Shown: positions 1-64,000 of the stretch, in pieces
How the letters are laid out: the number at the start of each line of letters is the position of its first letter
Position numbering within the stretch: position 1 is the first letter of the stretch
IMG/VR virus record: IMGVR_UViG_3300013121_000010
Coordinates: 13,903 to 77,902 of that record
Length of the DNA stretch: 64,000 nucleotides
Reading direction: 5' to 3' (one strand)
Source: a virus
Taxonomy: Duplodnaviria; Heunggongvirae; Uroviricota; Caudoviricetes
The notes under the pieces: model-generated
Told to the model about the DNA's origin: nothing
Database searches by the model: none
Seen by the model: the letters and a program-made list of their open reading frames with translations, nothing else
Program-made: the position numbers and the translations under genes

Positions 1-2
1 AC

Positions 3-884
3 TATTGTTATTCTTCTTTATCAAGAAATAATACAACAGCAAATTTTGGTATTGATGTGACTGCTGGCGGTTCACCAGGATATGATTGGGGAGCATGGAC
101 AAACCTATTAATAACTCCAACAAGTGCAACTGAGGCTTATGCTGATAGTGGAGATACTATAACGCAAGTATTGAATAAAGATTTCTATTTAATGGAACTT
201 ATATTTCATAAAGGTTCCACCAACCCACCAATTTATTGTCATTTAGGTGAGTTTGGAATAGATGAAAACGGCGGAACAAATTTTAAACCAATTATAAGAG
301 ATTTATTTGCTGGACCAGGAGCAGAAGCTCCTAATATAGGATGTTTTTCCGGTATGCATTATAAATTTCCAATTCATATCAAATCTGGCAGTACTATAGG
401 GGTTAGAGTAAAAGGAAATAGTAGTGGTTTAGGTTCTAGAACTCTTCTGGCAGGTGTAAGATTATATGGCAGTCCTATAAAAACAGAGATGCTTTATGTT
501 TGTTCAAAATTTAAAACATTTGGTATAGTTGGAACTTGGGGTACTCAATTACCAAACATGCCTTCATCTTCTGCATATTGTGCTGACACTTTAATTGGCA
601 CTACCGACAGAACATATAAATATTGGAATTGGGGAACATGTGCAAATACATCTGGTCATACAAGTGGTAGACTAGTTTTTATTTTTAAATTTAAACCGCC
701 AGGAAGCAATGAAAAAATAAATTTTATGTATGTTAGAAATTACGCTTCTTCAACAGAAGATTATGGATTTTATAATAGTGGTGTTTTTAGAACTATACCT
801 GCCGGTTCAGAGTTATATTGTTCAGGCCATGTTAATTCAGGTAATTTAAATTTGAATTCTGTTATATTAATAGGTGGGGTATAA
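3..884 (+). CDS. 5'-partial hypothetical virion-associated protein
   Basis: The frame of the 57..884 ORF is open back to position 3 (YCYSSLSRNNTTANFGIDV...), so the true start lies outside the window. It is G/S/T-rich, has a duplicated FGID...GG motif, and sits in the structural operon. Confidence 0.6.
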   Translation, partial: YCYSSLSRNNTTANFGIDVTAGGSPGYDWGAWTNLLITPTSATEAYADSGDTITQVLNKDFYLMELIFHKGSTNPPIYCHLGEFGIDENGGTNFKPIIRDLFAGPGAEAPNIGCFSGMHYKFPIHIKSGSTIGVRVKGNSSGLGSRTLLAGVRLYGSPIKTEMLYVCSKFKTFGIVGTWGTQLPNMPSSSAYCADTLIGTTDRTYKYWNWGTCANTSGHTSGRLVFIFKFKPPGSNEKINFMYVRNYASSTEDYGFYNSGVFRTIPAGSELYCSGHVNSGNLNLNSVILIGGV

Positions 885-887
885 AAT

Positions 888-1244
888 ATGGCAATTTCAG
901 AATATGTAAGTGCAACAGGAATGATTGGTTCTGGTGAATGGTCATTAAGTACTAATACTAGTGGTCCAGATGTTGATACAACTGACGGTGTTTTCCAAAC
1001 ATTTATAGATTGTGCAAACGTTACATCAGATGATGAATTTAAACTTACTTTATATGAAAAGGTTAGAAGTGGTAGTACGCAAAGAAAAGCTCAGTGTTGG
1101 TATATAGCATTTTCTCAAAGCGAGCCTAATTTTGTTACTCCACCAATAGTATTAATGCATGGTTGGGATTTTACTTTAATGAAATCTGGCGGTTCTGGTA
1201 GTTCACAAAGAGCTTTTGAATGGTCAATTAGACAGGTATCTTAA
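888..1244 (+). CDS. Hypothetical virion-associated protein (118 aa)
   Basis: Tightly packed ORF, predicted beta-rich by composition, in the structural operon. Confidence 0.6.
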   Translation: MAISEYVSATGMIGSGEWSLSTNTSGPDVDTTDGVFQTFIDCANVTSDDEFKLTLYEKVRSGSTQRKAQCWYIAFSQSEPNFVTPPIVLMHGWDFTLMKSGGSGSSQRAFEWSIRQVS

Positions 1245-1247
1245 ATT

Positions 1248-4040
1248 ATGAGTTGGTATTTTGATACATTTTTACCGTCAGCAGCACTATTAAATGCTGG
1301 TACTATAATATATCAAGACTTACTTATAAATAATGAATATCTTTTGAAATTAAATATAGATTCTAATATAAAAAATGAGTATTCACTTGAATTATCTTCT
1401 TTACATCCACTTAATATAGAAAATCTTAAACGAGTTCTTTCTGTAATAGCTGCAACTGGTGAACTTTCAGATACAGCGTCACCATCATCAGGTGATAAAG
1501 GAGATTTAACATTTTATTTACCAGAAGGAGTAAATACAGTATATATTCATTGTTTGGGAATGGGAGAAAATGGCTCTGGCGGTACTAGTTCTAATGGTGG
1601 AGACGGTGGTGATGGTGGTAGTTATGCTTATGATTCATTTTCAGGATTATCTAGTGTAAACTATACAATAGCTTACAGTTCATCAACATCATGCAATGGT
1701 GTTATTGCTAAATCAGGATATAATGGTGCTGGTTCAAACATTGGAAGTATAACTTATGAAGGTGGTATGTATGCTTCTTATGTTGGTAATGTTGGTGGTG
1801 GTGGCGGTGGTGGTGCTGGTGATTCGTCAAACGGTTCAAATGCTAGTGGTGCTTCTGGTGGTACTGGTGGAGGTACAAATGGCGGTAACGGTGGGAATGG
1901 TTCTTATGAGTACGGTGATGGAACTAATGGTAGTAATTATGGTGGTGGTGGCGGCGGAGCTTCTGTTTCTGAATGGATAACTGTTCCAGGAACAAATGAA
2001 TTACAAAGACTATCATTAAATGGGGCGACAACTGGAACATTTGATATTTATTGGCCTCAAAATAGTAGTACATCATACGGTGTAACTCCTGATTATTCAT
2101 CAATATCTAATGCTATATTAAATATTGTTGGAGCATCTAATTATAATCTCACAGATAATGGAAATGGTACTTATGATATTGAATTTATAAATACATATTT
2201 AGCAACTGATGTTAGTGAATTACAAGTACAAAATAATACAACAGATGGTTCTCCGTCGTTTTCAACTATAAATCAAGGTGATTCTTCAAGTGGTTATTAT
2301 GAAAATTACAGTGGTGGTTATGGTGGTGCTGGCAGGGTATATATTACATATAATTCTGAAATAGATATGATAAGACCAAAGATTGAGCATTTATTATCAA
2401 TATCTAAATCTAATTCATTAAATAATGAGTATTCTTTAAAAATAAATGATGATAGTTCTGTAAATGTAGAATGGTTAGTTGATACAAGTGGAACAGTCAT
2501 TGATGCAGATTCTATTATTTTAATTGAACATTTAACAGACTTACAAAAATCTAATTCGATAAACAATGAATGGATTCTTAACTTAATTGATAGTAATCAA
2601 TTATGTATTGAGTATTGTGTAAATATCAATAATAGTAATTCTACTACATTAGAACACTTACTTGGAGTAACCTTTTCATCTACAGCGAACGTAGAACACT
2701 CCACTCTTTTAAATAAAAGTAGTTCGTGCCTACTTGAGTATTTATTAAATATAAACACAGTTCTACTGTCAAATTGCGAAAATTTAAAAGACGTAAGTGC
2801 TACAATCAGTAATGTATTGATTGAACATTTATTAAATTTAAACATTGACTCATTAATATCAATTGAACACATGCTTTCCTTGCATAGTTCTAATATTGTA
2901 AATATAAGTCATCTAACAGATATATCAAATTCAGCTATCATATTAAATGAATATTTAAAAACTATTAATGGAAATCACATAATAAATAATGAGTATTTAG
3001 TTAAAATATCTAGTGAACTTACTTTATGCAACGAAGCACTTTCATTAATAAGTGGTCTTTCAACTTCTAGAATAGAACATCTACTTAATATAGTAAATAA
3101 TAATTTATTAAATTATGAACATTTGTCAGAATCTAATATAATAGTTGCCGATAATACAATTAATATTGAGCATTTATTAAATGTTCTAAAAGACTTGAAA
3201 AACAATAATGAGTATTCATTAGAAATTAATAAAAATTCTGAAATATTATATGAATCATTACTACAAATAGATAAAGACAATATATTCAATAATGAGTTTA
3301 CAAATTCAGTTAATATAAGTAAGATAATCTCAGTAGAATACCTACAGGATTTGATATTAAATTTAGAGATAAGCAAGGAAAATCTAACAGAAATGAATTT
3401 TTCAAAAACCCTGTTAGTAGAAGGACTATTATCTCTTTCTAATACAACTATTATAAATAAGGAAAATTTAGGTATAAGAGAAAGTTCTTACATAATATTG
3501 ATTGAACACCTTCTTGCTTTACATTCAAACCTAACATATAATTACAACATACAGCTTGAGCTTTCTAAAAACTTAGTAACTAATAACGAGAGTTTGCTTT
3601 CAGTGTTTATATCAAGAGAAACAATTTATGAATATTTAGGGCAGATTGATAAGACTTTAGTTTTGAATGATGAATTTTCAACAAAATTAAATATTGATAG
3701 AGATACATTAGTGGAACATAGTTTATTATTAAGTAGGTCAATCACACCAAATGTAGAATTTTTAACATCAGTAGGTTCTGAACATATAATAAATATTGGA
3801 TATGTATTAGCTGTAATACACAATATTTTATTGAATTATGAAAATAATGGTTCGCCTATAGATGGTTTAATACCGTTACATACCTGGGTATTAAAGAATA
3901 GGAAAAAAGTGTATATATTGTCAGATAATAAAATTAGAAACAAAAATTGGGAACTACTTTCTAGAATTTATAATTTGGTATTACCAGATAAATCATATAT
4001 TTACTACCTAAAAGGTAGAAATTTTAATTGGAGATTATAA
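1248..4040 (+). CDS. Putative tail fibre-like protein with Gly-rich domain and 14-aa repeats (930 aa)
   Basis: Gly-rich block (GGGGGGAG, GGGGGGAS, GGAGRVYI) plus a long array of (I/N/V)E(H/Y)LL repeats; structural operon context. Confidence 0.6.
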   Translation: MSWYFDTFLPSAALLNAGTIIYQDLLINNEYLLKLNIDSNIKNEYSLELSSLHPLNIENLKRVLSVIAATGELSDTASPSSGDKGDLTFYLPEGVNTVYIHCLGMGENGSGGTSSNGGDGGDGGSYAYDSFSGLSSVNYTIAYSSSTSCNGVIAKSGYNGAGSNIGSITYEGGMYASYVGNVGGGGGGGAGDSSNGSNASGASGGTGGGTNGGNGGNGSYEYGDGTNGSNYGGGGGGASVSEWITVPGTNELQRLSLNGATTGTFDIYWPQNSSTSYGVTPDYSSISNAILNIVGASNYNLTDNGNGTYDIEFINTYLATDVSELQVQNNTTDGSPSFSTINQGDSSSGYYENYSGGYGGAGRVYITYNSEIDMIRPKIEHLLSISKSNSLNNEYSLKINDDSSVNVEWLVDTSGTVIDADSIILIEHLTDLQKSNSINNEWILNLIDSNQLCIEYCVNINNSNSTTLEHLLGVTFSSTANVEHSTLLNKSSSCLLEYLLNINTVLLSNCENLKDVSATISNVLIEHLLNLNIDSLISIEHMLSLHSSNIVNISHLTDISNSAIILNEYLKTINGNHIINNEYLVKISSELTLCNEALSLISGLSTSRIEHLLNIVNNNLLNYEHLSESNIIVADNTINIEHLLNVLKDLKNNNEYSLEINKNSEILYESLLQIDKDNIFNNEFTNSVNISKIISVEYLQDLILNLEISKENLTEMNFSKTLLVEGLLSLSNTTIINKENLGIRESSYIILIEHLLALHSNLTYNYNIQLELSKNLVTNNESLLSVFISRETIYEYLGQIDKTLVLNDEFSTKLNIDRDTLVEHSLLLSRSITPNVEFLTSVGSEHIINIGYVLAVIHNILLNYENNGSPIDGLIPLHTWVLKNRKKVYILSDNKIRNKNWELLSRIYNLVLPDKSYIYYLKGRNFNWRL
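2382..3845 (+). repeat. Degenerate protein-level tandem repeat, about 14 aa period, about 35 units
   Basis: IEHLLSISKSNSLN / NEYSLKINDDSSVN / IEHLTDLQKSNSIN / NEWILNLIDSNQLC / LEHLLGVTFSSTAN and so on. Unit count estimated as length divided by 14. Confidence 0.8.
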
Positions 4041-4042
4041 AA

Positions 4043-4801
4043 ATGTCAGTAACAGCAGCAGAAATTATAACTTATGCATCAGCAAATATGCCAGAAGATA
4101 ATGTTTCAACATCTGGTGGTGCTATTGATACTACTTGTAAAATAACTTATACAGATATATCAATAACAGATAATGTAACAGTGTTAAGTAGCAATGCTGG
4201 TGACACCACACAAACTGTAACTGTTTACGGTAGAGACGGAACAGGTGTTATAGTTAGTGAAGTTTTGAATTTAAATGGAACAACTAGGGTAACAGGCTCT
4301 CAATTGTTTGAAAGAATATCAAAGATAGTTGTAAGTGCAAGCCACTCTGGAACCATTACTGTAACTAGAGATAATAGCCCAACATTTACAGAAATTGCAA
4401 CATTAGAAAGTGGTATTTTATCTGTACGCAGATTATTTTACAATGCTTCTGCCGACGCTTCTGGTGGTTCAGAACGTAGTTTTTATGAAAAAGTATTTAT
4501 TAAAAATACAAATGGAACTACAGCTTTAACTGGTGTTACGATACAAGAAAATGCTGACCCAGGAGCAAATATTACGTTTGATTTAGAAGATGCTGTTGAT
4601 GATAACAATTCAGTTTCAGATAGATTAAACGATGCTCCTACAGGCATGTTAGGAACATTTACTGGTTCTGATAAGACTGTTCCTGGTAATGATTTAGGAC
4701 CAGGAGAAGCTATTGGTGTTTGGTTAAAACTAACTTTGGCTGCTGGTGCATCACCAGCTAAAAACACTTATACAATTAGAGCTAACGGAACAACAACATA
4801 A
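4043..4801 (+). CDS. Hypothetical structural protein (about 252 aa)
   Basis: T/S/G-rich ORF. ATG at 4043, just after the upstream stop at 4040, is preferred over the TTG at 4028. Confidence 0.6.
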   Translation: MSVTAAEIITYASANMPEDNVSTSGGAIDTTCKITYTDISITDNVTVLSSNAGDTTQTVTVYGRDGTGVIVSEVLNLNGTTRVTGSQLFERISKIVVSASHSGTITVTRDNSPTFTEIATLESGILSVRRLFYNASADASGGSERSFYEKVFIKNTNGTTALTGVTIQENADPGANITFDLEDAVDDNNSVSDRLNDAPTGMLGTFTGSDKTVPGNDLGPGEAIGVWLKLTLAAGASPAKNTYTIRANGTTT

Positions 4802-5115
4802 TGAGTAGTAATCAACTTAGTAGTACAGTTTTAATAAATAAAAAACCAGATGAAAAAATTCTGGTTGGAATGTCTTTTGCTAATTGGCTACAAAGTGGTG
4901 AAACTATAAGTTCTATTACTTCGGTTTCTTATAGTGCTTGTGATGGAGCAGAAGCTCTTACATTTTCTCAACAAACAATAGTCGGTACAAATGTTAATTT
5001 TTTTGTTGAGAGTGGTAGTGTAGGAATAAGATATAAAGTTATAGTAACAATAGTAACTTCTAGTGGTCAAACATTAATTGGCGATGGACCATTGAATGTA
5101 GTACCAGGAGAATAA
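4801..5115 (+). CDS. Putative fibre-tail adaptor-like small structural protein
   Basis: 104 aa with pattern KxPDEK..F..WL..GETI...F..GG/SG..G.RYKV....TS.G.TL, resembling small phage fibre-adaptor proteins. TAATG coupling to the upstream gene. Confidence 0.45.
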   Translation: MSSNQLSSTVLINKKPDEKILVGMSFANWLQSGETISSITSVSYSACDGAEALTFSQQTIVGTNVNFFVESGSVGIRYKVIVTIVTSSGQTLIGDGPLNVVPGE

Positions 5116-5119
5116 CAAA

Positions 5120-5599
5120 ATGGCATGTTGGCAAGATACTATAGTTCTAACATTAAGAACTATTATTGACGATATGGGTGATTCTCCTAGGTATTCCGAT
5201 GAATCATTACAAAGTATTATATTAGTTTCTGCTTTAATTTTAACTAGAAGTATTACATTTTCAAATACTTATTCTGTAAATATAGGAACTAGAACGATAA
5301 CGCCTGACCCAGGTTCAGACAATGATTTTATCATATTATGTGCTATGAAAGCAGCTTGTCAAATATCAATGGCTGATACTAGAAAGAAAGCGGAAAGAAG
5401 TATGGTTGTAAAAGATGGACCGTCCAATATTGATACTAGACCATCGGCAGATGCTACTAGTAAATGGTCTGATAGAGTTTGCTCTGATTTTAATAAGGCG
5501 GAAGTTCAGTTCAGAATTGGTAATGGAACGCTTGGTAGAGCAATAATTGGTCCTTATAGAGTTTATTCTGCTATGAGTCAACCAAATAATTTTTCATAG
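5120..5599 (+). CDS. Putative head-tail adaptor/connector protein
   Basis: 159 aa, helical N-terminus (LRTIIDD...RYSDESLQ), first gene of the neck block before the tail tube. Confidence 0.45.
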   Translation: MACWQDTIVLTLRTIIDDMGDSPRYSDESLQSIILVSALILTRSITFSNTYSVNIGTRTITPDPGSDNDFIILCAMKAACQISMADTRKKAERSMVVKDGPSNIDTRPSADATSKWSDRVCSDFNKAEVQFRIGNGTLGRAIIGPYRVYSAMSQPNNFS

Positions 5600-5608
5600 G
5601 TGTAATTT

Positions 5609-6124
5609 ATGGCAGATATATTTAGAATTAATGAAAGTTTACCAGTGAGAGTTTCTGGTGTTACAATTGGTTATATACCAGGAGCAGGATTTTCTATAAA
5701 TAGAGAAAATGTAAAAACTGTAGAAAGTGAAGTTATTATGAGTAATTTAATTACTGATAGGCTTCAAGAGAATTTAGATGTATTTTCACCAGGAAAAACA
5801 GTTGTTAGAGTAGATTCTGATAGAACAATCTATGCTTATGAAAGCGGAACAACGTTTCTAGCTCATGCTGCTGCACAATTTACATTGCCATCACCAAACA
5901 CTACTGGCATTAACTTTACATTTTTACAAAAAGCTGATGCTACTATGCGAATACTTGGTAGCTCTAATATAATACATAAAGGAAATAGTGGAGCGTCATC
6001 TATAAGTTTTCAAACAGCTTCTCAAAAATTAGGTTCATCTTTACATGTAATTTCTTTAGAAGCGGAAGGTATGATATATTGGTATGCTTTTAACCTTGGT
6101 GGTACTACAGCAACAGTCTCATAA
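5609..6124 (+). CDS. Hypothetical minor structural protein
   Basis: Contains FTLPSP..G..FTF, a motif type common in small phage decoration/fibre proteins; context. Confidence 0.45.
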   Translation: MADIFRINESLPVRVSGVTIGYIPGAGFSINRENVKTVESEVIMSNLITDRLQENLDVFSPGKTVVRVDSDRTIYAYESGTTFLAHAAAQFTLPSPNTTGINFTFLQKADATMRILGSSNIIHKGNSGASSISFQTASQKLGSSLHVISLEAEGMIYWYAFNLGGTTATVS

Positions 6125-6129
6125 TAAAA

Positions 6130-6687
6130 ATGTCTAATAAAATTCCAGAAAGAGGGGACTTCTCAATACCCTCTGAAATAATAGATGAACACGAATGGAT
6201 ATCAGACTGGTTCATTGATGGCGATTTTGGTAGTAATTGTAAAATATACTATCCGCCAACAGATAGTGAATGTCCAAACTGTTTATTTGACCCACAAACA
6301 GGATTATCAGCAAATATTTACAAAGCTGGTGGTCCAATAAGTTTTCCTAATAATACAACTTGTCCTTGGTGTAATGGAGAAGGTAGAAAAACAGAGCGTT
6401 CTACAGATGATATTAGATTAAGAGTTTATTGGGGAAGTGATGGTGAATTTACATCGTCTAAACAATTTAACCAATATATTAAAAAGTCAGGATTTGATAA
6501 TCCAGAAGGTGATGTATTTATAATAGGTTATATGTCAGATGTACAAAAATTTATGCGTAGTGATTATATGATATTGTATAATACTTCATCACCAATAGAA
6601 TATAAATGTAATAGAGTTTCAGAACCTAAACCTTGGGGATTTCGTAGAAATAGGTACTTTTCTGCGTTCTTAAAAAGAAATGGCTAA
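6130..6687 (+). CDS. Putative head-closure/neck protein with CxxC...CxxC
   Basis: ECPNC and TCPWC motifs, C-terminal PWGF; position in the neck block. Confidence 0.45.
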   Translation: MSNKIPERGDFSIPSEIIDEHEWISDWFIDGDFGSNCKIYYPPTDSECPNCLFDPQTGLSANIYKAGGPISFPNNTTCPWCNGEGRKTERSTDDIRLRVYWGSDGEFTSSKQFNQYIKKSGFDNPEGDVFIIGYMSDVQKFMRSDYMILYNTSSPIEYKCNRVSEPKPWGFRRNRYFSAFLKRNG

Positions 6688-7348
6688 ATTTAAAATTGGT
6701 TTACAACTTGTAACAACACCAATAGATATTAAAAGAGCTATATTGAAAGAAATAGAAGTAGTTCTTAATAAGGCCGCTTTAATAACTGAAAAAATTGTAT
6801 ACACAAAAGCTCTAAACATTTTTATTTATTCTTTAGAAAATTGTCCTGAAATAAAAAGTTTAAAAGGCGGTTTATTGCAAGCTGAATTAGGCCCTATCAA
6901 AACAGATGTAGATATTATAATTAAAAATATAATAAATGAAATTGTAAGTACTTTTGAATTTAAAGTTGATTATTATAATTCAGTTTATGTTAGACCAAAA
7001 TTACAAATAACTATGAGTGTTTTTCCTTATAATTCCATAACAAAATTAATTAATGATATTGGAGCATCGTATAAAACAGATAAGAGTGTAAATATACCTT
7101 GGTTAGAGTGGTTGCTTTTAAGAGGTGATGTTCCAATAATATCAAATTATTATGTTTCAACATCTGGAAATTTATTAAATTCAAGAACTGGTTTAGCTGT
7201 AATGAAAAGAAGTAAAACATCTGCATGGAGAGTACCGCCTCAATTTTCAGGTGTAGAAAAAAATAACTTTATTACGAGAGCTTTAGATAATGTAGCTGAT
7301 AATGTAGTTGATATTCTCATAGAAACTTTTATTAAAAATGTCCAATAA
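6680..7348 (+). CDS. Putative neck/tail-completion protein
   Basis: Position between head-closure-like and terminator-like genes; IPWLEWLL motif. Function inferred from synteny only. Confidence 0.4.
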   Translation: MAKFKIGLQLVTTPIDIKRAILKEIEVVLNKAALITEKIVYTKALNIFIYSLENCPEIKSLKGGLLQAELGPIKTDVDIIIKNIINEIVSTFEFKVDYYNSVYVRPKLQITMSVFPYNSITKLINDIGASYKTDKSVNIPWLEWLLLRGDVPIISNYYVSTSGNLLNSRTGLAVMKRSKTSAWRVPPQFSGVEKNNFITRALDNVADNVVDILIETFIKNVQ

Positions 7349-8303
7349 TAATTACTTAAAATTAAATGGAAATCCTAGTAGTGTCAATCAAGATACAGCA
7401 AGTGAAAATATGCTGTACTCTATTATTGATTACTATAAATGGGCATTCTTAGAAATAGGTGCATATCAAAATATAAGTCGTTCACCAGCAGTTTCAGGCG
7501 TATTTGGTGGACAAAAATTTAGACTTGGTTATGTTGATGACCCTAGATTTACTACTGGTACTGTATGGCAAGGTTATAAAGGTGAGTGGGTTTGGGAAAG
7601 CGGAGTTTCATTTAACCCTCAACCTACAGGTGTTACAGTCTGGTTAAACTCTGTTCAAGTTCCAGCTAGTTCTTACTATGTTGATTATCCAAGAGGGCGA
7701 GTTGTATTTACAACGCCATCACCTACTGGTTCTACTGTAGAAGCTAATTTTTCTCATAGAACAGTTTCATTTGTAAAAACAGAAGAACCTTGGTTTAGAG
7801 AATTAATGTATAATTCTAACAATGTTAATAAACAAGAATTTTTAAATTCATTAAGTGGCGGTTCATGGAATAAACTTGGTGAAACACGAACAGAATTACC
7901 TGTGGTTGGTGTAGAAATTGTTGGTACATCTTCATACAAACCATATCAACTTGGCGGTGGGCAATGGCAATATGTAGATATACTATATTATATTTATACT
8001 GAGGATAGTTCAACTCGTAATAGATTAAGAGATTTAATATCAAATCAAAATGATAAAGTTATATGGTTATATAACAGAGATTTGATGAAGCAAGATTCAA
8101 AATGGCCTTTCACACTTGATTATAGAGGTTCGCCGATACAAGGATACTGGACATACCCATCACTTGTTGCTGAATATAATAATTATCGCTATTTAAATGC
8201 TAGATTTATTGATTCATATTCAACAAATATAGAAACTGGGAACAAATGGTTATATGGAGCGGTTGTAAGAACAAAAGCTGAAATTATAAATCCTTACGGA
8301 TAA
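7338..8303 (+). CDS. Putative tail terminator-like protein
   Basis: LPVVGVEIV...PYQLGGG...DILYYIYTED...RNRLRDLI; immediately upstream of the tail tube gene. Confidence 0.45.
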   Translation: MSNNNYLKLNGNPSSVNQDTASENMLYSIIDYYKWAFLEIGAYQNISRSPAVSGVFGGQKFRLGYVDDPRFTTGTVWQGYKGEWVWESGVSFNPQPTGVTVWLNSVQVPASSYYVDYPRGRVVFTTPSPTGSTVEANFSHRTVSFVKTEEPWFRELMYNSNNVNKQEFLNSLSGGSWNKLGETRTELPVVGVEIVGTSSYKPYQLGGGQWQYVDILYYIYTEDSSTRNRLRDLISNQNDKVIWLYNRDLMKQDSKWPFTLDYRGSPIQGYWTYPSLVAEYNNYRYLNARFIDSYSTNIETGNKWLYGAVVRTKAEIINPYG

Positions 8304-8339
8304 TCAAAAAGTGTAAAACATTATAGCGGAGAAAATTAA

Positions 8340-9458
8340 ATGGCTAATAATCGTATATTTTATGCATGTCAAAAAGGTGGTATTGCTCCATTAGGAAGCA
8401 ACACATACACTACTATTCGTGGTTTGCAATCTATTGCTATGACCACAAACTTTAACTTAGAAGCTTTCTTTGAAATTGGTAAATTAGAAATTTATCAACA
8501 AGTAGAAGGTATTCCAGATGTAACTTTAGATATGGAAAAGTTACTTGATGGTTATGCTCCAATCTATACATTAGCAACTCAACAAGGAACATCTGCAAGT
8601 TTGGTTGGTCGTTCAAATGCACGTTGTTCAGCCGCAGTTTCTATATATGCAGATACGGTAGAAAAAGCAGAAGGAAATGCAACATCAGAAGTTCAATTGT
8701 CTGGTTTGTATATTAGTTCTGTAAGTTATAATGTTGCTGTAGGTGAACGTGCTAGAGAAACAGTTGGTTTCGTTGGTAATAACAAAGTTTGGGTAAATGT
8801 AATTGCTGGAACATCTTTTGCTACTTATGGTGATGGTAATGTATTCACAAATAACGCAAATCCAAAAGCTATAAGTGGTTCTGGTGGTGTTAATGGTTAC
8901 GAATCTGTATTATTCTCATATAGCGGAACTGGTGTTGATGCTAATGGTTCAGTATCAGGAAATGGAACTGTATTACCACAAGATATTCCAGGTATATCAA
9001 GTTCTGGTACAAATGATACTTTATCTGGTGGTGCTAAAGCTGCACACCCACAATCCTTCTCTGCTTCTGTAGATTTAAGTCGTGAAGATTTGTTTGAACT
9101 TGGTCGTCGTGGTCCATACCATAAGTTTTCTAACTTCCCAACAGAAGTAACAACAGAAATTAGAGTTATCTCTTCATCTGGTGATATGGTAAGCATGAAA
9201 GAAGATGGTATTATTTCTGGTGGTGGATGTAATGTTGGTACAAACCTATATGACAGAACTATCAGATTACACATGTGCGAAGGTTTGCAACTAGACCTTG
9301 GTAAGAAAAACAAGCTACGTTCTGTAAATGTAAGTGGTGGTGATGCTACAGGTGGTAATGTTGAAGTTACATATACCTATGTCAACAACAATGATTTTAG
9401 TGTATTCCACCCATCTGACCCAAGCAGAGCAGTTTCAGGTTTCTCACCAGCATTTTAA
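8340..9458 (+). CDS. Major tail tube protein (372 aa)
   Basis: GLQSIAMTTNFNLEAFFEIGKLEIY and QSFSASVDLSREDLFELG tube-like beta motifs; GGAG RBS-like sequence upstream; followed by a terminator hairpin, chaperone-like genes and the tape measure. Confidence 0.65.
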   Translation: MANNRIFYACQKGGIAPLGSNTYTTIRGLQSIAMTTNFNLEAFFEIGKLEIYQQVEGIPDVTLDMEKLLDGYAPIYTLATQQGTSASLVGRSNARCSAAVSIYADTVEKAEGNATSEVQLSGLYISSVSYNVAVGERARETVGFVGNNKVWVNVIAGTSFATYGDGNVFTNNANPKAISGSGGVNGYESVLFSYSGTGVDANGSVSGNGTVLPQDIPGISSSGTNDTLSGGAKAAHPQSFSASVDLSREDLFELGRRGPYHKFSNFPTEVTTEIRVISSSGDMVSMKEDGIISGGGCNVGTNLYDRTIRLHMCEGLQLDLGKKNKLRSVNVSGGDATGGNVEVTYTYVNNNDFSVFHPSDPSRAVSGFSPAF

Positions 9459-9487
9459 TAATTAAAACTTAAAAAAAGGAAAAATAA

Positions 9488-9526
9488 AGAGGGTAAGAGT
9501 TTACAATACTCTACCCTCTATTTATT
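9488..9526 (+). terminator. Hairpin after tail tube gene (terminator/attenuator-like)
   Basis: AGAGGGTAAGAGT-ttacaat-ACTCTACCCTCT inverted repeat with a 1-nt bulge, followed by ATTTATT and the next ATG at 9527. Confidence 0.65.
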
Positions 9527-10588
9527 ATGGAACTTGATTATTTAGAAAAAGATAGGCTTGTTAATCAAATTCTTTCAGGTTCTATACTGATAGATTTAGA
9601 AGATTATTTCTTATTTGTAAAAGAACCTAGCCCAGAACAAAAATTAATAGCTGATAATATCTATAAAAAACAGCTTATAAATGCCGAATTAAATGATATC
9701 TGGACATTACCAGAAATGTTTGAAGAGAAAAAGCGTTTGGGTATGTGGTCAGACGCCGACCAAAAAGAAATTGACGATTTTCCTAAAAGGTTAGAGGCAT
9801 TGAAGATAGAGCTATACCAAGCTTACTTTCAGTACAAGAGAAGGGACGGTATTAAAAAAGCGTTGGAAGAACTTAGGCTTCGTGACAGTATAGTAAATCA
9901 GAAGCTTGATACATGGAAGCACACAACTACAGAAGGTTACGCTCTCTCTTGTAAAATACAATATCTTATAAGCGTAAGTACATTTACAGAAAATAACACT
10001 CTATTCTTCTCTTCTGCTAATATCAATCAGTCTTTACTTGATGAAGTACTATACCAATACACTCACTCTAGAATGGATGAGAAAACTCTAAGGTATTTAG
10101 CAAGGAATGAACCTTGGCGTAGTATATATTCTGCTGGTAAAGCTCAAGGTGGAATAAGATTGAATGATTCTTCCTTGCTTACATTTGAACAACGTTCTAT
10201 TCTGTTGTGGTCTAAAATGTATGATTCACTATATGAAAGAGGGAGTGAATGTCCACCAGAAGAAGTAATAGAAGATGATGACTGTTTAGACGGTTGGATG
10301 GTTCTTGAACATAGAAAAATTGAAAAAGAACGTAAATCTAATAGTGGTTATAATCCTGGAAGTAAGTATAATAAAGCAGATGAAGTATTCATTCCGGTTG
10401 ATAATGTAGAGGATATTAATAGAGTTAATCAAATGAATAGTCCTGCCGCATTAATTAGAAAACAACAAAGAATGAATGCTTTAAGTAACGCGGGTGGAAA
10501 ATTAGAAGATAAGTACATGCCTGATTCACAACAAAAGATTAGAGAATTAATAATGAAGGAAGTAAGTAATCATGGAAATAAAAAATAA
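9527..10588 (+). CDS. Putative tail assembly chaperone, long paralog (353 aa)
   Basis: Lies between tube and tape measure; N-terminal part resembles 10942..11736. Confidence 0.5.
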   Translation: MELDYLEKDRLVNQILSGSILIDLEDYFLFVKEPSPEQKLIADNIYKKQLINAELNDIWTLPEMFEEKKRLGMWSDADQKEIDDFPKRLEALKIELYQAYFQYKRRDGIKKALEELRLRDSIVNQKLDTWKHTTTEGYALSCKIQYLISVSTFTENNTLFFSSANINQSLLDEVLYQYTHSRMDEKTLRYLARNEPWRSIYSAGKAQGGIRLNDSSLLTFEQRSILLWSKMYDSLYERGSECPPEEVIEDDDCLDGWMVLEHRKIEKERKSNSGYNPGSKYNKADEVFIPVDNVEDINRVNQMNSPAALIRKQQRMNALSNAGGKLEDKYMPDSQQKIRELIMKEVSNHGNKK

Positions 10589-10949
10589 ACCTTTAAGTGA
10601 TTATGTAAAAGCATCGTTAAATAAAGAAAAGTCGGAAGCAAAGGAGAAGGAAATATGTGAAAATTCAAAAAAACAACTTGTTGATATGTTGGAAAAGAGA
10701 TTAAAAACAACGTTTATAGGAGCTATATCTTCTTTTGAAAATGCTTTTGGTTATATGTGGGGCCATAATAAGAAAAACACAGATAGAAATGAGCATGAGA
10801 AGGATATGTATAATTTATGGATGCAAACAAGAAACGAAATACTTAATAAATCAAACGTTCAATCAAGAGCTATAATTGAAGATTTAAGAAATTACACTGT
10901 TAAATTTAATATGTACAAGATTGTTATGAGGACTAAAGAAAATGAGTAA
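10572..10949 (+). CDS. Hypothetical protein (125 aa)
   Basis: Helical ORF overlapping both neighbours; KTTFIGAISSFE..FG.MWG motif. Confidence 0.55.
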   Translation: MEIKNKPLSDYVKASLNKEKSEAKEKEICENSKKQLVDMLEKRLKTTFIGAISSFENAFGYMWGHNKKNTDRNEHEKDMYNLWMQTRNEILNKSNVQSRAIIEDLRNYTVKFNMYKIVMRTKENE

Positions 10950-11736
10950 TAACAAAGATTTTGCTGTTAATGGTAAAGAATATATTGTAAAACAACCAAC
11001 ATCTAAAGAACATAAGGAAGCTCAGCTATTTTATAATCAAACTTTTGGTGATGCTATAAAATCTAAAGCTCCTTTAAGAGCTACTCTTAATCAATATATG
11101 AAAGACCAAGGTTTATGGTCTGATGAAAAAGCAAAGACATTTTTAGAATTAGTAGAGTTTGTATCAACATCAGAAAAGAAATTAGATGCTGGTGGATTTA
11201 AATATAAAGAAGCCTTAGCTTTGGCTAAAGAATTAAAAACTAAAAGACTTGAATTACAGGCAATGTTGTCAGATAGGGGTTACTCAGATTCTAATACGGC
11301 AGAAGGACAAGCTGAAAATGCTAAATTCCAAAAACTTTTAGTCTTATGTTTGGTGTATAAAGAAGATGGAAAGCCTGTTTTTCCATCAACTGATTCCCTG
11401 CTGAATGAAACAGACGAAACAAAGTTGAATGTAGCCTCTGAGGGTTTTAAATTATTAGGTGAAATGCTTTATAATTTAGACTCAAGCTATGAACATAAAC
11501 TAGCTGAGAATAAATTTTTTAAGAAGTTTAAGTTAGTAGATGATAAACTACGTTTTATTAACAGTAAAGGCGAGTTGGTGGATGAACAAGGCAGACGCAT
11601 AGATGAAGAAGGTTTTCTTATAAATGAGAAAAATGAAAGAATAAATGCTAGTGGCGACAAGATTGATAGTGAAGGTAATCTTGTTGTAGAACAAGCACCA
11701 TTTTTAGACGATGATGGTAATCCTATTGTCGTTTAA
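10942..11736 (+). CDS. Putative tail assembly chaperone, short paralog (264 aa)
   Basis: Directly upstream of the tape measure; charged and helical, with C-terminal acidic (V/I)DExG repeats. Confidence 0.55.
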   Translation: MSNNKDFAVNGKEYIVKQPTSKEHKEAQLFYNQTFGDAIKSKAPLRATLNQYMKDQGLWSDEKAKTFLELVEFVSTSEKKLDAGGFKYKEALALAKELKTKRLELQAMLSDRGYSDSNTAEGQAENAKFQKLLVLCLVYKEDGKPVFPSTDSLLNETDETKLNVASEGFKLLGEMLYNLDSSYEHKLAENKFFKKFKLVDDKLRFINSKGELVDEQGRRIDEEGFLINEKNERINASGDKIDSEGNLVVEQAPFLDDDGNPIVV

Positions 11737-11760
11737 AATATAATAAGATGTTACAAACAT

Positions 11761-11807
11761 AGGCTAATGTAATACTTTATATTAAGGTGTTACTTTGGCC
11801 TTTTTTT
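11761..11807 (+). terminator. Rho-independent terminator-like hairpin upstream of the tape measure gene
   Basis: AGGCTAATGTAATACTT...AAGGTGTTACTTTGGCCT forms a long stem (with G-U pairs and one U-U mismatch), followed by a T7 run. Confidence 0.7.
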
Positions 11808-11824
11808 ATTGGTGAATTTATAAA

Positions 11825-14800
11825 ATGCCTCAAAATTTTAATATAGTAGCAAAACTAACAATACAAGGTCCAAACAATATTAATGCTGTTGTTAGGCAGG
11901 TTCAATCACAGCTTAACACTTTAAAAGCTAATGTAAATCTTGGTATTAACACTCAATCTCTAACAAATCTTAGAAATGCTAATAAGTCAATAGGAGCGTT
12001 GACTATAAGCATGAGAGATTTAAGGGATGCTACTAGATTAACAAAAATTTCTGTAGACGCTTTAGCTACCTCATTGAATAATTTAGGCAAGCAAGTAGCA
12101 CCTTTGCAAAAAGCCGCACAAATAATAAAAAACGTACAAACACAAACAAAGCAAGCAGCAAATGATATGGAAGTTTTCGGTGAAGAAGCTGCTTTTGCTT
12201 TGAGAAGATTTGCCGCCTTTGCTATTCCAACTGCTGTTTTCGCTGCTATTAGCGTTGCTTTTAAACAAGCTATTCAGAACGCTATTGATTTTGAAGTAGA
12301 AATGGTAAAGCTTTCTCAGGTTACTGGTAGAAGCGTTACTGCTCTTAGTGATATTTCAAATGAAATTACTAGACTATCTACTAAATTAGGCGTTTCAAGT
12401 AAAGACATAAGCGAAGTTGCCGTTACTTTAGCACAGGCTGGTTTATCAGCTAAAGATACTAAGATTGCTCTAGAAGCATTAGCTCGTTCTGCATTAGCTG
12501 CTACATTTGATAATGTAAAGGATACTACAGAAGGTGCTATTGCTGCTATGGCACAGTTTAAATTAGAAGCTAGTGATTTACAAGGTTTGATTGGTAGTTT
12601 AAACGCTGTATCCGCTCAATTTGCTGTTGAAAGTGAGGACTTGGTTAGCGTTATTCGTCGTTCAGGTGGTGCATTTCAATCTGCTGGTGGTAATCTTAAT
12701 GAATTATTAGGCTTGTTTACATCTGTTCGTGCTACTACAAGAGAAAGTGCTGATAGCATTGCTACAGGTTTCCGTACAATATTTACTCGTATTCAAAGAC
12801 CTAGAACAATTCAATTTTTAAGAGAATTGGGCGTTGAATTACAAGATGCTAAAGGACAATTTATCGGGCCTCTTGAATCCATTCGTAGATTGAACGCTGC
12901 CTTATCAGAAATTCAAACTACAGACCCTAGATTCGCAGCAGTAATTGAAGAACTTGGTGGTTTCCGTCAAGTTTCTAAAGTAATTCCTTTAATTCAACAA
13001 TTCCCAGAAGCTATTAAAGCTATTAATGTTGCTCAACAAGGTCAAATTTCTATTATAGAAGATTCTGAAATAGCACAAAAATCACTTGCGAATCAATTAA
13101 CTAAACTACGCGAAGAATTCTTTGCTTTATTTAGAGAAATAGGCGGTGATAAGTCATTCCAAGAATTTGTCAAAACTTTAATTGATATTTCTAGAAACTT
13201 AATTGAAGTAACAAAAGCTATTAAACCTTTAATTCCTTTAATTGGTTCAATCGCTTTATTTCAAGGTGGTAGTAAAGCCGCTCAATTTTTCTCAGGTTTT
13301 TCTAGAGGTTTAACAACAACAAACCCACGCAGAAGATTTGCTAGAGGTGGTGTTGTTCCTGGTCGCGGTGATACAGATAGTGTAAACGCTGCTTTAATGC
13401 CTGGGGAATTTGTTATTCGTAAAGATGCTGCGGAAGCTATTGGTTATGATAGATTGGCAGAAATGAATAGATTTGCTAAAGGTGGTCCAGTAATAAATCT
13501 AAGTAAAAAACAATTGGAAGCATATTCTTTTGCTGATGATTTTGATGTAAAAGAAGTAAATGAAAAAGGTAAAAATGTTAGATTTCAAAGAAAAGAATTG
13601 TTTGGAAAATATGCATCGGAAGAAACCAGAAAACCTATTAGATTTGGTTTAGCTGCATTATCTAATGATTCTCAAGTTGGTACATTTGATAGTTTCGTTA
13701 GTGTTAAATCAAAAAGGAACGGTGCTTTTGGTTTTCCAGTAAGTGTTGAAGCTGCTAAATTACAACCAGAAAGTCTTTCATCTGATGTTGAAAATCGTAT
13801 GGTTAAAACTCTTTCAGCGTTAACTTCAAATGTTGCTGGTGCATTAGCAAGAAGTATAGGTGGAACAGCTAAGGAAAAAGATAAAGGTAGAGTAGAAAAG
13901 ATATTAAAGAAAGCTAATTTAGATAGTGCTATTGGTGGTATTTTTGAAGCCTCTCTTGGTGTTTTAGGGGCACCTTATGAAGATAAAGAATCTAATAACC
14001 AAGCTATTGACTTTCCAAAAGGTTTAGGAATTGATACATCTAAGCTATTTGGTAATCCTAACCTTAAAAATTTGCCTACTGATGCTAAAAGAACTGGTAA
14101 GGTTTCTAGTTTTATTAGTAAAAATTTAAAAACTGTATTCACAGATATAGTAGATAATATTGGTTTTGGTATTGCTAGACCATCTAAACAAGGCAAAGAT
14201 GTTAGTGTTAAATCTAATGATTTACCTTCTATTTTACCAGATAAAAATAAAGCTTTTACTGATGCTGTAAATCAAGTTAGATTATTAAAACAAAATGCAA
14301 CTGGTGAAAAAGTATCAATTAATAGTGTTTTCACTAAATATTTTAAAGATTTTGGAATAACAAATAAATTTCAACAAATAGACGCTCGCAAAGAATTAGC
14401 TAACGAGCTTGTAAAAGCTGGTGTTATTGATAAATCAGAATTAAATAGTAAGCAAGTAAGAAGAAATTCCGGTGGTTCTATTCCTGGTGTTGGTAACAGT
14501 GATACGGTTCCCGCTCTATTGACCCCAGGTGAGTTCGTAATTAATAAAAGTGCTGCGAATGCCATAGGATTGTCAAATTTACACAAATTAAATAAATATA
14601 ATAGTGGTGGCCCAGTAAGACATTATAGAACTGGTGCTAGAGCCGCAGGTGGATTTTCTACAGCAGGAAGTTTATTTGGTGGTGGTTTAGCTGGTGGTAC
14701 TATCTTACCTATATTACTTGGCCAATTAGGTCAATTAAATGATTCAACCTCAGCATTAATAAGTAAATTTAGTGCGTTAGCTATTGGCGTTAGTGCTTTT

Positions 14801-17800
14801 CAATTCCAAATAAATGCTGTAACTGATGATAGAAAATTGCGTATACTTAGTAGTCTTAGTGAAAGAAGCGGTGGTACTTTACAAAAAGCAACTGGAATTG
14901 CCGCTCGTAACTTTCAAGCTATAAGTTTAGCTGCTGGTTTAGCCGCTACTGGTCTTTCTGAATATGGAAGCTATTTAAAAACACAAGCTAATGAACTTGC
15001 TTCTAAAGCAAAAACTGAAAAAGAATTACAGGGTGCTATATCACAGGATACTAGTGGTAGTATATTTGGTGGTGCTGGTGTAGGTGCTGGTATTGGTGCC
15101 GCTATAGGTACTGTTATCGCTCCTGGTATTGGTACTGCAATTGGTGCTGGTGTAGGTGCCCTTACAGGAGCTATTGTTGGTAGCTATAATACTCAAACAG
15201 AAGAATTAAGGAAAGTTTTTGAGCAAGCTAGATTTGACAGAACTGCCGAACAATTAGATGAAGTTATAACTAATTTTAGAGAAGGTAGATTTGCTAATGC
15301 TCAAGTTGGTGCTTCTAAAGTGGCAAATTTTGCTGAACAACAAAGATTGAATATAGAGAATTCTTCTGTTAAGAATGTACCGGAGTTACGCAAGCAATTA
15401 AGAAATAATTTAGTAAACTTTCGTGATGCGGCTACAGAATTAGCTAAAAATTCTACTAATTTTGAAGATTTTGAAAAATCTTTTGGTGGCTCTGGAAAGA
15501 AACTTACAGATGCTATAGTCAGTATTACTGGTGATTTTGAACAATTTAAAACAGAAATTGAAGGAACTATTAATGCTTCTAAAATAGCAGCAAAAGTTCG
15601 TCAACAAGAATTAGAATCTGCGAATAAGATAAAGGAATATACCACAAGTTTATCTGAATTTAATCGTGCTATAACAGAACTTACAAATACAGTTCAAAAA
15701 AACAATGATGCATTTTCATTCATTTCTGGATTATCAGAAGGTGTTCCTTCAATAAAGATAGGTTCAGGTAATGATATTTTTAGTAGAGCCGCTTCTGGTA
15801 AAGTAACAAATACAAACGAAGTAAAAGAAGCTTTAGATAGATTAATTGGTGGTACTTTAGATGATAAGTCTCAAGAATCCATAAGTAATAATGTATTAAG
15901 CGTAACAAAACTAACAGCAAATCTTCCTGCTATTCTTGAAAGAGTAGCTTCAAAAGTTGGTTTTGGCGATAGTGATGTTGGTGCTTTAGATTTATTCAAA
16001 GCAGAATTAAATCAAGTTGCAGGTTTAGATTATAAGCTAAAACAAACAATCTCATTATTATTTGATAGTCAATTAAGTTCGCGTCAAAATACCGGACCTG
16101 CTGGATTAGCTCAAGTTGTAAGAGAAGATGTTCTTGCTTTAGCTGATAAATTAGTGCCAGAAGCAATAACTGCTGGTGTTAAAGAATTGGATTCTAGCTA
16201 TAAACAATTAAGTGAAACTTATACTCAAATTATTGATAGAATAAAAACTGTTATAGATGCTGAAAGTAAGTTAGCTCAAAGTAGAGCAGATATAATTCAA
16301 CGTGAATTTGAATTTAGTGAGCAAGCTAGACCAGCTAATAGTTTGCAAGCTAATTTTAGACAAGTTCAAGATATACAAAATAGAAGATTGACAGCTATTA
16401 CTGGAAATAGAAATACTACTGTTAGTGGTGCTACACAAGGTCTAATATCAAAGAATATAGAGCTTAAATTAATAGAAGATAAATTACAAAATGCACAATT
16501 TGGTTCTGATGAACAAAAAGCTCTAATAAATCAGTTTAATGATACTGCTGCTGCTGCTGGCAAACTTAGGTCTTTCTTAAATGAAGTGGCTCAATCAACT
16601 TTATTATTAAATAAAGCACAACAAGAACTTGCGGACGCTACAGCACAGCGTGAAGAAAGAGTTGGGTTTGTTCAAAAGTTATTATTTGCAGAAGGAAAAG
16701 AAAGACGTAATTTTGTTAAGACTGCTGTATTAGCTCAGGGTTTTGCTAGTGGTGCCCCTGGTGGTTTTGATGCCATCAAAGGAAAGGATGCTAAAGATGT
16801 ATTTGACCTTTTTGGTTCTTTAGGTAAAAATAAGTTATTTGGAACTCAAAGAACAGGCGAAGATTTACAATTAGAATTAACAAGAGAATTATTAAAAAGA
16901 GAAGCTGGTCCTAATGCCGACCCAAGATTTGTTGATGCGGCAGTTAAACAACTTATAGATGAAAGTAGAGCGGAACAAGTTGCTAGAGAAAATTTAGAAA
17001 AAGTACAACAGGAAGCCTTAGCTGCTCAGAGAGGTTTGATTGAAGTACAAGAAAGAAATACAAAAGCTCTTGAAGCTCTTAATGTTAATTTATTAAGTCA
17101 GTTACCACAAAAATTAAATGAGGCTTTAAATAGAAGTGCGGCGGCTACTTTAGAAAGTCAAATTTCAATAAGTAAAAATGAAAAGATTGGACTTGAAAGT
17201 GAAAAAGAAAAAATAGTTTCACTAAGACAAAGTAGGGTAGGGCAAGCTTTTGGTGGTAAAATACCTCAGGCTGTTGCTAATATTGATACTGTTAATACAA
17301 TTAGAAAAAATTATGATTTATTAAAAGCTGCTAAAAATGAAAGTTTTAAACTTAGAAGTAATAAAGAAGATAATAGAATACTTGAACTTTCTTCAAGAGT
17401 AAATGGTAGAAACTTACTTCCTGAAGATTATAAGAATGTGCCAGATAAATATAAAGATAAAGATTTTTTTGGTTTTCAATTCATAAAAAAAGATTTACTT
17501 GATGCTGATGTACAAGAAATTTTAGCAAGAAGAAAAGAAGTTGAGTCAAAACAAAAATCTATTAAAGAAGAAATAGATACTAATAAACAAAGTTTAAGAA
17601 ATGTTGGTGTTAATATAGATTATTTATTAACTATTCCTAAAGATGAACTTAAAACTTTCCAAGATAACTTAGGAAGTATTTCAGAAGAAGCTCGTAGGAA
17701 TATTAGTGCTTTTGACTCTTTAACAACTAAAATACAAAATCTAGATAAACTTATTGGTGATTTAAATAAGCAATTGGGTAGCATTCAAAAACCAAATGAA

Positions 17801-19003
17801 GCAGCTAATAGAGCTTACGGTGGTTTTGTTGGTAGTAAAGGTGGTATTTCTTCACCATTAGTTCGTTTTGCTCCAAAAGGTACAGATACAATACCAACAA
17901 TGCTAACAAAGGGCGAGTTTGTTGTTAATGCAAAAGACGCTGCTAAGAACAAAGATTTGTTAGAACAAATTAACGCTGGTTATATGGCAAACGGCGGTCC
18001 TGTCAGAAAAACTAGAGCGGAAATCTTACAAGAAAGACGCCAAGCTTATCTAGCTAGAAAACAAGCTCTTGCTGATGCCGCTCAAAAAAGGAGAGATGCT
18101 TATTCTAATAGATTGAGTGATAAGCAAAGAACTATAAGGAATAATAGAGAAGCTAGTTTAATTGGTATAGCAAACAGAGCATTTAATAATGAAGATAAAT
18201 CAAAAAATCAAGAAGTCTTGCAAAAATACAAAGCTTATATTCAAGCTGGTCTTAGCGATGATGAAATTAGAATAAGAGAAGGCGGTTCAATAACTAATGG
18301 TCCTATTAGTGGTAAAAGATTACAGCAAGAAAGATTGGCAAACATAAAAGCTCAAGGCATTGCTAATTTAAAGTTTGGAAAGGACAATTCCACTGTAAAT
18401 GCTAATATACCTAATAAACCATTTAGATATAGTATCGGAGAGTTTGATTATTTGAAAAAATTTGGTTTTAGTGAAAGACAAATTGGTTTGCTAAAAACTC
18501 AAGCTGAAATATATGATTTACAAAAGGGTGGAGAAGAAATATCTCGTAAAGTAGAAGAAATTATAAAAGGCTCAAAAGAAGGTAAATTCCTAAAGTTTGC
18601 AACTGGCGGTGTTGTTCCTGGTTCAGGAAACCGCGATACTGTCCCAGCATTACTAACTCCTGGTGAAAGAGTAATAACTAAGCAGCAAAATAAGCAAGGT
18701 TTGCCGGTTTCACTTAGCTCAGAAAGTGTATCTGTTCTCTCTGCTTTTTCAAACAGTGTTGGAAGTATGTCTGAAAGTATGAGTATGTTTACAGAGGGTG
18801 CTAATAAATTAAGTGAAGCATTAACAGGGTTCTTAAATACTAAAATTGAAGTTACACATTCTCCAATAACTGTATCTGTTAATATTGCAGGTATGGAAGG
18901 ATTGGAACAAGCTATACAGGATAAGATTATGTCAGCGGTAAATTCATCTATTGCTAGCTCTAAAGCTAAAGCATCAGAAGGCCGCTCACCATTCTTTACT
19001 TAA
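11825..19003 (+). CDS. Tail tape measure protein (TP901-type core domain; 2392 aa)
   Basis: AIDFEVEMVKLSQVTG, LAQAGLSA, SLNAVSAQFAV, ATTRESADSIATGFRTIF core; Ala/Leu-rich helical body; Gly-zipper hydrophobic segment; located after tube and chaperones. Confidence 0.92.
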   Translation: MPQNFNIVAKLTIQGPNNINAVVRQVQSQLNTLKANVNLGINTQSLTNLRNANKSIGALTISMRDLRDATRLTKISVDALATSLNNLGKQVAPLQKAAQIIKNVQTQTKQAANDMEVFGEEAAFALRRFAAFAIPTAVFAAISVAFKQAIQNAIDFEVEMVKLSQVTGRSVTALSDISNEITRLSTKLGVSSKDISEVAVTLAQAGLSAKDTKIALEALARSALAATFDNVKDTTEGAIAAMAQFKLEASDLQGLIGSLNAVSAQFAVESEDLVSVIRRSGGAFQSAGGNLNELLGLFTSVRATTRESADSIATGFRTIFTRIQRPRTIQFLRELGVELQDAKGQFIGPLESIRRLNAALSEIQTTDPRFAAVIEELGGFRQVSKVIPLIQQFPEAIKAINVAQQGQISIIEDSEIAQKSLANQLTKLREEFFALFREIGGDKSFQEFVKTLIDISRNLIEVTKAIKPLIPLIGSIALFQGGSKAAQFFSGFSRGLTTTNPRRRFARGGVVPGRGDTDSVNAALMPGEFVIRKDAAEAIGYDRLAEMNRFAKGGPVINLSKKQLEAYSFADDFDVKEVNEKGKNVRFQRKELFGKYASEETRKPIRFGLAALSNDSQVGTFDSFVSVKSKRNGAFGFPVSVEAAKLQPESLSSDVENRMVKTLSALTSNVAGALARSIGGTAKEKDKGRVEKILKKANLDSAIGGIFEASLGVLGAPYEDKESNNQAIDFPKGLGIDTSKLFGNPNLKNLPTDAKRTGKVSSFISKNLKTVFTDIVDNIGFGIARPSKQGKDVSVKSNDLPSILPDKNKAFTDAVNQVRLLKQNATGEKVSINSVFTKYFKDFGITNKFQQIDARKELANELVKAGVIDKSELNSKQVRRNSGGSIPGVGNSDTVPALLTPGEFVINKSAANAIGLSNLHKLNKYNSGGPVRHYRTGARAAGGFSTAGSLFGGGLAGGTILPILLGQLGQLNDSTSALISKFSALAIGVSAFQFQINAVTDDRKLRILSSLSERSGGTLQKATGIAARNFQAISLAAGLAATGLSEYGSYLKTQANELASKAKTEKELQGAISQDTSGSIFGGAGVGAGIGAAIGTVIAPGIGTAIGAGVGALTGAIVGSYNTQTEELRKVFEQARFDRTAEQLDEVITNFREGRFANAQVGASKVANFAEQQRLNIENSSVKNVPELRKQLRNNLVNFRDAATELAKNSTNFEDFEKSFGGSGKKLTDAIVSITGDFEQFKTEIEGTINASKIAAKVRQQELESANKIKEYTTSLSEFNRAITELTNTVQKNNDAFSFISGLSEGVPSIKIGSGNDIFSRAASGKVTNTNEVKEALDRLIGGTLDDKSQESISNNVLSVTKLTANLPAILERVASKVGFGDSDVGALDLFKAELNQVAGLDYKLKQTISLLFDSQLSSRQNTGPAGLAQVVREDVLALADKLVPEAITAGVKELDSSYKQLSETYTQIIDRIKTVIDAESKLAQSRADIIQREFEFSEQARPANSLQANFRQVQDIQNRRLTAITGNRNTTVSGATQGLISKNIELKLIEDKLQNAQFGSDEQKALINQFNDTAAAAGKLRSFLNEVAQSTLLLNKAQQELADATAQREERVGFVQKLLFAEGKERRNFVKTAVLAQGFASGAPGGFDAIKGKDAKDVFDLFGSLGKNKLFGTQRTGEDLQLELTRELLKREAGPNADPRFVDAAVKQLIDESRAEQVARENLEKVQQEALAAQRGLIEVQERNTKALEALNVNLLSQLPQKLNEALNRSAAATLESQISISKNEKIGLESEKEKIVSLRQSRVGQAFGGKIPQAVANIDTVNTIRKNYDLLKAAKNESFKLRSNKEDNRILELSSRVNGRNLLPEDYKNVPDKYKDKDFFGFQFIKKDLLDADVQEILARRKEVESKQKSIKEEIDTNKQSLRNVGVNIDYLLTIPKDELKTFQDNLGSISEEARRNISAFDSLTTKIQNLDKLIGDLNKQLGSIQKPNEAANRAYGGFVGSKGGISSPLVRFAPKGTDTIPTMLTKGEFVVNAKDAAKNKDLLEQINAGYMANGGPVRKTRAEILQERRQAYLARKQALADAAQKRRDAYSNRLSDKQRTIRNNREASLIGIANRAFNNEDKSKNQEVLQKYKAYIQAGLSDDEIRIREGGSITNGPISGKRLQQERLANIKAQGIANLKFGKDNSTVNANIPNKPFRYSIGEFDYLKKFGFSERQIGLLKTQAEIYDLQKGGEEISRKVEEIIKGSKEGKFLKFATGGVVPGSGNRDTVPALLTPGERVITKQQNKQGLPVSLSSESVSVLSAFSNSVGSMSESMSMFTEGANKLSEALTGFLNTKIEVTHSPITVSVNIAGMEGLEQAIQDKIMSAVNSSIASSKAKASEGRSPFFT
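13337..18680 (+). repeat. Four dispersed copies of a (F/Y)AxGG..PG.G..D.VPA.L.PGEFV motif inside the tape measure
   Basis: Copies at about 13337-13490, 14464-14617, 17811-18004 and 18591-18680, read directly from the translation. Confidence 0.85.
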
Positions 19004-19010
19004 ATTAAAT

Positions 19011-21308
19011 ATGACAACATCATCTAAATCAATAGGTTGTTTTATATCAGGTTCAGTAAGAACTGTTGAATATCCTTTTGAAGTAGAAACTTCTGATAGT
19101 TTTTATAATTCTGGTTCTCAGCTTTTAGATACTACGGATTTAGACCCAACATCAGAAGTCGGTAATGAATATACTTGGAAAACATGTAATATATTTAGTC
19201 AGGATTCTAATTATTACGCTTTACAAAAAGTTTATTCTACAGAACCAAGCGGATATACATCTTTAATAGAAATACCGGTAAACAAAAGAAATTATGTAGA
19301 ACAATACCTATATATTAGTCAATATTATGGCGATTACAATGTCAAGAGTGGTTTAATTTGTAGAACTAAACCTATTGGCAGTAGTGGTCAAGCTCATGGC
19401 GGTTGGTTGTTTTGCATAGATAATGGTGAAACTAGATTATATAGAAAATCTAATGAAAATGATGTAAATTCAGATTGGGATGTTTTAGAAGCTTCTGGTA
19501 TTAATATATTAAATTATGTTGCTGCTGTAAATCAATATGGAAGTGTTGCCGCTACTTATAGAACTGTAGTTTCTGGCGAAACTCTACAATTTTATTATGA
19601 TTCTCAACATCCTAGTGGTGGTACAAACTTATTATTGATAGAACATCAATCAAATAGATATACATCTGATGAATATAATGGTTATGGTTTTTATTCAAAA
19701 GATGGAAAGTTATTAGATTTTCCAGAAACTAATGATATAAGTTTTTATCAATATATAATGACTGCGGCTAAAGACACTGAATACTGGACTGGTCATAATC
19801 CGCCTAGTGGAATGCCTCTTTATATAGATGGTATAGGAACAGAAGCTTCCGGTGTAGATTTATATATTAAAGGTTTACCTCAAGGATACTGCCAGTATAC
19901 TCCACATGAATGGTCTATTTATACAAGTGATAGTTTTGACCGTGGAGAAGATTTAACAGATTTAGGCCAAACCAATCTTGTCCCAACAATGGATGTTGGT
20001 ACTATGAAAGATTGGAAGTCTAGTAATATGAATATAAGTGGTGGTGGTTATTATGTTAGTCAAAGAGAACAAAACTTATCTACACCAAACCCAACTGGTC
20101 ATGTTGCTTTTATAGAAGGTAATGGTAATTATGATTATCAAGATGTTAGTGTTTATTTAAATCCATATTATTATTACGAAACAAATAATAGAGCTGGTGT
20201 AATTTTAAGAGCTAATGCTTCTGGAGAATTTGGACATTCTAGAAATGGAATTTTATTTTGTTTAGATAATGGTGTTGCTAAACTATATAAAAGAGATAAT
20301 GATGATGATTTTAATGCTCCATTTAATACATTAGTTGATGAAGGAACAGATGTTTTAAATACTTATGGTAGTGGTCCAGGTTCATATTTATACGGAACTT
20401 TAAGAGCGGTAGCTTCTGGTGAGTATATAAAGGGGTATTGGAATGATGATGTTATCTTAGAACATATTGATGAAACCTTATATCGTTCTTCTTCTAATGA
20501 TGATATGGGTTTCTATATTGATGATAAATATTATCCTGACAGTCAAATATATATTGATGATTTTAAGTGTAGCTCTGCAAATGCTGAAAGTTATGTTTAT
20601 TGCAGTAATTCAGGAATTCCACTTTACACGCAAAGTTTACCTGATTATGGTAGTGGGCAAATGCCTTTATTTACATTATCTAAAGGCACCGCCTCACAAT
20701 TAAGAACTTTATATATTAAGAATGCTATGGCTGGTAGTGGTCAAATACCATTATATACAATTGGCCATATACCTTCTAATACTGGAATTCCACTTTATAC
20801 TATTTCTATAGGTGATGCTAGTGGTCAAATTCCACTATATATGGTAGGTCATATACCTTCTAATACAGGAATACCACTATATATTGAAGGTATGATTAGG
20901 TCAAGCGGTCTTATGCCTCTTTATACTATTAATAATCCTACAACATCTAATATAGCTCTATATATTCATTATTTAGCAGAACCAATGGGCGGTTCCACTA
21001 TTCCGTTATACTTATACAATTCAGGAAGTACAAAAAGTCAAGATTTGGTTGTTTGGGGGCGTTCTCTTAATGATAATTCAACAAACAATGCGATTCCGGT
21101 AGATTCAACTATTGCTTTATTTACTGGTGGTGACGGTGTATATAATAGTGTTCCTTTATATTTAATTTGTGGAACAGGAGAATTAAATAATTCACAATAT
21201 TTATACATTAATAGTTTAGATTCTTCAAATAATTCAATTCCATTATTTATGCCTTCTGGTGTAATTGAAGAAAGTAAAAACTTAAAACTGTATACTCATG
21301 GATTCTAA
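19011..21308 (+). CDS. Tail-associated protein with duplicated beta-domain and C-terminal IPLY repeats (about 765 aa)
   Basis: ATG at 19011 follows the tape measure stop at 19003 and is preferred over 18951. Internal duplication (GWLFCIDNGETRLYRK versus GILFCLDNGVAKLYKR) and IPLY repeats. Confidence 0.65.
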   Translation: MTTSSKSIGCFISGSVRTVEYPFEVETSDSFYNSGSQLLDTTDLDPTSEVGNEYTWKTCNIFSQDSNYYALQKVYSTEPSGYTSLIEIPVNKRNYVEQYLYISQYYGDYNVKSGLICRTKPIGSSGQAHGGWLFCIDNGETRLYRKSNENDVNSDWDVLEASGINILNYVAAVNQYGSVAATYRTVVSGETLQFYYDSQHPSGGTNLLLIEHQSNRYTSDEYNGYGFYSKDGKLLDFPETNDISFYQYIMTAAKDTEYWTGHNPPSGMPLYIDGIGTEASGVDLYIKGLPQGYCQYTPHEWSIYTSDSFDRGEDLTDLGQTNLVPTMDVGTMKDWKSSNMNISGGGYYVSQREQNLSTPNPTGHVAFIEGNGNYDYQDVSVYLNPYYYYETNNRAGVILRANASGEFGHSRNGILFCLDNGVAKLYKRDNDDDFNAPFNTLVDEGTDVLNTYGSGPGSYLYGTLRAVASGEYIKGYWNDDVILEHIDETLYRSSSNDDMGFYIDDKYYPDSQIYIDDFKCSSANAESYVYCSNSGIPLYTQSLPDYGSGQMPLFTLSKGTASQLRTLYIKNAMAGSGQIPLYTIGHIPSNTGIPLYTISIGDASGQIPLYMVGHIPSNTGIPLYIEGMIRSSGLMPLYTINNPTTSNIALYIHYLAEPMGGSTIPLYLYNSGSTKSQDLVVWGRSLNDNSTNNAIPVDSTIALFTGGDGVYNSVPLYLICGTGELNNSQYLYINSLDSSNNSIPLFMPSGVIEESKNLKLYTHGF
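20613..21305 (+). repeat. About 14-aa (I/M)PL(Y/F) repeats, including a recent 84-bp tandem duplication
   Basis: SGQIPLYTIGHIPSNTGIPLY and SGQIPLYMVGHIPSNTGIPLY start at 20736 and 20820 (84-bp offset) with high nucleotide similarity. Confidence 0.8.
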
Positions 21309-21313
21309 ATAAT

Positions 21314-22858
21314 ATGCCAGTACAATATGATAGTAAAAAAATAATACCTGCACCATTTGCTAGTATAGAAAAAACCTATATTAGGTCTGGTGATACTAAT
21401 AAAGTAGGTTCTACATTTACAATTACATTAACTGGTAGAATAGTTACTTGTGGTGGTTCCCCTAATTCTGTTGGTGAATTTTTCAGTGATTCTGGTTATC
21501 CAGATTCTTCATTCCAAGATGATTCTACAGATGGTCAATTATTGACGGTAGAACAAAGACAGGCATTTTTACAAAGAAAAACTCAAGCTATTAGACATTT
21601 GTTTTCTAATGATGGTAAAAGTTTTGAATTACAACCTTTTGACGGCTCAGCACCTATTAAGTGTTACCCAAGAGTTAATTCAATTTCTTTTCAGGAAGGT
21701 GTTTGGGTAGATTATATACCATATACTATTGTTTTGGAAGCTGATGAGTTGTACGGTATTAATAATGAATTTATAAAAGATGCGGAAGATTTTAATTCTG
21801 AACAAGATTTCTTTAAAGACGCAGACGGAGTTAAATTATATCTTACAGAAGCAAACGAAAGTTGGCAGTTGGAAACTGTAGACGGCGAGCCTGAAAACCT
21901 AGATAATTTATATACTTATAGATTAACTCATAATATAAGTGCTACTGGTAGAAAAGTGTATAATGACGGCGGTTTAATTAGTGCTGGTTGGGAACAAGCT
22001 AAAAGGTGGGTTAAGACTAGACTTGGTATTGATAATGTTTTTGTTAATGATACTATAGCTTTAAAATTAACAAGTAAAACTGGTTATAATCATGTAAGAA
22101 CAGAAAACACTGATGAATTAACTGGTCAATATTCGGTAACAGAAACTTGGATTATAGCGTCTGGAAATTGCAGAGAAGATTTCACTGTAGACACTCAATA
22201 TTCATTAGAAAGTGGATTAACTAGAGTTGTTATTAACGGAGAAATAATTGGTTTTGATACTAAAAATAGCACAACTATGCAAATTTCAGAAACAAAATAT
22301 CAGGCTGCTTCTGTAAAATATGCAAATATATCTAGTGGTGTAACCCCAACAATATTTACTAGGGCACAAACATATTCTGGTATAACATTAAATACTCAAG
22401 TTTTGTCTACATCTGTAGGCAAAAATCCTTTGGTTGGCAGAATAAATTATAGTTTTGAATATGATAATAGGCCGTCTAATTGTATATCTAACGCTCTCAC
22501 AGAAAGTATAGTTATTACAGATAAGAACCCAACTGATATTTTTGCTAATATTCCTGTTATAGGAAGAACTAATGGTCCAGTATTGCAGGATATGGGTACA
22601 ACAACAGAAAGAACAAGAACTGTAAATATAGATGTGAATGTTTTACCAGTATCAATATGCCCAACAAATAAAACCTTAGTGGCTTCATTAATGAGTGCTT
22701 CGCCAGCTAGTGAAGTAGAAAATATTATTAATGCTTTTGAAGATGATTTAGAAGATAATTATGAAAAGGTTTTTCGTTCAGAAGATAATCCAAGTTGGAC
22801 ACCAAAAACAGGAAGATATTCTAGAACTGTGACATGGACATTTGGGAGTTGTAATTAA
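21314..22858 (+). CDS. Putative distal tail/hub protein (514 aa)
   Basis: Beta-rich, T/S-rich ORF in the tail-tip position downstream of the tape measure. Confidence 0.5.
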   Translation: MPVQYDSKKIIPAPFASIEKTYIRSGDTNKVGSTFTITLTGRIVTCGGSPNSVGEFFSDSGYPDSSFQDDSTDGQLLTVEQRQAFLQRKTQAIRHLFSNDGKSFELQPFDGSAPIKCYPRVNSISFQEGVWVDYIPYTIVLEADELYGINNEFIKDAEDFNSEQDFFKDADGVKLYLTEANESWQLETVDGEPENLDNLYTYRLTHNISATGRKVYNDGGLISAGWEQAKRWVKTRLGIDNVFVNDTIALKLTSKTGYNHVRTENTDELTGQYSVTETWIIASGNCREDFTVDTQYSLESGLTRVVINGEIIGFDTKNSTTMQISETKYQAASVKYANISSGVTPTIFTRAQTYSGITLNTQVLSTSVGKNPLVGRINYSFEYDNRPSNCISNALTESIVITDKNPTDIFANIPVIGRTNGPVLQDMGTTTERTRTVNIDVNVLPVSICPTNKTLVASLMSASPASEVENIINAFEDDLEDNYEKVFRSEDNPSWTPKTGRYSRTVTWTFGSCN

Positions 22859-22860
22859 TA

Positions 22861-25800
22861 ATGGCAAGTGCTTGCGGACCATTTTCACAAACATTGTTTC
22901 TTGGTGCTAGTATAACTAAAGCTTCCTGTAGTTTAGGATGGAATGGCGATAGTGGCCGTTTAAGTGTTGAATTATTAGAAGATTCTTGTAGAGATTCTAC
23001 TAGAGTTTATTATGATACTTATGGTAATGTAAGAACTACTACTCAACCAGATTTTTTTAATCCGCCTAAAGTAGGCCATCCTATCTATTTTAAACTAGGC
23101 AATTTAACTTATGGTGGTATATTACAAAATTGGGAACAAAATGTTTCGCCAGATGGCGGTAAAGTATATACAGTTAATTGTATAGACCCAGTTGAAATAT
23201 TAGAAGGAACAAATGTAATAATTAACAATTATACTGGCCAAATATTTAATGTTCCTAATTTAATAAATGCTTTTGGTTATATACAATCTTTACGCGGAGC
23301 TTGCAATGTCCAAGCTAATTTAGCATCTTTAAATCCGCCAATTGGTTATGTTCCAGCACAAGGTTATGGTGGTAATGATATTACGTCTGAAGGTATGACT
23401 TGGTTTGATATTAAAAATGCTATAATGACACTTGGTAATAGTCCAAGTTCTAGTTATGGAGGTATGATACAACTTCGTGATACTAGATATTATATTGATA
23501 TTAGTGAATTACCTGAATTAGATTCCAGTTTTAGAATAAGTGGCGATAGTGTTACTTTATTAGAATTGATTTCTCAGGTTTGTCAGGCTGTTGGTTATGA
23601 TTACTTTATAGAATTAATTTATGCTACACCAGGAAATGTAAATAGTGATTATAGTGGCACTTCCGGCCATTTACACCCTGATGTAATGAAATTTATAAAA
23701 GTAAGGATTGCTAATAGAAGAGTTCAAAAATTAAGTGCTTATAATGTAGATGTTACGGTTGGTTCACCTGTAGAAAATAGACTTTCTTTAGGTACTATTA
23801 CTAGATTTATTGGTAATGGCAATGGCACAAATCGTTCAAATCGCGGTCTTGAGCTTCGCTCAGACGTTACAAATGTATTTTTAGTTGGTGATAATAGAAG
23901 AGATTTGTGGCAACAACCTTATAGCGGTGACGGTGATGGTCTAACAGATACAATCTGGCCATTCTGGGGATTTGATGAGCTTAACTTTCCTTTGCGTGGT
24001 CAAGGGTTTGATTCACAACATCAATTTACTATTAATACTACTAATTGGGGACCGGAGTTCGCCGCATTAAACAATGCTTACACAATAAATATAGCAGAAA
24101 TAAGAGCAGCTTTAGCTGGTTATGAAGAATGGTCTGTTTATATGCATGTGTTTAAGAATGATATATTTACTGCATTAGAACTAGATTCTTCTTTTGATGT
24201 AGTAGAAATGATGAATTTTATTATAGCTAATCCTAATGCTAAACCAAGACCTCAAGATTGGAAGAATACTGCTATAAATCAAGCTAATACTGCAAATAGA
24301 AGAGGTAAGCATTTATTAGCTAATAATGCTGGTAGAACACTTGATGAAATTCAACAATTTTTGTTTGAACAAGTAAAGAGTTATGCAGAGAACTATGGTA
24401 AGAAGTTCTTGGTGTCTCTACCTTTAATTTGTGCCCAAAGCGACGATAGCACACCATTTGGAATAAAATTAAACTGGAAGCCTGTAGATGCGGCATGGAC
24501 AGATGCGGCGATTCGTTTACACCCAAGTATACCAAACGATGAAGTGTTAGAGCAGAACCCAACTCAACCTAATAATTTATTTAGGAATGGCACATACTTA
24601 GATAAATTTAGAAATGAAGAAGGTTTAATAGAGTGTTTTGTTTATTTTAATACTGGTGATGATGATAAGAAAATTGATTATTCAAAAATTGATGTAGAAG
24701 ATGTTTTGCAAATTTCAGATACAGAATGTTATGTTCGTGCTAGAGTAGAACAAATAACATTTATGGACCCATTAAATTTAAGATATGCAAGAGCTATAGT
24801 CAGCATTAATCAACCTATAACAATAATATCAGAAGAAGATGAAGATGATATTCCTATTTGGAACGCTTTATTAGTAGCTTTTGGTCAAATTAATGGAAAT
24901 GATTTTCAAGATTGGGTTGCAAATAACATGAATATTGTTGGAAATGATACCAACCTATTAAGTTATTATCCATTGGCTTTATTACCAAAAGGGGCGGCAG
25001 TTCCGCTTATTAGTGATAATTTATCGTATGGGCCTTGGTTCACAAGTTTAGTTCTTGGTCCAGCAGCAAAAACAGTATATGAAAGAGATACTTCATTCTC
25101 ACCTTGGTCTTTTGGTTCTACATCAAATATGAATAATGGTGCTAGAATAAAAGTAGAGACTGCTGTTACTCAACAAATAGTAAATGAAGCTGGTTCTGTC
25201 ACACTTCCAGGTTCACCTTTATTTAGATTGGGAGCTACTTTACAGGCTGGCGGGCCAGAAATAACAAATATAGATGTGTCTACTGATGTTCAGGGTGGCG
25301 TTACAACTAATGTTAGATTTAGAACCTTTGTTCAGAATTTTGGTGAATTAGGTCGCCGTAGAGTTGAAAACCTTCGTAAATTTGGTACTCAACAACAAAA
25401 ATTACAAAGAGCTTTTAGAAAAATAAATGTAAATGGAGATAGAAAACAAACACAGATAAATCTAATAAAAGAACTTACTAAATCAGATAGATTTAACCGT
25501 AATTCTTCTCATACTTTATTAGCTGCCCAACAAGTAGAAGATTATGAAAACACAAATCATTTCCGCACTACAGTAGTAATGACAGACGAAAGAAAATTAA
25601 TGCCGGAAATAGTAGATGATTATGAAAATAAAGCAATGATGGATATGAACGGAATGTTCAGGCCGTTTTGTACTCAAGAAAGCTCCTACACTGATTTTCC
25701 TTGCTTTAAACAAGTTACACCTACCGACAGTAAGAAAATTACTGACGTTTCATTAAACCCATTTAAATCATCAGAAGAATATTATGGTGATAGTGATGGG

Positions 25801-26328
25801 CATGATATTGAAATTGTAAGTAGAGCAGAAGATATTGAAGAATTAGAAGATTTTAATATAAAGCGTGCGGGTGAGTATAGTTCTGATATAGTTCGTGCGG
25901 TTGGTTTGCGTGGACCAGTAGTAATTGTTGGTTGGGGATTTGATACGAAGGGTAAACCAGTACCAAATGAAAATCCAAGTAATCCAACTGAAAACTTTTA
26001 TGATGATTATTTGAGGCGTCCTGATAAGTGGAAGGCTGGACCTTTAGATGTTAGGTGGGATGAAGAGAGGGGTGTTTGGAAGGCTAGTGGTGGAAGTAGT
26101 GTAAAAAGAGCTGTATTAAAAAATATATTACATTATAGAGATTCTGCTTATGCTAGTGGTATATATTATGATTCTAATCTAGGTAAAGATATAATAGATG
26201 ACCCGAATATTCTTTTATATGATTTTTTATTGAAAAATAACGGTCATTGTTTAGGTGTTGGTACTAATGTTTTTTATACTGAGGAAGAGCAGAGCGGTAG
26301 ATTATATGTTGTTAATGCTAGTTGTTAA
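22861..26328 (+). CDS. Putative tail-tip/baseplate hub protein (1155 aa)
   Basis: N-terminal hub-like pattern (VELLED...YFKLG...GGILQNW...DP.EIL); position in the tail-tip block. Confidence 0.5.
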   Translation: MASACGPFSQTLFLGASITKASCSLGWNGDSGRLSVELLEDSCRDSTRVYYDTYGNVRTTTQPDFFNPPKVGHPIYFKLGNLTYGGILQNWEQNVSPDGGKVYTVNCIDPVEILEGTNVIINNYTGQIFNVPNLINAFGYIQSLRGACNVQANLASLNPPIGYVPAQGYGGNDITSEGMTWFDIKNAIMTLGNSPSSSYGGMIQLRDTRYYIDISELPELDSSFRISGDSVTLLELISQVCQAVGYDYFIELIYATPGNVNSDYSGTSGHLHPDVMKFIKVRIANRRVQKLSAYNVDVTVGSPVENRLSLGTITRFIGNGNGTNRSNRGLELRSDVTNVFLVGDNRRDLWQQPYSGDGDGLTDTIWPFWGFDELNFPLRGQGFDSQHQFTINTTNWGPEFAALNNAYTINIAEIRAALAGYEEWSVYMHVFKNDIFTALELDSSFDVVEMMNFIIANPNAKPRPQDWKNTAINQANTANRRGKHLLANNAGRTLDEIQQFLFEQVKSYAENYGKKFLVSLPLICAQSDDSTPFGIKLNWKPVDAAWTDAAIRLHPSIPNDEVLEQNPTQPNNLFRNGTYLDKFRNEEGLIECFVYFNTGDDDKKIDYSKIDVEDVLQISDTECYVRARVEQITFMDPLNLRYARAIVSINQPITIISEEDEDDIPIWNALLVAFGQINGNDFQDWVANNMNIVGNDTNLLSYYPLALLPKGAAVPLISDNLSYGPWFTSLVLGPAAKTVYERDTSFSPWSFGSTSNMNNGARIKVETAVTQQIVNEAGSVTLPGSPLFRLGATLQAGGPEITNIDVSTDVQGGVTTNVRFRTFVQNFGELGRRRVENLRKFGTQQQKLQRAFRKINVNGDRKQTQINLIKELTKSDRFNRNSSHTLLAAQQVEDYENTNHFRTTVVMTDERKLMPEIVDDYENKAMMDMNGMFRPFCTQESSYTDFPCFKQVTPTDSKKITDVSLNPFKSSEEYYGDSDGHDIEIVSRAEDIEELEDFNIKRAGEYSSDIVRAVGLRGPVVIVGWGFDTKGKPVPNENPSNPTENFYDDYLRRPDKWKAGPLDVRWDEERGVWKASGGSSVKRAVLKNILHYRDSAYASGIYYDSNLGKDIIDDPNILLYDFLLKNNGHCLGVGTNVFYTEEEQSGRLYVVNASC

Positions 26329-26337
26329 AGGTTAAAA

Positions 26338-29300
26338 ATGTCAACAAAAGAAAAATCTTATATTAATGGCGGTGGTAACTGTTGTATTAGAGTTGTTTCT
26401 CAGTATCCATGTCAATCTTTATTATGTGCTGAACTTGATTATGATGGTAATGTAATAGAAAGAGAATTGCCAATAGGTTATAAGCCAACTGATAGTAATT
26501 CATCAATAGAATTATTTCCGAGGGTTGGTGGCGTTTCAGAAGAAACATATGGAAAACAATTGGGAAATGCTGCTCCATGTGTATTATCCATAAGTGTTAA
26601 TAATTTATCTAGTAAAGATTTTAGATATTCTTATTGTAATAAATGTGAGTCTTTAAATGGAATATATAAAGTATATAAATTACCAATTGGTCATTATCAA
26701 TCTTTACTACCATTACCGCAATATGACTACACTTGTTTAAAAGGATATGAAGCTGTTTCAGGAAGTGTAAATTTTAAATTTTCAGATATTTGGTTTGGTT
26801 ATTTATGTTCTACACAAACAAAACTAGAAGATGTTTGTGGTTATCATGGCATTTTATTTTTCTTATATTTAGATTCTAGTGATAATATTTATGCGGCTTG
26901 TGGCATATTAAATAGAAATCGTGATTTTTATTCTTCTAGTTCACCATATTTAAAAATAAATTTTTTACGCAAATCTCTTATTGGTTCGTTAAGTTACCCA
27001 AGTAATTACAATAGGTTAAATGTTTATAATAGTTACTATAATAATTTTTCTAACTTAAACTGTCTTAATATAGATAATTTAATTTTAGATGAACCTATAA
27101 GTGAAGAAGAATTTAATAATATAGATTTAAATCAAATATTCTTAAACGGTAATAATATTGGTAATCCAGGTGATATAAACGGGGTTAATAAAATTAGCTC
27201 TCTTTTTACTTACGGTAAAGATTCTTTTGTGGATTGTGAAAGTGGTGATTTAACATATTCTATAAATAAGGTTAGTGATGATATAAATGATTCTCTTAAA
27301 AATTTAGCGGCTTCTATTGTTTATGTGAAGTCTGGGTTTCCTTTTGAAAACTTTACTAATATTTATGAAGAACCACAAATAATTGATGCTCCATCTGACG
27401 GTGAACCATATTTAACTTTTAGACTAACAGATAATCAATTATTATATAATCATAATTATGATTATGAAATTAGCGTTAACTATCCATATGATGAGTATGT
27501 TTTTAGTTACTCATATTATACTAGATATGATAGACCATTATCTATAGAAATAAAACCGTCTGTTATAGAACTAGAAATAATGGGTATTAGCGATAATGAT
27601 TGTTTAGAATGTGAAAAAATAAATGGTAAACATATTTTACATCACACTAATACATATGATGCCTTTAGTGGAGGTAATTTTAATCAATATACTACTGGTG
27701 GTTCTTTATTTTTTGGTATAGCAGATGATACATTTACATCATCTTTTTTTGGAACTACTGGAATATATCCAAGATATTCAAAGTTATTTATAGAACAAAA
27801 TTTAGATTTATATGAAGATGAAGATTATAATTCTAACCAAATAGTTTGTAGTAATTGCGTTTCTTGTGGTCCATATTTTAATATAATAACTGCCACAACA
27901 TACTTTCATGGTAATTTAAACCAACTTATTTTTGAAATAAAATTTACAAATTTAAATAATAATAATACCCCTATTAAATATAGATATAATTTAGGTGATA
28001 ATGCTACTATTTTTTATGAAGATTCTTTTGAAATAAGTAATTTTACAAATTTAGAAGTTTCTGGAACAACATGTAATATTAATGAAGAAAATTTTACTAG
28101 TAAATTTAGCGATTATAAAAGATTAAATAAAAATTACGACTATAAAATACCATGTGTTCCAGAAGATTATCCATGTTCATTATGCTACGCTTCTGAACCT
28201 CCAAGTAATGTAATTATAAATTTCCCTAATAATTGGAGGACTTCATATGTTGGTTCTAATTGTAATGAATATGAATTAATATCTTATTGTAATACTGGAT
28301 ATCCATACTATACTACATTTGCTAAAAGATATAGATATGGTATGTTACCATTATGTGATTCTTGTGGAATATACAATGAAAATATAAATGGTCCTGTAGG
28401 AGATTATATTCTGTCTCGTTCTGTTTTTCAAGGTAATGATATAAATAACTTTTCGTATAAAATTCCATCAGATTTAATAAAAAACGTTTTATTAAATAAA
28501 AACTGTGATAGAAATAATAATTATTACAGTAATGTAAATGAATATCATAATAGCTGTGTATGGTCTTATATAAACAATAGTAATATAAAACAAGATGGTT
28601 ATAATAAAAGATTTAATTCTGAATCAAGTAAACTTTGTAATTCAAATGGTTATACTATTATAACAGATTATCCTGATTATAATCATTCATATTGTGATTT
28701 TGATTTAATAACATTTAAAATGTATCCATATATAACTAGGGGGTATACTAATTATTCTTTTGAGGGGAGATATTTTATTTTTGAGGTTAAAATTGTAAAA
28801 TTTCCTAAAAGAGGTATAAAGAATCCATTTTTTCACTCAAATAAAACTATTAGTGGTGATTGGATAAGAACATGTGATGATTATAATGAAAGTGATTTGT
28901 CATATGATAATTATCCTTATAATGGGTGGCAATCTGTGTTTCATAAAAAGGTAAAGGTACCACAAATAAATGATTTATCCACTGGATTTAATTATATAGG
29001 AGATAATATAGTTGTTTATAAAAGAAACACTACTTTACAGTTTTATATTGACCTTAAAAATATATCTAACTTAGAATTAAATTGTGAATATAATAATAAT
29101 AGTTGTGGTTCAAGTGATGAATTATGTAATTATGAAGGTGAATTTAGTAGCTTATTAAATAATATTGGGCAAACAATTGCTTGGGGGAGAGCATACACAA
29201 CTCGTGACTTAAATGCTCATCCAGGCAGTTTTAATGGTTCTAGTTCTATTAACGCTAGATATGCTTTAGATAATTTAAAAGAAACTGTTTGTAACTATCC

Positions 29301-29403
29301 TGGCATTCCATATGAAATTAATAAATATATGCTTGGAACTGGATGTAGTGATATAGATGGCTCTGAAACTGATAGTGTAAAAATAACATTGAGTAGTTTA
29401 TAA
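26338..29403 (+). CDS. Cys/Asn/Tyr-rich putative receptor-binding or distal tail protein (1021 aa)
   Basis: About 40 Cys (count by eye), recurring CxxC..NG.(Y/H) units, lower GC than the upstream gene in sampled lines; follows the hub. Confidence 0.5.
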   Translation: MSTKEKSYINGGGNCCIRVVSQYPCQSLLCAELDYDGNVIERELPIGYKPTDSNSSIELFPRVGGVSEETYGKQLGNAAPCVLSISVNNLSSKDFRYSYCNKCESLNGIYKVYKLPIGHYQSLLPLPQYDYTCLKGYEAVSGSVNFKFSDIWFGYLCSTQTKLEDVCGYHGILFFLYLDSSDNIYAACGILNRNRDFYSSSSPYLKINFLRKSLIGSLSYPSNYNRLNVYNSYYNNFSNLNCLNIDNLILDEPISEEEFNNIDLNQIFLNGNNIGNPGDINGVNKISSLFTYGKDSFVDCESGDLTYSINKVSDDINDSLKNLAASIVYVKSGFPFENFTNIYEEPQIIDAPSDGEPYLTFRLTDNQLLYNHNYDYEISVNYPYDEYVFSYSYYTRYDRPLSIEIKPSVIELEIMGISDNDCLECEKINGKHILHHTNTYDAFSGGNFNQYTTGGSLFFGIADDTFTSSFFGTTGIYPRYSKLFIEQNLDLYEDEDYNSNQIVCSNCVSCGPYFNIITATTYFHGNLNQLIFEIKFTNLNNNNTPIKYRYNLGDNATIFYEDSFEISNFTNLEVSGTTCNINEENFTSKFSDYKRLNKNYDYKIPCVPEDYPCSLCYASEPPSNVIINFPNNWRTSYVGSNCNEYELISYCNTGYPYYTTFAKRYRYGMLPLCDSCGIYNENINGPVGDYILSRSVFQGNDINNFSYKIPSDLIKNVLLNKNCDRNNNYYSNVNEYHNSCVWSYINNSNIKQDGYNKRFNSESSKLCNSNGYTIITDYPDYNHSYCDFDLITFKMYPYITRGYTNYSFEGRYFIFEVKIVKFPKRGIKNPFFHSNKTISGDWIRTCDDYNESDLSYDNYPYNGWQSVFHKKVKVPQINDLSTGFNYIGDNIVVYKRNTTLQFYIDLKNISNLELNCEYNNNSCGSSDELCNYEGEFSSLLNNIGQTIAWGRAYTTRDLNAHPGSFNGSSSINARYALDNLKETVCNYPGIPYEINKYMLGTGCSDIDGSETDSVKITLSSL

Positions 29404-29404
29404 A

Positions 29405-29821
29405 ATGTCAATTCAAAATTGCAACTTTCAACCAGACGGCGACGGCAAATTTATTTGCCAAGAATGTGGGCTTCGTGTTCCTCGCCAGAACATAAAAGCA
29501 AACTGTAAAGTAAAAAATAAGGGGTATACACCACCTTCTTTACCAGAAAGAATTCAAAACTTTACTATATCAGCAGTAAAACATGCGGCTGCTGGTAATC
29601 CAAAGGTTCCAGAACATATAATGAAAGAAAGACTTGCAATATGCAAGGAATGTCCACTATTTAAACCAAACGATAATGATGTTGGTGGTGTATGTACTCA
29701 TAGTACTTGTGGTTGTAATATAAAAGATAATATGGAATATTTAAATAAATTAGCATGGGCAGACCAGAAATGTCCAATTGACCGTTGGGGAGTGTATAAT
29801 AGTATTGATGAGGTAAAATAA
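29405..29821 (+). CDS. Small Cys-rich protein (DUF6171-like)
   Basis: RLAICKECP...C...CGC..K....QKCPIDRW pattern, plus an N-terminal CQECG zinc-ribbon-like motif. Confidence 0.55.
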   Translation: MSIQNCNFQPDGDGKFICQECGLRVPRQNIKANCKVKNKGYTPPSLPERIQNFTISAVKHAAAGNPKVPEHIMKERLAICKECPLFKPNDNDVGGVCTHSTCGCNIKDNMEYLNKLAWADQKCPIDRWGVYNSIDEVK

Positions 29822-29824
29822 CAA

Positions 29825-30457
29825 ATGGCATCATTAGATTTCTATATAAATACTGGGGCTGATTTCAGCATTACTTCTGGACCTTCTGGGCTTGGCTTTT
29901 TTGGAAGCTCTGGCTTTGGTTCTTCTGTAGCCGTAGGTCAATGGCAAGGTCGTACATTCGTTACTGATGGAAATGGTGTAGTCCAAGGACCAGAAGCGAT
30001 GAATGTAAAATATCTAAATGCTGGTTCTGGAATTCCAGGCTCCATAGGCTCTGGTATTGGTTTACAGGCTATTCCTAATTATCAAGCTACTTTAAATCCA
30101 AGATTTACTCACGGTTCAGCAGTCCAAGTACAAAACGTAGAACTTCGTATATATGATAGAAATAATATAGATTTACCAGCAAGCGGTGTTACAACTAAAG
30201 TCGCCGAATTAATTCATCCTGGTAATACTCAAGTAGCAAATGGTTCCGGTGATAGCCAATGGATAACTCCTGGCGGTTCCGGCGTTACTGTTACACTTGC
30301 TAATTCCCCTGGTGAATCTGGTTTATTTGCTGGTAATGGTACAGAAAGCACTCTATCGGCAACCAGACATGATTGGTATGTAGCTATTAGTGCTTCACCA
30401 AACAGTATTGGGGCTAAAACTCAGTACGGTTTGCAACTCCAACTAGAATTTTTATAG
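29825..30457 (+). CDS. Hypothetical structural protein (210 aa)
   Basis: G/S/T-rich, last gene of the structural operon. Confidence 0.55.
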   Translation: MASLDFYINTGADFSITSGPSGLGFFGSSGFGSSVAVGQWQGRTFVTDGNGVVQGPEAMNVKYLNAGSGIPGSIGSGIGLQAIPNYQATLNPRFTHGSAVQVQNVELRIYDRNNIDLPASGVTTKVAELIHPGNTQVANGSGDSQWITPGGSGVTVTLANSPGESGLFAGNGTESTLSATRHDWYVAISASPNSIGAKTQYGLQLQLEFL

Positions 30458-31083
30458 AAAAAATAATAGAAAATAGATATGGACAAAATATTACATTTGT
30501 TAATTGTAAATGTGATTGTGGTAAAAGCAGCAAACAAAAATTAACTGCTATTGTTTCAGGCAGAATAGTAAGTTGTGGTTGTTGGAAAGCTGAAAAAGCA
30601 AAAGAAAGAATGATATTAAAAAATCAAATAAATTTATGTGATGGTCGTTCTAAAACAAGATTATATTCTATTTATTATGCAATGAAAAATAGGTGTATGA
30701 ACAATAAAATGAAACACTATAAAAACTATGGTGGTAGAGGTATAAAAGTATGTCAAGAATGGTTAGATTCTTTTGATGTTTTTAGGGACTGGGCTTTATC
30801 AAGTGGTTATAATGATTCTTTATCTATAGACAGGATTGATGTAAATGGTATATATGAACCATCTAATTGTAGATGGGCAACGCATAAAGAACAAGCTACA
30901 AACAGAAGAACAAGTTATTGGCATAAGTTTACAATAGAAGCTTTTGGTGAAAAGAAAAATTTAAACGAATGGTTAGAAGATGAAAGATGTGGAGTAAAAC
31001 AAGTTGGCTCTATTTTGTACAGACTTGGAACAGGAATGAGTCCAGAAGAAGCTATTTCTAAGAAATCTTCAAGAATAATCTAA
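30418..31083 (+). CDS. HNH-type homing endonuclease-like protein; N-terminus lacks a canonical start
   Basis: TRLYSIYYAMKNRC, YKNYGGRGIKVCQEW and SIDRIDVNGIYEPSNCRWAT. The frame is open upstream of ATG 30610 to 30418 and encodes the family's CKCDCG and SCGC motifs. Confidence 0.8.
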   Translation, partial: NSVRFATPTRIFIEKIIENRYGQNITFVNCKCDCGKSSKQKLTAIVSGRIVSCGCWKAEKAKERMILKNQINLCDGRSKTRLYSIYYAMKNRCMNNKMKHYKNYGGRGIKVCQEWLDSFDVFRDWALSSGYNDSLSIDRIDVNGIYEPSNCRWATHKEQATNRRTSYWHKFTIEAFGEKKNLNEWLEDERCGVKQVGSILYRLGTGMSPEEAISKKSSRII

Positions 31084-31379
31084 TCCACTTCCTTCAAAGA
31101 AGCAACTACATCTAATGCAGATACAGCATAAACTACACCTGTTTTAGTATAAGCTAGTTCTATTAATTCAGAACTAGCAGCTATAAATACTGTTTCGCCT
31201 TCGTACAACCCCTCAATTTCACTACCAACACTTATGACTTTGCCAACAATAAAATCATTTGGGGTGTCCTGAGTTTTGTTAAAAATGTAATTTGTCTCAT
31301 TTGACCTAGGCATAAATAAGCTGTCATTTACACAGATTACAATATAATCACCAAATGCCTTTATTTCCTGCTTATTCAT
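31080..31379 (-). CDS. groES: Co-chaperonin GroES-like protein
   Basis: 99 aa; IKAFGDYIVI...GKVISVGSEIEGLYEGETVFI matches the GroES pattern. Confidence 0.7.
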   Translation of the reverse strand: MNKQEIKAFGDYIVICVNDSLFMPRSNETNYIFNKTQDTPNDFIVGKVISVGSEIEGLYEGETVFIAASSELIELAYTKTGVVYAVSALDVVASLKEVD

Positions 31380-31845
31380 CTTGTAAGTTCCTTACAACTA
31401 ATTCATTGTCAATCATATCAAAAACTATATAACCGTTTTCATCAGCTTTTTCATTTACTAGATTTTGTAAATCTTGGTCTGGTAAAGAAAGGTATTTCCT
31501 TATTAAAGCTAGTCTACTAGCATTAAACTTTGAGCTATCTGTACACTCTGGTGATAGAGCTAATTCTTGAGTTGGAGCATCCATTAAATGTCTTGTTTGT
31601 AAACTTACTTCTTCTTTTGGAATATATACTGATTTAGGCCACCAAATATCTTCTACTGGTGGCTCTGGATTGTATACACCTTGAGCAAAATTAAAAATAT
31701 GTTCTACAGAAACAACACCTAATCTTTGTATTGATTCCACAACTTCAGCTTCTAACTCTTTAATAGAACGAATTGAATTCCAATCTTTATTTGGGTCTAT
31801 TTCTTTTAACCATCCACCAAAATTAGTTCTTATATATGTAGGCAT
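31372..31845 (-). CDS. Hypothetical protein (157 aa)
   Basis: ORF in the tightly packed minus-strand operon. Confidence 0.55.
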   Translation of the reverse strand: MPTYIRTNFGGWLKEIDPNKDWNSIRSIKELEAEVVESIQRLGVVSVEHIFNFAQGVYNPEPPVEDIWWPKSVYIPKEEVSLQTRHLMDAPTQELALSPECTDSSKFNASRLALIRKYLSLPDQDLQNLVNEKADENGYIVFDMIDNELVVRNLQDE

Positions 31846-31847
31846 AA

Positions 31848-32234
31848 TTACTTCTTTTTCCCCTTAAATTTAAACCAACCACCATTAGGTAATAAACCAA
31901 AATTCTTTAAAGCAAACTCTTCTTCATCCTTTCTATTTTCCTTTTCACCATCACTTAAAGAATCCCAACGTTTCTTAGGGTATAATGAACCGCTAGGCTT
32001 TTTCTTTTGTCCAAATGGTAATCTAGACCTACAGTGATTGCATACCAATTCATAATATTCATTCTCTTCTTCATCTTTTCTTACGACAAATCTTATATCC
32101 GTGCTTTTACAAGCACCGCACTCTGTGTTTGAAAAAAGTTCTTGCAATGAAGCTAACTCGTTAAATATATCTGTCGCTTTGTCAGCTTCAAAATTTACTA
32201 TAATTTGTGGATGTACTTTATACTGAACTTGCAT
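31848..32234 (-). CDS. Hypothetical Zn-ribbon protein
   Basis: CGACKS and CNHC motifs. Confidence 0.6.
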   Translation of the reverse strand: MQVQYKVHPQIIVNFEADKATDIFNELASLQELFSNTECGACKSTDIRFVVRKDEEENEYYELVCNHCRSRLPFGQKKKPSGSLYPKKRWDSLSDGEKENRKDEEEFALKNFGLLPNGGWFKFKGKKK

Positions 32235-32973
32235 CTTTCTTTCTCCAACCTTGAACGTACTTTGTTGTTACTGGTGATTGTTTTTGACCTGTTTGTATTT
32301 CTGATAAGAATTTAATCATATTGTGAGCAATAGAATATTCCACAGACTCAATGATATTATACTTATTCTTTCCTGAATTAATCAAATCCATAACGTTTAT
32401 ATCTAATTTAACGCACAGTCTATCTATAACATTTATTTGTTCTGGTGTTATAGGTTGCTTAGGTATAAAAGCCTCTGACTCTAAAACTAAATCTTCTGGT
32501 GTTACTTCGTCAGCAGCAACAACATTTTTTAGACATAGCATCTTTCTTATAGCTTGTGCCTCTGCCTTTGTAAAGGCGCTTGCGGCAGGGTGTAAATGAA
32601 ATGGCGCTGGTGTATTTCTTAAATTTACTTCCGCTATACCATCCTGTTCTATATAATCAACAATTTTGTATAATGGATGGCTTTCATTATTCATTAATAC
32701 TTTTACTCTTACATGTACAGTAGCATTATGATAGTTATCACTATTAGCAGGAGTAAAACTTATTATTTTCCTATCTATAATTGGCCCTATTAAATCTTGA
32801 ACAACTCTTATTAGTCCAGATGCTATGGGTCTGCCATCTTCTAATTCATCATCTTCAAATTTAGACATAACATAATCTGACCACTCTAATGAATTAAATG
32901 CTGGCGGTAATTTTTCTGTTATTTCACTTATTAGTTTCTTATCAAACATTTCTTCATTTTCATTTTCGCTCAT
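32218..32973 (-). CDS. Putative Rad52/Sak-like ssDNA annealing protein
   Basis: ASAFTKAEAQAIRKMLCL resembles the Rad52-family A.T.A..RA...LG helix; C-terminal ITPEQINVI motif. Confidence 0.4.
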   Translation of the reverse strand: MSENENEEMFDKKLISEITEKLPPAFNSLEWSDYVMSKFEDDELEDGRPIASGLIRVVQDLIGPIIDRKIISFTPANSDNYHNATVHVRVKVLMNNESHPLYKIVDYIEQDGIAEVNLRNTPAPFHLHPAASAFTKAEAQAIRKMLCLKNVVAADEVTPEDLVLESEAFIPKQPITPEQINVIDRLCVKLDINVMDLINSGKNKYNIIESVEYSIAHNMIKFLSEIQTGQKQSPVTTKYVQGWRKKDASSV

Positions 32974-33746
32974 TTCTTAATCTCCAAGTAATAAATATTA
33001 GCTTTTTTACCACTTTCTTTTTCTATTTCCTTAAGTTTATTCAATACATCATCTATTATATTATTTATTCTTATTTTAGATAATGTATAGTTAGTGTAAT
33101 TTTGTTGAATTCTTAATATACTAATTCCGTGAGAAAGTAATAGACCATTCTTCTCTGCATCGGACTTTTTGGCTCTCTCAAACGCTTCCTGACCCCATAT
33201 AGGTTTAAAATGCGATGGGCCGTCTATTTCTATACATAAATTAAAAGCAGGAAGGAATATGTCCATTTCCAACTTTTCATTAACTAACATATCGTCTTTA
33301 TGATATTGACATTTATAACCAGCATTTTTTAGAGCTTCAAGTATTATTTTTTCTAGTTTTGAACCTTCTTTTGAAGCTTTTCTAGCAGCATTAATACCTT
33401 TACTTCTAATTTCATTTATTTTTTCTTCTGACATACTATTCCATATTTCAGAACGTTTTTCAGATATAGCTTCTTTTTCAGAGTCAGTTAAATTAGTATA
33501 GCTTCTGTGTATGGATTCGGCAATCTTATTTCTGTGTTCGTCCGTTAGTTTTTTACCTTTTGTTGGGTGTTGACACACGCCGTTTTTTAAAGCTAACGAT
33601 TGACATTCACTTTTACTTCTAGGTTTGAAGCCCAGTTCCTTTGCTGCTTTTATTACTTTATTAATTGATATGTTTAATTCTTTAGAAATTTCTCTGAAAC
33701 TTCTTTGTTTACCAACATATTCCCTTTCAAAATATTCTTTGTTCAT
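32970..33746 (-). CDS. NUMOD3 + DUF559/Vsr-like endonuclease (freestanding homing endonuclease-like)
   Basis: N-terminal HTH, GKKLTDEHRNKIAES (NUMOD3-like), MDIFLP..LCIEIDGPSHF...D..KN (Vsr/DUF559 fold). Confidence 0.7.
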   Translation of the reverse strand: MNKEYFEREYVGKQRSFREISKELNISINKVIKAAKELGFKPRSKSECQSLALKNGVCQHPTKGKKLTDEHRNKIAESIHRSYTNLTDSEKEAISEKRSEIWNSMSEEKINEIRSKGINAARKASKEGSKLEKIILEALKNAGYKCQYHKDDMLVNEKLEMDIFLPAFNLCIEIDGPSHFKPIWGQEAFERAKKSDAEKNGLLLSHGISILRIQQNYTNYTLSKIRINNIIDDVLNKLKEIEKESGKKANIYYLEIKK

Positions 33747-34231
33747 AGTATTTTACTCAAATTAAAACGATTACCTATAACCCTAGCTTTTCTATTATAG
33801 CAATTATCTATCAAATCTGCATGATACATTGACCTGCATAATAGCTCTACTTTGTTATTTAGGAATAAACTGGCATAATTTTCATAATTTTTAATTGGAT
33901 TATGTCTAATAAACTCTAAATCCCAAACTAAAAATAATATTTTAGGTATTGTAATTATTTTAGTAGCTAGATGTGTTGTACTGGCACTAGTTGTTATAAT
34001 AGTACCTTTAAAACCCCAAGCTTCACTTACAGACATTATAGTTGTATTTAAATGCATACATACAGAATGTGGATTATTACAAAATAATAATACGTTATTT
34101 TTACTAGAATTTAATTCATTAATTATATCATAAGATAGTTGACTAGATTCTAAATTATCAACTATTATTCCTATTTGCTGAGTGTTCAATGTAAAATCTC
34201 CAATACGGCATCCAAAGTTTTCTGTAATCAA
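33743..34231 (-). CDS. Hypothetical protein at the end of the glycan cluster, possibly a GT-like fragment
   Basis: ORF with LFLVWDLEF motif. The start may be downstream of 34231 (TTG at 34189) because of the overlap with the upstream gene. Confidence 0.45.
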   Translation of the reverse strand: MITENFGCRIGDFTLNTQQIGIIVDNLESSQLSYDIINELNSSKNNVLLFCNNPHSVCMHLNTTIMSVSEAWGFKGTIITTSASTTHLATKIITIPKILFLVWDLEFIRHNPIKNYENYASLFLNNKVELLCRSMYHADLIDNCYNRKARVIGNRFNLSKIL

Positions 34232-35015
34232 ACGGGTTAAATAATCTATGATGATAATTAATTTTTAATAGCTCGTCCCATGAATCTACATTTATGTGAG
34301 GAAGTGAACTTAATAAGCTTTGTAAATTTTTTACTATTGGTATTCTACCTAAATATAAAGTTTCCCATGTTCTGTGGCAATCTAACCCATTTCCTCTTGG
34401 TGAAAGTACATAGGTGCTTTCCGTTATATCTGATAAATATTCATTATATCTTTCTCCATTTGAACCCATTCTTATATGAACAAAATTTTCACCTTTATTT
34501 TTTAATAGATTATAAGCTGTATTTAAAGCTGTGTTTCTTTCTAGAGGATTTGTTCTTAAATTAAAGTTTACATATATTCTATTTTTTGGTATATAATCTT
34601 CACTATTTTCTAGTTCATTGTACAACATTTCAGCTTTATCATAGTCAAAACAATATCTATTTTCAAGTCCTATAGGTAATTGAATAAGATTTTTTTGCTC
34701 ATCACATTCTATATTTTGACCGAACCAGTATTTTACATTATCTGGCTTTAAAGCATAATCAGCGTCGTTTTCACCTATTCTATCTCCTTCTTTACTATTC
34801 TTAATTGCTCCATCGCTATTATGTGTTATAAGAACAACATCATTTTTTATTTTTTCTATTTTTTTATATACATATTTAAAATCATGTGTATGACAATAAA
34901 CAGTTTTGCAATTATTTATATCTCCATCATGTTGGCCATTTCTGTGTAATTTTACATCAGCTAAATTTTGGAATTTTGTTCCACAAATATAGTTTTCCAT
35001 GAAAAACTCTTTCAT
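34158..35015 (-). CDS. Exostosin-like (GT47-like) glycosyltransferase
   Basis: YVLSPRGNGLDCHRTWETLYLGRIPIV matches the exostosin-family motif. Confidence 0.7.
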   Translation of the reverse strand: MKEFFMENYICGTKFQNLADVKLHRNGQHDGDINNCKTVYCHTHDFKYVYKKIEKIKNDVVLITHNSDGAIKNSKEGDRIGENDADYALKPDNVKYWFGQNIECDEQKNLIQLPIGLENRYCFDYDKAEMLYNELENSEDYIPKNRIYVNFNLRTNPLERNTALNTAYNLLKNKGENFVHIRMGSNGERYNEYLSDITESTYVLSPRGNGLDCHRTWETLYLGRIPIVKNLQSLLSSLPHINVDSWDELLKINYHHRLFNPFDYRKLWMPYWRFYIEHSANRNNS

Positions 35016-35018
35016 ATT

Positions 35019-35636
35019 TTATAATCTCCATAATGACATATTTTTATATGGGTATGTTTCAGCAACAGATGTTAATGGTCTACCTAAATTAAATGGTGCT
35101 TGAGTTAAATCAAGTTTCATGTGATGTATATATGGACAATTTTTTCTTTCAAAATTAGAAAATCCATATTTACTATAATCTTCTTCTTGTATTGGGTTAA
35201 GATAATTAGTTGCGAATAAATATTTAGCACCACTATTTTTTATATTGTCAATAATATTTAAGACCATATTATTAGGAAGATGAATCATAATATCTCTACA
35301 TATACAAACATCTGCCTTTCTTAAAGAATCTTTAGAAACATCACAAACATTTAATTTATAACCATTTTCTACTAAAGAAGGCCAATTTGCTCTACTATAG
35401 CAGTCATAACCAACATAATCATCTATAACTGGTGAAATGATTGTTTTCATCCAGAATAAATCGCCGCAACCAATATCATTTATTGATTTTATGCCAAATT
35501 TATTAGACTTATCTAAAAAATATCTAGATATAAACCACCTAATATTTTTAGTATGTTCTATATCGCTTGACCAACCGCAAACTGTATCTTTACTTGGCCA
35601 GCCTTGTTCAAAAATACTTAATAACGAGTTATTCAT
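35019..35636 (-). CDS. Class I SAM-dependent methyltransferase
   Basis: INDIGCGD motif I, YVGYD, ADVCICRDIMIHLP. Confidence 0.85.
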   Translation of the reverse strand: MNNSLLSIFEQGWPSKDTVCGWSSDIEHTKNIRWFISRYFLDKSNKFGIKSINDIGCGDLFWMKTIISPVIDDYVGYDCYSRANWPSLVENGYKLNVCDVSKDSLRKADVCICRDIMIHLPNNMVLNIIDNIKNSGAKYLFATNYLNPIQEEDYSKYGFSNFERKNCPYIHHMKLDLTQAPFNLGRPLTSVAETYPYKNMSLWRL

Positions 35637-36538
35637 ATTGTTGAGAATTCCTTAATTTTATGTTTATTATGCATGTGTAAATTAAACAGTTTAGTATATG
35701 TTTTATTCATACAGTGAATGTACGGATACGGTTTTTTAAACGATGCCCCTTTCCATTTAACACCGAAAGTTCTACCAATATCGTGATTTACTGTATCTAA
35801 AAAACCTGGGTCATGTCCATTATTAGTTCCAGCTAAATATTGACCATAAGATGCTGGGTCAAACAAATAATCACCTAATGTATTTTCATCTGGTAAGCTA
35901 GGAAAGTAATTAACATTTTTATAATGACGTAAAATTGTCATTTCATGTACCATATCTATTGTATATCTACTTATTAAAGCTGCATTTCCAAGTTTTAGCT
36001 GGTATAAATACCAATACATCATTTCATTTAAAACCATGTAATTTGGACAATGAACCACATTGCAAACACAATGTTTTTCATTCATATAACACATGGTTAT
36101 GTTTTCTCTGCTCTTTAAATAATACTCATAAAGCCACTCAAAAGAACCATAAATTAAGTTATCATTTTCTATATGCCAAAAATCTTTTAATTTATACTTA
36201 CAAACAAAAGCATTTAATAAAAATAATCTTTCTGATGTTCCATGCACAAAGTTTTCTGGTGATGGATAATGGGTGTTTGGCTTTCCCCAATTTTTAAACC
36301 ATGAAACTTCTCTGAATTCTCTTAGTAATACATTATCGGTTAATTCAGAAATAGGACATAATTTCACATTCTTTATATTAAATTTATTTGAAAACTTCCA
36401 CCAATGTTTTTCCTCTGCTATAAAAGTTATTTCACATTTAGGATTTGTTTTCTGAACTTGCTTAATACATACTTCGGTGTAATCAGGTATTTCTGAACCT
36501 GTATGAGTAAGAATAAGTTTACTATGCGTAATCTTCAT
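35633..36538 (-). CDS. Putative glycosyltransferase (GT-A-like)
   Basis: IPDYTEVCIKQV, ERLFLL, WHIENDNLIY, FDPASYGQYLAG, LFNLHMH; cluster context. Confidence 0.5.
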   Translation of the reverse strand: MKITHSKLILTHTGSEIPDYTEVCIKQVQKTNPKCEITFIAEEKHWWKFSNKFNIKNVKLCPISELTDNVLLREFREVSWFKNWGKPNTHYPSPENFVHGTSERLFLLNAFVCKYKLKDFWHIENDNLIYGSFEWLYEYYLKSRENITMCYMNEKHCVCNVVHCPNYMVLNEMMYWYLYQLKLGNAALISRYTIDMVHEMTILRHYKNVNYFPSLPDENTLGDYLFDPASYGQYLAGTNNGHDPGFLDTVNHDIGRTFGVKWKGASFKKPYPYIHCMNKTYTKLFNLHMHNKHKIKEFSTI

Positions 36539-37082
36539 AGTTTATATTCCAATCTTCCGTATTTATATCTATACTATTTGATAGTAGTGTTGTTGGTGGT
36601 CCTGTATCGTATGGATATGGTTTTAGCGGCATATATGTTCTATTGTATTTATAGTACTTTTCAAATGAAAAGTTAGGAAATTCTCTTGGAAAGTAATCTG
36701 AATCGTGTAATATAACAAGTGGAACATCATTAAATCTAACTATTGTATCAAGGCGTGATTCCCAATTACCTTGGTCTACAAATAATACTGCAATTTCCAA
36801 CTCGTTTAACTTACTTATTATTTCAGACCAATGTTTAAGCAGGAAAAATCTATGGTGGTCACTTACAAAATCTGTGAACTTCATAAACCATTTTTCATCA
36901 GTTTCTATAGAGATAGCATTCTTACCTAATTCCTTACAAACCTCATGTATTAAATGAGTGCTACCATCACCACAGCCTAATTCTACAATATGACCATTAT
37001 TAATCGACTTCTTAATACATTCATAAAGTACTGGTTGATGTGTAGCATAAGGGTTTGTTTTATGCATGTAGTTTATATTCAT
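36522..37082 (-). CDS. Class I SAM-dependent methyltransferase-like protein
   Basis: YATHQPVL, IVELGCGDGST, LFVDQ, VILHDS. Confidence 0.7.
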   Translation of the reverse strand: MNINYMHKTNPYATHQPVLYECIKKSINNGHIVELGCGDGSTHLIHEVCKELGKNAISIETDEKWFMKFTDFVSDHHRFFLLKHWSEIISKLNELEIAVLFVDQGNWESRLDTIVRFNDVPLVILHDSDYFPREFPNFSFEKYYKYNRTYMPLKPYPYDTGPPTTLLSNSIDINTEDWNINYEDYA

Positions 37083-37336
37083 TTATTTTCCTGTTTTCCC
37101 ATTCTTTCTTGAAGGTCTGCCACTAATGCTTGTAGTTGTTGAATATGAACTTCTTCATTATCATACGTTTTCACACGTTCTTTTTGTAAAAATTCTATAC
37201 AACAAGATTGATATGTTATTTTTTCTTGAAGTCTTTTAATTTGTTTTTCATGCGTAAAAAAGGTGTAGTCAGAAAGCACAGTATAACCTAATAATAATGT
37301 TAATATAACATATATTACAATATTTTTTATATCCAT
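37079..37336 (-). CDS. Small membrane-anchored coiled-coil protein
   Basis: Hydrophobic IVIYVILTLLLGYTVL followed by a heptad-like charged region. Confidence 0.55.
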   Translation of the reverse strand: MDIKNIVIYVILTLLLGYTVLSDYTFFTHEKQIKRLQEKITYQSCCIEFLQKERVKTYDNEEVHIQQLQALVADLQERMGKQENK

Positions 37337-38184
37337 GTATGCACCGTTAAAGCATCAAAACCAAGTTTTTCACAAATATCTATTTCTTTTGCTATCTCTA
37401 CATCAGTCCAAGGAAAAGGAGGAAGTCCATTGCCATGTTTACCACTTAATTTTGTTTTAAACTTTACTTTGTTGTATTTATCAGGCTCATATTTTTCCAC
37501 AAAATTACCATATATTTCGTAATCTGCTGGAATCCAATCTTCACAACATCTTTCACAAACATACTTATAAGCATCTTCTATTAATACATTTAGTGGTGTG
37601 TCAAAAATAATTTTATAAGCTGTTTTATTTTTATTTACAAAATTTAAATTTATATCTAAAAGTAATGAAAATGTTAAATCGTTGGTCATTAACATTATTT
37701 CAGATATAAAAGAATGGTCATAAACTCTACCAAATCCAAAACATTCTTCCATCATATTAAAATATGGTTTATGATTTTGGTCAACACCTAAGAAAAAGTT
37801 AAATTTATTATTTGTTATTAAGTCTAATTTTCTTAGTAAAATTAAATCTGAATCAATAACAAGATATCTATATGTTTCTGGTTTTTGAATAGCATAGAAT
37901 AATTTTATAAATTGTTGGTATATCCACTGTGGCCTTCTAAAGTTTTTAGCCTCTAACGGATTAAGAGGCATTATATCACTTTCTAATTCATTTATTACTT
38001 TGCATGGTGCAACTTTATTTAATTCTTCAACATCTATCTTTGTCGGAGTAACAATAGAAATAACTTTTGGTAAAGGGTTTAAATATTTTAGACTCTCCAC
38101 ACAAAAACGAAGTTTGTGATAATCTTTAATAGCTGCTGGTATTACTACATCGTATTCCATTTTATATCTAACTCCTGATGACAC
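37327..38184 (-). CDS. Putative glycosyltransferase (DUF6492-like, GT-A)
   Basis: DVVIPAAIKD, WIYQQFIKL, YLVIDSD (DxD), ADYEIYGNF. Confidence 0.6.
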   Translation of the reverse strand: MSSGVRYKMEYDVVIPAAIKDYHKLRFCVESLKYLNPLPKVISIVTPTKIDVEELNKVAPCKVINELESDIMPLNPLEAKNFRRPQWIYQQFIKLFYAIQKPETYRYLVIDSDLILLRKLDLITNNKFNFFLGVDQNHKPYFNMMEECFGFGRVYDHSFISEIMLMTNDLTFSLLLDINLNFVNKNKTAYKIIFDTPLNVLIEDAYKYVCERCCEDWIPADYEIYGNFVEKYEPDKYNKVKFKTKLSGKHGNGLPPFPWTDVEIAKEIDICEKLGFDALTVHTWI

Positions 38185-38975
38185 CCAACTATAGCAGAGA
38201 AATCAATAGAATTAAAATCTAAATAGTTCCCAGATACATAATTATCATTAATGTCTTTTACATTCTTACCAAACGTTTCACCATTTCTATTTGAACACGT
38301 TTCCTGCACTCTATTTATAGGAGTATTTACTACACAACTATGTTTAAACGATGCCATCATAGATGGAACACAATTTCTTAAATTATTCATAGCTATTTCT
38401 TGTTGATTTGGATTATTGAAATTACATTGTAAAAGTATTTCTTTTAATTGGCCAGTTCTAAATATATGGCCATCAACAGAACAAGGATAACCGAAATTCA
38501 TATAATTTGGTACTGATTTCCAATCCCAAAAAATCATATCTTCAAAACCAAATAACTCTTTAGGGCATATTGTTGGAATATTATTGTATGGGTCTTGAAT
38601 TGTAGTGTTTAAACCTAAACGCAGAGAAAAACACCCAATATTATCACTTTCCAATATATCTAGAACATCACTTTTATCACCGTTTCTATTTTGATAAACT
38701 ATATCGTCATCAGTAAAGAAAGTTGTGTAATTGTATGATTCATTTACTAATAACATTATATCATCTTTATAATTATCTTGTTTAATAAATGTTATAGACG
38801 GAAATTTACTTTTACATATTTCATAACCGCGTTCATATTCATCATTACTTGTTGTGTAAACCACGCTAATATTGTCAAACCAATCTAGATTCAACAATAT
38901 GCTTTCAATTATAAGCTGACATTGTGCAGCCCTGTCTTTAGATAGTATTATTCCTTGCATAGTTCTTCGTACCAT
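38145..38975 (-). CDS. Putative glycosyltransferase (GT2-like)
   Basis: IILSKDRAAQ, TFFTDDDI (DxD), FSLRLG, SVDGHIF. Confidence 0.6.
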   Translation of the reverse strand: MVRRTMQGIILSKDRAAQCQLIIESILLNLDWFDNISVVYTTSNDEYERGYEICKSKFPSITFIKQDNYKDDIMLLVNESYNYTTFFTDDDIVYQNRNGDKSDVLDILESDNIGCFSLRLGLNTTIQDPYNNIPTICPKELFGFEDMIFWDWKSVPNYMNFGYPCSVDGHIFRTGQLKEILLQCNFNNPNQQEIAMNNLRNCVPSMMASFKHSCVVNTPINRVQETCSNRNGETFGKNVKDINDNYVSGNYLDFNSIDFSAIVGCHQELDIKWNTM

Positions 38976-39904
38976 TTTATAGTTTCCTTCAAACCATCTT
39001 TTAATGAAATTTCTGGTTTAAAACCAAAATTATTGTAAGCTTTTGTTATATCTAATAATCTTTTTGGTTGACCATCTGGTTTTGATGTATTAAACGTTAT
39101 AATTCCTCTATAATCAACTATTTCTTTTATTAAGTATGACAAATCTCTTATTGAAATATCAACTCCACAACCGATATTTATAGGCTCATAACCATCATAA
39201 TCTTGTGTTGCTAAAGCTATTGCTCTAGCAGCATCTTTAACATGAATGAACTCTCTGGTAGCATAACCTGTACCCCAAACTTCTACATTTTTCAATTCTT
39301 TATTTCTAGCATGAATAAATTTCTTTATTAAAGCTGGTATTACATGAGAAGTTTTTTCATCAAAATTATCACCTGGACCATATAAATTAACAGGTATTAA
39401 GTTGATAGCATTAAACAACCCAGCTTTTTTATGCTGTATTAATAACTCCATTATTGTTTTTTTAGCGATACCATAAGCAGCATTTGTTTCTTCTGGATAA
39501 CCATTCCACAAATCTTCTTCTTTAAAAGGAGTTTTAGCGAACTTTGGATATGAACAAACTGTACCTATTTGTACTAACTTACCAGTTTCTCTAAATCTTT
39601 TACTTTGGTATAACGCAGTAAATAGATTAAGTCCAATGGTTAAATTTTTCCTCATAAATTCAGGTGAGCGATTGGCATTAGCACCAATACCACCAACCAC
39701 AGCAGCTAAATTTATTACTATGTCTGGTTTTAGGTAATATTTAGATGTACTATATGTAAAACATTTCTTTGTTTTTGCTAAATCTGTTAAATCACAATCT
39801 TTGCTACTCAATGGAAATACATAATCATGCTTTGTTCTTAGAATATATTCTGTTAAATGCCTACCTAAAAATCCAGTCCCACCAGTTATAACAATTCTTG
39901 ACAT
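38948..39904 (-). CDS. fcl: GDP-L-fucose synthase
   Basis: ITGGTGFLG, LAAVVGGIGAN, IGTVCSYPK, YGIAK, PVNLYGPGDNF..SHVIPALI, VWGTG.A.REFIHV, KPDGQPKRLLD. Confidence 0.95.
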   Translation of the reverse strand: MSRIVITGGTGFLGRHLTEYILRTKHDYVFPLSSKDCDLTDLAKTKKCFTYSTSKYYLKPDIVINLAAVVGGIGANANRSPEFMRKNLTIGLNLFTALYQSKRFRETGKLVQIGTVCSYPKFAKTPFKEEDLWNGYPEETNAAYGIAKKTIMELLIQHKKAGLFNAINLIPVNLYGPGDNFDEKTSHVIPALIKKFIHARNKELKNVEVWGTGYATREFIHVKDAARAIALATQDYDGYEPINIGCGVDISIRDLSYLIKEIVDYRGIITFNTSKPDGQPKRLLDITKAYNNFGFKPEISLKDGLKETIKWYEELCKE

Positions 39905-40902
39905 TTTTTAGCCTCTTCCTTAAAACCTAAAGTTTCCCACATATCTCTTACTCTATGAATATAAGTGTGGTTTTTAATTACGGTATTATAAGCAGAATCA
40001 ATAAATGGTTGACGTAAATCTGGATTTGTTACAAAATTATGAACTTGGTCAAAGAAATCATCTGGTGAATCTACAAATACAATTTCATTATTATTGAATA
40101 TATCTTGTTCGGCAGACTCTAATTTCGGTGATATTTGAAATGCTTTACAAGCTGCTAACTTGAAAAATCTTTCGTTTACTTCAAAACCAAACTCTCTAGC
40201 GTGCGGTTCAGATATATTTGGGCATATAGTAGCAGAAGAGAATAGTTTATTTGCTGTTTTATTTGAGCATAAACCCATGAATTGTGGAACCGGCCAAGGT
40301 TGATTGCCAAAAATTTTAATATTGTATCTATTTACATAATAACACAAAGGTAAGATATATTTATCTAACTCTATAGCCTTATATTTCCAATAACCGCCAA
40401 CAAAACCTATATCACACTCTAATTCTTTAGTTTTTTGCTCTATTGTATGATTAAATGTGTCGGCAGCGGGTAAACCTTCAACTAATTTAATACCGAACTT
40501 TTCCTGCCAGTAATTCATAGTATTAAAATATCTATTTTTATGATAGAAATTAAAAATACCATCAACCCTTTTTAAAGACTCTACATCTTTAATCTCACTT
40601 TCAGATGCTATACCAATAGGAAATTTCTTTGTATCTATTTCTTTATCTATACTACCATAATTGTTTCCTTTTAATAAAACAATCATTTCTGGTCTATTAT
40701 TTAAACAATATTTTACAGCGTCATTTAATTCATAGGTTGTCCCTATATACATATCAGGTTCATAAACATTAAATACGTCAACAATATTTTCCTGCTTTGG
40801 GTTTATATAGTTAAATTCGTGACCAGTTCTTAAGAATACTTGTCTCCACCCTTCTATTATATGGTATAGAGCATTTGAAAATCTATTAGCTATTATCTTC
40901 AT
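39886..40902 (-). CDS. GT-B glycosyltransferase (CgeB/YkvP-like)
   Basis: DIGFVGG, PNISEPH, NERFFKLAACKAFQIS, HTYIHRV. Confidence 0.75.
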   Translation of the reverse strand: MKIIANRFSNALYHIIEGWRQVFLRTGHEFNYINPKQENIVDVFNVYEPDMYIGTTYELNDAVKYCLNNRPEMIVLLKGNNYGSIDKEIDTKKFPIGIASESEIKDVESLKRVDGIFNFYHKNRYFNTMNYWQEKFGIKLVEGLPAADTFNHTIEQKTKELECDIGFVGGYWKYKAIELDKYILPLCYYVNRYNIKIFGNQPWPVPQFMGLCSNKTANKLFSSATICPNISEPHAREFGFEVNERFFKLAACKAFQISPKLESAEQDIFNNNEIVFVDSPDDFFDQVHNFVTNPDLRQPFIDSAYNTVIKNHTYIHRVRDMWETLGFKEEAKKCQELL

Positions 40903-41275
40903 TATAATTCCTTAATAGTCTTGCTTTGGCTTCTTCTAAACTAACTCTCATTTTTTCTTCTCTTTCTACATTTGGATATACATCTAATGTAAACCCCTTA
41001 CTGGATATAATTGTTACGCCTTTAACAACATCTGTTATTTTGGTTTCACCTTCTATTGTAAATATAATACATTTATCTTTTTCTATAAGGCCGTTAATAA
41101 TATCTAAGTCATTTGATAGATTGTATTTTTGTTTTGTAGGCGACTTTAATCTTTCATATATTTCTACCAAATATTCTTCATTATCTATAATAGTTATTTC
41201 ATAACATTCATTACCGTTTTTTGTTTCTACAATTAAAACATCATTATTATTTAATTTTTCTAAGTTGATTGTCAT
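40886..41275 (-). CDS. Hypothetical protein (129 aa)
   Basis: ORF overlapping both neighbours within the operon. Confidence 0.5.
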   Translation of the reverse strand: MTINLEKLNNNDVLIVETKNGNECYEITIIDNEEYLVEIYERLKSPTKQKYNLSNDLDIINGLIEKDKCIIFTIEGETKITDVVKGVTIISSKGFTLDVYPNVEREEKMRVSLEEAKARLLRNYNEDNS

Positions 41276-41987
41276 ATTCTATAGCCTTATATAATTGAGA
41301 TAAAGTATCTATATCATAAACGCATGATTTTTTAACTTTTATAACTTCAAATTTATGACCTAGATTTATGCATTTATTTAAAATTTCATAAGTAAAACAT
41401 TTATTGTTTTCGTCATCATAGCACTTTTCTCGAAAAATTTCTAGTGTTTTACCTGAAATATAGCATATTTGCGACCATTTTCTATCAGAAATAAAGTTAA
41501 ATCTAGACACTCTATTATTTTCATCTGTTATAAATCCAATCTCATTTTTTTCAATAGAACCATTATCTTCTAAAATTTTGTTTGTATCATTAACATCTAT
41601 ATTTTGTATGCTTTCTTTATTGTAATATAAATCACCCATTATTATTAAACATCTTTTGGTATCTATTACATCTAATCCTAAACCAATACTATAAGCTGTG
41701 TTTGTATCTTCATATCTTTGATTATATACTATCTTAACGTTTTCGTTTTTTAATATCTTTCTGAAAATTTCTATTTGATTTCCACATACTACTGTAATAT
41801 CTGAGTTTGGATATATAGATTTAATGTTTTTTATATTTTTACTTATTAAAGAATCTCCGTTAATATCTAATAGAGATTTATGTGTTTTCATTCTTAACCT
41901 TGTACATAATCCAGCACAAGGCAAGACTACAGAAATTTTATCTTTTAATTGTTCTTTTATAAAATAAATGTTTCTAGTAGCTTCCAT
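41247..41987 (-). CDS. Nucleotidyltransferase (NTP_transferase; LicC-like cytidylyltransferase)
   Basis: VLPCAGLCTRL...KSLL, VYNQRYEDTNTAYS, IIMGDL, YDIDT. Start placed at ATG 41987 to minimise overlap. Confidence 0.75.
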   Translation of the reverse strand: MEATRNIYFIKEQLKDKISVVLPCAGLCTRLRMKTHKSLLDINGDSLISKNIKNIKSIYPNSDITVVCGNQIEIFRKILKNENVKIVYNQRYEDTNTAYSIGLGLDVIDTKRCLIIMGDLYYNKESIQNIDVNDTNKILEDNGSIEKNEIGFITDENNRVSRFNFISDRKWSQICYISGKTLEIFREKCYDDENNKCFTYEILNKCINLGHKFEVIKVKKSCVYDIDTLSQLYKAIEYDNQLRKIK

Positions 41988-42738
41988 TTTGTATTCTATT
42001 TTGGATTTTAGACCAATTTTCTCTCCAAATTTCACTAGGTACAGTATCGCTAGAATTAAACCCAGTTACTCTATAAACATGTAATGGTTCTGCTATATGT
42101 ACAGCTACAAACTTTTTACATATTCTTAACCATAAATCCCAATCTTCTGCCGTTCTCATTGTTTTATCATAAAAACCACATTTTTCTATAGCTATCTTAT
42201 TAATAAGAGGTGTGTTAGATATAATACATTCCTGGCGAAGCCTACTTATAGAAAACGGTTCTCTATATTCATGTATTTTTATATCTTTAACCTCATTATA
42301 AATGAAAGCATCGCTATAAACTATTCCTATTCTATCAATATCTGACGACATAATATATACAGATTTTTTAATCTTCCCAGGTAGATAAAAATCATCTGCA
42401 TCTAACATACAAAATGCATCATTGTTCCAAGCCATTCTTATAAGATTGTTCCTTGCTGAGCTTGGTCCAGATGGGTTAGGATTGTTAAAAAGAATTAAAG
42501 GAATATTTTGGTATTTACCAAATATAGTATTTCCATCTATTTGATTTTTGTCAGTTATTAGATTATTTATTAATTCTAAAGAATAGTCTGTAGAACCTTC
42601 ATTAGAAACATAAATACATAAATTGTCATATTTTTGTTTAACAACACTATTTAAAGCTTTAGTTATATATCTACCATGATTAAAACAAGGAATTATAACG
42701 CCAACTCTTAACTCATCTTTTTGACTAGGTTCTTGCAT
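41974..42738 (-). CDS. Family 2 glycosyltransferase
   Basis: VIIPCFN, EGSTD, GPSSARN, MLDADD (DxD), EDWDLWLR. Confidence 0.9.
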   Translation of the reverse strand: MQEPSQKDELRVGVIIPCFNHGRYITKALNSVVKQKYDNLCIYVSNEGSTDYSLELINNLITDKNQIDGNTIFGKYQNIPLILFNNPNPSGPSSARNNLIRMAWNNDAFCMLDADDFYLPGKIKKSVYIMSSDIDRIGIVYSDAFIYNEVKDIKIHEYREPFSISRLRQECIISNTPLINKIAIEKCGFYDKTMRTAEDWDLWLRICKKFVAVHIAEPLHVYRVTGFNSSDTVPSEIWRENWSKIQNRIQNGSY

Positions 42739-43454
42739 TTTTGTACTCTTGTTAATACTTTTAGTTTTCTAATAGCGTGTTCGTTAAGATGACCCCTAAT
42801 AAATTTAAATGTTTTTGATTGATATATTATTGGTAGTCCTGGTTTATTTGATAAACATAAAAATTTTTCATCATTTAATATAATTCTTTGTTTTAATTGA
42901 TTAACTATATCTTTGGAAATTAGATTAACCTTATCACTATCAACTACACAGAAATATACTGTGTTTACCTTCTTAGAACAGATGTTTTCTGCTTCTTGTC
43001 TTAATAAATTTTTTCTAGTTTTTTTATCAAACAATATTTGTTCGCACGACCAATTAAATTTACAACCACCATCAAAAAAGAATAAAGGTTCTATTTTTGA
43101 ATGATTCATAAAAATTACTGATGATGGCATTGGAGACATACTATTTATTTCATTAATAGTTTCTTTAATTTCACTTTCTTTAGCATTTTTATGTATAAAT
43201 ACTAATAGTGTTAAGTCAATTTTTAATTCATCTAATGCTATATCAAGATAAGTTTTATTGCCACATAATAATTCTTTCTTAGCTTCTTTCCATCCACTTG
43301 GCCTTCTAAACATACAAAAATTATTTATAACAACGAATTTATCGCCATCGTGTTCACACACTTCCTTTTCAATATTATCATGTAGTGAAAATTCGCAGTC
43401 TAATCCTTTTCTAAACTCACAATATTGACATGATGTTTTAATCTTATTTGACAT
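42708..43454 (-). CDS. Hypothetical protein (248 aa), N-terminal Cys motifs
   Basis: SCQYCEF and FCMFRR; remainder weakly GT-A-like, with no clear DxD. Confidence 0.5.
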   Translation of the reverse strand: MSNKIKTSCQYCEFRKGLDCEFSLHDNIEKEVCEHDGDKFVVINNFCMFRRPSGWKEAKKELLCGNKTYLDIALDELKIDLTLLVFIHKNAKESEIKETINEINSMSPMPSSVIFMNHSKIEPLFFFDGGCKFNWSCEQILFDKKTRKNLLRQEAENICSKKVNTVYFCVVDSDKVNLISKDIVNQLKQRIILNDEKFLCLSNKPGLPIIYQSKTFKFIRGHLNEHAIRKLKVLTRVQKCKNLVKKMS

Positions 43455-43863
43455 ATTCTTTTTTCCCTATAATTAACCATTTATCTTGTTGTGGTATATA
43501 ACGAGCTATTATATTAAAACCAACCTGTTGCATTATTTCACTTATATAGTCTAATGTATAAATACCATGAATATATTCTTTGTATAGTGCATTATTTAAA
43601 TCTTTTATTGATAGGTTATAATTATTGAATTCTCTTAAAATCATTCTTGGGTTAGTACCCATTATATTTATAATTCCACCTTTTATACTTAAAAGGCTTA
43701 AACATGCTTTAAGAAAATTATGCAATTCTTCTATTTTTAACATAGATATTTCATTGATTGTTATTTCATCTATTGTGCCAGGAATATATTTAGCATTTGG
43801 ATTAAATCTTTCATAACCTACAATCTCTTTACATTCTGGTGTCATCAACATTAGTTTAGTCAT
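43444..43863 (-). CDS. Hypothetical protein, possibly a degenerate methyltransferase fold
   Basis: FLKACLSLL..GGIINI..TN and YISEIMQQVGF resemble C-terminal MTase elements; no SAM-binding GxG motif. Confidence 0.4.
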   Translation of the reverse strand: MTKLMLMTPECKEIVGYERFNPNAKYIPGTIDEITINEISMLKIEELHNFLKACLSLLSIKGGIINIMGTNPRMILREFNNYNLSIKDLNNALYKEYIHGIYTLDYISEIMQQVGFNIIARYIPQQDKWLIIGKKEYVK

Positions 43864-44860
43864 TTAACACGCTCCTAAATATTTTATCCCATTCTTTAGT
43901 AAATCTATCTAAATTGAATTTTTCCACTATTGTTTTCCTTGCGTTTTCCCCTAACTTATTTCTTAAATTAACGTCTTTTCTTAATAAATCAATGTGAGAA
44001 CGTAATTCTTCCGCTGTATTACCAAGCAAACCATTCTCGCCATGATTTATAAATTCAGGAATCATGCAATTATTTGTCGAAACAACCGCACAACCACAAG
44101 ACATAGCTTCTAATAATACTGTTGGTACAGGTGATATTAATGATGTATTTAAGAATATGGAACTGCGTTGATATTCCTTTATTAAATAGTCTGTATTTTC
44201 AGCACTTACTGATAAACCTTCTGTATCACCCCAAATATTTAAAGGTAAGTCCGAGTTAGGCCATTTTGTTATTTGTTGCCAAAGTCTAAAACCGCAAAAA
44301 ATATCTCTATTTATCCAATCATTTACAACCGAACAAATTAAATCACTTCGTTCTTTTTTATCATTTGGCTTAAAATAATCAGTGTCTAAACCATGTCTTA
44401 CAACTCTAACATTTTCATCATTTAATGACCATCCCCATTTTTCTACAGAATATTCTGATATAAAAACATCAATGTCTCCACTCATAGACCTTAGGTATTG
44501 TTGAGAAGCAGAAGAAATATTAGGTATTGGTAATGTATGCTCAAGAGTAACTAATGGAACTTGTAAAATATTAGCGGCTTGCTTTGCTAGTTCATACTGT
44601 CCGAATTTATTCTGTGAGAATACCAAATCAATGTCAACCCAAGGCGGTACGCTGCCACCAGACATTAAAAAATAGTTTTTTGGCACAGGAGAGTACTTTG
44701 TGTTCCAACTTTTAATATTTTTACCTTGTATTGCATAAAAGTTATGTCCGGTATGAGCTAAGTGAGTTTCATATCTTTCATGTGTTGGCATACACAATAT
44801 ATTCAACTTTTCATCATTTTTTCTTGTTGACTTTCTAAGTATACTTCTTACTGTTTGCAT
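43856..44860 (-). CDS. GT4 (GT-B) glycosyltransferase
   Basis: VRHGLDTDYF, IFLNTS..SP.P..LLEAMSCGCAVVST, GENGLL. Confidence 0.88.
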   Translation of the reverse strand: MQTVRSILRKSTRKNDEKLNILCMPTHERYETHLAHTGHNFYAIQGKNIKSWNTKYSPVPKNYFLMSGGSVPPWVDIDLVFSQNKFGQYELAKQAANILQVPLVTLEHTLPIPNISSASQQYLRSMSGDIDVFISEYSVEKWGWSLNDENVRVVRHGLDTDYFKPNDKKERSDLICSVVNDWINRDIFCGFRLWQQITKWPNSDLPLNIWGDTEGLSVSAENTDYLIKEYQRSSIFLNTSLISPVPTVLLEAMSCGCAVVSTNNCMIPEFINHGENGLLGNTAEELRSHIDLLRKDVNLRNKLGENARKTIVEKFNLDRFTKEWDKIFRSVLND

Positions 44861-45399
44861 TATACAATAGCTCCAACACTTACATTTGATTTAACTTTAT
44901 TTCTTATTCTTTCAACCACTTCATCAAGCTTAACAAAGTTATGTCCAAAATTACTAATCATATTTTCATACATTCTTTGTATAACAGGTATTAAATCTGA
45001 TTGATTAGTGTTTTTAGCTCTGTTTATACACTCTCCAATATCAGTTTTTATTGGTACTACAATAGCCTCATTGTTAAAATAAAACCATTTTATTAAGCTT
45101 TCTTCTGTTGTGTTTGTACAATCTACAAGCACATCATAATTATCATTTAATAATGTTTTTACCATTATTTGAGCGGTAGCATGAACAAATGGTTCTACAT
45201 GCCAATTAAAACGATGACCAAGACTTAATCTTATTGAATCTGGTGAAACAACTACTCTTTTAGGTATAAAATTACCTTCTTGCATAAAGAATTTTGTTCT
45301 ACCTATTTCATCAATTGATATTAAGTATTCAGACCAATTTTTTGCTATAGTAGACTTTCCAGAACGCGGTAAACCGCACATTACATAGAGCTTAGACAT
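44860..45399 (-). CDS. P-loop kinase (AAA_33 / polynucleotide kinase-like)
   Basis: VMCGLPRSGKST Walker A, SPDSIR, VLVDCTN, ECINRA. Confidence 0.8.
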   Translation of the reverse strand: MSKLYVMCGLPRSGKSTIAKNWSEYLISIDEIGRTKFFMQEGNFIPKRVVVSPDSIRLSLGHRFNWHVEPFVHATAQIMVKTLLNDNYDVLVDCTNTTEESLIKWFYFNNEAIVVPIKTDIGECINRAKNTNQSDLIPVIQRMYENMISNFGHNFVKLDEVVERIRNKVKSNVSVGAIV

Positions 45400-46499
45400 T
45401 TCTTCATTTTACTCCCAATCACTTGATACGAAAAATTATATGATTTTTTAAAGTTATCGTTACACTTATCCTTATATTCATCAGTTTTGCTAATATAGAA
45501 TGATATTCTCATTTTTTTTCTTAATTCATTTATATCAATAGAATCCCATTCTTCATTACCAACATAAATGTCTCCAATAGCACTTCCTGTCATACCAACA
45601 ACAAATTCTCTATTAGTTTTAACTAAATCATCTGGGCCAACAAATGCTCTATGTCCACTAGTATTAGATGCTATAACCATATTACCAAAACTCATAGCAT
45701 CAAATAATGGTATATTCCAACCCTCACCATAACTAGTAGCTACAAAACAATTACATGTTTTATGTAGAGAACAAATTTCAGTTTCGCTTAATCTTTTACA
45801 AATTATAGTTTCGCCAATATATGTTGACTCATCTTTATAGAGCTTTAAATTTCTCTTTAATTCATTACAAACATTAGATATTGCTTGATAAGATTCTTGT
45901 TGATTTAGTCCTGGCACAGATGTTTTGATAAGTAGTTCAACAGGTTCATCTGGTTTAAATTCTAAATGAAAAGCTTTTAGTACAGCTAATAAATTTTTTC
46001 TTCTGGTAAATTCACCCATCCAATAAAATACATATTTGTTTTTAAAGTGAGGTATGTCCAACTTATCATAATTTAATTGATATTTTGAGGTATCACATGG
46101 AACATTAATAACTTCTATAGGTATTGTAACCCCACTATTTAATGACGCTTCTTTGTTTTGCTTACATGGAACCCAAGCAGCATCCATCATATTGATATGT
46201 TCTGTCCATGATGAATTTTTAAAGTGAGAAGTCTCTGTAAAGTAACATCCTATATTTTTAAATCTTTTATCATTTACAAAGTGATGTGGTAGACTATTTT
46301 GTATTACAAAATTACACCCCTTAGATGATTGTTCTTCCAACTCTTTTATTCTATTTGGAACTTCACCATTTATATTATTAAGTTTCAAATAACGAGGAAC
46401 AACATCTATATTTACAGAATCTAAAGCAAGAATATTATTAATAGCTGAATGTGACCAACCAGTACCATCACGATAAGGAGCTATGTACAAAACTTTCAT
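45381..46499 (-). CDS. GT4 (GT-B) glycosyltransferase
   Basis: RRKNL, CFVATSYGEGWNIPLFDAMSFG. Confidence 0.88.
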   Translation of the reverse strand: MKVLYIAPYRDGTGWSHSAINNILALDSVNIDVVPRYLKLNNINGEVPNRIKELEEQSSKGCNFVIQNSLPHHFVNDKRFKNIGCYFTETSHFKNSSWTEHINMMDAAWVPCKQNKEASLNSGVTIPIEVINVPCDTSKYQLNYDKLDIPHFKNKYVFYWMGEFTRRKNLLAVLKAFHLEFKPDEPVELLIKTSVPGLNQQESYQAISNVCNELKRNLKLYKDESTYIGETIICKRLSETEICSLHKTCNCFVATSYGEGWNIPLFDAMSFGNMVIASNTSGHRAFVGPDDLVKTNREFVVGMTGSAIGDIYVGNEEWDSIDINELRKKMRISFYISKTDEYKDKCNDNFKKSYNFSYQVIGSKMKKCLSSM

Positions 46500-48202
46500 T
46501 AAACACCTTCCTTTTTTCTAATTATCCAATATGGTTGAGGTTCATTTATTAAACCAAGTCTTAATTTTTCGTAATAGTTTCTTTTTTCCGCTATTCTTAA
46601 TAAATTATTAATGAAATCTTTTCTAGTAAATGACATATAACGCTGATTATTGGTTATAAAAGACGCTTCATTGAATATTATTTCTGATGTGCCTTTAATA
46701 GCTTCCCCATAATTTAAATCTTTAAGCCATTTCATAGCTTCATACGAATTAATTCTTTCTGGTTCCTTTAGTATTTTTACTAAGCACCAATTTACAAATT
46801 CGTTATTTGGTATATTACTAGGAATTTTATCTAATTCTGGTTCTTGTATATTAGCGTTTTTATCATTCCAGTTGCTTGGTACAACACTATCAAAATAATC
46901 AGACCAAAGTTTTGCTGACTTATCGTAATCGTATGCTTGTAACGCCTTTATCCTCTGTGAATTACCCATTTTAAGCAGAGAAAAAACAGGCATTTTTAAA
47001 TGTTCTGTAATAATATCTGCGGCTTTATTATTATCCGGTAAAGCTCTTTGAGCATTAGTTCCAGTATCCCAAAACATTCTTTGTACTGGTAATCTTATAC
47101 CATCAATATCATTAAGAATAGATGACATTGCAGAATAGTCTACTGCTGCTACTGGCACTCCGCAAAATGCAGCTTCACACTGTGGAATGCCATACCCCTC
47201 GCAATTTGAATATTGAATGTAAATATCAAAGCAATTATATATAGCGGCTAAATCAACAGGGCTAATACCATTTTGAGTATTAGGCATTTTACAAGATATA
47301 TTATTACAATGAGGGCATGTCTTTACTGAATCAGAGAAGAATGAAGGTATTATAGCACCGCATTCAAAACACTTATAAGTAAATAGAACCTTATTTCCTA
47401 TATCAAAATATTTTAAGAAATAAGGAATATCCCAGCCTATATCAGGATAGCATGTATGACAATATAAATAACAGTTAGGTACTTCCTTGCTTATTTTACT
47501 AAAAACTTCAAACAAATCAGGGTACAGTTTACGCCCTTGATTACGCATCACAGTACCAATTATTTTTATGTCATCTTCAAAACCCATCATAGAACGATGA
47601 TTAAACTTATCTTTTACTGGTTTAAAAATTTCCTTATCAGCAGAAGGAGAGGCTATTCCTCTAAAATTTATATTGTTATTTGTTCCATCTAACAATGTTT
47701 GCTTACCAAATTCAGAATAAGAAAAAACCGCATCAGCACTAGAATATGCGTATAACCATTGTTCTTGCAAAGGTGCTGAATCAACTGTTGGCATAACAGC
47801 AAACTTAAAGAATCTTCTTAACGGCGACCTCAGTACATATTCATGCATCCAAAAGTCTCTAAAATCACAAACAACATCAGGTTGAAAGTCTAAACAAGTT
47901 CTTTCAAATCTCCATTCTCCATATTGATTTGTCATATTACTATTATACAAATCGTTTTCTTCTTTGCTTTCGGATGGTAAATTACCATAATATGTCCACG
48001 GAATATCAAACATTCTAGGTGGACCAAATAATCTAATATAATTATCTATTTCATTTTGCAATGGAGCGACATGACCATAACATCCCAATTCAGCTATTTT
48101 ATATTTTCCAGTAGAATATAACCTTTTCATTATTTCTCTACCGTATGTTGAATATCCGGTAGATAAAAAACTAGCTTCGGTTAGAAATAGAATCTTTTTC
48201 AT
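46499..48202 (-). CDS. GT4 (GT-B) glycosyltransferase with a Zn-ribbon insertion (567 aa)
   Basis: VMRNQGRK, YNCFDIYIQYSNCEGYGIPQCEAAFCGVP; inserted CFECG...CPHC. Confidence 0.85.
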   Translation of the reverse strand: MKKILFLTEASFLSTGYSTYGREIMKRLYSTGKYKIAELGCYGHVAPLQNEIDNYIRLFGPPRMFDIPWTYYGNLPSESKEENDLYNSNMTNQYGEWRFERTCLDFQPDVVCDFRDFWMHEYVLRSPLRRFFKFAVMPTVDSAPLQEQWLYAYSSADAVFSYSEFGKQTLLDGTNNNINFRGIASPSADKEIFKPVKDKFNHRSMMGFEDDIKIIGTVMRNQGRKLYPDLFEVFSKISKEVPNCYLYCHTCYPDIGWDIPYFLKYFDIGNKVLFTYKCFECGAIIPSFFSDSVKTCPHCNNISCKMPNTQNGISPVDLAAIYNCFDIYIQYSNCEGYGIPQCEAAFCGVPVAAVDYSAMSSILNDIDGIRLPVQRMFWDTGTNAQRALPDNNKAADIITEHLKMPVFSLLKMGNSQRIKALQAYDYDKSAKLWSDYFDSVVPSNWNDKNANIQEPELDKIPSNIPNNEFVNWCLVKILKEPERINSYEAMKWLKDLNYGEAIKGTSEIIFNEASFITNNQRYMSFTRKDFINNLLRIAEKRNYYEKLRLGLINEPQPYWIIRKKEGV

Positions 48203-48698
48203 TATCTCTTATCCTTTGTATGATATCATTTATCTTTAGGTGTGCCCACTGTCTTGTTTTGTTAAACTCTTTACCTATTTCAGCAAATGAGCAGTTAAGA
48301 TAAAATCTCATATATAGAATTCTCTTTTCTTCTTCAGATATATTATTGTATAATGAATCATCAGAAAAATAACTCAAATATGAATCATCAAAAGTATATT
48401 CATCTTCACTACTTATTTCTATATCATCATTAAATATAGATTCAAGTTTAATTTGTTTTTTTGAAATTCTTTTTAATATTTCTCTATTTATAGCGATAGT
48501 AGCTAAAGTAGATAATTTATTGCCTAGTGACGAATCAAAACATCTAATAGCTTTAAGTAAACCTATAGAACCAATTTGAATTAAATCATCATGGTCATCT
48601 GGAAAATTAGGCTTGTACTTATAAGCTATACTTATGACAAGTGGCATATTGTCAATAATTAGATTTTCTTCGTTTTCTACTTTAAAAAGGAATTTCAT
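48171..48698 (-). CDS. RNA polymerase sigma factor (sigma70 family, regions 2 and 4)
   Basis: NMPLVISIA, DDLIQIGSIGLLKAIRCFD, ILYMRFY...SFAEIGKEF. Confidence 0.9.
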   Translation of the reverse strand: MKFLFKVENEENLIIDNMPLVISIAYKYKPNFPDDHDDLIQIGSIGLLKAIRCFDSSLGNKLSTLATIAINREILKRISKKQIKLESIFNDDIEISSEDEYTFDDSYLSYFSDDSLYNNISEEEKRILYMRFYLNCSFAEIGKEFNKTRQWAHLKINDIIQRIRDNEKDSISNRS

Positions 48699-49071
48699 CT
48701 TGTGTATCTACTTCCTTAGGTTTATCATCTACTACAACTTTATTTGGTTGTTCTTCATCTTTTACACGCGGTTTATTAGCACCAATAAAATGGAATCTAT
48801 TTACATAAAAAACAACCTTACTACGTTTTTCGCCGTCTTTTTCCCACTTTTCTAATCTTGCAGAACATTCTAAAGCTATAAGCTCACCCTTCTGAAAATG
48901 TTTAGCTAAATTTTCTGCTTGTTGCCCCCAAGCTACACAATCAAAAAAGTCTACAAACTCACCATTCCCAACAGCTAAACCAAAAGAAGCCACTGTTTTA
49001 CCACTAGCTGTATGTCTTAGTTCTACGTCTCTAGTTAAACGACCTAAAAAATTACAATTGTTCATAGTCAT
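48682..49071 (-). CDS. ssb: Single-stranded DNA-binding protein
   Basis: NNCNFLGRLTRDVELR, FFDCVAWG, acidic C-terminal DEIPF. Confidence 0.95.
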   Translation of the reverse strand: MTMNNCNFLGRLTRDVELRHTASGKTVASFGLAVGNGEFVDFFDCVAWGQQAENLAKHFQKGELIALECSARLEKWEKDGEKRSKVVFYVNRFHFIGANKPRVKDEEQPNKVVVDDKPKEVDTQDEIPF

Positions 49072-49073
49072 AT

Positions 49074-49535
49074 TTATGCTCCGACTAAGTAATCCTGTAT
49101 CAACAAATATCCTCTCTCAAAACCATATTTGAAAGCTTCGTTCATATTTGTAAAATGAAAAGGTAATATGTCGTTATAGGATTTTTCTATTATTTTGTGG
49201 AAATTATTGTTTACTTTGAGTTTCGACAGAAACTCTTCTTTACTTATTTTAGCAGAATCACAGAAAAAGTCAATGTATTCTTCTGGAAAATGACATGATT
49301 TACATGATTTAATACATACAAAATAAATAAATGTTGCTATTGCATAGTCATTCAGTAATAATTCATATTCTTCACTAATTATATTGTTTATTTTCACTTT
49401 ATAAGAATCAAAATCTATTTGAAAAACACTAATTATATCATTACAATATTTTAACAAAACAATATCATTATCAACTATACTTATAGTCATGTGAATATTA
49501 TTAAGGTCTAAATAATCTTTTATCTTTTTATCCAT
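49074..49535 (-). CDS. Hypothetical protein (153 aa)
   Basis: ORF in the operon. Confidence 0.5.
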   Translation of the reverse strand: MDKKIKDYLDLNNIHMTISIVDNDIVLLKYCNDIISVFQIDFDSYKVKINNIISEEYELLLNDYAIATFIYFVCIKSCKSCHFPEEYIDFFCDSAKISKEEFLSKLKVNNNFHKIIEKSYNDILPFHFTNMNEAFKYGFERGYLLIQDYLVGA

Positions 49536-49538
49536 TAA

Positions 49539-52451
49539 TTAAATTTCCTTTACTTTGTTTATACTAAAACTACCTTCTTTTGTCTTTTCGCCACTGATTA
49601 ATAATGTAGCTCCTTCTTGTAAATAATGACCAATTTGAGCATACTGCTTTGGAAAACAAACAGCATCTATCATTAAAGAGCTATCTCTTATCTTTAATTT
49701 AGACATTTTTTGTCCTGGCGTCTTACCACTTTTAGTAGTAGTTACTTTAGATGATACTACTTCAACTGCTAATATAATCAAGTCTTTGCCAAATTTACTT
49801 GTATTTTTGTAATTTACAAATTCCAAGCATGTCATATTTGCCGCAACAGCATCCAAGCAAGCATCTACCTTATTTGTTGTTAAAGGCGTTCCAAGATAGT
49901 TTTGTTCTTGTAAAGCAATCCATTCTAATGAATCTTCTAATCCGTGAGTAGGATTATCAAGTAATGTAATTAATGAATTAACTATGTTAGAACGATTTTT
50001 ATTAGATGTTCCACCACCTTCCTTTTTTGTTGGAGCTAATATAGTAAGATAATCCTTGAGATTATTAAATCTTTTTGGTTGTGATGTAATCCAATCTATT
50101 TCACTACCAGTAGAACTAAGTTTCTGCAATATTTGATATTGATACATCTTACCATTTCTAGTAGGAACATCTTTCATATAATCCAAAACACCAACATTGA
50201 TAAAAACTTCTGTAACTGTTTTACCAAGTTCTTTAGAAGCAAATATTAAAAAGTCAACAAATGACCAATCCTTCCTTGCTTTACCACATTTCTCTTCACA
50301 AATCTTAAATTTAGATTCCATTTCTCTGGTAAACGCGACACCTATTCCTTTTAGTTCAGATGCTCCAAATTGAATGAAATCATCATCTATAATTGTTGTA
50401 GATTCTGTAATGTTATATAATTGTGGAACCTTAACATCAATATTGTGTAATTTACAATCATTTATAAGTTCTGTAACTTCATCGTCAGTGTCAGCCTTCC
50501 ACTTAGCATTTTTAATCCAACTATAATAAAAAGCAAGAGGAAAGTGAGCTTTTAATACAGCAGCCCAATAACCATCTGTTGCATAAGTCACCGCATGACT
50601 TTTGTTGAATGAATACTTCTGACTCTCCCTAATCCAGCTAAAAATCTCCTGAGCGTCTTTTAATGTCACCTTACCAAGAGCCTCAGCTTTAGATGTGAAT
50701 TCCTTTTCTACTTGAGCCATAAGGTCAGCTTTCTTTTTTCCAATTGAATTATGTATGACTATTCCATTAGCTATAATATATGGCGTGTCTCCACCAGCAA
50801 CCGTAAAATCATATGTTTCTACCTGTCTTATTTTTTTACCATTTTTTATTTTACAATATTGCTGTTTTCCGTTTGATAATTCAATTATATTAATGTCAAG
50901 TGTTTTATTACATAATCTTTTAAATCTTTCTCTTGAAACTGATTTTTTGTAAATAGAACCACTCTCTCCATTACTAACGTAAGGATAGGCGTCTATAATA
51001 CTTTTTACTATATTAGATGGTATTAAGTCTGATGAAAAACCATCTGTAGACTTTTCACTTATTATTTGCTTTAAAGATTCTGTCTTTTCTTTATTCCATA
51101 AACAACTCAATTCGTTTAGTAATTTTTTTTGTTCAGCAACATCATTTATGTATAATCTATAATAAAACTCTAAGTGTTTTTTATCATATTTTTTAAGTTT
51201 TAAACTCCTAATACCGAATCTTAATAGCAATAATTGTACTTTATCTACAATTTTTTCTGACTTAGAGCTAAATTCATATTGACCAGCTTTTGATATTCCG
51301 CCCTCACAAGCTAATATAAAAGATAAAAACTTTCTAGTTGTTTCTTTAGTAAGCCCCATCATAATTTCTGGAATATCTTTATCCCCAGATTTGCCATATT
51401 TTATATATTTAAATAATAAATCCTTTTCTTCTTTATGAATACTAAAAACTGTTTCTGTGGTATTTGTTTTTTCCCTGTTAAAAACATTCCTGAAACTATT
51501 TTTAAATATGTTCATTATTTCTGTGTTATAATTTACAAATGTTGCAGTTTGCTTTTCAATAAAATATCCTTCAGATATAATACCGGCGATTATAATAGCT
51601 AAGTCATCATTTATTAAATCTTTCCCATCATATTCAATCTCTCTAGCACAGATTAAATAATCTTCTTTAGTTAATCTAGTTCTAGCTTTCCAGCCATTAT
51701 TAGTTAAAAACTGATGATATCTAGTAGCTTTAACAGACATACCAGAAGAAGAAACAACATTTAAAACATCATGTTTTCCTGTACTCCAAATTTTATCTAT
51801 TTTTTTCCACTGTTGTTTACCACTTTCATCCATAACCAAAAACAATTCGTTTTTGTATCCAGTTTTAAGCAATGTTTCTATAGATACATACCCCCTTTTC
51901 TTAGATATAAACATAGTATCACCTGTTACGCATTTACGTAAAACATCCGCTTCCTGCTTATTAAAGCCGGCCACGGTTTCAGCTATTTTCATAGACTGTT
52001 CTTGAAAAATTAAAATACCTTGAGTTTTTTCAAGACATTCAGTAACAGCATCGTGTAAGTGAGTTACAGGTTCTAAACCATTTTTTCTATCAGCATATCT
52101 TTGAGTCATGCTTTTTGGTGGTTCACCAGAATAACTTTTAAGACACCCTGGGCGAATCAATGATATTAAATCGGCGAAATCATCAATAGACTTCGGTTTA
52201 GTTCTTAAAGCCCATGTTTTTCCTAAGTCCTTTTCTAATTGAAAAATACCTTTGGTATCACCTTTACATATTAAGTCCCATACTGCTGGACAATCTAGTT
52301 TAAAATTTTGAATACTTTGTTTGTCATTTGGATTGATTGTTAAAACTACTTTTGGGTATTTGCCATGTAGTTTCTCTGCGTATAAATCCTCAGTTATAGA
52401 TTTATCTCTAATTTCAAATTTACAACCACAATTAAATATTAAGTTAGCCAT
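49539..52451 (-). CDS. dnaE: DNA polymerase III alpha subunit, C-terminal half (fingers, HhH, OB), intein-containing
   Basis: GIFQLE, IRPG, GILIFQEQSM, YSFNKSHA..YA, IKGIG, C-terminal OB-fold-like segment; lacks PHP and palm. Confidence 0.92.
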   Translation of the reverse strand: MANLIFNCGCKFEIRDKSITEDLYAEKLHGKYPKVVLTINPNDKQSIQNFKLDCPAVWDLICKGDTKGIFQLEKDLGKTWALRTKPKSIDDFADLISLIRPGCLKSYSGEPPKSMTQRYADRKNGLEPVTHLHDAVTECLEKTQGILIFQEQSMKIAETVAGFNKQEADVLRKCVTGDTMFISKKRGYVSIETLLKTGYKNELFLVMDESGKQQWKKIDKIWSTGKHDVLNVVSSSGMSVKATRYHQFLTNNGWKARTRLTKEDYLICAREIEYDGKDLINDDLAIIIAGIISEGYFIEKQTATFVNYNTEIMNIFKNSFRNVFNREKTNTTETVFSIHKEEKDLLFKYIKYGKSGDKDIPEIMMGLTKETTRKFLSFILACEGGISKAGQYEFSSKSEKIVDKVQLLLLRFGIRSLKLKKYDKKHLEFYYRLYINDVAEQKKLLNELSCLWNKEKTESLKQIISEKSTDGFSSDLIPSNIVKSIIDAYPYVSNGESGSIYKKSVSRERFKRLCNKTLDINIIELSNGKQQYCKIKNGKKIRQVETYDFTVAGGDTPYIIANGIVIHNSIGKKKADLMAQVEKEFTSKAEALGKVTLKDAQEIFSWIRESQKYSFNKSHAVTYATDGYWAAVLKAHFPLAFYYSWIKNAKWKADTDDEVTELINDCKLHNIDVKVPQLYNITESTTIIDDDFIQFGASELKGIGVAFTREMESKFKICEEKCGKARKDWSFVDFLIFASKELGKTVTEVFINVGVLDYMKDVPTRNGKMYQYQILQKLSSTGSEIDWITSQPKRFNNLKDYLTILAPTKKEGGGTSNKNRSNIVNSLITLLDNPTHGLEDSLEWIALQEQNYLGTPLTTNKVDACLDAVAANMTCLEFVNYKNTSKFGKDLIILAVEVVSSKVTTTKSGKTPGQKMSKLKIRDSSLMIDAVCFPKQYAQIGHYLQEGATLLISGEKTKEGSFSINKVKEI
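50748..51932 (-). mobile_element. Intein with LAGLIDADG homing endonuclease (395 aa)
   Basis: Starts CVTGDT after DVLRK and ends ANGIVIHN before SIGKKK. Block B ATRYHQFLT; endonuclease blocks AGIISEG, FLSFILACEG and VQLLLLRFGI. Removing it restores LRK-SIGKKK. Confidence 0.93.
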
Positions 52452-53115
52452 TAGACATACAACCTTTCATTTCTAGTCTACGAGTGCCATCTTCTCTTAA
52501 TCCAGTCAAATATCTTTGCATTTTAAATAGTCTAATCATTAGGTTTGCTGTATTTTCAACATCAACTATAGCATTGTGAGCATTTTCAACAGCCAATGGA
52601 TTGCCCATATACTTATAAACTTCTTCAAGTTTCAACTTTTCTAATTCTGGCACAGACTCAAACCAAAACCAAAGATGGTCTAAAACGTCAAATTTATAAA
52701 CCTGAGAAAACATTTTTTGTGAGACTCTCTTTTCATCCCATTCAGTCTTATATTTTTGACAATATCTATTTACTATTACCATATCATAATTAATAATGTT
52801 ATATCCACAAGGTATTGGAGCAGTATATACGCTCTTTTTATAGTTATACTTATTTACAAAAGATACAAATTGTGGCCAAATAATAGATGTTTCTGGAAAT
52901 CCAGCTATTTGTTCTCTAGTCATTCTTGTCGCTGCCAACGCACCATCTTCTATTAGAGCTAAATCCATTTCTGGTTTAAGATAAGAATGAAATTTATCTA
53001 CTATTGTTAGTTTTTTATTATCTATTGCTACGGCAGCTATTTGAGTTATTTCAGCAGTATTTGGTGAAGCTGATGTTGTTTCTAAGTCAAACACTATCAA
53101 TGTATTACGATTCAT
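52444..53115 (-). CDS. DEDDh 3'-5' exonuclease (DnaQ/epsilon-like)
   Basis: VFDLET (ExoI), GYNIINYD (ExoII), AHNAIVD (ExoIII). Confidence 0.9.
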   Translation of the reverse strand: MNRNTLIVFDLETTSASPNTAEITQIAAVAIDNKKLTIVDKFHSYLKPEMDLALIEDGALAATRMTREQIAGFPETSIIWPQFVSFVNKYNYKKSVYTAPIPCGYNIINYDMVIVNRYCQKYKTEWDEKRVSQKMFSQVYKFDVLDHLWFWFESVPELEKLKLEEVYKYMGNPLAVENAHNAIVDVENTANLMIRLFKMQRYLTGLREDGTRRLEMKGCMSNG

Positions 53116-53479
53116 TATTTTTTTTAAACCTCAGTTCAGCAATTGGTTTTTTTGATAAGATTTGTATAAAATATGGTATTTCATCAGAATTATTTACATT
53201 GTGAATTTTACTGTGTATAAAACCTTTTGATTTTAAGTCGTTTTCGATTTCTAATCTTTTAATGTTATCAACTAATATTTCCATAAGATAACCTTGTCGT
53301 ATTATAACATCAACATTTTCATAATCTATTAATGTTCCATCATAAAACTCATCAGAATTTTCCAATTCAAATATTTCACCAATAATTTTTTCTAATACCC
53401 AAGTTTTATTTTTATTTATAAAAGACCATAATTTTCCATTTTTATCTGTTCTAACAAAATGATATTTAGTAATTAACAT
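53105..53479 (-). CDS. Hypothetical protein (124 aa)
   Basis: ORF between the dnaE N-half and the exonuclease, overlapping both. Confidence 0.5.
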   Translation of the reverse strand: MLITKYHFVRTDKNGKLWSFINKNKTWVLEKIIGEIFELENSDEFYDGTLIDYENVDVIIRQGYLMEILVDNIKRLEIENDLKSKGFIHSKIHNVNNSDEIPYFIQILSKKPIAELRFKKNNES

Positions 53480-55343
53480 ATTCTAATGCTCCTTTAATTT
53501 TATCTAGTAATGAAACACCTAAGAAATCAAATTTAACAAAACCAAGTTTTTCTAAAGAAGTCATTTCCATAGCAGCAATCATTTCTTTAGAACTTGAATC
53601 ATAAATCATTGGACATAAATCAGATATTGTATTCTGTGAAATAACAATACCAGAAGCGTGTTTACTAATTCCTCGTTTTGTACCTTCCATTCTAATAGAC
53701 TGTTCAAATATTTTAGAAAGAGGCCCTTGTATTTTACCATTATCATCATAATATGCCCAATCCTCAAAATGTTTAGGATTATTATCTAATGACCATTCTA
53801 TAATACCAACATCTTCACCAGCCTCTCTTAGCTCTTGTAAATGGTCGGCAATTTCTGCTTCATTAGGTATATTCTTTGTGATTTTATTAATTGTTTCGTT
53901 ATCTAGTGCTGCATGTGCCCTAACAACATCTTTTAAAGCACCGCGTCCTTGCATTCGCTGAAAAGTTATCATTTGAGATACTTTATCATGTCCATATTTA
54001 TTTCTCACATATTCTATAACTCTACTTCTGCCAAACCTTTCAAAATCCATATCAACGTCTGGTAAAGAAATGTTACCAGGAGTATTTCTACCACTATTAT
54101 AGAATCTTTCAAACATTAATCCATATTTAATTGGGTCGGCGTGAGTAACACCTAATAAGTATAGAATTAAAGAACCTGCTGCTGAACCTCTACCAGCACC
54201 AGTTAATTGACCGTCTGATATAGCGTATTTAATTATATCATCTACAATTAAGAAATAATCTGAAAGTCCAGCTTCATTTAAAACTTCTGACTCCATTTCA
54301 TATCTGTCTAAATAAACCTTATCTTTAGGCAGATTTAATCTATCCCACCCATTTTTACATAAAATATCCATATACTCTTTAGAAGAATAATTATTAGGAC
54401 ATGAAAATTTTGGAAGAATAGGTTTTGAGTTCAAACTATACACATTACATTTTGAATTTATTTCATTTGTATTTTCTAATTCTTCTTGAGTATGACCAAA
54501 TATTATCATTTCTTCATAACTAGGAATATGATAATTACTACTACTGAAAAACCTTCCAAAATGAGATTGTTCACCGCGAACCGGCTTTTTATATATGTTT
54601 TTTAAGTCTGTTTTTAATGTATTTACTATTAATACCTTTTGGTCATCAGAGTCACTTTGTTCACAGTAATAACTATCGGTAATAGCAACAGATTTAGTGC
54701 CTGTTTTCCTTGCTATATATCTAGCTCCATCAGCCATTAGCTTGGCAGAAGATACACAGCAATAATCAACTAGTTGAACACCAACATATAAATTTTCTTC
54801 GCCAAAAAGTTGTTTAAGTTTGGCAATATGATTAAAACTACATGTTGTCCAGTCTGGATTAACCAAACTTTTAGAAGATTCAAAAGATGTAGATAGCCAA
54901 CTATCAAAAATGTTATTACCTAATATGCATTTACTTAATGTAGAGCCTAACCAACCAGTGACACATATCAAGTCTTTTGTAATTAAATCTTCTAATCTAA
55001 TGTGCGGAGTTTCATTCCAGTAATTTATATGTGCATTGCTAATATTTTTTACTAAAGATTTCCAACCATCTATTGATTTAGAAAGTAAAAGCAGAGAAAA
55101 GTTAGGCGTTAATACTGTTCTGTCATAATTATCAACTATATTTAACTCGCATCCAATTATAGGCTTGACCTTTTTATCTAAGGTGTTTAAGTAGTCTATT
55201 GTACCAGATACAGAGTTTATATCTGTAATACCAATAGCGTCAATACCAAGATTTGTTAATCTTTTTAGTATTTGTTTTGGTTTTGATAGACCAACACCAC
55301 ATGAATAGTGTGAGTGTGTTCTTATTGGAGTGTAATTTTGCAT
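53466..55343 (-). CDS. dnaE: DNA polymerase III alpha subunit, N-terminal half (PHP and palm)
   Basis: HSHYS, GITD, PIIGCE, GAGRGSAAGSL..YLLGVT..DP, MFERF, SLPDVDMDF, SKHASG, KFDFLG; stops 14 residues after KFDFLG. Confidence 0.95.
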   Translation of the reverse strand: MQNYTPIRTHSHYSCGVGLSKPKQILKRLTNLGIDAIGITDINSVSGTIDYLNTLDKKVKPIIGCELNIVDNYDRTVLTPNFSLLLLSKSIDGWKSLVKNISNAHINYWNETPHIRLEDLITKDLICVTGWLGSTLSKCILGNNIFDSWLSTSFESSKSLVNPDWTTCSFNHIAKLKQLFGEENLYVGVQLVDYCCVSSAKLMADGARYIARKTGTKSVAITDSYYCEQSDSDDQKVLIVNTLKTDLKNIYKKPVRGEQSHFGRFFSSSNYHIPSYEEMIIFGHTQEELENTNEINSKCNVYSLNSKPILPKFSCPNNYSSKEYMDILCKNGWDRLNLPKDKVYLDRYEMESEVLNEAGLSDYFLIVDDIIKYAISDGQLTGAGRGSAAGSLILYLLGVTHADPIKYGLMFERFYNSGRNTPGNISLPDVDMDFERFGRSRVIEYVRNKYGHDKVSQMITFQRMQGRGALKDVVRAHAALDNETINKITKNIPNEAEIADHLQELREAGEDVGIIEWSLDNNPKHFEDWAYYDDNGKIQGPLSKIFEQSIRMEGTKRGISKHASGIVISQNTISDLCPMIYDSSSKEMIAAMEMTSLEKLGFVKFDFLGVSLLDKIKGALEYVNY

Positions 55344-55726
55344 GTTTTTATTAAGTCTACTTCTTCTTCACTTAATTTTAATATATTCATATTACCATCA
55401 GGTGTTTTGACCTTATTTATTTCTTTAGATAATAGAATTTTCGCTAATAATTCATTATAATATTCTTTTCTAGATTTGTCAACATCTACATCATTAAATT
55501 GTATAAATGAATTAGCTATTAATTCAACACACGCTCCTATTTGTACTAACTCCATTAATAATGAATCTGGGTTTCTTAAATCTTGTTTTTGCTTTACTAT
55601 TTCCCAAAATTCTTCTACCTCTTCAAGTAATATAGCATACGCCTCATGCAATGAACTAAATTCTTTTCCATATATTTCTGAAATTCTATTTTTTTCTTCA
55701 TCTACTAACTTACTGAATTCTGACAT
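55322..55726 (-). CDS. MazG-like nucleotide pyrophosphohydrolase
   Basis: SLHEAYAILLEEVEEFWE...MELVQIGA acidic helix pattern. Confidence 0.65.
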   Translation of the reverse strand: MSEFSKLVDEEKNRISEIYGKEFSSLHEAYAILLEEVEEFWEIVKQKQDLRNPDSLLMELVQIGACVELIANSFIQFNDVDVDKSRKEYYNELLAKILLSKEINKVKTPDGNMNILKLSEEEVDLIKTCKITLQ

Positions 55727-56205
55727 AAATATTTAAGACCTTCTTTAAACTTCTTCAAATTTTCTATTTTAATTGATGTTAATAAAAATTGCTCATCATC
55801 CGATAATAAATCTAATGATGATACAACATAGTATGTTTCAATAGTTTTAATTGCGAAAAAATCAACATCATCTTTATGATATTTTCTAGTATTCTTACCC
55901 TTATTTCTTAAATCAATTTTTTTAGAATTAGCTGAAAATTTGCATTGTACTCTAAAACCATTTACGATAACATCATGCTTTTCACCTAACGCTGATTTAC
56001 TAATATGAAAACCTTTTTGTTTACAAATATCAATAAATTCATCTTCCCATATCCATCCATTTATTCCTGTTATAAATCTTGTATAAGAATCTTTCCTATT
56101 TATAAATAGTAACATTTGTTTTTCAAGATTATTGTCTATAAACCATTTAGATATTATCTCACTAGGTTCCTGGTGCTTTATATTTTCCAACATTATGACC
56201 TTCAT
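55705..56205 (-). CDS. Putative PD-(D/E)xK-fold endonuclease
   Basis: GWIWEDEF...HDVIV...RVQCKFS...YHKDDVDFF. The start is uncertain because of a 44-bp overlap. Confidence 0.5.
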   Translation of the reverse strand: MKVIMLENIKHQEPSEIISKWFIDNNLEKQMLLFINRKDSYTRFITGINGWIWEDEFIDICKQKGFHISKSALGEKHDVIVNGFRVQCKFSANSKKIDLRNKGKNTRKYHKDDVDFFAIKTIETYYVVSSLDLLSDDEQFLLTSIKIENLKKFKEGLKYLCQNSVS

Positions 56206-57226
56206 TTGTATGATTATTTACTACAAAATCAATTCCATATAATTTTGTTTGTTCTGAAATATATGAGCAAATAGTGTGTGGTTCGCCGTATTTATTGTTA
56301 GTTCCGCTAGGATGCTTAGTTTTACCAAAGTGACATAAACGACTACAACGCCAAGTCTTATTTAAAATTGGTCTGGTTGTCTTTTTGATTTCCTCAAATC
56401 TTTTTCTTATTATTTCTTTTGTTTTAATTATATCATTTTTAGTGAATGGTAAACTAAAAGCACCGCGTGGAACTGGTTTTAATTTTGTACCAGCATCCCT
56501 AATATAGAAAATAGTAGGTATTATTTGTTCTGCATTTGGGAAAAGTGTATGCAAAGCATAATGATATATTCTCAACTGAGGGTCATTCATCAATTTGTCA
56601 TAAGTTTTTATATTATGAGGCCATTCTTTATCACTACCCCAATCTATTCTTTGCCCCGACTTCCAGTCTATACTTTCTATTATACCTTCACCAGCATCTA
56701 CTACTAAATCTATAGTACCTTTTAATCTTAATTTACCTTCTATAATTTCACCATTTTCAGATTTAAACTTATAATTCGCCCAATCTTCTGGTATTTCAAA
56801 GTCAAAAGATAATTCTGGGGATATAATGTTTTGTTTTCTAGGGTCAAAACATCCATTGCATGTATTTAACGCAATATTTACCCAGCTATAACATTCATTT
56901 TTATGTTTATTAGTCCAAACATTTTGAGATTTACCACTATAGTATGAGTATGATTTTTCAAATAAGAAATCTACAAAACCTTTAGTGTAAATAATTTCTG
57001 GTTTGATATGTAAATCACCAATAATTTCATCTTTTATTAACTCATGTTTATCTTGTATAGCTTTTTTAGCTACAGCCAACCACTCCATTACTTTGTGAAC
57101 AATAGTTCCTTGTTCAGCCTTTTGATTATCTGGTTGAGGTGTTCCTAAAACATAAGTTAAGAAATAACTTTGTTGACACATCGCCCACTGATTAAATGAA
57201 GAACTTCTAAAGTACGTTATTATCAT
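56162..57226 (-). CDS. Cas4-like / PDDEXK_1 exonuclease
   Basis: SSFNQWAMCQQSY, GTIVH, PELSF, LKGTIDLV, IDWKSG, QLRIY, CSRLC; N- and C-terminal Cys. Confidence 0.85.
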   Translation of the reverse strand: MIITYFRSSSFNQWAMCQQSYFLTYVLGTPQPDNQKAEQGTIVHKVMEWLAVAKKAIQDKHELIKDEIIGDLHIKPEIIYTKGFVDFLFEKSYSYYSGKSQNVWTNKHKNECYSWVNIALNTCNGCFDPRKQNIISPELSFDFEIPEDWANYKFKSENGEIIEGKLRLKGTIDLVVDAGEGIIESIDWKSGQRIDWGSDKEWPHNIKTYDKLMNDPQLRIYHYALHTLFPNAEQIIPTIFYIRDAGTKLKPVPRGAFSLPFTKNDIIKTKEIIRKRFEEIKKTTRPILNKTWRCSRLCHFGKTKHPSGTNNKYGEPHTICSYISEQTKLYGIDFVVNNHTNEGHNVGKYKAPGT

Positions 57227-58025
57227 AAAAATTTATGCTGTTTAATAGGTTAAATAAAGATTCGTTTTGTTGAGCAACTGTCATATTATTATTATCTATA
57301 ACATAGTCAAATTTACTGTTATCATCTGACAAAGACACTTCACTAGCATGATTATCATCTTTAATTTTTCTAGTTAATCTAATTACTTTACCGCCAAATT
57401 TATGAACTTCATCAATTTCATTTTCAAATCTTAAATCTGTTATTATTGATAATTGACTACCATCATTCATTATTCTCTTTAATGTGGCTTCGGCATGACA
57501 ATTAAAATATATACATCTAAAAACTTCAGTACCAACATATTGTAATAATTCCCTACCACTCACAGGATTATTAATAGTCCAGTCATCGCTTAATTTAAAT
57601 CCTAATTCTTCAAGCTTCTTACGAACTTTATTTGTTGCTAAATAGCTTAGTCCAGGCATATTTTTCCATAGAATATGATTTATTGGGCTACATTTTTGTT
57701 CATCAGTACCCCATAATTTTTCATCTTCTACATTAAACATTATTGAGCATATTTCTTTTAATATATCAGCGAAGCTGTAAAGTTTAACAACAGGCCAGAT
57801 TTTATCTGATAAAAAAGCAAGATTTTGAGGTTTTCTAGATTGTAAATCAAAAACCCCTTCATGTATTCCATCTGGAAATTCAAATAATGTAATTAATCTT
57901 CCTTGTTCGTCTATTCTAGCATTATCTACAAAACTATTAGAAACTAATTCAATTCCAGCCATAAAATTAGCTGCTGTATTTTTACCAGCTTGTTTTCGAC
58001 CAGAAAAAGCAATAATCTTACCCAT
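57207..58025 (-). CDS. Deoxynucleoside monophosphate kinase
   Basis: FSGRKQAGKNT, SFADILK, RELLQYVGTE, ITDLRFENE, HASE. Confidence 0.88.
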   Translation of the reverse strand: MGKIIAFSGRKQAGKNTAANFMAGIELVSNSFVDNARIDEQGRLITLFEFPDGIHEGVFDLQSRKPQNLAFLSDKIWPVVKLYSFADILKEICSIMFNVEDEKLWGTDEQKCSPINHILWKNMPGLSYLATNKVRKKLEELGFKLSDDWTINNPVSGRELLQYVGTEVFRCIYFNCHAEATLKRIMNDGSQLSIITDLRFENEIDEVHKFGGKVIRLTRKIKDDNHASEVSLSDDNSKFDYVIDNNNMTVAQQNESLFNLLNSINFYDNNVL

Positions 58026-59136
58026 CAGATAATCTCCTAATTAACGGTTCTATTTCTTTAGTTATAGAATCATTATGCAAATCACCAACATCTTTAGTTG
58101 AAATTTTAGGGAAAAACAAACGATATGTTCTACCTAAATCTTTTTTTAAATTTAAAGCACCTTTTATACCAGCTTCATCATTATCTAAAAGAACTATTAA
58201 AGTTAAAGCACCAGAACCATCTAAAACTATACGTTGGTTGTCTCTTAAAGACGAGCCGAATATAGCCAGAGAATTTTTAATGCCGTTTTGTTCTAACTTC
58301 CATACATCACCAGGGCCTTCAACTATTACAGCTACGCCTGTTTTTAATATTTCGTCTTTAGCAAACCAATAGTTGTACAAGTAGTTTGAACATTCAAAAT
58401 TTTTACTGTTTCTCCACTTGAATGAATTGATTTTTTCTTCATCTGTTGACGGACATAGTTTTTCTGGATTATGATAGTATTTACATTTACTGCACTTATC
58501 ATAAATTGAACGTGCTGAAAATCCTACACAATAATTGTGGTCATTATCATATACTGGTACAGATACTCTATCTATTTTAGAATAGAAACCTACATCGTAT
58601 TTGTCAAGTATTTTACTGTCGTACCCCCTAGAAATATAATAATTAGACGGTATTTCCAGTGTTTTTCTAACAAAATCCCTAGTCCATTTATTAGTATTAT
58701 TAGAAATGTATGGTATATAGTTAATTTTTTGAAATATTCTATTAGCCTTTCTCTTTGCTAATACTTCTGATGGCGGTAACTTTACTTCATCTAATGATTT
58801 ATATTTGCTGTATTCTAGTAGTATTTCTACAGCCTTAGCAAAATTACATCTATATATACCTTTTATAAGACCTATTAGATTTTTACCGTATTTTTCTTCA
58901 CAATGATGAGTTCTACAAACCCAGTAACCTGGAACGCTATCTCCGTCTGGATAAAAGTTAAATGCTGAATTATTATCTCCATTATGAACTGGGCAGTAAC
59001 CAGCAAATCTTTTACCAACACGTTTTAAATGTGAAAGCCCCAAATTATCTAATAATAATACAGGGTCTATACAAGCCTGATTACATAATTCATTTACAGC
59101 ATCTAAATTAAACGAACGGAACTGATTGTATGTCAT
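58018..59136 (-). CDS. dnaG: DNA primase (CHC2 Zn finger and Toprim)
   Basis: CPVH...CRTHHC, IVEGPGDV, LLDNDEAG, KDVGD. Confidence 0.92.
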   Translation of the reverse strand: MTYNQFRSFNLDAVNELCNQACIDPVLLLDNLGLSHLKRVGKRFAGYCPVHNGDNNSAFNFYPDGDSVPGYWVCRTHHCEEKYGKNLIGLIKGIYRCNFAKAVEILLEYSKYKSLDEVKLPPSEVLAKRKANRIFQKINYIPYISNNTNKWTRDFVRKTLEIPSNYYISRGYDSKILDKYDVGFYSKIDRVSVPVYDNDHNYCVGFSARSIYDKCSKCKYYHNPEKLCPSTDEEKINSFKWRNSKNFECSNYLYNYWFAKDEILKTGVAVIVEGPGDVWKLEQNGIKNSLAIFGSSLRDNQRIVLDGSGALTLIVLLDNDEAGIKGALNLKKDLGRTYRLFFPKISTKDVGDLHNDSITKEIEPLIRRLSDG

Positions 59137-60601
59137 TTTCTGATATTTCTTTAGGTTTCTCTATCGTATTTCCGCTTTCTCTAATCTTTTTAAGATTTAT
59201 ATGAGTATTAGCCTCTACAATTCTACCTCTCTCACCAACAGATATCAGATTTAAATAGTCTCCGTATGGAGTTCCGCCACCATGCCTAGATTTTATAACT
59301 ATTAATTTATGAGTACCAAATTTAGGACCGCCATCCATAGCTATTTCTTCATCAGATTTAGGTTTATAAACAGCTAAATTGGTACTTAACCATGTAATTC
59401 TATCAGAACCAGAAACAACATCTGTGGTTTCTTTATCTATACCATCACGATTTAGCTGAACTAAACTAAAAATTGGCACATCATGTTTAACAGCAAAGTT
59501 ATGCAGAGAAGTCATCATAAAACCAAGAACCTGAAATTCCTGCATTGAATCGCTAATGCCTTCACCGCTCATCATCTTAATGTAATCATATATTATAAGA
59601 CAGTCGTTTACTTTGCCATCTTTATCAAAACCTACATTTTGTTTTATCCATCTTCTAGCTATACCTAGTATTTCTTCAAAAGGTCTACCAGAAATATTTT
59701 TATAGAAGAACTTTGAGTTTTCAATCTTTTCTAAAGCTGGTCCTATTCTATTTAAACCTTCTCTATCTTTAGAAACTTTACCAGTTTCCAAATCTCTAAT
59801 TTTATTATCTGAGACATTAGCTCCAACTCTATACCAATGGTCCTCTTTAGACATTTCTGTATCTAAATACAATACTGGTATTTGTAAGTTATAAGCTACA
59901 TGAAAACCAATATTATCACTTATAAGAGATTTACCTATGCCTGTTCTAGCCCCTAATAATGAAACTGTTTTCCTTCTAAAACCACCACCAATATAATCAT
60001 CATAATATTTATAACCAGAACTAATACCAACCTGTTCTACAGGATTTAATATTCTTTCTCTTAAATGCTCTCGCATTCCAATATGTAGCAGTTCCGGTTC
60101 ATCATTTTCATCACCACTATTAATAATGCTAGAAAAATCAAATATTGTATTTTCAGCTATAGATATAATCTTACTTACAGATTCTTGACCAGTAATTTTT
60201 TCTATATCTGAAATTGCATAAGAAAGCTGATTTCTCAACATTCTAGCTATATGTAGTTTTTGAACTCTAGCAGCCATATACCTAACATTTTCTTTGCGTA
60301 TTTGTCCATGCATTACAGAACGTAATATTGATTGATTGTCAGGACTAGAAAATATAAAGTCTAGACTAAGTTCGTTAGCGGCTGAAATTAATGATGCTTG
60401 GTCTATGCTTTTCGATTCACGCTTTTCAAATAAATGTTTGTAACACTGATATATAGCTTGATTCACATCAATTTGAAAAGATTCTGGCTTACTAATTAAA
60501 TCAGATACATCTAAATATGCTTCTTCTCCGTAGCAAAAAATACCTGATAATACAGCACGTTCAGCAGCGGGGTCAACCAAAACATTAAAAATGTCAGACA
60601 T
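59108..60601 (-). CDS. dnaB: Replicative DNA helicase
   Basis: AERAVLSG, GARTGIGKS, LDTEMS, IYDYIK, LVQLNR, SGSDRI, IKSRHG. Confidence 0.95.
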   Translation of the reverse strand: MSDIFNVLVDPAAERAVLSGIFCYGEEAYLDVSDLISKPESFQIDVNQAIYQCYKHLFEKRESKSIDQASLISAANELSLDFIFSSPDNQSILRSVMHGQIRKENVRYMAARVQKLHIARMLRNQLSYAISDIEKITGQESVSKIISIAENTIFDFSSIINSGDENDEPELLHIGMREHLRERILNPVEQVGISSGYKYYDDYIGGGFRRKTVSLLGARTGIGKSLISDNIGFHVAYNLQIPVLYLDTEMSKEDHWYRVGANVSDNKIRDLETGKVSKDREGLNRIGPALEKIENSKFFYKNISGRPFEEILGIARRWIKQNVGFDKDGKVNDCLIIYDYIKMMSGEGISDSMQEFQVLGFMMTSLHNFAVKHDVPIFSLVQLNRDGIDKETTDVVSGSDRITWLSTNLAVYKPKSDEEIAMDGGPKFGTHKLIVIKSRHGGGTPYGDYLNLISVGERGRIVEANTHINLKKIRESGNTIEKPKEISENDIQSVPFV

Positions 60602-60607
60602 TTATTT

Positions 60608-61048
60608 TTACCTTCTTTTCATGCTACATGAATTACAGCTATACATATTATCTTCTGGATTTTTTGAGTAACCAATAGCTAAACCAGGAGATACACTTTC
60701 CTCTCTATTGCATTTACTACAAGTTACTTTTATATTTTTACCAGTATTAATTATACCTAAATCACTTCTTTTTATTCTACTATGATTAATATACAAATTA
60801 GGGTCATCTTTAGGTATTTCTTTTAACTCTACAAATTTAATACTTTGTTGTTTTGAAGTTCTAAACCCACTATTATTATTTTTTTTATTTTTTTCTTGTT
60901 CTTCTTCTATAGGTATAACGCTAAATATAGGCGGCTTTATCTTTTTGCCAGTATAACCTTCATAAATTTTACATATAGATTCCCAATCGGCATTTTCTAT
61001 CGCTCTTTTAAACTCTGACATATTAATTTTTTTCATTTTTATCACCAT
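60608..61048 (-). CDS. Hypothetical protein with C-terminal Zn ribbon
   Basis: CSKC...CNSC. Confidence 0.55.
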   Translation of the reverse strand: MVIKMKKINMSEFKRAIENADWESICKIYEGYTGKKIKPPIFSVIPIEEEQEKNKKNNNSGFRTSKQQSIKFVELKEIPKDDPNLYINHSRIKRSDLGIINTGKNIKVTCSKCNREESVSPGLAIGYSKNPEDNMYSCNSCSMKRR

Positions 61049-61523
61049 TTGTTTTATAATATGCGTATTTTAGAAATACCTCTGATATATCTTTCAGATT
61101 ATTTGGTAAATACTGTAAACGCTCAAGGCGACGTTCTGCACTTTTTAATATTTTATCATTTAGATTCTTAGCGGCAGAATTATTCTTAATAGCTAAAGTA
61201 CGCTGTGTATCAAACGATATATTCTTTCCTGCATAAGAACTTAACTCTGGTGATATTATCTCATTAATCCTAGCCTTTGCCCAAGCTATATGACCATTTA
61301 ATTTATTAATTTCTGCTTGTATATACAAAGCCTCTGTTTTTAATGTAAATGCCGCCAAATAACATTCATCTGGGCTTAATTTTCTCATACAATCTTCTGT
61401 CATTTTTAAATATTTACTAACATCATATTGTATGATATCACCAACACCAATTTTTTGCATATATTTATCTAAATAATCATCTAACTTAACTAAATCTTGC
61501 TCGCCACTGTTCATCTGATTCAT
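61023..61523 (-). CDS. Hypothetical helical protein
   Basis: Coiled-coil-like ORF in the recombination/replication block. Confidence 0.5.
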   Translation of the reverse strand: MNQMNSGEQDLVKLDDYLDKYMQKIGVGDIIQYDVSKYLKMTEDCMRKLSPDECYLAAFTLKTEALYIQAEINKLNGHIAWAKARINEIISPELSSYAGKNISFDTQRTLAIKNNSAAKNLNDKILKSAERRLERLQYLPNNLKDISEVFLKYAYYKTNGDKNEKN

Positions 61524-61884
61524 AATAAGGTAACTCCACTACTTTTATATTGTTTTCATTGCACCATTCAATCTTTTTTTTATCTCTAGACAAACCTTCA
61601 AAGAACTTTATTTTTGTACCATGAAAGAATGGTATGAATTTATAGTGTTGTTCACCGTGTACTTCAACAACTATTTTATTTGGTATAATAACAAAATCTG
61701 CTCTTAATTTATCACTACCCGGCAATGGAACTTCTTCCAATATAATAGAAGCAGAGAAGAGTTCATTTAGTATTTTTCTGCATCTTAAATGAGGTGAACT
61801 TCTTTTTCTTAATTCGTTTTCGTAAGTTATATGTCCGTTTGGTGGCCAATTATATTCTTTACCATCAAATCCTATAACTATCAT
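61486..61884 (-). CDS. Vsr/DUF559-like endonuclease
   Basis: LEEVPLP...LRADF...VVEVHGEQHY...RD..K..WC. Confidence 0.7.
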   Translation of the reverse strand: MIVIGFDGKEYNWPPNGHITYENELRKRSSPHLRCRKILNELFSASIILEEVPLPGSDKLRADFVIIPNKIVVEVHGEQHYKFIPFFHGTKIKFFEGLSRDKKKIEWCNENNIKVVELPYYESDEQWRARFS

Positions 61885-62906
61885 TGTAATATATCCTTTA
61901 ATTTAGATTTTAGTAGTTTTATGCTTTCTTCATTACTTCTTAAATATTCAAGAGCTTTTTCTTCCCCTTGGAATTTTAAAGGCTCATTTAAGAAAGAGAA
62001 TGTGTACCAAGCTCCCGCTCTTTCTATTAAAGCACAGGTTTTCGCTAGGTCAAATAATTCGTAAACTTCATCAATACCAATACCATACCTAATATATGAA
62101 GTTACCTGTGCCCCAGTTCCACAATTAGCTGCTGTACTATTTGATAGCCAGTGTACTATCTTACCTATTTCAACACCATTATCATCATCATCACTACCGC
62201 CAACTTTCCATTTTTGTGAGTATTGAATATCAAGGTCTACATCTACAGCGTAAACAACTTTATTACCACCAGTCCTTTGAGTTTTTTTATAACCACCGCC
62301 AGTATTAGCGACAACATGCAATATACATATTATAATTGATTTACTAACAGGTAGGTCATTAGCTATTCTTTTTGTAAATCTAGCCATTAGAACTGGACCT
62401 GGGGCACGCTTCTGTTCATTTATTTCGGCGATTTTTTCATCCTCAGTACATAACTGGCTAACGCTGTCTACTATTACTACGCATCCAGGTTCTTCCTTTA
62501 TCTTTCTTTCTGCTATTTCTAAAAACTCATGTGCCATCAATATCTTAGGTTTACCATTTTCATCCCTGTAAGACCTAACTATTTCAAAATGCTCTTTATC
62601 TGTTTTTAATTTTGGTATACCTTGAATATCTCTTGGTTTAATACGCCCCTCAATATTTAGATAGTATACTTTTCTACCTAATTCTTGAGCATTAGCGGCA
62701 AAATGTAGAGCAGTAAGAGTTTTACCTCCTTTAGGTGGTCCTGAAAGAATTACAAATGAGCCTTCTGGTATTCCACCACCAAGAACCATATCTATTTTTG
62801 GACTAACAGATATAATTTCACGTTTCTCATTAAGAAAATCGTCACCACTTATAAAAGCATTTTCACCATATTTTGATATCAAATCATCAGCGGTTTTCTT
62901 CGCCAT
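61881..62906 (-). CDS. recA: RecA/UvsX-family recombinase
   Basis: IDMVLGGGIPEG, GPPKGGKT, LNIEG, VIVDSVSQL, GGNKVVY, GAWY. Confidence 0.92.
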   Translation of the reverse strand: MAKKTADDLISKYGENAFISGDDFLNEKREIISVSPKIDMVLGGGIPEGSFVILSGPPKGGKTLTALHFAANAQELGRKVYYLNIEGRIKPRDIQGIPKLKTDKEHFEIVRSYRDENGKPKILMAHEFLEIAERKIKEEPGCVVIVDSVSQLCTEDEKIAEINEQKRAPGPVLMARFTKRIANDLPVSKSIIICILHVVANTGGGYKKTQRTGGNKVVYAVDVDLDIQYSQKWKVGGSDDDDNGVEIGKIVHWLSNSTAANCGTGAQVTSYIRYGIGIDEVYELFDLAKTCALIERAGAWYTFSFLNEPLKFQGEEKALEYLRSNEESIKLLKSKLKDILQ

Positions 62907-63360
62907 TATTATCTAACTCCGAAAGTTTATTTAATAAACTGATACTGCCTTTTACTCTAACAGGTTTTATTTTAGTAGCATCAGTTACTTTAGTTTCTCT
63001 TAATGATTCTTTTTTATAATCTTCATCAATACATTCTTTATTTTTTTCTTTTAGTAAAGATTCCCATTTTGGTACTTTTAAAAACCCACCAAAAGATGTA
63101 ATACCAAAGGAACGATTATCTTTAAGTGCTTTTACTATAGCTCTAGGATGCACATTTTTAAAACGATTATTAAGAAGAATAATCTGAGTTTTAAAGAATT
63201 TATTCCATTCTTCTAATTCCCAAAATTTTTGTGGTAATTCTTTTTTGTTTTTAAGAGCTACTTTTTCACATAAATATTCTGTTATATATTGATATATAGT
63301 TACGTTTCCACCACCATATCTAGATGGATAACAAGATTTATTGCTATATAGTTTTGCCAT
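62887..63360 (-). CDS. Hypothetical protein (157 aa)
   Basis: ORF directly upstream of recA. Confidence 0.55.
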   Translation of the reverse strand: MAKLYSNKSCYPSRYGGGNVTIYQYITEYLCEKVALKNKKELPQKFWELEEWNKFFKTQIILLNNRFKNVHPRAIVKALKDNRSFGITSFGGFLKVPKWESLLKEKNKECIDEDYKKESLRETKVTDATKIKPVRVKGSISLLNKLSELDNNGEENR

Positions 63361-63787
63361 TATAATGCAAACATTTCTTAGAGCAGCTATTTATAGGTTC
63401 TATTTTAGAGCTAGAAATAATAAGCTCTGGTACTCTAATCCATTTTTTAGTTAAGAACTCACTATCATTTTGGTATCCAAATACTATAAAATTATTTTGA
63501 ATTTCATCGTCTAATGATAACTCTTTGGTTATACCATAAGAAAAATACAAAAATTTTTCTGGTTCTAGTTCAAAAACTAATTTATTATCCCTAAAAACTA
63601 TTTCAAACCTTTTAAATGTTTTATTTGATGATTTAAGTATGTCAAAATTTGGTGTTTCATACCTATCATTATCTGTTGTGTACCAAACAAAATATATGTT
63701 ACTTAGTTTAAAATCTTCATCTAACATAAAAAAATATTTAAGTTCCTGTTTATCAATTTCATTCAAAATTTTACTTTTTGTTTTCAT
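63344..63787 (-). CDS. Hypothetical protein (about 147 aa)
   Basis: ATG at 63787 is preferred over 63847 because the upstream partial ORF ends at 63771. Confidence 0.5.
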   Translation of the reverse strand: MKTKSKILNEIDKQELKYFFMLDEDFKLSNIYFVWYTTDNDRYETPNFDILKSSNKTFKRFEIVFRDNKLVFELEPEKFLYFSYGITKELSLDDEIQNNFIVFGYQNDSEFLTKKWIRVPELIISSSKIEPINSCSKKCLHYNGKTI

Positions 63788-63998
63788 CAATTTTATAAAT
63801 ACAATCACTTCTATCAGCGTTTTTGCTATTAGTTTTTTTACTTTCATCAGCTATAGATGATGCGGCTTCTGTTAAAACCACACTACCTTTTGTTTTAGCT
63901 AACGCTTCTTGAAATCTAGTAGGCTGTTTAGGTGAATTTGTAGGAATGTAATTTATTATAACATCTCTTGGTATAGATGGTAGTTTTTCACATAACCA
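63771..63998 (-). CDS. 5'-partial hypothetical protein
   Basis: Open frame from the window edge, WLCEKLPS...VVLTEAASSIAD...CIYKIDENKK*; not in the supplied ORF track because it has no start. Confidence 0.6.
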   Translation of the reverse strand, partial: WLCEKLPSIPRDVIINYIPTNSPKQPTRFQEALAKTKGSVVLTEAASSIADESKKTNSKNADRSDCIYKIDENKK

Positions 63999-64000
63999 AC

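Follow-up and report, generated by a model that had tools for sequence, protein, structure and literature searches.

The tape measure protein (TMP) of a ~149-kb uncultured phage carries, between the first two of its motif modules, a domain that is folded with confidence in AF2 models and forms an undescribed alpha+beta unit, here called X. Together with a divergent form, Y, this domain appears to be the standard occupant of the interval between the first two gpH-like modules in giant TP901-type TMPs of uncultured phages. The explanation that we prefer, tentatively and at just under an even chance, is that X is a hydrolase-like domain which is borne by the TMP and depends on metal. Neither the sequence searches nor the fold searches connect X with a known nuclease, so that an injected enzyme is plausible and no more than that.

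The tape measure protein and its modules

The window that was analysed is a stretch of 64,000 nucleotides (positions 13,903 to 77,902) of the IMG/VR virus record IMGVR_UViG_3300013121_000010, which has 148,730 bases and is estimated to be 98% complete. The 2392-aa protein encoded in it (Table 1) is a TP901-type phage tail tape measure protein, as its length, core, glycine-rich segment and position all fit. PF10145 (PhageMin_Tail) was matched at aa 179-379 (Pfam, E 2.4e-27) and TIGR01760 (tape_meas_TP901) at aa 139-473 (NCBIfam, E 1.2e-36, above the family cut-off), several PHROG TMP families also match, and the gene has two small ORFs before it and large tail-tip ORFs after it. The N-terminal region (aa 139-556) matches at least 2525 TMPs at E<=1e-10 among 8000 candidates scored. 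Among the matches listed, the relatives are 46-73% identical in this region, and one, P0002, is identical over aa 139-556.

Four copies of a motif module (M1 to M4; GG..D(S/T)VPA.LTPGEFV ... GG) are present in this TMP, the first of which is predicted in AF2 model 2 (described below) as a small hairpin and two helices. The glycine-zipper segment, ~300 residues downstream of X, is probably the stretch by which the TMP inserts into the membrane. When the segment between M1 and M2 was searched with its flanks by tblastn against 50,697 phage records, isolated phages (Gordonia phages and S-SM2) were matched through the M1/M2 modules only, and X was found in none of the isolated phages at this sensitivity.

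Table 1. Positions of the tape measure protein gene, its modules and its domains in the protein and in the window.
Feature	Residues (aa)	Window positions	Strand	Basis or remark
TMP gene, 2392 aa (P0001)		11825-19003	+	Single ORF with translation; PF10145, TIGR01760 and PHROG TMP families
Motif module M1, gpH-C-terminus-like, GG..D(S/T)V.A.L.PGEFV ... GGPV	504-556	13334-13492	+	Regex and HMM mapping
Low-confidence linker	557-601	13493-13627	+	pLDDT 40-53 in model 2; low alignment occupancy
Domain X	602-778	13628-14158	+	AF2 models 1 and 2; homologues
Conserved core of X	699-757	13919-14095	+	Column counts in 111 copies and 181 superfamily members
Disordered linker	779-806	14159-14242	+	pLDDT 45-51
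Three-helix, winged-helix-like subdomain	807-873	14243-14443	+	Patchy or missing in most relatives
Motif module M2	879-931	14459-14617	+	Regex and HMM mapping
Glycine-zipper hydrophobic segment	1080-1125	15062-15199	+	PF13488, PF13441, NF053611; kept in family consensus
Motif module M3	2015-2060	17867-18004	+	Regex and HMM mapping
Motif module M4	2257-2293	18593-18703	+	Regex and HMM mapping

Predicted fold of the segment between M1 and M2

The first-pass annotation had described the ~325-aa segment between motif copies 1 and 2 as something other than an Ala-rich helical ruler, and AF2 agrees with this. The segment (aa 556-879, window 13490-14461) is predicted to fold into three beta strands and seven helices with Gly/Pro-rich loops, and is therefore not a ruler helix. 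In composition the difference is small, with Ala making up 8.0% of the segment vs 10.6% of the rest of the TMP, which makes the segment only slightly poorer in this residue.

Two AF2 models describe X. Model 1 spans aa 625-800, was built from a 44-row alignment and has a mean pLDDT of 81.7, with ten-residue block means of at least 90 over model residues 21-130 (aa ~645-754). Model 2 (aa 498-940, 443 residues, pLDDT 73) supplies the N-terminal part. In these models, three strands (605-611, 619-629 and 633-645) are followed by helices at 649-677 (29 residues), 684-696 and 699-713, the last of which carries E708. Beyond this helix there is Gly/Pro-rich coil, in which F730, adjoining D729, forms a bridge of a single residue. 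The C-terminal part begins with two short helices, after which the four residues T752-D-A-K755 form a strand and residues 760-778 a helix. As read from the DSSP strings, the F730 bridge most simply pairs with T752, which would place D729 beside D753, and the two are thus probably neighbours in the predicted fold. A homotrimer prediction for aa 597-782 scored 0.19 vs a mark of 0.42 and carries no weight either way.

Conservation across related tape measure proteins

When the segment was searched with phmmer against 1.84 billion cluster-representative proteins, 105 of them were matched at E<=1e-3. With few exceptions these are TMPs of 2000-6300 aa, matched at aa ~600-1100, and the short ones are fragments running into the next M module. 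All of the relatives are metagenomic, and the names that they carry, where present, are only "tape measure protein".

The core signature of X can be written as G704-x-x-F-E708 ... D729-F-P-x-G-L-G ... P-T-D753-A-K755-R-T, with codons, checked against the window, at 13946-13948 (E708), 14009-14011 (D729), 14081-14083 (D753) and 14087-14089 (K755). It takes in the strings GGIFEASL (aa 704-711, from nt 13934), IDFPKG (aa 728-733) and PTDAKR (aa 751-756, to nt 14092), which had been reported from these places in the first pass and were found there. It had been allowed at the time that so short a motif may be coincidental. Taken by itself, the motif was indeed rejected as evidence, because the loose pattern E..D..[DE]xK turned up in 96% of the sequences obtained by shuffling the segment, but the same residues are among the best conserved columns, both in 111 copies of the domain and in 181 members of the superfamily.

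Among 111 aligned copies of X, G704, D729 and G733 are invariant, E708 is kept in 110, and D753 is Asp in 102 and Glu in the other 9. F730, P731, G735, F742, P751, T752 and A754 are each kept in at least 80% of the copies. At position 755 there is Lys in 63 copies and Thr in 47, and most of the Thr variants read D[AV]TRT, in which an Arg follows the Thr.

The Y subfamily, which is the most frequent alternative content of the slot, is a divergent homologue of X (hhalign probability 97.6%, E 4.5e-12), and when the HMMs of both forms are used the X/Y superfamily is present in 181 of 197 long related TMPs (~92%). A count by which half of the relatives would be without X was rejected, as most of these carry the divergent Y form. 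The members of the superfamily are only 25-40% identical, and their most conserved polar residues are E708, D729 and D753. G704 is kept in 180 of the 181 members and E708 in 179, while positions 729 (D 173, E 8) and 753 (D 157, E 24) are acidic in every one of them. Conservation of the E, D and K residues in homologues had been named as a check on the nuclease reading, and the result is divided, with the three acidic residues kept as such nearly throughout but Lys755 given up for Thr in 43 members (K 137, T 43, R 1; Thr ~24%).

What the divergent subfamilies have in common is only G-x-[LIMF]-[FL]-E, h-D-h and [DE]-[AV]-K; GAPY and DFPxGLG are specific to a subfamily and are lost in Y. As only the charged signature survives the divergence of X and Y, which is the usual pattern for catalytic or metal sites, a site of this kind is suggested.

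The slot after M1

X follows M1 and precedes the next M module in every full-length X-bearing TMP with a detected M1, and in three TMPs there are two copies of X. The earlier suggestion that such a domain would be an unusual cargo for a TMP does not hold within this lineage, where X, counted with Y, is near-universal. The 16 of the 197 TMPs that are without detectable X/Y all retain M1, and with the exception of P0219 and P0228 they also have a second module, which bounds a first slot of normal size. This speaks for X being an accessory, rather than a necessity, in the measuring of tail length.

In some sister TMPs, namely P0144 (aa 526-680, E 1.6e-24), P0157 and P0191, this slot holds an ADP-ribosyltransferase (ART, PF03496), of a family unrelated to X, immediately behind M1. 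The N-terminal 418 aa of the ART-bearing sister TMPs are 54-55% identical to those of this TMP, and as the ART occupies the same position in them, the slot can carry enzymes. Phage T4 Alt is the textbook example of a virion-injected ART. ART domains need cytoplasmic NAD+, which hints that the contents of the slot reach the cytoplasm. The idea that the ART has replaced X was rejected for P0144 and P0157, both of which have the ART and then a Y-like domain in slot 1, but it may hold for P0191, P0193 and P0170, in which no X/Y was detected. A staphylococcal-type nuclease (PF00565) was seen in none of the 120 relatives listed.

Proposed function of X

What we infer for X, from the binding of metal and the reaction catalysed to the substrate, the delivery and the place where it acts, would be as follows. 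E708, D729 and D753, together with K755 (in a subclade, T755 and then R756), would most likely form a divalent-metal centre holding Mg2+ or Mn2+. This centre would hydrolyse a substrate, and chemistry of the phosphodiester or nuclease type is the foremost candidate. X would be carried in the tail lumen within the TMP and expelled ahead of the DNA at infection, after which it would be exposed in the periplasm or the cytoplasm and may act in the host envelope or the cytoplasm. A similar route is documented for lambda gpH*, a TMP that occupies the lumen of the tail, leaves it before the DNA does and then helps to form the conduit across the envelope (PMC12617516). As X contains no Cys or His, Zn-peptidase, CHAP and His-Me chemistries are excluded, and only carboxylate chemistry is left.

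A hydrolase is favoured by the invariant carboxylates, of which D729 and D753 are probably neighbours in the confident AF2 model, by the large and divergent family, by the sister TMPs that do without X/Y, and by the slot, which also takes a real enzyme, the ART. Against it, no profile or structure search links X to any enzyme. Searches of the segment or domain against Pfam, PHROG, NCBIfam, PDB (phmmer and profile), the ESM Atlas and, by tblastn, the 50,697 phage records gave no match. Foldseek against the PDB listed no nuclease, lysozyme or other enzyme, the best E being 2.9 and 0.28, and VIA-align, in a wide and in second looks, gave no nuclease or other enzyme either, with the lists for the long model filled by the subdomain at aa 797-879, so that X itself was barely covered by them. 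Fold matches in BFVD to the TMPs of Gordonia phages (E 4.8e-6, TM 0.17) probably stem from the M modules rather than from X. Further points against a hydrolase are the Thr found at 755 in 24% of members and the hazard that an injected nuclease would pose to the phage's own DNA.

The main rival gives X a role in the TMP that involves no catalysis, for example in docking or assembly, in holding the leading end of the DNA, or as one piece of the conduit across the envelope. We take this seriously while holding it to be well short of even. X/Y is present in 181 of 197 TMPs, and its place, behind M1 and ahead of the conserved glycine zipper, is fixed, as would also be expected of a core structural or assembly module. 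Duplication, as seen in three TMPs, is more usual for structural modules. The elongated, helix-rich shape of the predicted domain, including its 29-residue helix, would suit such a role, as would the results of the searches, none of which returned an enzyme relative. TMPs are known to build a periplasmic channel (PMC12617516), and the M modules flanking X probably resemble the C-terminal piece of lambda gpH, which binds the hub protein gpI (PMC12617516). On this view the acidic cluster would hold a cation for structural purposes or contact a basic partner. The conservation, however, is strongest on three carboxylates and on Gly/Pro loops and not on a hydrophobic surface, and it is only the charged signature that persists across subfamilies. 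In addition, ~8% of sister TMPs do without X/Y yet keep their M modules, and the slot also accepts a toxin-type enzyme. Against a hydrolase it also counts that acidic clusters are able to hold structural cations.

Relationship to PD-(D/E)xK nucleases

The first-pass annotation had proposed more specifically that the segment holds a PD-(D/E)xK nuclease. The hallmarks of this superfamily are an Asp that starts strand 2, a (D/E)xK on strand 3 and often a Glu from helix 1 (PMC3424549), and the Pro of the (P)D element can be replaced by any hydrophobic residue (PMC3424549). The acidic residues in question (Glu, Asp and Asp/Glu) are present and conserved in X/Y. That X is a true but highly derived member, injected with the TMP and cutting the nucleic acid of the host or of a competitor, is nevertheless a reading that we consider unlikely. 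Such a nuclease would be a special case of the hydrolase explanation, with shared descent added to it.

The order and spacing of the signature and the conservation of its carboxylates have stood up. The distances, 21 aa from E to D and 24 aa from D to DxK, fit the canonical layout (PMC3424549), E708 lies on a helix and is followed by hDh and then by [DE][AV]K on a strand, and the helix at 760-778 after the DxK strand would be equivalent to core helix 2. Insertions, circular permutation and active-site residues that migrate, the Lys included, are known in this superfamily and defeat sequence searches and even structure searches (PMC3424549).

The predicted topology, on the other hand, speaks against the proposal, and the profile and fold searches lend it no support. 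In the AF2 models, three long strands come before the helix that carries the Glu and not after it; there is no beta1 and no real beta2 after this helix, and two short helices lie between D729 and D753. The sequence following D729 is rich in Pro, Gly and Ser in all subfamilies, which is poor material for a strand. A restriction-endonuclease-like fold, which the first pass had made the deciding point, is thus largely unsupported by AF2 and Foldseek, the topology being different and no nuclease listed. Pfam searches with the segment, with 16 members and with 28 members, the last at E<=10, likewise returned no PD-(D/E)xK family. Owing to the topology, the missing strands, the Lys to Thr change in 43 of 181 members and the lack of a Pfam match to the clan even at E<=10, X cannot be filed as a member of the PD-(D/E)xK superfamily on present evidence.

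Minimal nucleases of this superfamily, namely Hjc (pdb 1gef), Mrr_cat (PF04471) and YraN/UPF0102 (PF02021), match X in the order and spacing of the signature. X differs from them in that it has no profile or structure match and has Thr for the Lys in about a quarter of members (24%), and in that it is embedded in a virion protein of 2392 aa and bears an N-terminal extension of three strands and two helices. PF02021 was not found in the phage's own genome.

Comparison with muralytic tape measure proteins

That X is a cell-wall glycosidase of a new type, which would use a Glu/Asp pair for catalysis and ease the passage of the tail through peptidoglycan, is very improbable. In its favour, TMP-embedded peptidoglycan hydrolases set a precedent (the TM4 TMP, PMC1796659; T5 pb2C and others, PMC12617516), no other muralytic domain was found in the TMP or in ten neighbouring proteins of the structural module (six upstream, four downstream), and X, being without Cys or His, has only carboxylate chemistry open to it. 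Against it, the fold-search lists hold no lysozyme-like or transglycosylase entry, Pfam gave no SLT, GH or Rpf profile match, and phosphate chemistry is the more typical setting for a conserved Lys/Arg beside the third carboxylate.

The peptidoglycan-hydrolase motif of the TM4 TMP (PMC1796659) and the pb2/pb2C of T5 are similar to X in that they are folded elements outside the ruler, presumed to act after ejection. The residues in X differ from theirs, however, and the chemistry probably does as well, and no muralytic relative of X was found. Whereas the muralytic motifs occur sporadically, X is nearly universal in its own lineage.

Implications for tape measure proteins

TMPs are usually seen as rulers and channel formers, sometimes with a cell-wall hydrolase, and here a very large lineage of uncultured phages keeps an undescribed, confidently folding domain in its TMPs. 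If X is catalytic, as we tentatively prefer, then the tails of abundant environmental phages would deliver enzymes via the TMP, a route that has been little studied outside the muralytic motifs, and the flanking modules would gain a role as slot boundaries or cleavage sites. The stronger claim, that X/Y represents a new or unrecognisably derived nuclease fold in the TMPs of thousands of uncultured phages, is one that we regard as rather unlikely. If it were to hold, these tails would routinely inject a nuclease, in some relatives along with an ART, ahead of the genome for takeover or counter-defence, and the gpH-like modules would be fences or processing sites of a general cargo slot in the TMP. 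If X is structural, it would instead point to some conserved step, either in the assembly of the tail or in the piloting of the DNA. In either case X is a well-defined target, with ~180 residues and four obvious point mutants.

The M modules resemble what we take to be the corresponding C-terminal region of lambda gpH, FATGG...GEFV...GG. Residues 818-849 of lambda gpHC have been seen bound to the hub protein gpI (PMC12617516). Lambda gpH differs in having no known enzymatic part, while the TMP described here has the module in four copies, two of them on either side of a domain that is distant from the C terminus, and relatives of this TMP have up to eight.

Modular Architecture of the Tape Measure Protein

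The gpH-like motif copies, or M modules, are distributed along the length of the tape measure protein (TMP) and delimit variable slots of 190–1785 aa, with four modules present in the TMP of the window and two to eight in its metagenomic relatives. Of the segment between M1 and M2 and its flanks, only the modules were matched in isolated phages, namely Gordonia phages and Synechococcus phage S-SM2. Immediately behind the first M module, the sister TMPs P0144, P0157, and P0191 carry an ADP-ribosyltransferase exoenzyme domain (PF03496), which was flagged additionally in P0159, P0160, P0193, P0214, P0215, and P0218. This placement implies that toxin-type enzymes would be carried and delivered within the TMP itself.

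Coordinates of M modules and ADP-ribosyltransferase domains
Feature	Protein	Position	Strand
M1	TMP	window 13334-13492	+
M2	TMP	window 14459-14617	+
M3	TMP	window 17867-18004	+
M4	TMP	window 18593-18703	+
PF03496	P0144	aa 526-680	
PF03496	P0157	aa 532-687	
PF03496	P0191	aa 538-691	

Domain X, the folded domain between M1 and M2, occurs twice in three giant TMPs (P0013, P0071, and P0075; up to 5555 aa), and its acidic triad is near-invariant across 111 aligned copies, the second copies from these three proteins included. A short protein of 202 aa (P0077), encoded on a 1177-base JGI contig, has a lipoprotein-type signal peptide (lipobox LIAGC) fused to an X domain with a complete signature, and may be either a stand-alone cellular form of X or a chimeric assembly.

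Apart from the TMP, the tail module is uncharted. Ten structural-module proteins of up to 1155 aa were scanned, six encoded before the TMP gene (window 1248-11736) and four after it (window 18951-29403); they gave no significant Pfam or PHROG match, the sole match being a sub-threshold one to DUF2460. The 2392-aa TMP (window 11825-19003) is itself entirely devoid of Cys, with His at only 0.1%.

What the first reader, a model, noticed from the sequence alone, without database searches (positions are those of the whole stretch)
33743..48202. 14.5-kb phage-encoded glycan synthesis and decoration pathway
Seen: 19 contiguous co-oriented ORFs. They include three GT4, one CgeB-like GT-B, one clear GT2, three further GT-A-like proteins, an exostosin/GT47-like enzyme, GDP-fucose synthase, a LicC-like nucleotidyltransferase, two SAM methyltransferases and a kinase. 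They sit directly downstream of the sigma/ssb/dnaE genes, with no flippase, Wzy or ABC exporter. Established: bacterial surface-polysaccharide loci need export genes. Multi-GT plus methyltransferase clusters build capsid or fibril glycans in chloroviruses and mimiviruses, and a few actinobacteriophages glycosylate their virions with a handful of GTs. Inference: a cytoplasmic pathway that builds a complex, fucosylated, O-methylated and possibly phospho-decorated glycan on the virion, on a scale more like giant eukaryotic viruses. Alternative targets are host envelope molecules or phage DNA. This is the strongest candidate for an undescribed system here.
Basis: partly seen in the sequence, partly recalled or inferred. 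Interest (0 to 1): 0.82.

Follow-up and report, generated by a model that had tools for sequence, protein, structure and literature searches.

The report
Phage sugar-chain factory beside its replisome
An uncultured 149-kb water and wastewater phage carries 19 back-to-back genes, ten of them sugar-adding enzymes, that most likely build a complex fucose-containing, methylated sugar chain inside the infected cell, probably for the virus particle; the core of this gene set is shared by a very large phage lineage, but what receives the sugars has not been shown.

Summary
Observation confirmed. Window 33743-48202 (minus strand) holds 19 tightly packed ORFs. Ten are glycosyltransferase-like: five GT-B, including a full-length homologue of chlorovirus A075L (GT114), and five GT-A. 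The rest are a GDP-L-fucose synthase, a nucleotidyltransferase, three methyltransferase-like proteins, a P-loop kinase and three small unknowns. No polytopic membrane protein was detected anywhere in the genome.

The block has two parts. A 7-8 gene core (g19-g12/g10) sits in fixed synteny after split DnaE, exonuclease and SSB. It occurs in at least 546 IMG/VR loci, and in 37 of 39 loci found independently through DnaE. A swappable accessory island lies between g12 and g01: 1-6 genes in relatives, 10 here. This island holds a mobile DUF6492 / GT-A / GT114 cassette plus fucose genes, also seen in giant-virus-like and bacterial contigs.

The target is unproven. My best reading is cytoplasmic glycosylation of virion proteins (0.45). 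DNA glycosylation is weakened: five relatives lack ThyA and TET homologues, and this phage's own ThyA looks like a dCMP methylase.

The scan noted the same core operon in another genome (e1-5381035) and many analogous phage sugar islands. I class it as a new variant of a known kind.

The parts
46499..48202 (-). g19: 567-aa GT4 (retaining GT-B) with an inserted 4-Cys ribbon and a C-terminal helical extension. First gene of the conserved core.
   Evidence: PHROG 2170 at 5.5e-20. PF00534 scores 25.2 bits, just below the cut-off. AF2 pLDDT 88. Top Foldseek hits are 3oy2 (chlorovirus NY-2A GT, 3e-17), MshA and BshA. C278, C281, C296, C299 and E335/E343 are invariant. More than 2388 homologues.
45381..46499 (-). 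g18: GT4, core.
   Evidence: PF00534 at 1.2e-11. PHROG 2170 at 5e-19. Present in 57 of 58 relatives.
44860..45399 (-). g17: P-loop kinase (KTI12/PSTK/polynucleotide-kinase-like), accessory.
   Evidence: PF08433 and PF13671. phrog_505. TIGR03574 weak. Present in 5 of 58 relatives.
43856..44860 (-). g16: GT4/CgeB-like GT-B, core.
   Evidence: PF00534 at 6.8e-18 and PF13524 at 1.9e-10. Present in 54 of 58 relatives.
43444..43863 (-). g15: small class I SAM methyltransferase-like protein, core.
   Evidence: Atlas structural matches at TM 0.81-0.84 to Methyltransf_11 clusters, which is a lead rather than proof. Present in 52 of 58 relatives.
42708..43454 (-). g14: N-terminal 4-Cys motif plus a GT-A-like domain, core.
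   Evidence: C8, C11, C19 and C46 are invariant. Profile hits to TarS and SpsA at E 0.04-0.18. Atlas TM 0.50-0.55 to GT2 clusters. Present in 52 of 58 relatives.
41974..42738 (-). g13: GT2 (GT-A), semi-core.
   Evidence: PF00535 at 3.6e-18. TuaG-like at 6.6e-13. Present in 27 of 58 relatives.
41247..42035 (-). g12: sugar- or alcohol-phosphate nucleotidyltransferase (MobA/IspD/GlmU-N-like). Last gene of the core.
   Evidence: PF12804 at 1.6e-8 and PF01128. NCBIfam hits are all sub-threshold. Present in 56 of 58 relatives.
40886..41275 (-). g11: 129-aa unknown, first gene of the variable island.
   Evidence: No family hit. No BLAST homologue in 82 loci.
39886..40902 (-). g10: CgeB-like GT-B. This position is always filled by g10 or by the alternative families f21 or f72.
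   Evidence: PF13524 at 4.1e-21. Position analysis.
38948..39904 (-). g09: GDP-L-fucose synthase (GMER/Fcl-like).
   Evidence: PF01370 at 1e-49. NF047922 at 2e-75, the best hit but below the curated cut-off. The partner GMD is at G000:C1:2086-4248.
38145..38975 (-). g08: GT-A glycosyltransferase with an invariant DD motif.
   Evidence: AF2 pLDDT 83. Foldseek hits to GnT-I (1.3e-7), TarP, POMGNT1 and SpsA. D88 and D89 are invariant.
37327..38184 (-). g07: DUF6492 protein, a GT-A-like lead. First gene of the mobile three-gene cassette.
   Evidence: PF20102 at 6.6e-7, above the cut-off. Lies next to g04 and g02 homologues in at least 15 of 80 loci and in bacterial contig L171.
37079..37336 (-). 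g06: 85-aa protein with an N-terminal hydrophobic segment, unknown function.
   Evidence: Hydropathy scan. No family hit.
36522..37082 (-). g05: probable class I SAM methyltransferase.
   Evidence: Motif I VELGCGDGS read directly from the sequence. No family hit. Homologues lie near GT114 genes in 5 loci.
35633..36538 (-). g04: GT-A (GT8/Nucleotid_trans-like). The family is shared between phages and Nucleocytoviricota.
   Evidence: Atlas TM 0.82-0.85 to viral clusters, one of them fused to an exostosin domain; TM 0.6 to GT8 and Gly_transf_sug clusters.
35019..35636 (-). g03: methyltransferase.
   Evidence: phrog_3382 at 3e-27.
34158..35015 (-). g02: GT114, a homologue of the PBCV-1 A075L beta-xylosyltransferase.
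   Evidence: phmmer E 2.5e-16 over residues 43-273 against 8q8i, 8avq and 8asa. The A075L donor-binding residues N148, R158, N202-G203 and R208 align to identical residues. D67 is invariant.
33743..34231 (-). g01: conserved 145-171-aa unknown that marks the right border of the variable island.
   Evidence: Present next to d1 in 27 or more loci. No PDB profile hit.
48171..49071 (-). Upstream flank: sigma-70 factor (48171-48698, overlapping g19 by 32 nt) and SSB (48682-49071).
   Evidence: PF04542, PF04545 and PF00436. PHROG 351 and 44.
32218..33746 (-). Downstream flank: d1 (HTH plus a Vsr/DUF559-like nuclease motif) and d2 (conserved unknown). These are lineage-conserved genes, not glycan genes.
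   Evidence: Alignments A3 and A5. phrog_559 at 3e-16. Weak hit to the AbaSI nuclease domain. Fixed position in 24-29 loci.

Best explanation
The block is a phage-encoded, wholly soluble glycan assembly line that works in the cytoplasm of the infected cell.

A lineage-wide core lays down a conserved methylated oligosaccharide. The core comprises three GT4-type GT-B enzymes, a 4-Cys GT-A, a GT2, a small methyltransferase and a nucleotidyltransferase that activates a donor.

A swappable accessory island then extends and caps that glycan. Here the island holds a CgeB-like GT, GDP-fucose synthase fed by an intein-bearing GMD elsewhere in the genome, three GT-A enzymes, an A075L-type GT114 that in chloroviruses adds xylose onto fucose, two methyltransferases and a kinase. 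The result would be a strain-specific, fucosylated, O-methylated structure.

The most likely acceptor is one or more virion proteins (capsid, tail or fibres), glycosylated before or during assembly as in chloroviruses and some actinobacteriophages.

Shown: gene content, homologies, the conservation pattern, and the absence of detectable polytopic membrane proteins. Inferred: the order of reactions, the sugars other than fucose, and the acceptor.
For: Gene content:
- Ten GT-like proteins, a nucleotidyltransferase, GMER and methyltransferases.
- A GMD with an intein sits at the head of the packaging/structural operon, between a second sigma factor and TerL.
- g02 is a full-length homologue of A075L, the only experimentally characterised relative in the block. 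A075L acts on the capsid-protein glycan of PBCV-1 by adding Xyl to Fuc (PMC11571054, PMC9614988).
- PBCV-1 likewise uses soluble GTs plus GMD, GMER and methyltransferases (PMC9614988).

Structure and nearest relatives:
- The top structural hit of g19 is a chlorovirus GT.
- The nearest cultured-phage relatives of g19 and g18, at 21-26% identity, lie inside virion operons: S-CBS4 gp014 and Arthrobacter phage DanielleIgnace gp21.
- No protein in the genome has 4 or more TM segments.

Conservation:
- The core is present in 37 of 39 DnaE-anchored relatives. The two exceptions are cut off before the site.
- The accessory segment varies from 1 to 10 genes, all glycan-related. In relatives it includes a UDP-GlcNAc 2-epimerase, an FkbM methyltransferase and a GT8. 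This is the pattern expected of a surface structure under diversifying selection.
Against: - The block is embedded in the replication/recombination module: DnaB, primase, dNMP kinase, split DnaE, exonuclease, SSB and sigma upstream, and a nuclease-like gene downstream. It overlaps those genes. Known phage virion-glycosylation genes sit in structural operons instead.
- No acceptor protein was identified, and there are no expression or glycan data.
- GT4 folds cannot distinguish protein, DNA, lipid or small-molecule acceptors. The DNA arabinosyltransferases of DLP3 and RB69 hit the same PDB entries (PMC13326640).
- A glycosyltransferase recognises the sugar it extends, not what that sugar is attached to, so the A075L homology does not prove a protein-linked glycan.
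Confidence: 0.45

Rival explanations
1. DNA hypermodification. The core GTs, co-expressed with the replisome, build an oligosaccharide on a modified base of the phage DNA to block host nucleases, as in T-even, RB69/DLP3 and 5mYOX-linked systems.
For: - The block lies between SSB/sigma and a nuclease-like gene, inside the DNA-metabolism module.
- A T4 gp1-type dNMP kinase is conserved upstream.
- The order GT, GT, P-loop kinase, GT, plus a LicC/MurU-like nucleotidyltransferase, mirrors the DLP3 gp76-79 and gp82 cluster (PMC13326640).
- The phage's own ThyA homologue has the dCMP-directing N177D change.
- Two core GTs carry 4-Cys motifs.
- Phage GT clusters of up to trisaccharide length on DNA are documented (bioRxiv 10.1101/2023.12.21.572611).
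Against: - No known route to a hydroxyl-bearing base was found. The own ThyA homologue keeps Leu143 (MALPPCH), which is the methyl-transfer type rather than the hydroxymethyl or hydroxy type by the criteria in PMC13326640.
- The own genome has no Tet_JBP.
- Five relatives that carry the core (83-100% complete) have neither ThyA nor Tet_JBP.
- g18 and g19 have no sequence similarity to the DLP3, RB69 or T4 enzymes.
- Ten GTs, fucose and O-methyltransferases exceed any DNA glycan described so far.
- The kinase is present in only 5 of 58 relatives.
Confidence: 0.15
2. Remodelling of the host envelope. The soluble GTs act at the inner face of the membrane on host lipid-linked intermediates (O-antigen, capsule, teichoic-acid-like or glycolipid). 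Host flippases export the altered glycan, changing the cell surface to exclude superinfection or to stop progeny sticking to debris.
For: - Many structural neighbours of g19 act on membrane or lipid acceptors: PimB', WaaG, PglA, MurG and the eukaryotic GPI3/PIG-A.
- g13 resembles TuaG, WcaA and PglI-type enzymes, and g08 resembles TarP.
- Lack of phage exporters does not exclude use of the host's.
- JGI labels homologues 'involved in cell wall biosynthesis' (automatic names).
Against: - There is no priming polyprenyl-phosphate transferase, no Gtr-type membrane GT and no polytopic membrane protein in the genome.
- A 7-15 kb, universally retained, intein-invaded module is more than known lytic-phage surface conversion needs.
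- The only characterised homologue (A075L) works on a virion glycan.
Confidence: 0.2
3. Another soluble acceptor. The pathway makes a free glycoside or oligosaccharide, or glycosylates host or phage non-structural proteins. Its role would be metabolic takeover or anti-defence, not a virion, DNA or envelope decoration.
For: - The best solved structural matches of g19 are small-molecule GT4 enzymes: MshA, BshA, GlgM and sucrose-phosphate synthase.
- Co-transcription with early or middle genes is likely.
Against: - Hypervariable multi-GT islands with methyl capping are typical of exposed glycans, not of metabolites.
- The PDB is rich in small-molecule GT4 enzymes, so these matches carry little weight.
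Confidence: 0.1

Closest known systems
Chlorovirus PBCV-1 capsid (Vp54) glycosylation machinery: A075L (GT114), A064R, A111/114R, A061L, GMD A118R, GMER A295L (PMC9614988, PMC11571054)
   Same: - Virus-encoded, soluble, cytoplasmic GTs.
- Own GDP-fucose supply (GMD plus GMER).
- Sugar O-methyltransferases.
- A direct A075L homologue (E 2.5e-16, donor-binding residues kept).
- GT-A families shared with Nucleocytoviricota.
   Different: - The host is a bacterium and the virus a tailed phage.
- The genes form one operon next to the replisome rather than being scattered.
- The conserved GT4 core (g19, g18, g16) was not compared with PBCV-1 proteins, so no counterpart is known.
- No glycan or acceptor is known here.
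Mycobacteriophage and actinobacteriophage virion glycosylation cassettes (Che8, Corndog, Myrna; Freeman et al. 2023, Cell Host Microbe 31:1216, cited in PMC12619734; paper itself not held)
   Same: Phage-encoded GT4-type GTs, with or without an O-methyltransferase, and without exporters. g18 has its best cultured-phage matches among actinophage GTs.
   Different: - Those cassettes have 1-4 genes and lie inside the capsid/tail operon.
- This module has 8-19 genes, lies in the DNA-replication module and is universal in its lineage.
- Identity is only 21-26%.
Phage DNA glycosylation clusters: T4 alpha/beta-GT, RB69/DLP3 arabinosyl-5hoC (PMC13326640), 5mYOX/ThyS-linked GT clusters (bioRxiv 10.1101/2023.12.21.572611)
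   Same: - GT4-like GT-B enzymes, a P-loop kinase and a LicC/MurU-like nucleotidyltransferase.
- Placement next to DNA-replication genes.
- A dNMP kinase in the genome.
   Different: - No hydroxymethyl or hydroxy base synthase and no TET in relatives.
- No detectable sequence similarity to those enzymes for g18 or g19.
- Far more GTs, plus fucose and methylation genes.
Bacillus spore-crust/coat glycosylation (CgeB, SpsA and neighbours). The biology is from my own knowledge; the family links come from tools.
   Same: Soluble GTs that decorate a protein shell assembled inside the cytoplasm, without export. g10 and g16 carry the CgeB-type domain PF13524. g14 and g08 resemble SpsA.
   Different: This is a resemblance at domain level only. 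There is no synteny and no shared acceptor.

Membership tests
CAZy GT114 (A075L family) | Full-length sequence homology to PBCV-1 A075L | tested here: met
   g02 residues 43-273 align to A075L chain residues 42-274 at E 2.5e-16.
CAZy GT114 (A075L family) | Donor-binding residues Asn148, Arg158, Asn202-Gly203 and Arg208 (PMC11571054) | tested here: met
   In the HMMER alignment (chain numbering +2) these residues align to identical N, R, N-G and R in g02. Thr150 and Asn153 are replaced.
CAZy GT114 (A075L family) | Catalytic base Asp73 | tested here: inconclusive
   HMMER pairs Asp73 with a Glu in a low-confidence stretch. By eye, g02 LITHNSDG matches A075L LVTGHSDY, and that Asp (D67) is invariant in three phage homologues.
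CAZy GT114 (A075L family) | Beta-xylosyl transfer to O4 of fucose | not testable with these tools
   Needs an enzyme assay. Fucose supply genes are present.
GT4 retaining GT-B glycosyltransferases | GT-B fold with the C-terminal EX7E motif | tested here: met
   g19 model matches MshA, BshA and 3oy2 at E 1e-13 to 3e-17. E335 and E343 are invariant. PF00534 is significant for g16 and g18.
Phage virion-glycosylation cassette (actinobacteriophage type) | GT genes located within the capsid/tail operon | tested here: not met
   The block is on the opposite strand from the structural genes and lies between SSB/sigma and a nuclease-like gene. Only GMD lies in the late operon.
Phage virion-glycosylation cassette (actinobacteriophage type) | Glycans demonstrated on capsid or tail subunits | not testable with these tools
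   No virions are available and the phage is uncultured.
Phage DNA glycosylation pathway | Enzyme that creates a hydroxyl-bearing base (ThyA homologue with N177D plus L143D/E, or a 5mYOX/TET) | tested here: not met
   The own ThyA homologue has N177D but keeps L143. No Tet_JBP was found. Five relatives lack both.
Phage DNA glycosylation pathway | dNMP kinase and linkage to replication genes | tested here: met
   PF21448 at 57207-58025 and in relatives. Synteny.
Bacterial surface-polysaccharide locus (Wzx/Wzy or ABC type) | Initiating polyprenyl-phosphate transferase, flippase or ABC exporter, and polymerase | tested here: not met
   No protein in the genome has 4 or more predicted TM segments (crude Kyte-Doolittle scan). 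None of the 19 ORFs matched a Pfam or PHROG exporter or priming-transferase family.

The most novel reading that the evidence does not exclude
The lineage-wide core (g19-g12), translationally coupled to SSB and the replisome and carrying two 4-Cys glycosyltransferases, glycosylates the phage genome, or a DNA-bound replication or packaging protein. It would do so through an acceptor chemistry that needs neither ThyA-type nor TET-type hydroxylation. That would be a new class of oligosaccharide DNA hypermodification in one of the most widespread uncultured aquatic phage lineages.
Probability: 0.13. Interest if true: 0.9.

Novelty: new variant of a known kind. Interest (0 to 1): 0.6.

Why it matters
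If the glycan coats the virion, this lineage would show that bacterial viruses can run capsid-glycan factories as complex as those of chloroviruses, partly with the same enzyme families (GT114). The lineage has hundreds of IMG/VR loci and thousands of metagenomic homologues from lakes, oceans, estuaries and wastewater.

The core-plus-variable-island layout implies strain-level glycan diversity. That could affect host range, grazing, particle stickiness and stability in water. It also marks a shared, horizontally mobile pool of glycan genes between phages, giant viruses and intracellular-type bacteria.

If the target is DNA instead, it would be a new hypermodification chemistry.

In either case the A075L homologue, the GMD/GMER pair and the GT4 with an intein in its active site are directly testable enzymes.

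Tried and rejected
- Megablast of the block against 50,697 phage records gave no match. No cultured relative was found. tblastn of g18 and g19 gave only 21-26% generic GT hits.
- The search for related loci with g19 alone found nothing. An alignment was needed.
- PHROG scan of ten plus-strand structural proteins gave no hits, so the acceptor or capsid proteins could not be named.
- No Phage_sheath_1 hit was found.
- Literature: the accession of a related NCBI contig was not found. The 'moraphages' (PMC12619734) and the Dishui Lake phages (PMC10611076) are other lineages. I found no paper describing this module.
- Expression: no RNA holder is listed. Four runs labelled RNA-Seq were laid on 31001-51000. 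They gave only scattered low-depth contigs flagged 'probably DNA', which is no evidence either way.
- Profile or sequence searches against the PDB gave nothing for g01, d2, g04, g07 and g08. A Pfam scan of 23 d2 homologues gave nothing.
- Foldseek of g19 cannot separate acceptor classes. It hits the same entries (3mbo, 3c4q, 6kih) that PMC13326640 reports for DNA arabinosyltransferases.
- I considered d1 to be a mobile homing endonuclease, as PHROG names suggest. I rejected this because its position is fixed in 29 loci.
- I considered the own ThyA homologue as a source of hmC or hoC. I rejected this because Leu143 is retained and relatives lack the gene.

Full report
**What is there.** The window is bases 13903-77902 of a 148,730-bp IMG/VR virus record, about 98% complete and about 30% GC. 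From 64000 down to 31080 the minus strand is one gapless run of genes. The stretch 33743-48202 holds exactly 19 ORFs, which I number g19 (upstream) to g01 (downstream). Directly upstream lie a sigma-70 factor (which overlaps g19 by 32 nt) and SSB. Beyond them come the DnaE C-half, a DEDDh exonuclease, the DnaE N-half (PHP plus polymerase domains), a PD-(D/E)XK protein, a T4-gp1-type dNMP kinase, a primase, DnaB and RecA. Downstream are a conserved HTH-plus-nuclease-like gene (d1) and conserved unknowns. The strand then meets the end of the plus-strand structural operon.

**Gene content.**
- GT-B enzymes: g19, g18 and g16 (GT4), g10 (CgeB-type PF13524) and g02.
- g02 is the sharpest result. It aligns over its full length (E 2.5e-16) with the crystal-structure sequence of PBCV-1 A075L, the founding member of CAZy GT114. 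That enzyme adds beta-xylose to the fucose of the chlorovirus capsid N-glycan (PMC11571054). The donor-binding Asn148, Arg158, Asn202-Gly203 and Arg208 are kept. The catalytic Asp is probably D67 of g02, which is invariant in three phage homologues, but the automatic alignment is ambiguous at that point.
- GT-A enzymes: g13 (GT2); g14 (invariant Cys4 motif plus a GT2-like fold); g08 (AF2 pLDDT 83; Foldseek hits to GnT-I, TarP and SpsA; invariant DD); g04 (GT8/Nucleotid_trans-like, a family shared with Nucleocytoviricota); g07 (DUF6492).
- Supply and tailoring: g12 nucleotidyltransferase; g09 GDP-L-fucose synthase; methyltransferase g03; probable methyltransferases g05 (motif only) and g15 (Atlas structure); P-loop kinase g17.
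- The partner GDP-mannose 4,6-dehydratase lies outside the window at G000:C1:2086-4248. It is split by an intein and sits between a second sigma factor and an intein-bearing large terminase.
- Only the 85-aa g06 has a hydrophobic segment. A crude hydropathy scan found no protein with four or more TM segments in the genome.

**Architecture across relatives.** g19 has more than 2388 full-length metagenomic homologues. The 120 best are 42-54% identical, on contigs of up to 179 kb, from JGI, Tara, ENA and Logan. There are at least 546 loci in IMG/VR. In 82 fetched loci the order is fixed:

helicase, primase, dNMP kinase, PD-(D/E)XK, DnaE-N, exonuclease, DnaE-C, SSB, (sigma), then g19-g18-(g17)-g16-g15-g14-(g13)-g12, then a variable segment, then g01-d1-d2-d3.

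Of 58 loci with enough downstream sequence, g18 is present in 57, g12 in 56, g16 in 54, and g15 and g14 in 52 each. By contrast g13 is in 27, g10 in 31, g09 in 25, g08 in 6, g17 in 5 and g07 in 1. Anchoring independently on the DnaE N-half, 37 of 39 loci carry g19 downstream. The two exceptions end just before the expected site. The core is therefore a defining trait of this phage lineage.

The segment between g12 and g01 holds 1-6 genes in the 28 loci where both borders were captured, and 10 genes (7 kb) here. In relatives it contains other glycan genes: a UDP-GlcNAc 2-epimerase, an FkbM methyltransferase, a GT8, and weak GT2, GT25 and GT-D hits. A sub-clade (L098, L137-L140) shares this window's island order g10-g09-g08-g07-g04-g02.

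**The island is mobile.** GT114 homologues occur in at least 480 IMG/VR loci, on contigs from 4 kb to 465 kb. In at least 15 of the best 80 they sit directly after g07- and g04-type genes. In 16 of 80 they lie within 8 kb of GMD and GMER. A DUF6492 gene, an unannotated gene and a GT114 gene also lie adjacent, in that order, among housekeeping genes of a bacterial contig (L171). A giant-virus-like contig places GT114 beside GT10 and GT11 fucosyltransferase families, GT90 and FkbM (L172).

**What it most likely does.** The content points to stepwise synthesis of a hetero-oligosaccharide by soluble enzymes. A conserved inner part is made by the core, and a variable fucose-containing, methyl-capped outer part by the island.

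I favour virion proteins as acceptor (0.45) for these reasons:
- The one characterised homologue works on a capsid glycan.
- The whole toolkit (soluble GTs, GMD/GMER, methyltransferases) matches that of chloroviruses (PMC9614988).
- GMD is in the late operon.
- The nearest cultured-phage GT relatives lie in virion operons.
- The hypervariable island looks like a surface trait.

These are arguments by analogy. No acceptor, glycan or expression timing has been shown.

**Rivals.**
- *DNA glycosylation (0.15)* deserves attention because of the replisome linkage, the dNMP kinase, and the resemblance to the DLP3/RB69 cluster (GT, GT, kinase, GT, LicC-like transferase; PMC13326640). However, the known prerequisite is missing. 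The phage's only ThyA homologue has N177D but keeps Leu143, so by the published criteria it should methylate dCMP rather than hydroxylate or hydroxymethylate it. No Tet_JBP is present. Five relatives with the core have neither gene.
No priming transferase exists, however.
- *A soluble product or non-structural protein target (0.1)* remains possible.

**Novelty and context.** I found no paper on this module. Phage virion glycosylation, giant-virus capsid glycans and phage DNA glycans are all known kinds. This scan has already noted the same core operon in another genome (e1-5381035) and many analogous phage sugar islands.

What is new here:
- The lineage-wide, replisome-embedded core.
- The core-plus-island layout.
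- A GT114/A075L homologue and its three-gene cassette in a tailed phage.
- Inteins inside glycan enzymes: in GMD here, and at the EX7E catalytic motif of some g19 homologues.

I class it as a new variant of a known kind, with interest 0.6.

Noticed in passing
G000:C1:91356-92243 (minus strand; outside the window, about 13.4 kb beyond its end): The only ThyA-family gene has Asp in place of E. coli Asn177 (VPFDIAHY) but keeps Leu143 (MALPPCH). By the criteria quoted in PMC13326640 this predicts a dCMP methylase, so the phage DNA may carry 5-methylcytosine in place of cytosine. Five relatives lack any ThyA gene.
   Followed up: partly
G000:C1:2086-4248 (plus strand; outside the window, upstream of its start): GDP-mannose 4,6-dehydratase is interrupted between FNHE and SPRRG by about 395 aa that end in VVHN|S and carry LAGLIDADG-like motifs. 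This is an intein in a sugar-nucleotide enzyme. It lies between a second sigma-70 gene (752-1297) and an intein-bearing TerL (4716-7532).
   Followed up: partly
Homologues of window 46499-48202: P0038, P0044, P0052, P0068: Four of the 120 best g19 homologues are 908-953 aa long and carry intein or LAGLIDADG domains. In P0038, the one I aligned, a roughly 390-aa intein is inserted exactly before the Cys of the C-E-G-x-G start of the EX7E catalytic motif. This is an unusual host protein for an intein and a sign that the gene is under strong purifying selection.
   Followed up: partly
window 32970-33746 (minus) and 32218-32973 (minus): d1 hits 'HNH/homing endonuclease' PHROGs, yet it sits at a fixed position in at least 29 related loci. 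It has an N-terminal HTH-like region and a Vsr/DUF559-like motif (E..D..ExDGPSHF), and it weakly matches the AbaSI nuclease domain. d2 is conserved with no family hit. Both look like lineage-core DNA-metabolism genes, not mobile elements.
   Followed up: partly
L171:8108-10912, L093-L097, L137-L140 and others: The three-gene cassette DUF6492 GT, GT-A, GT114 recurs as a unit in unrelated viral contigs of up to 272 kb. A matching DUF6492 / unannotated gene / GT114 arrangement sits in a bacterial contig among ribosomal-protein genes. It looks like a horizontally mobile glycan module.
   Followed up: partly
window 1-31083 (plus strand) and the whole genome: None of ten large structural-operon proteins matches any PHROG, and the genome has no Phage_sheath_1 hit. 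The polymerase is a split DnaE. The label 'T4-like' used in earlier notes on this genome therefore looks doubtful; a very divergent long-tailed phage is more likely.
   Followed up: partly
L006 and L024 (between DnaE-N and the exonuclease gene): In two relatives a g02-type GT114 gene sits between the two DnaE halves instead of in the island, so this gene moves within the lineage.
   Followed up: no
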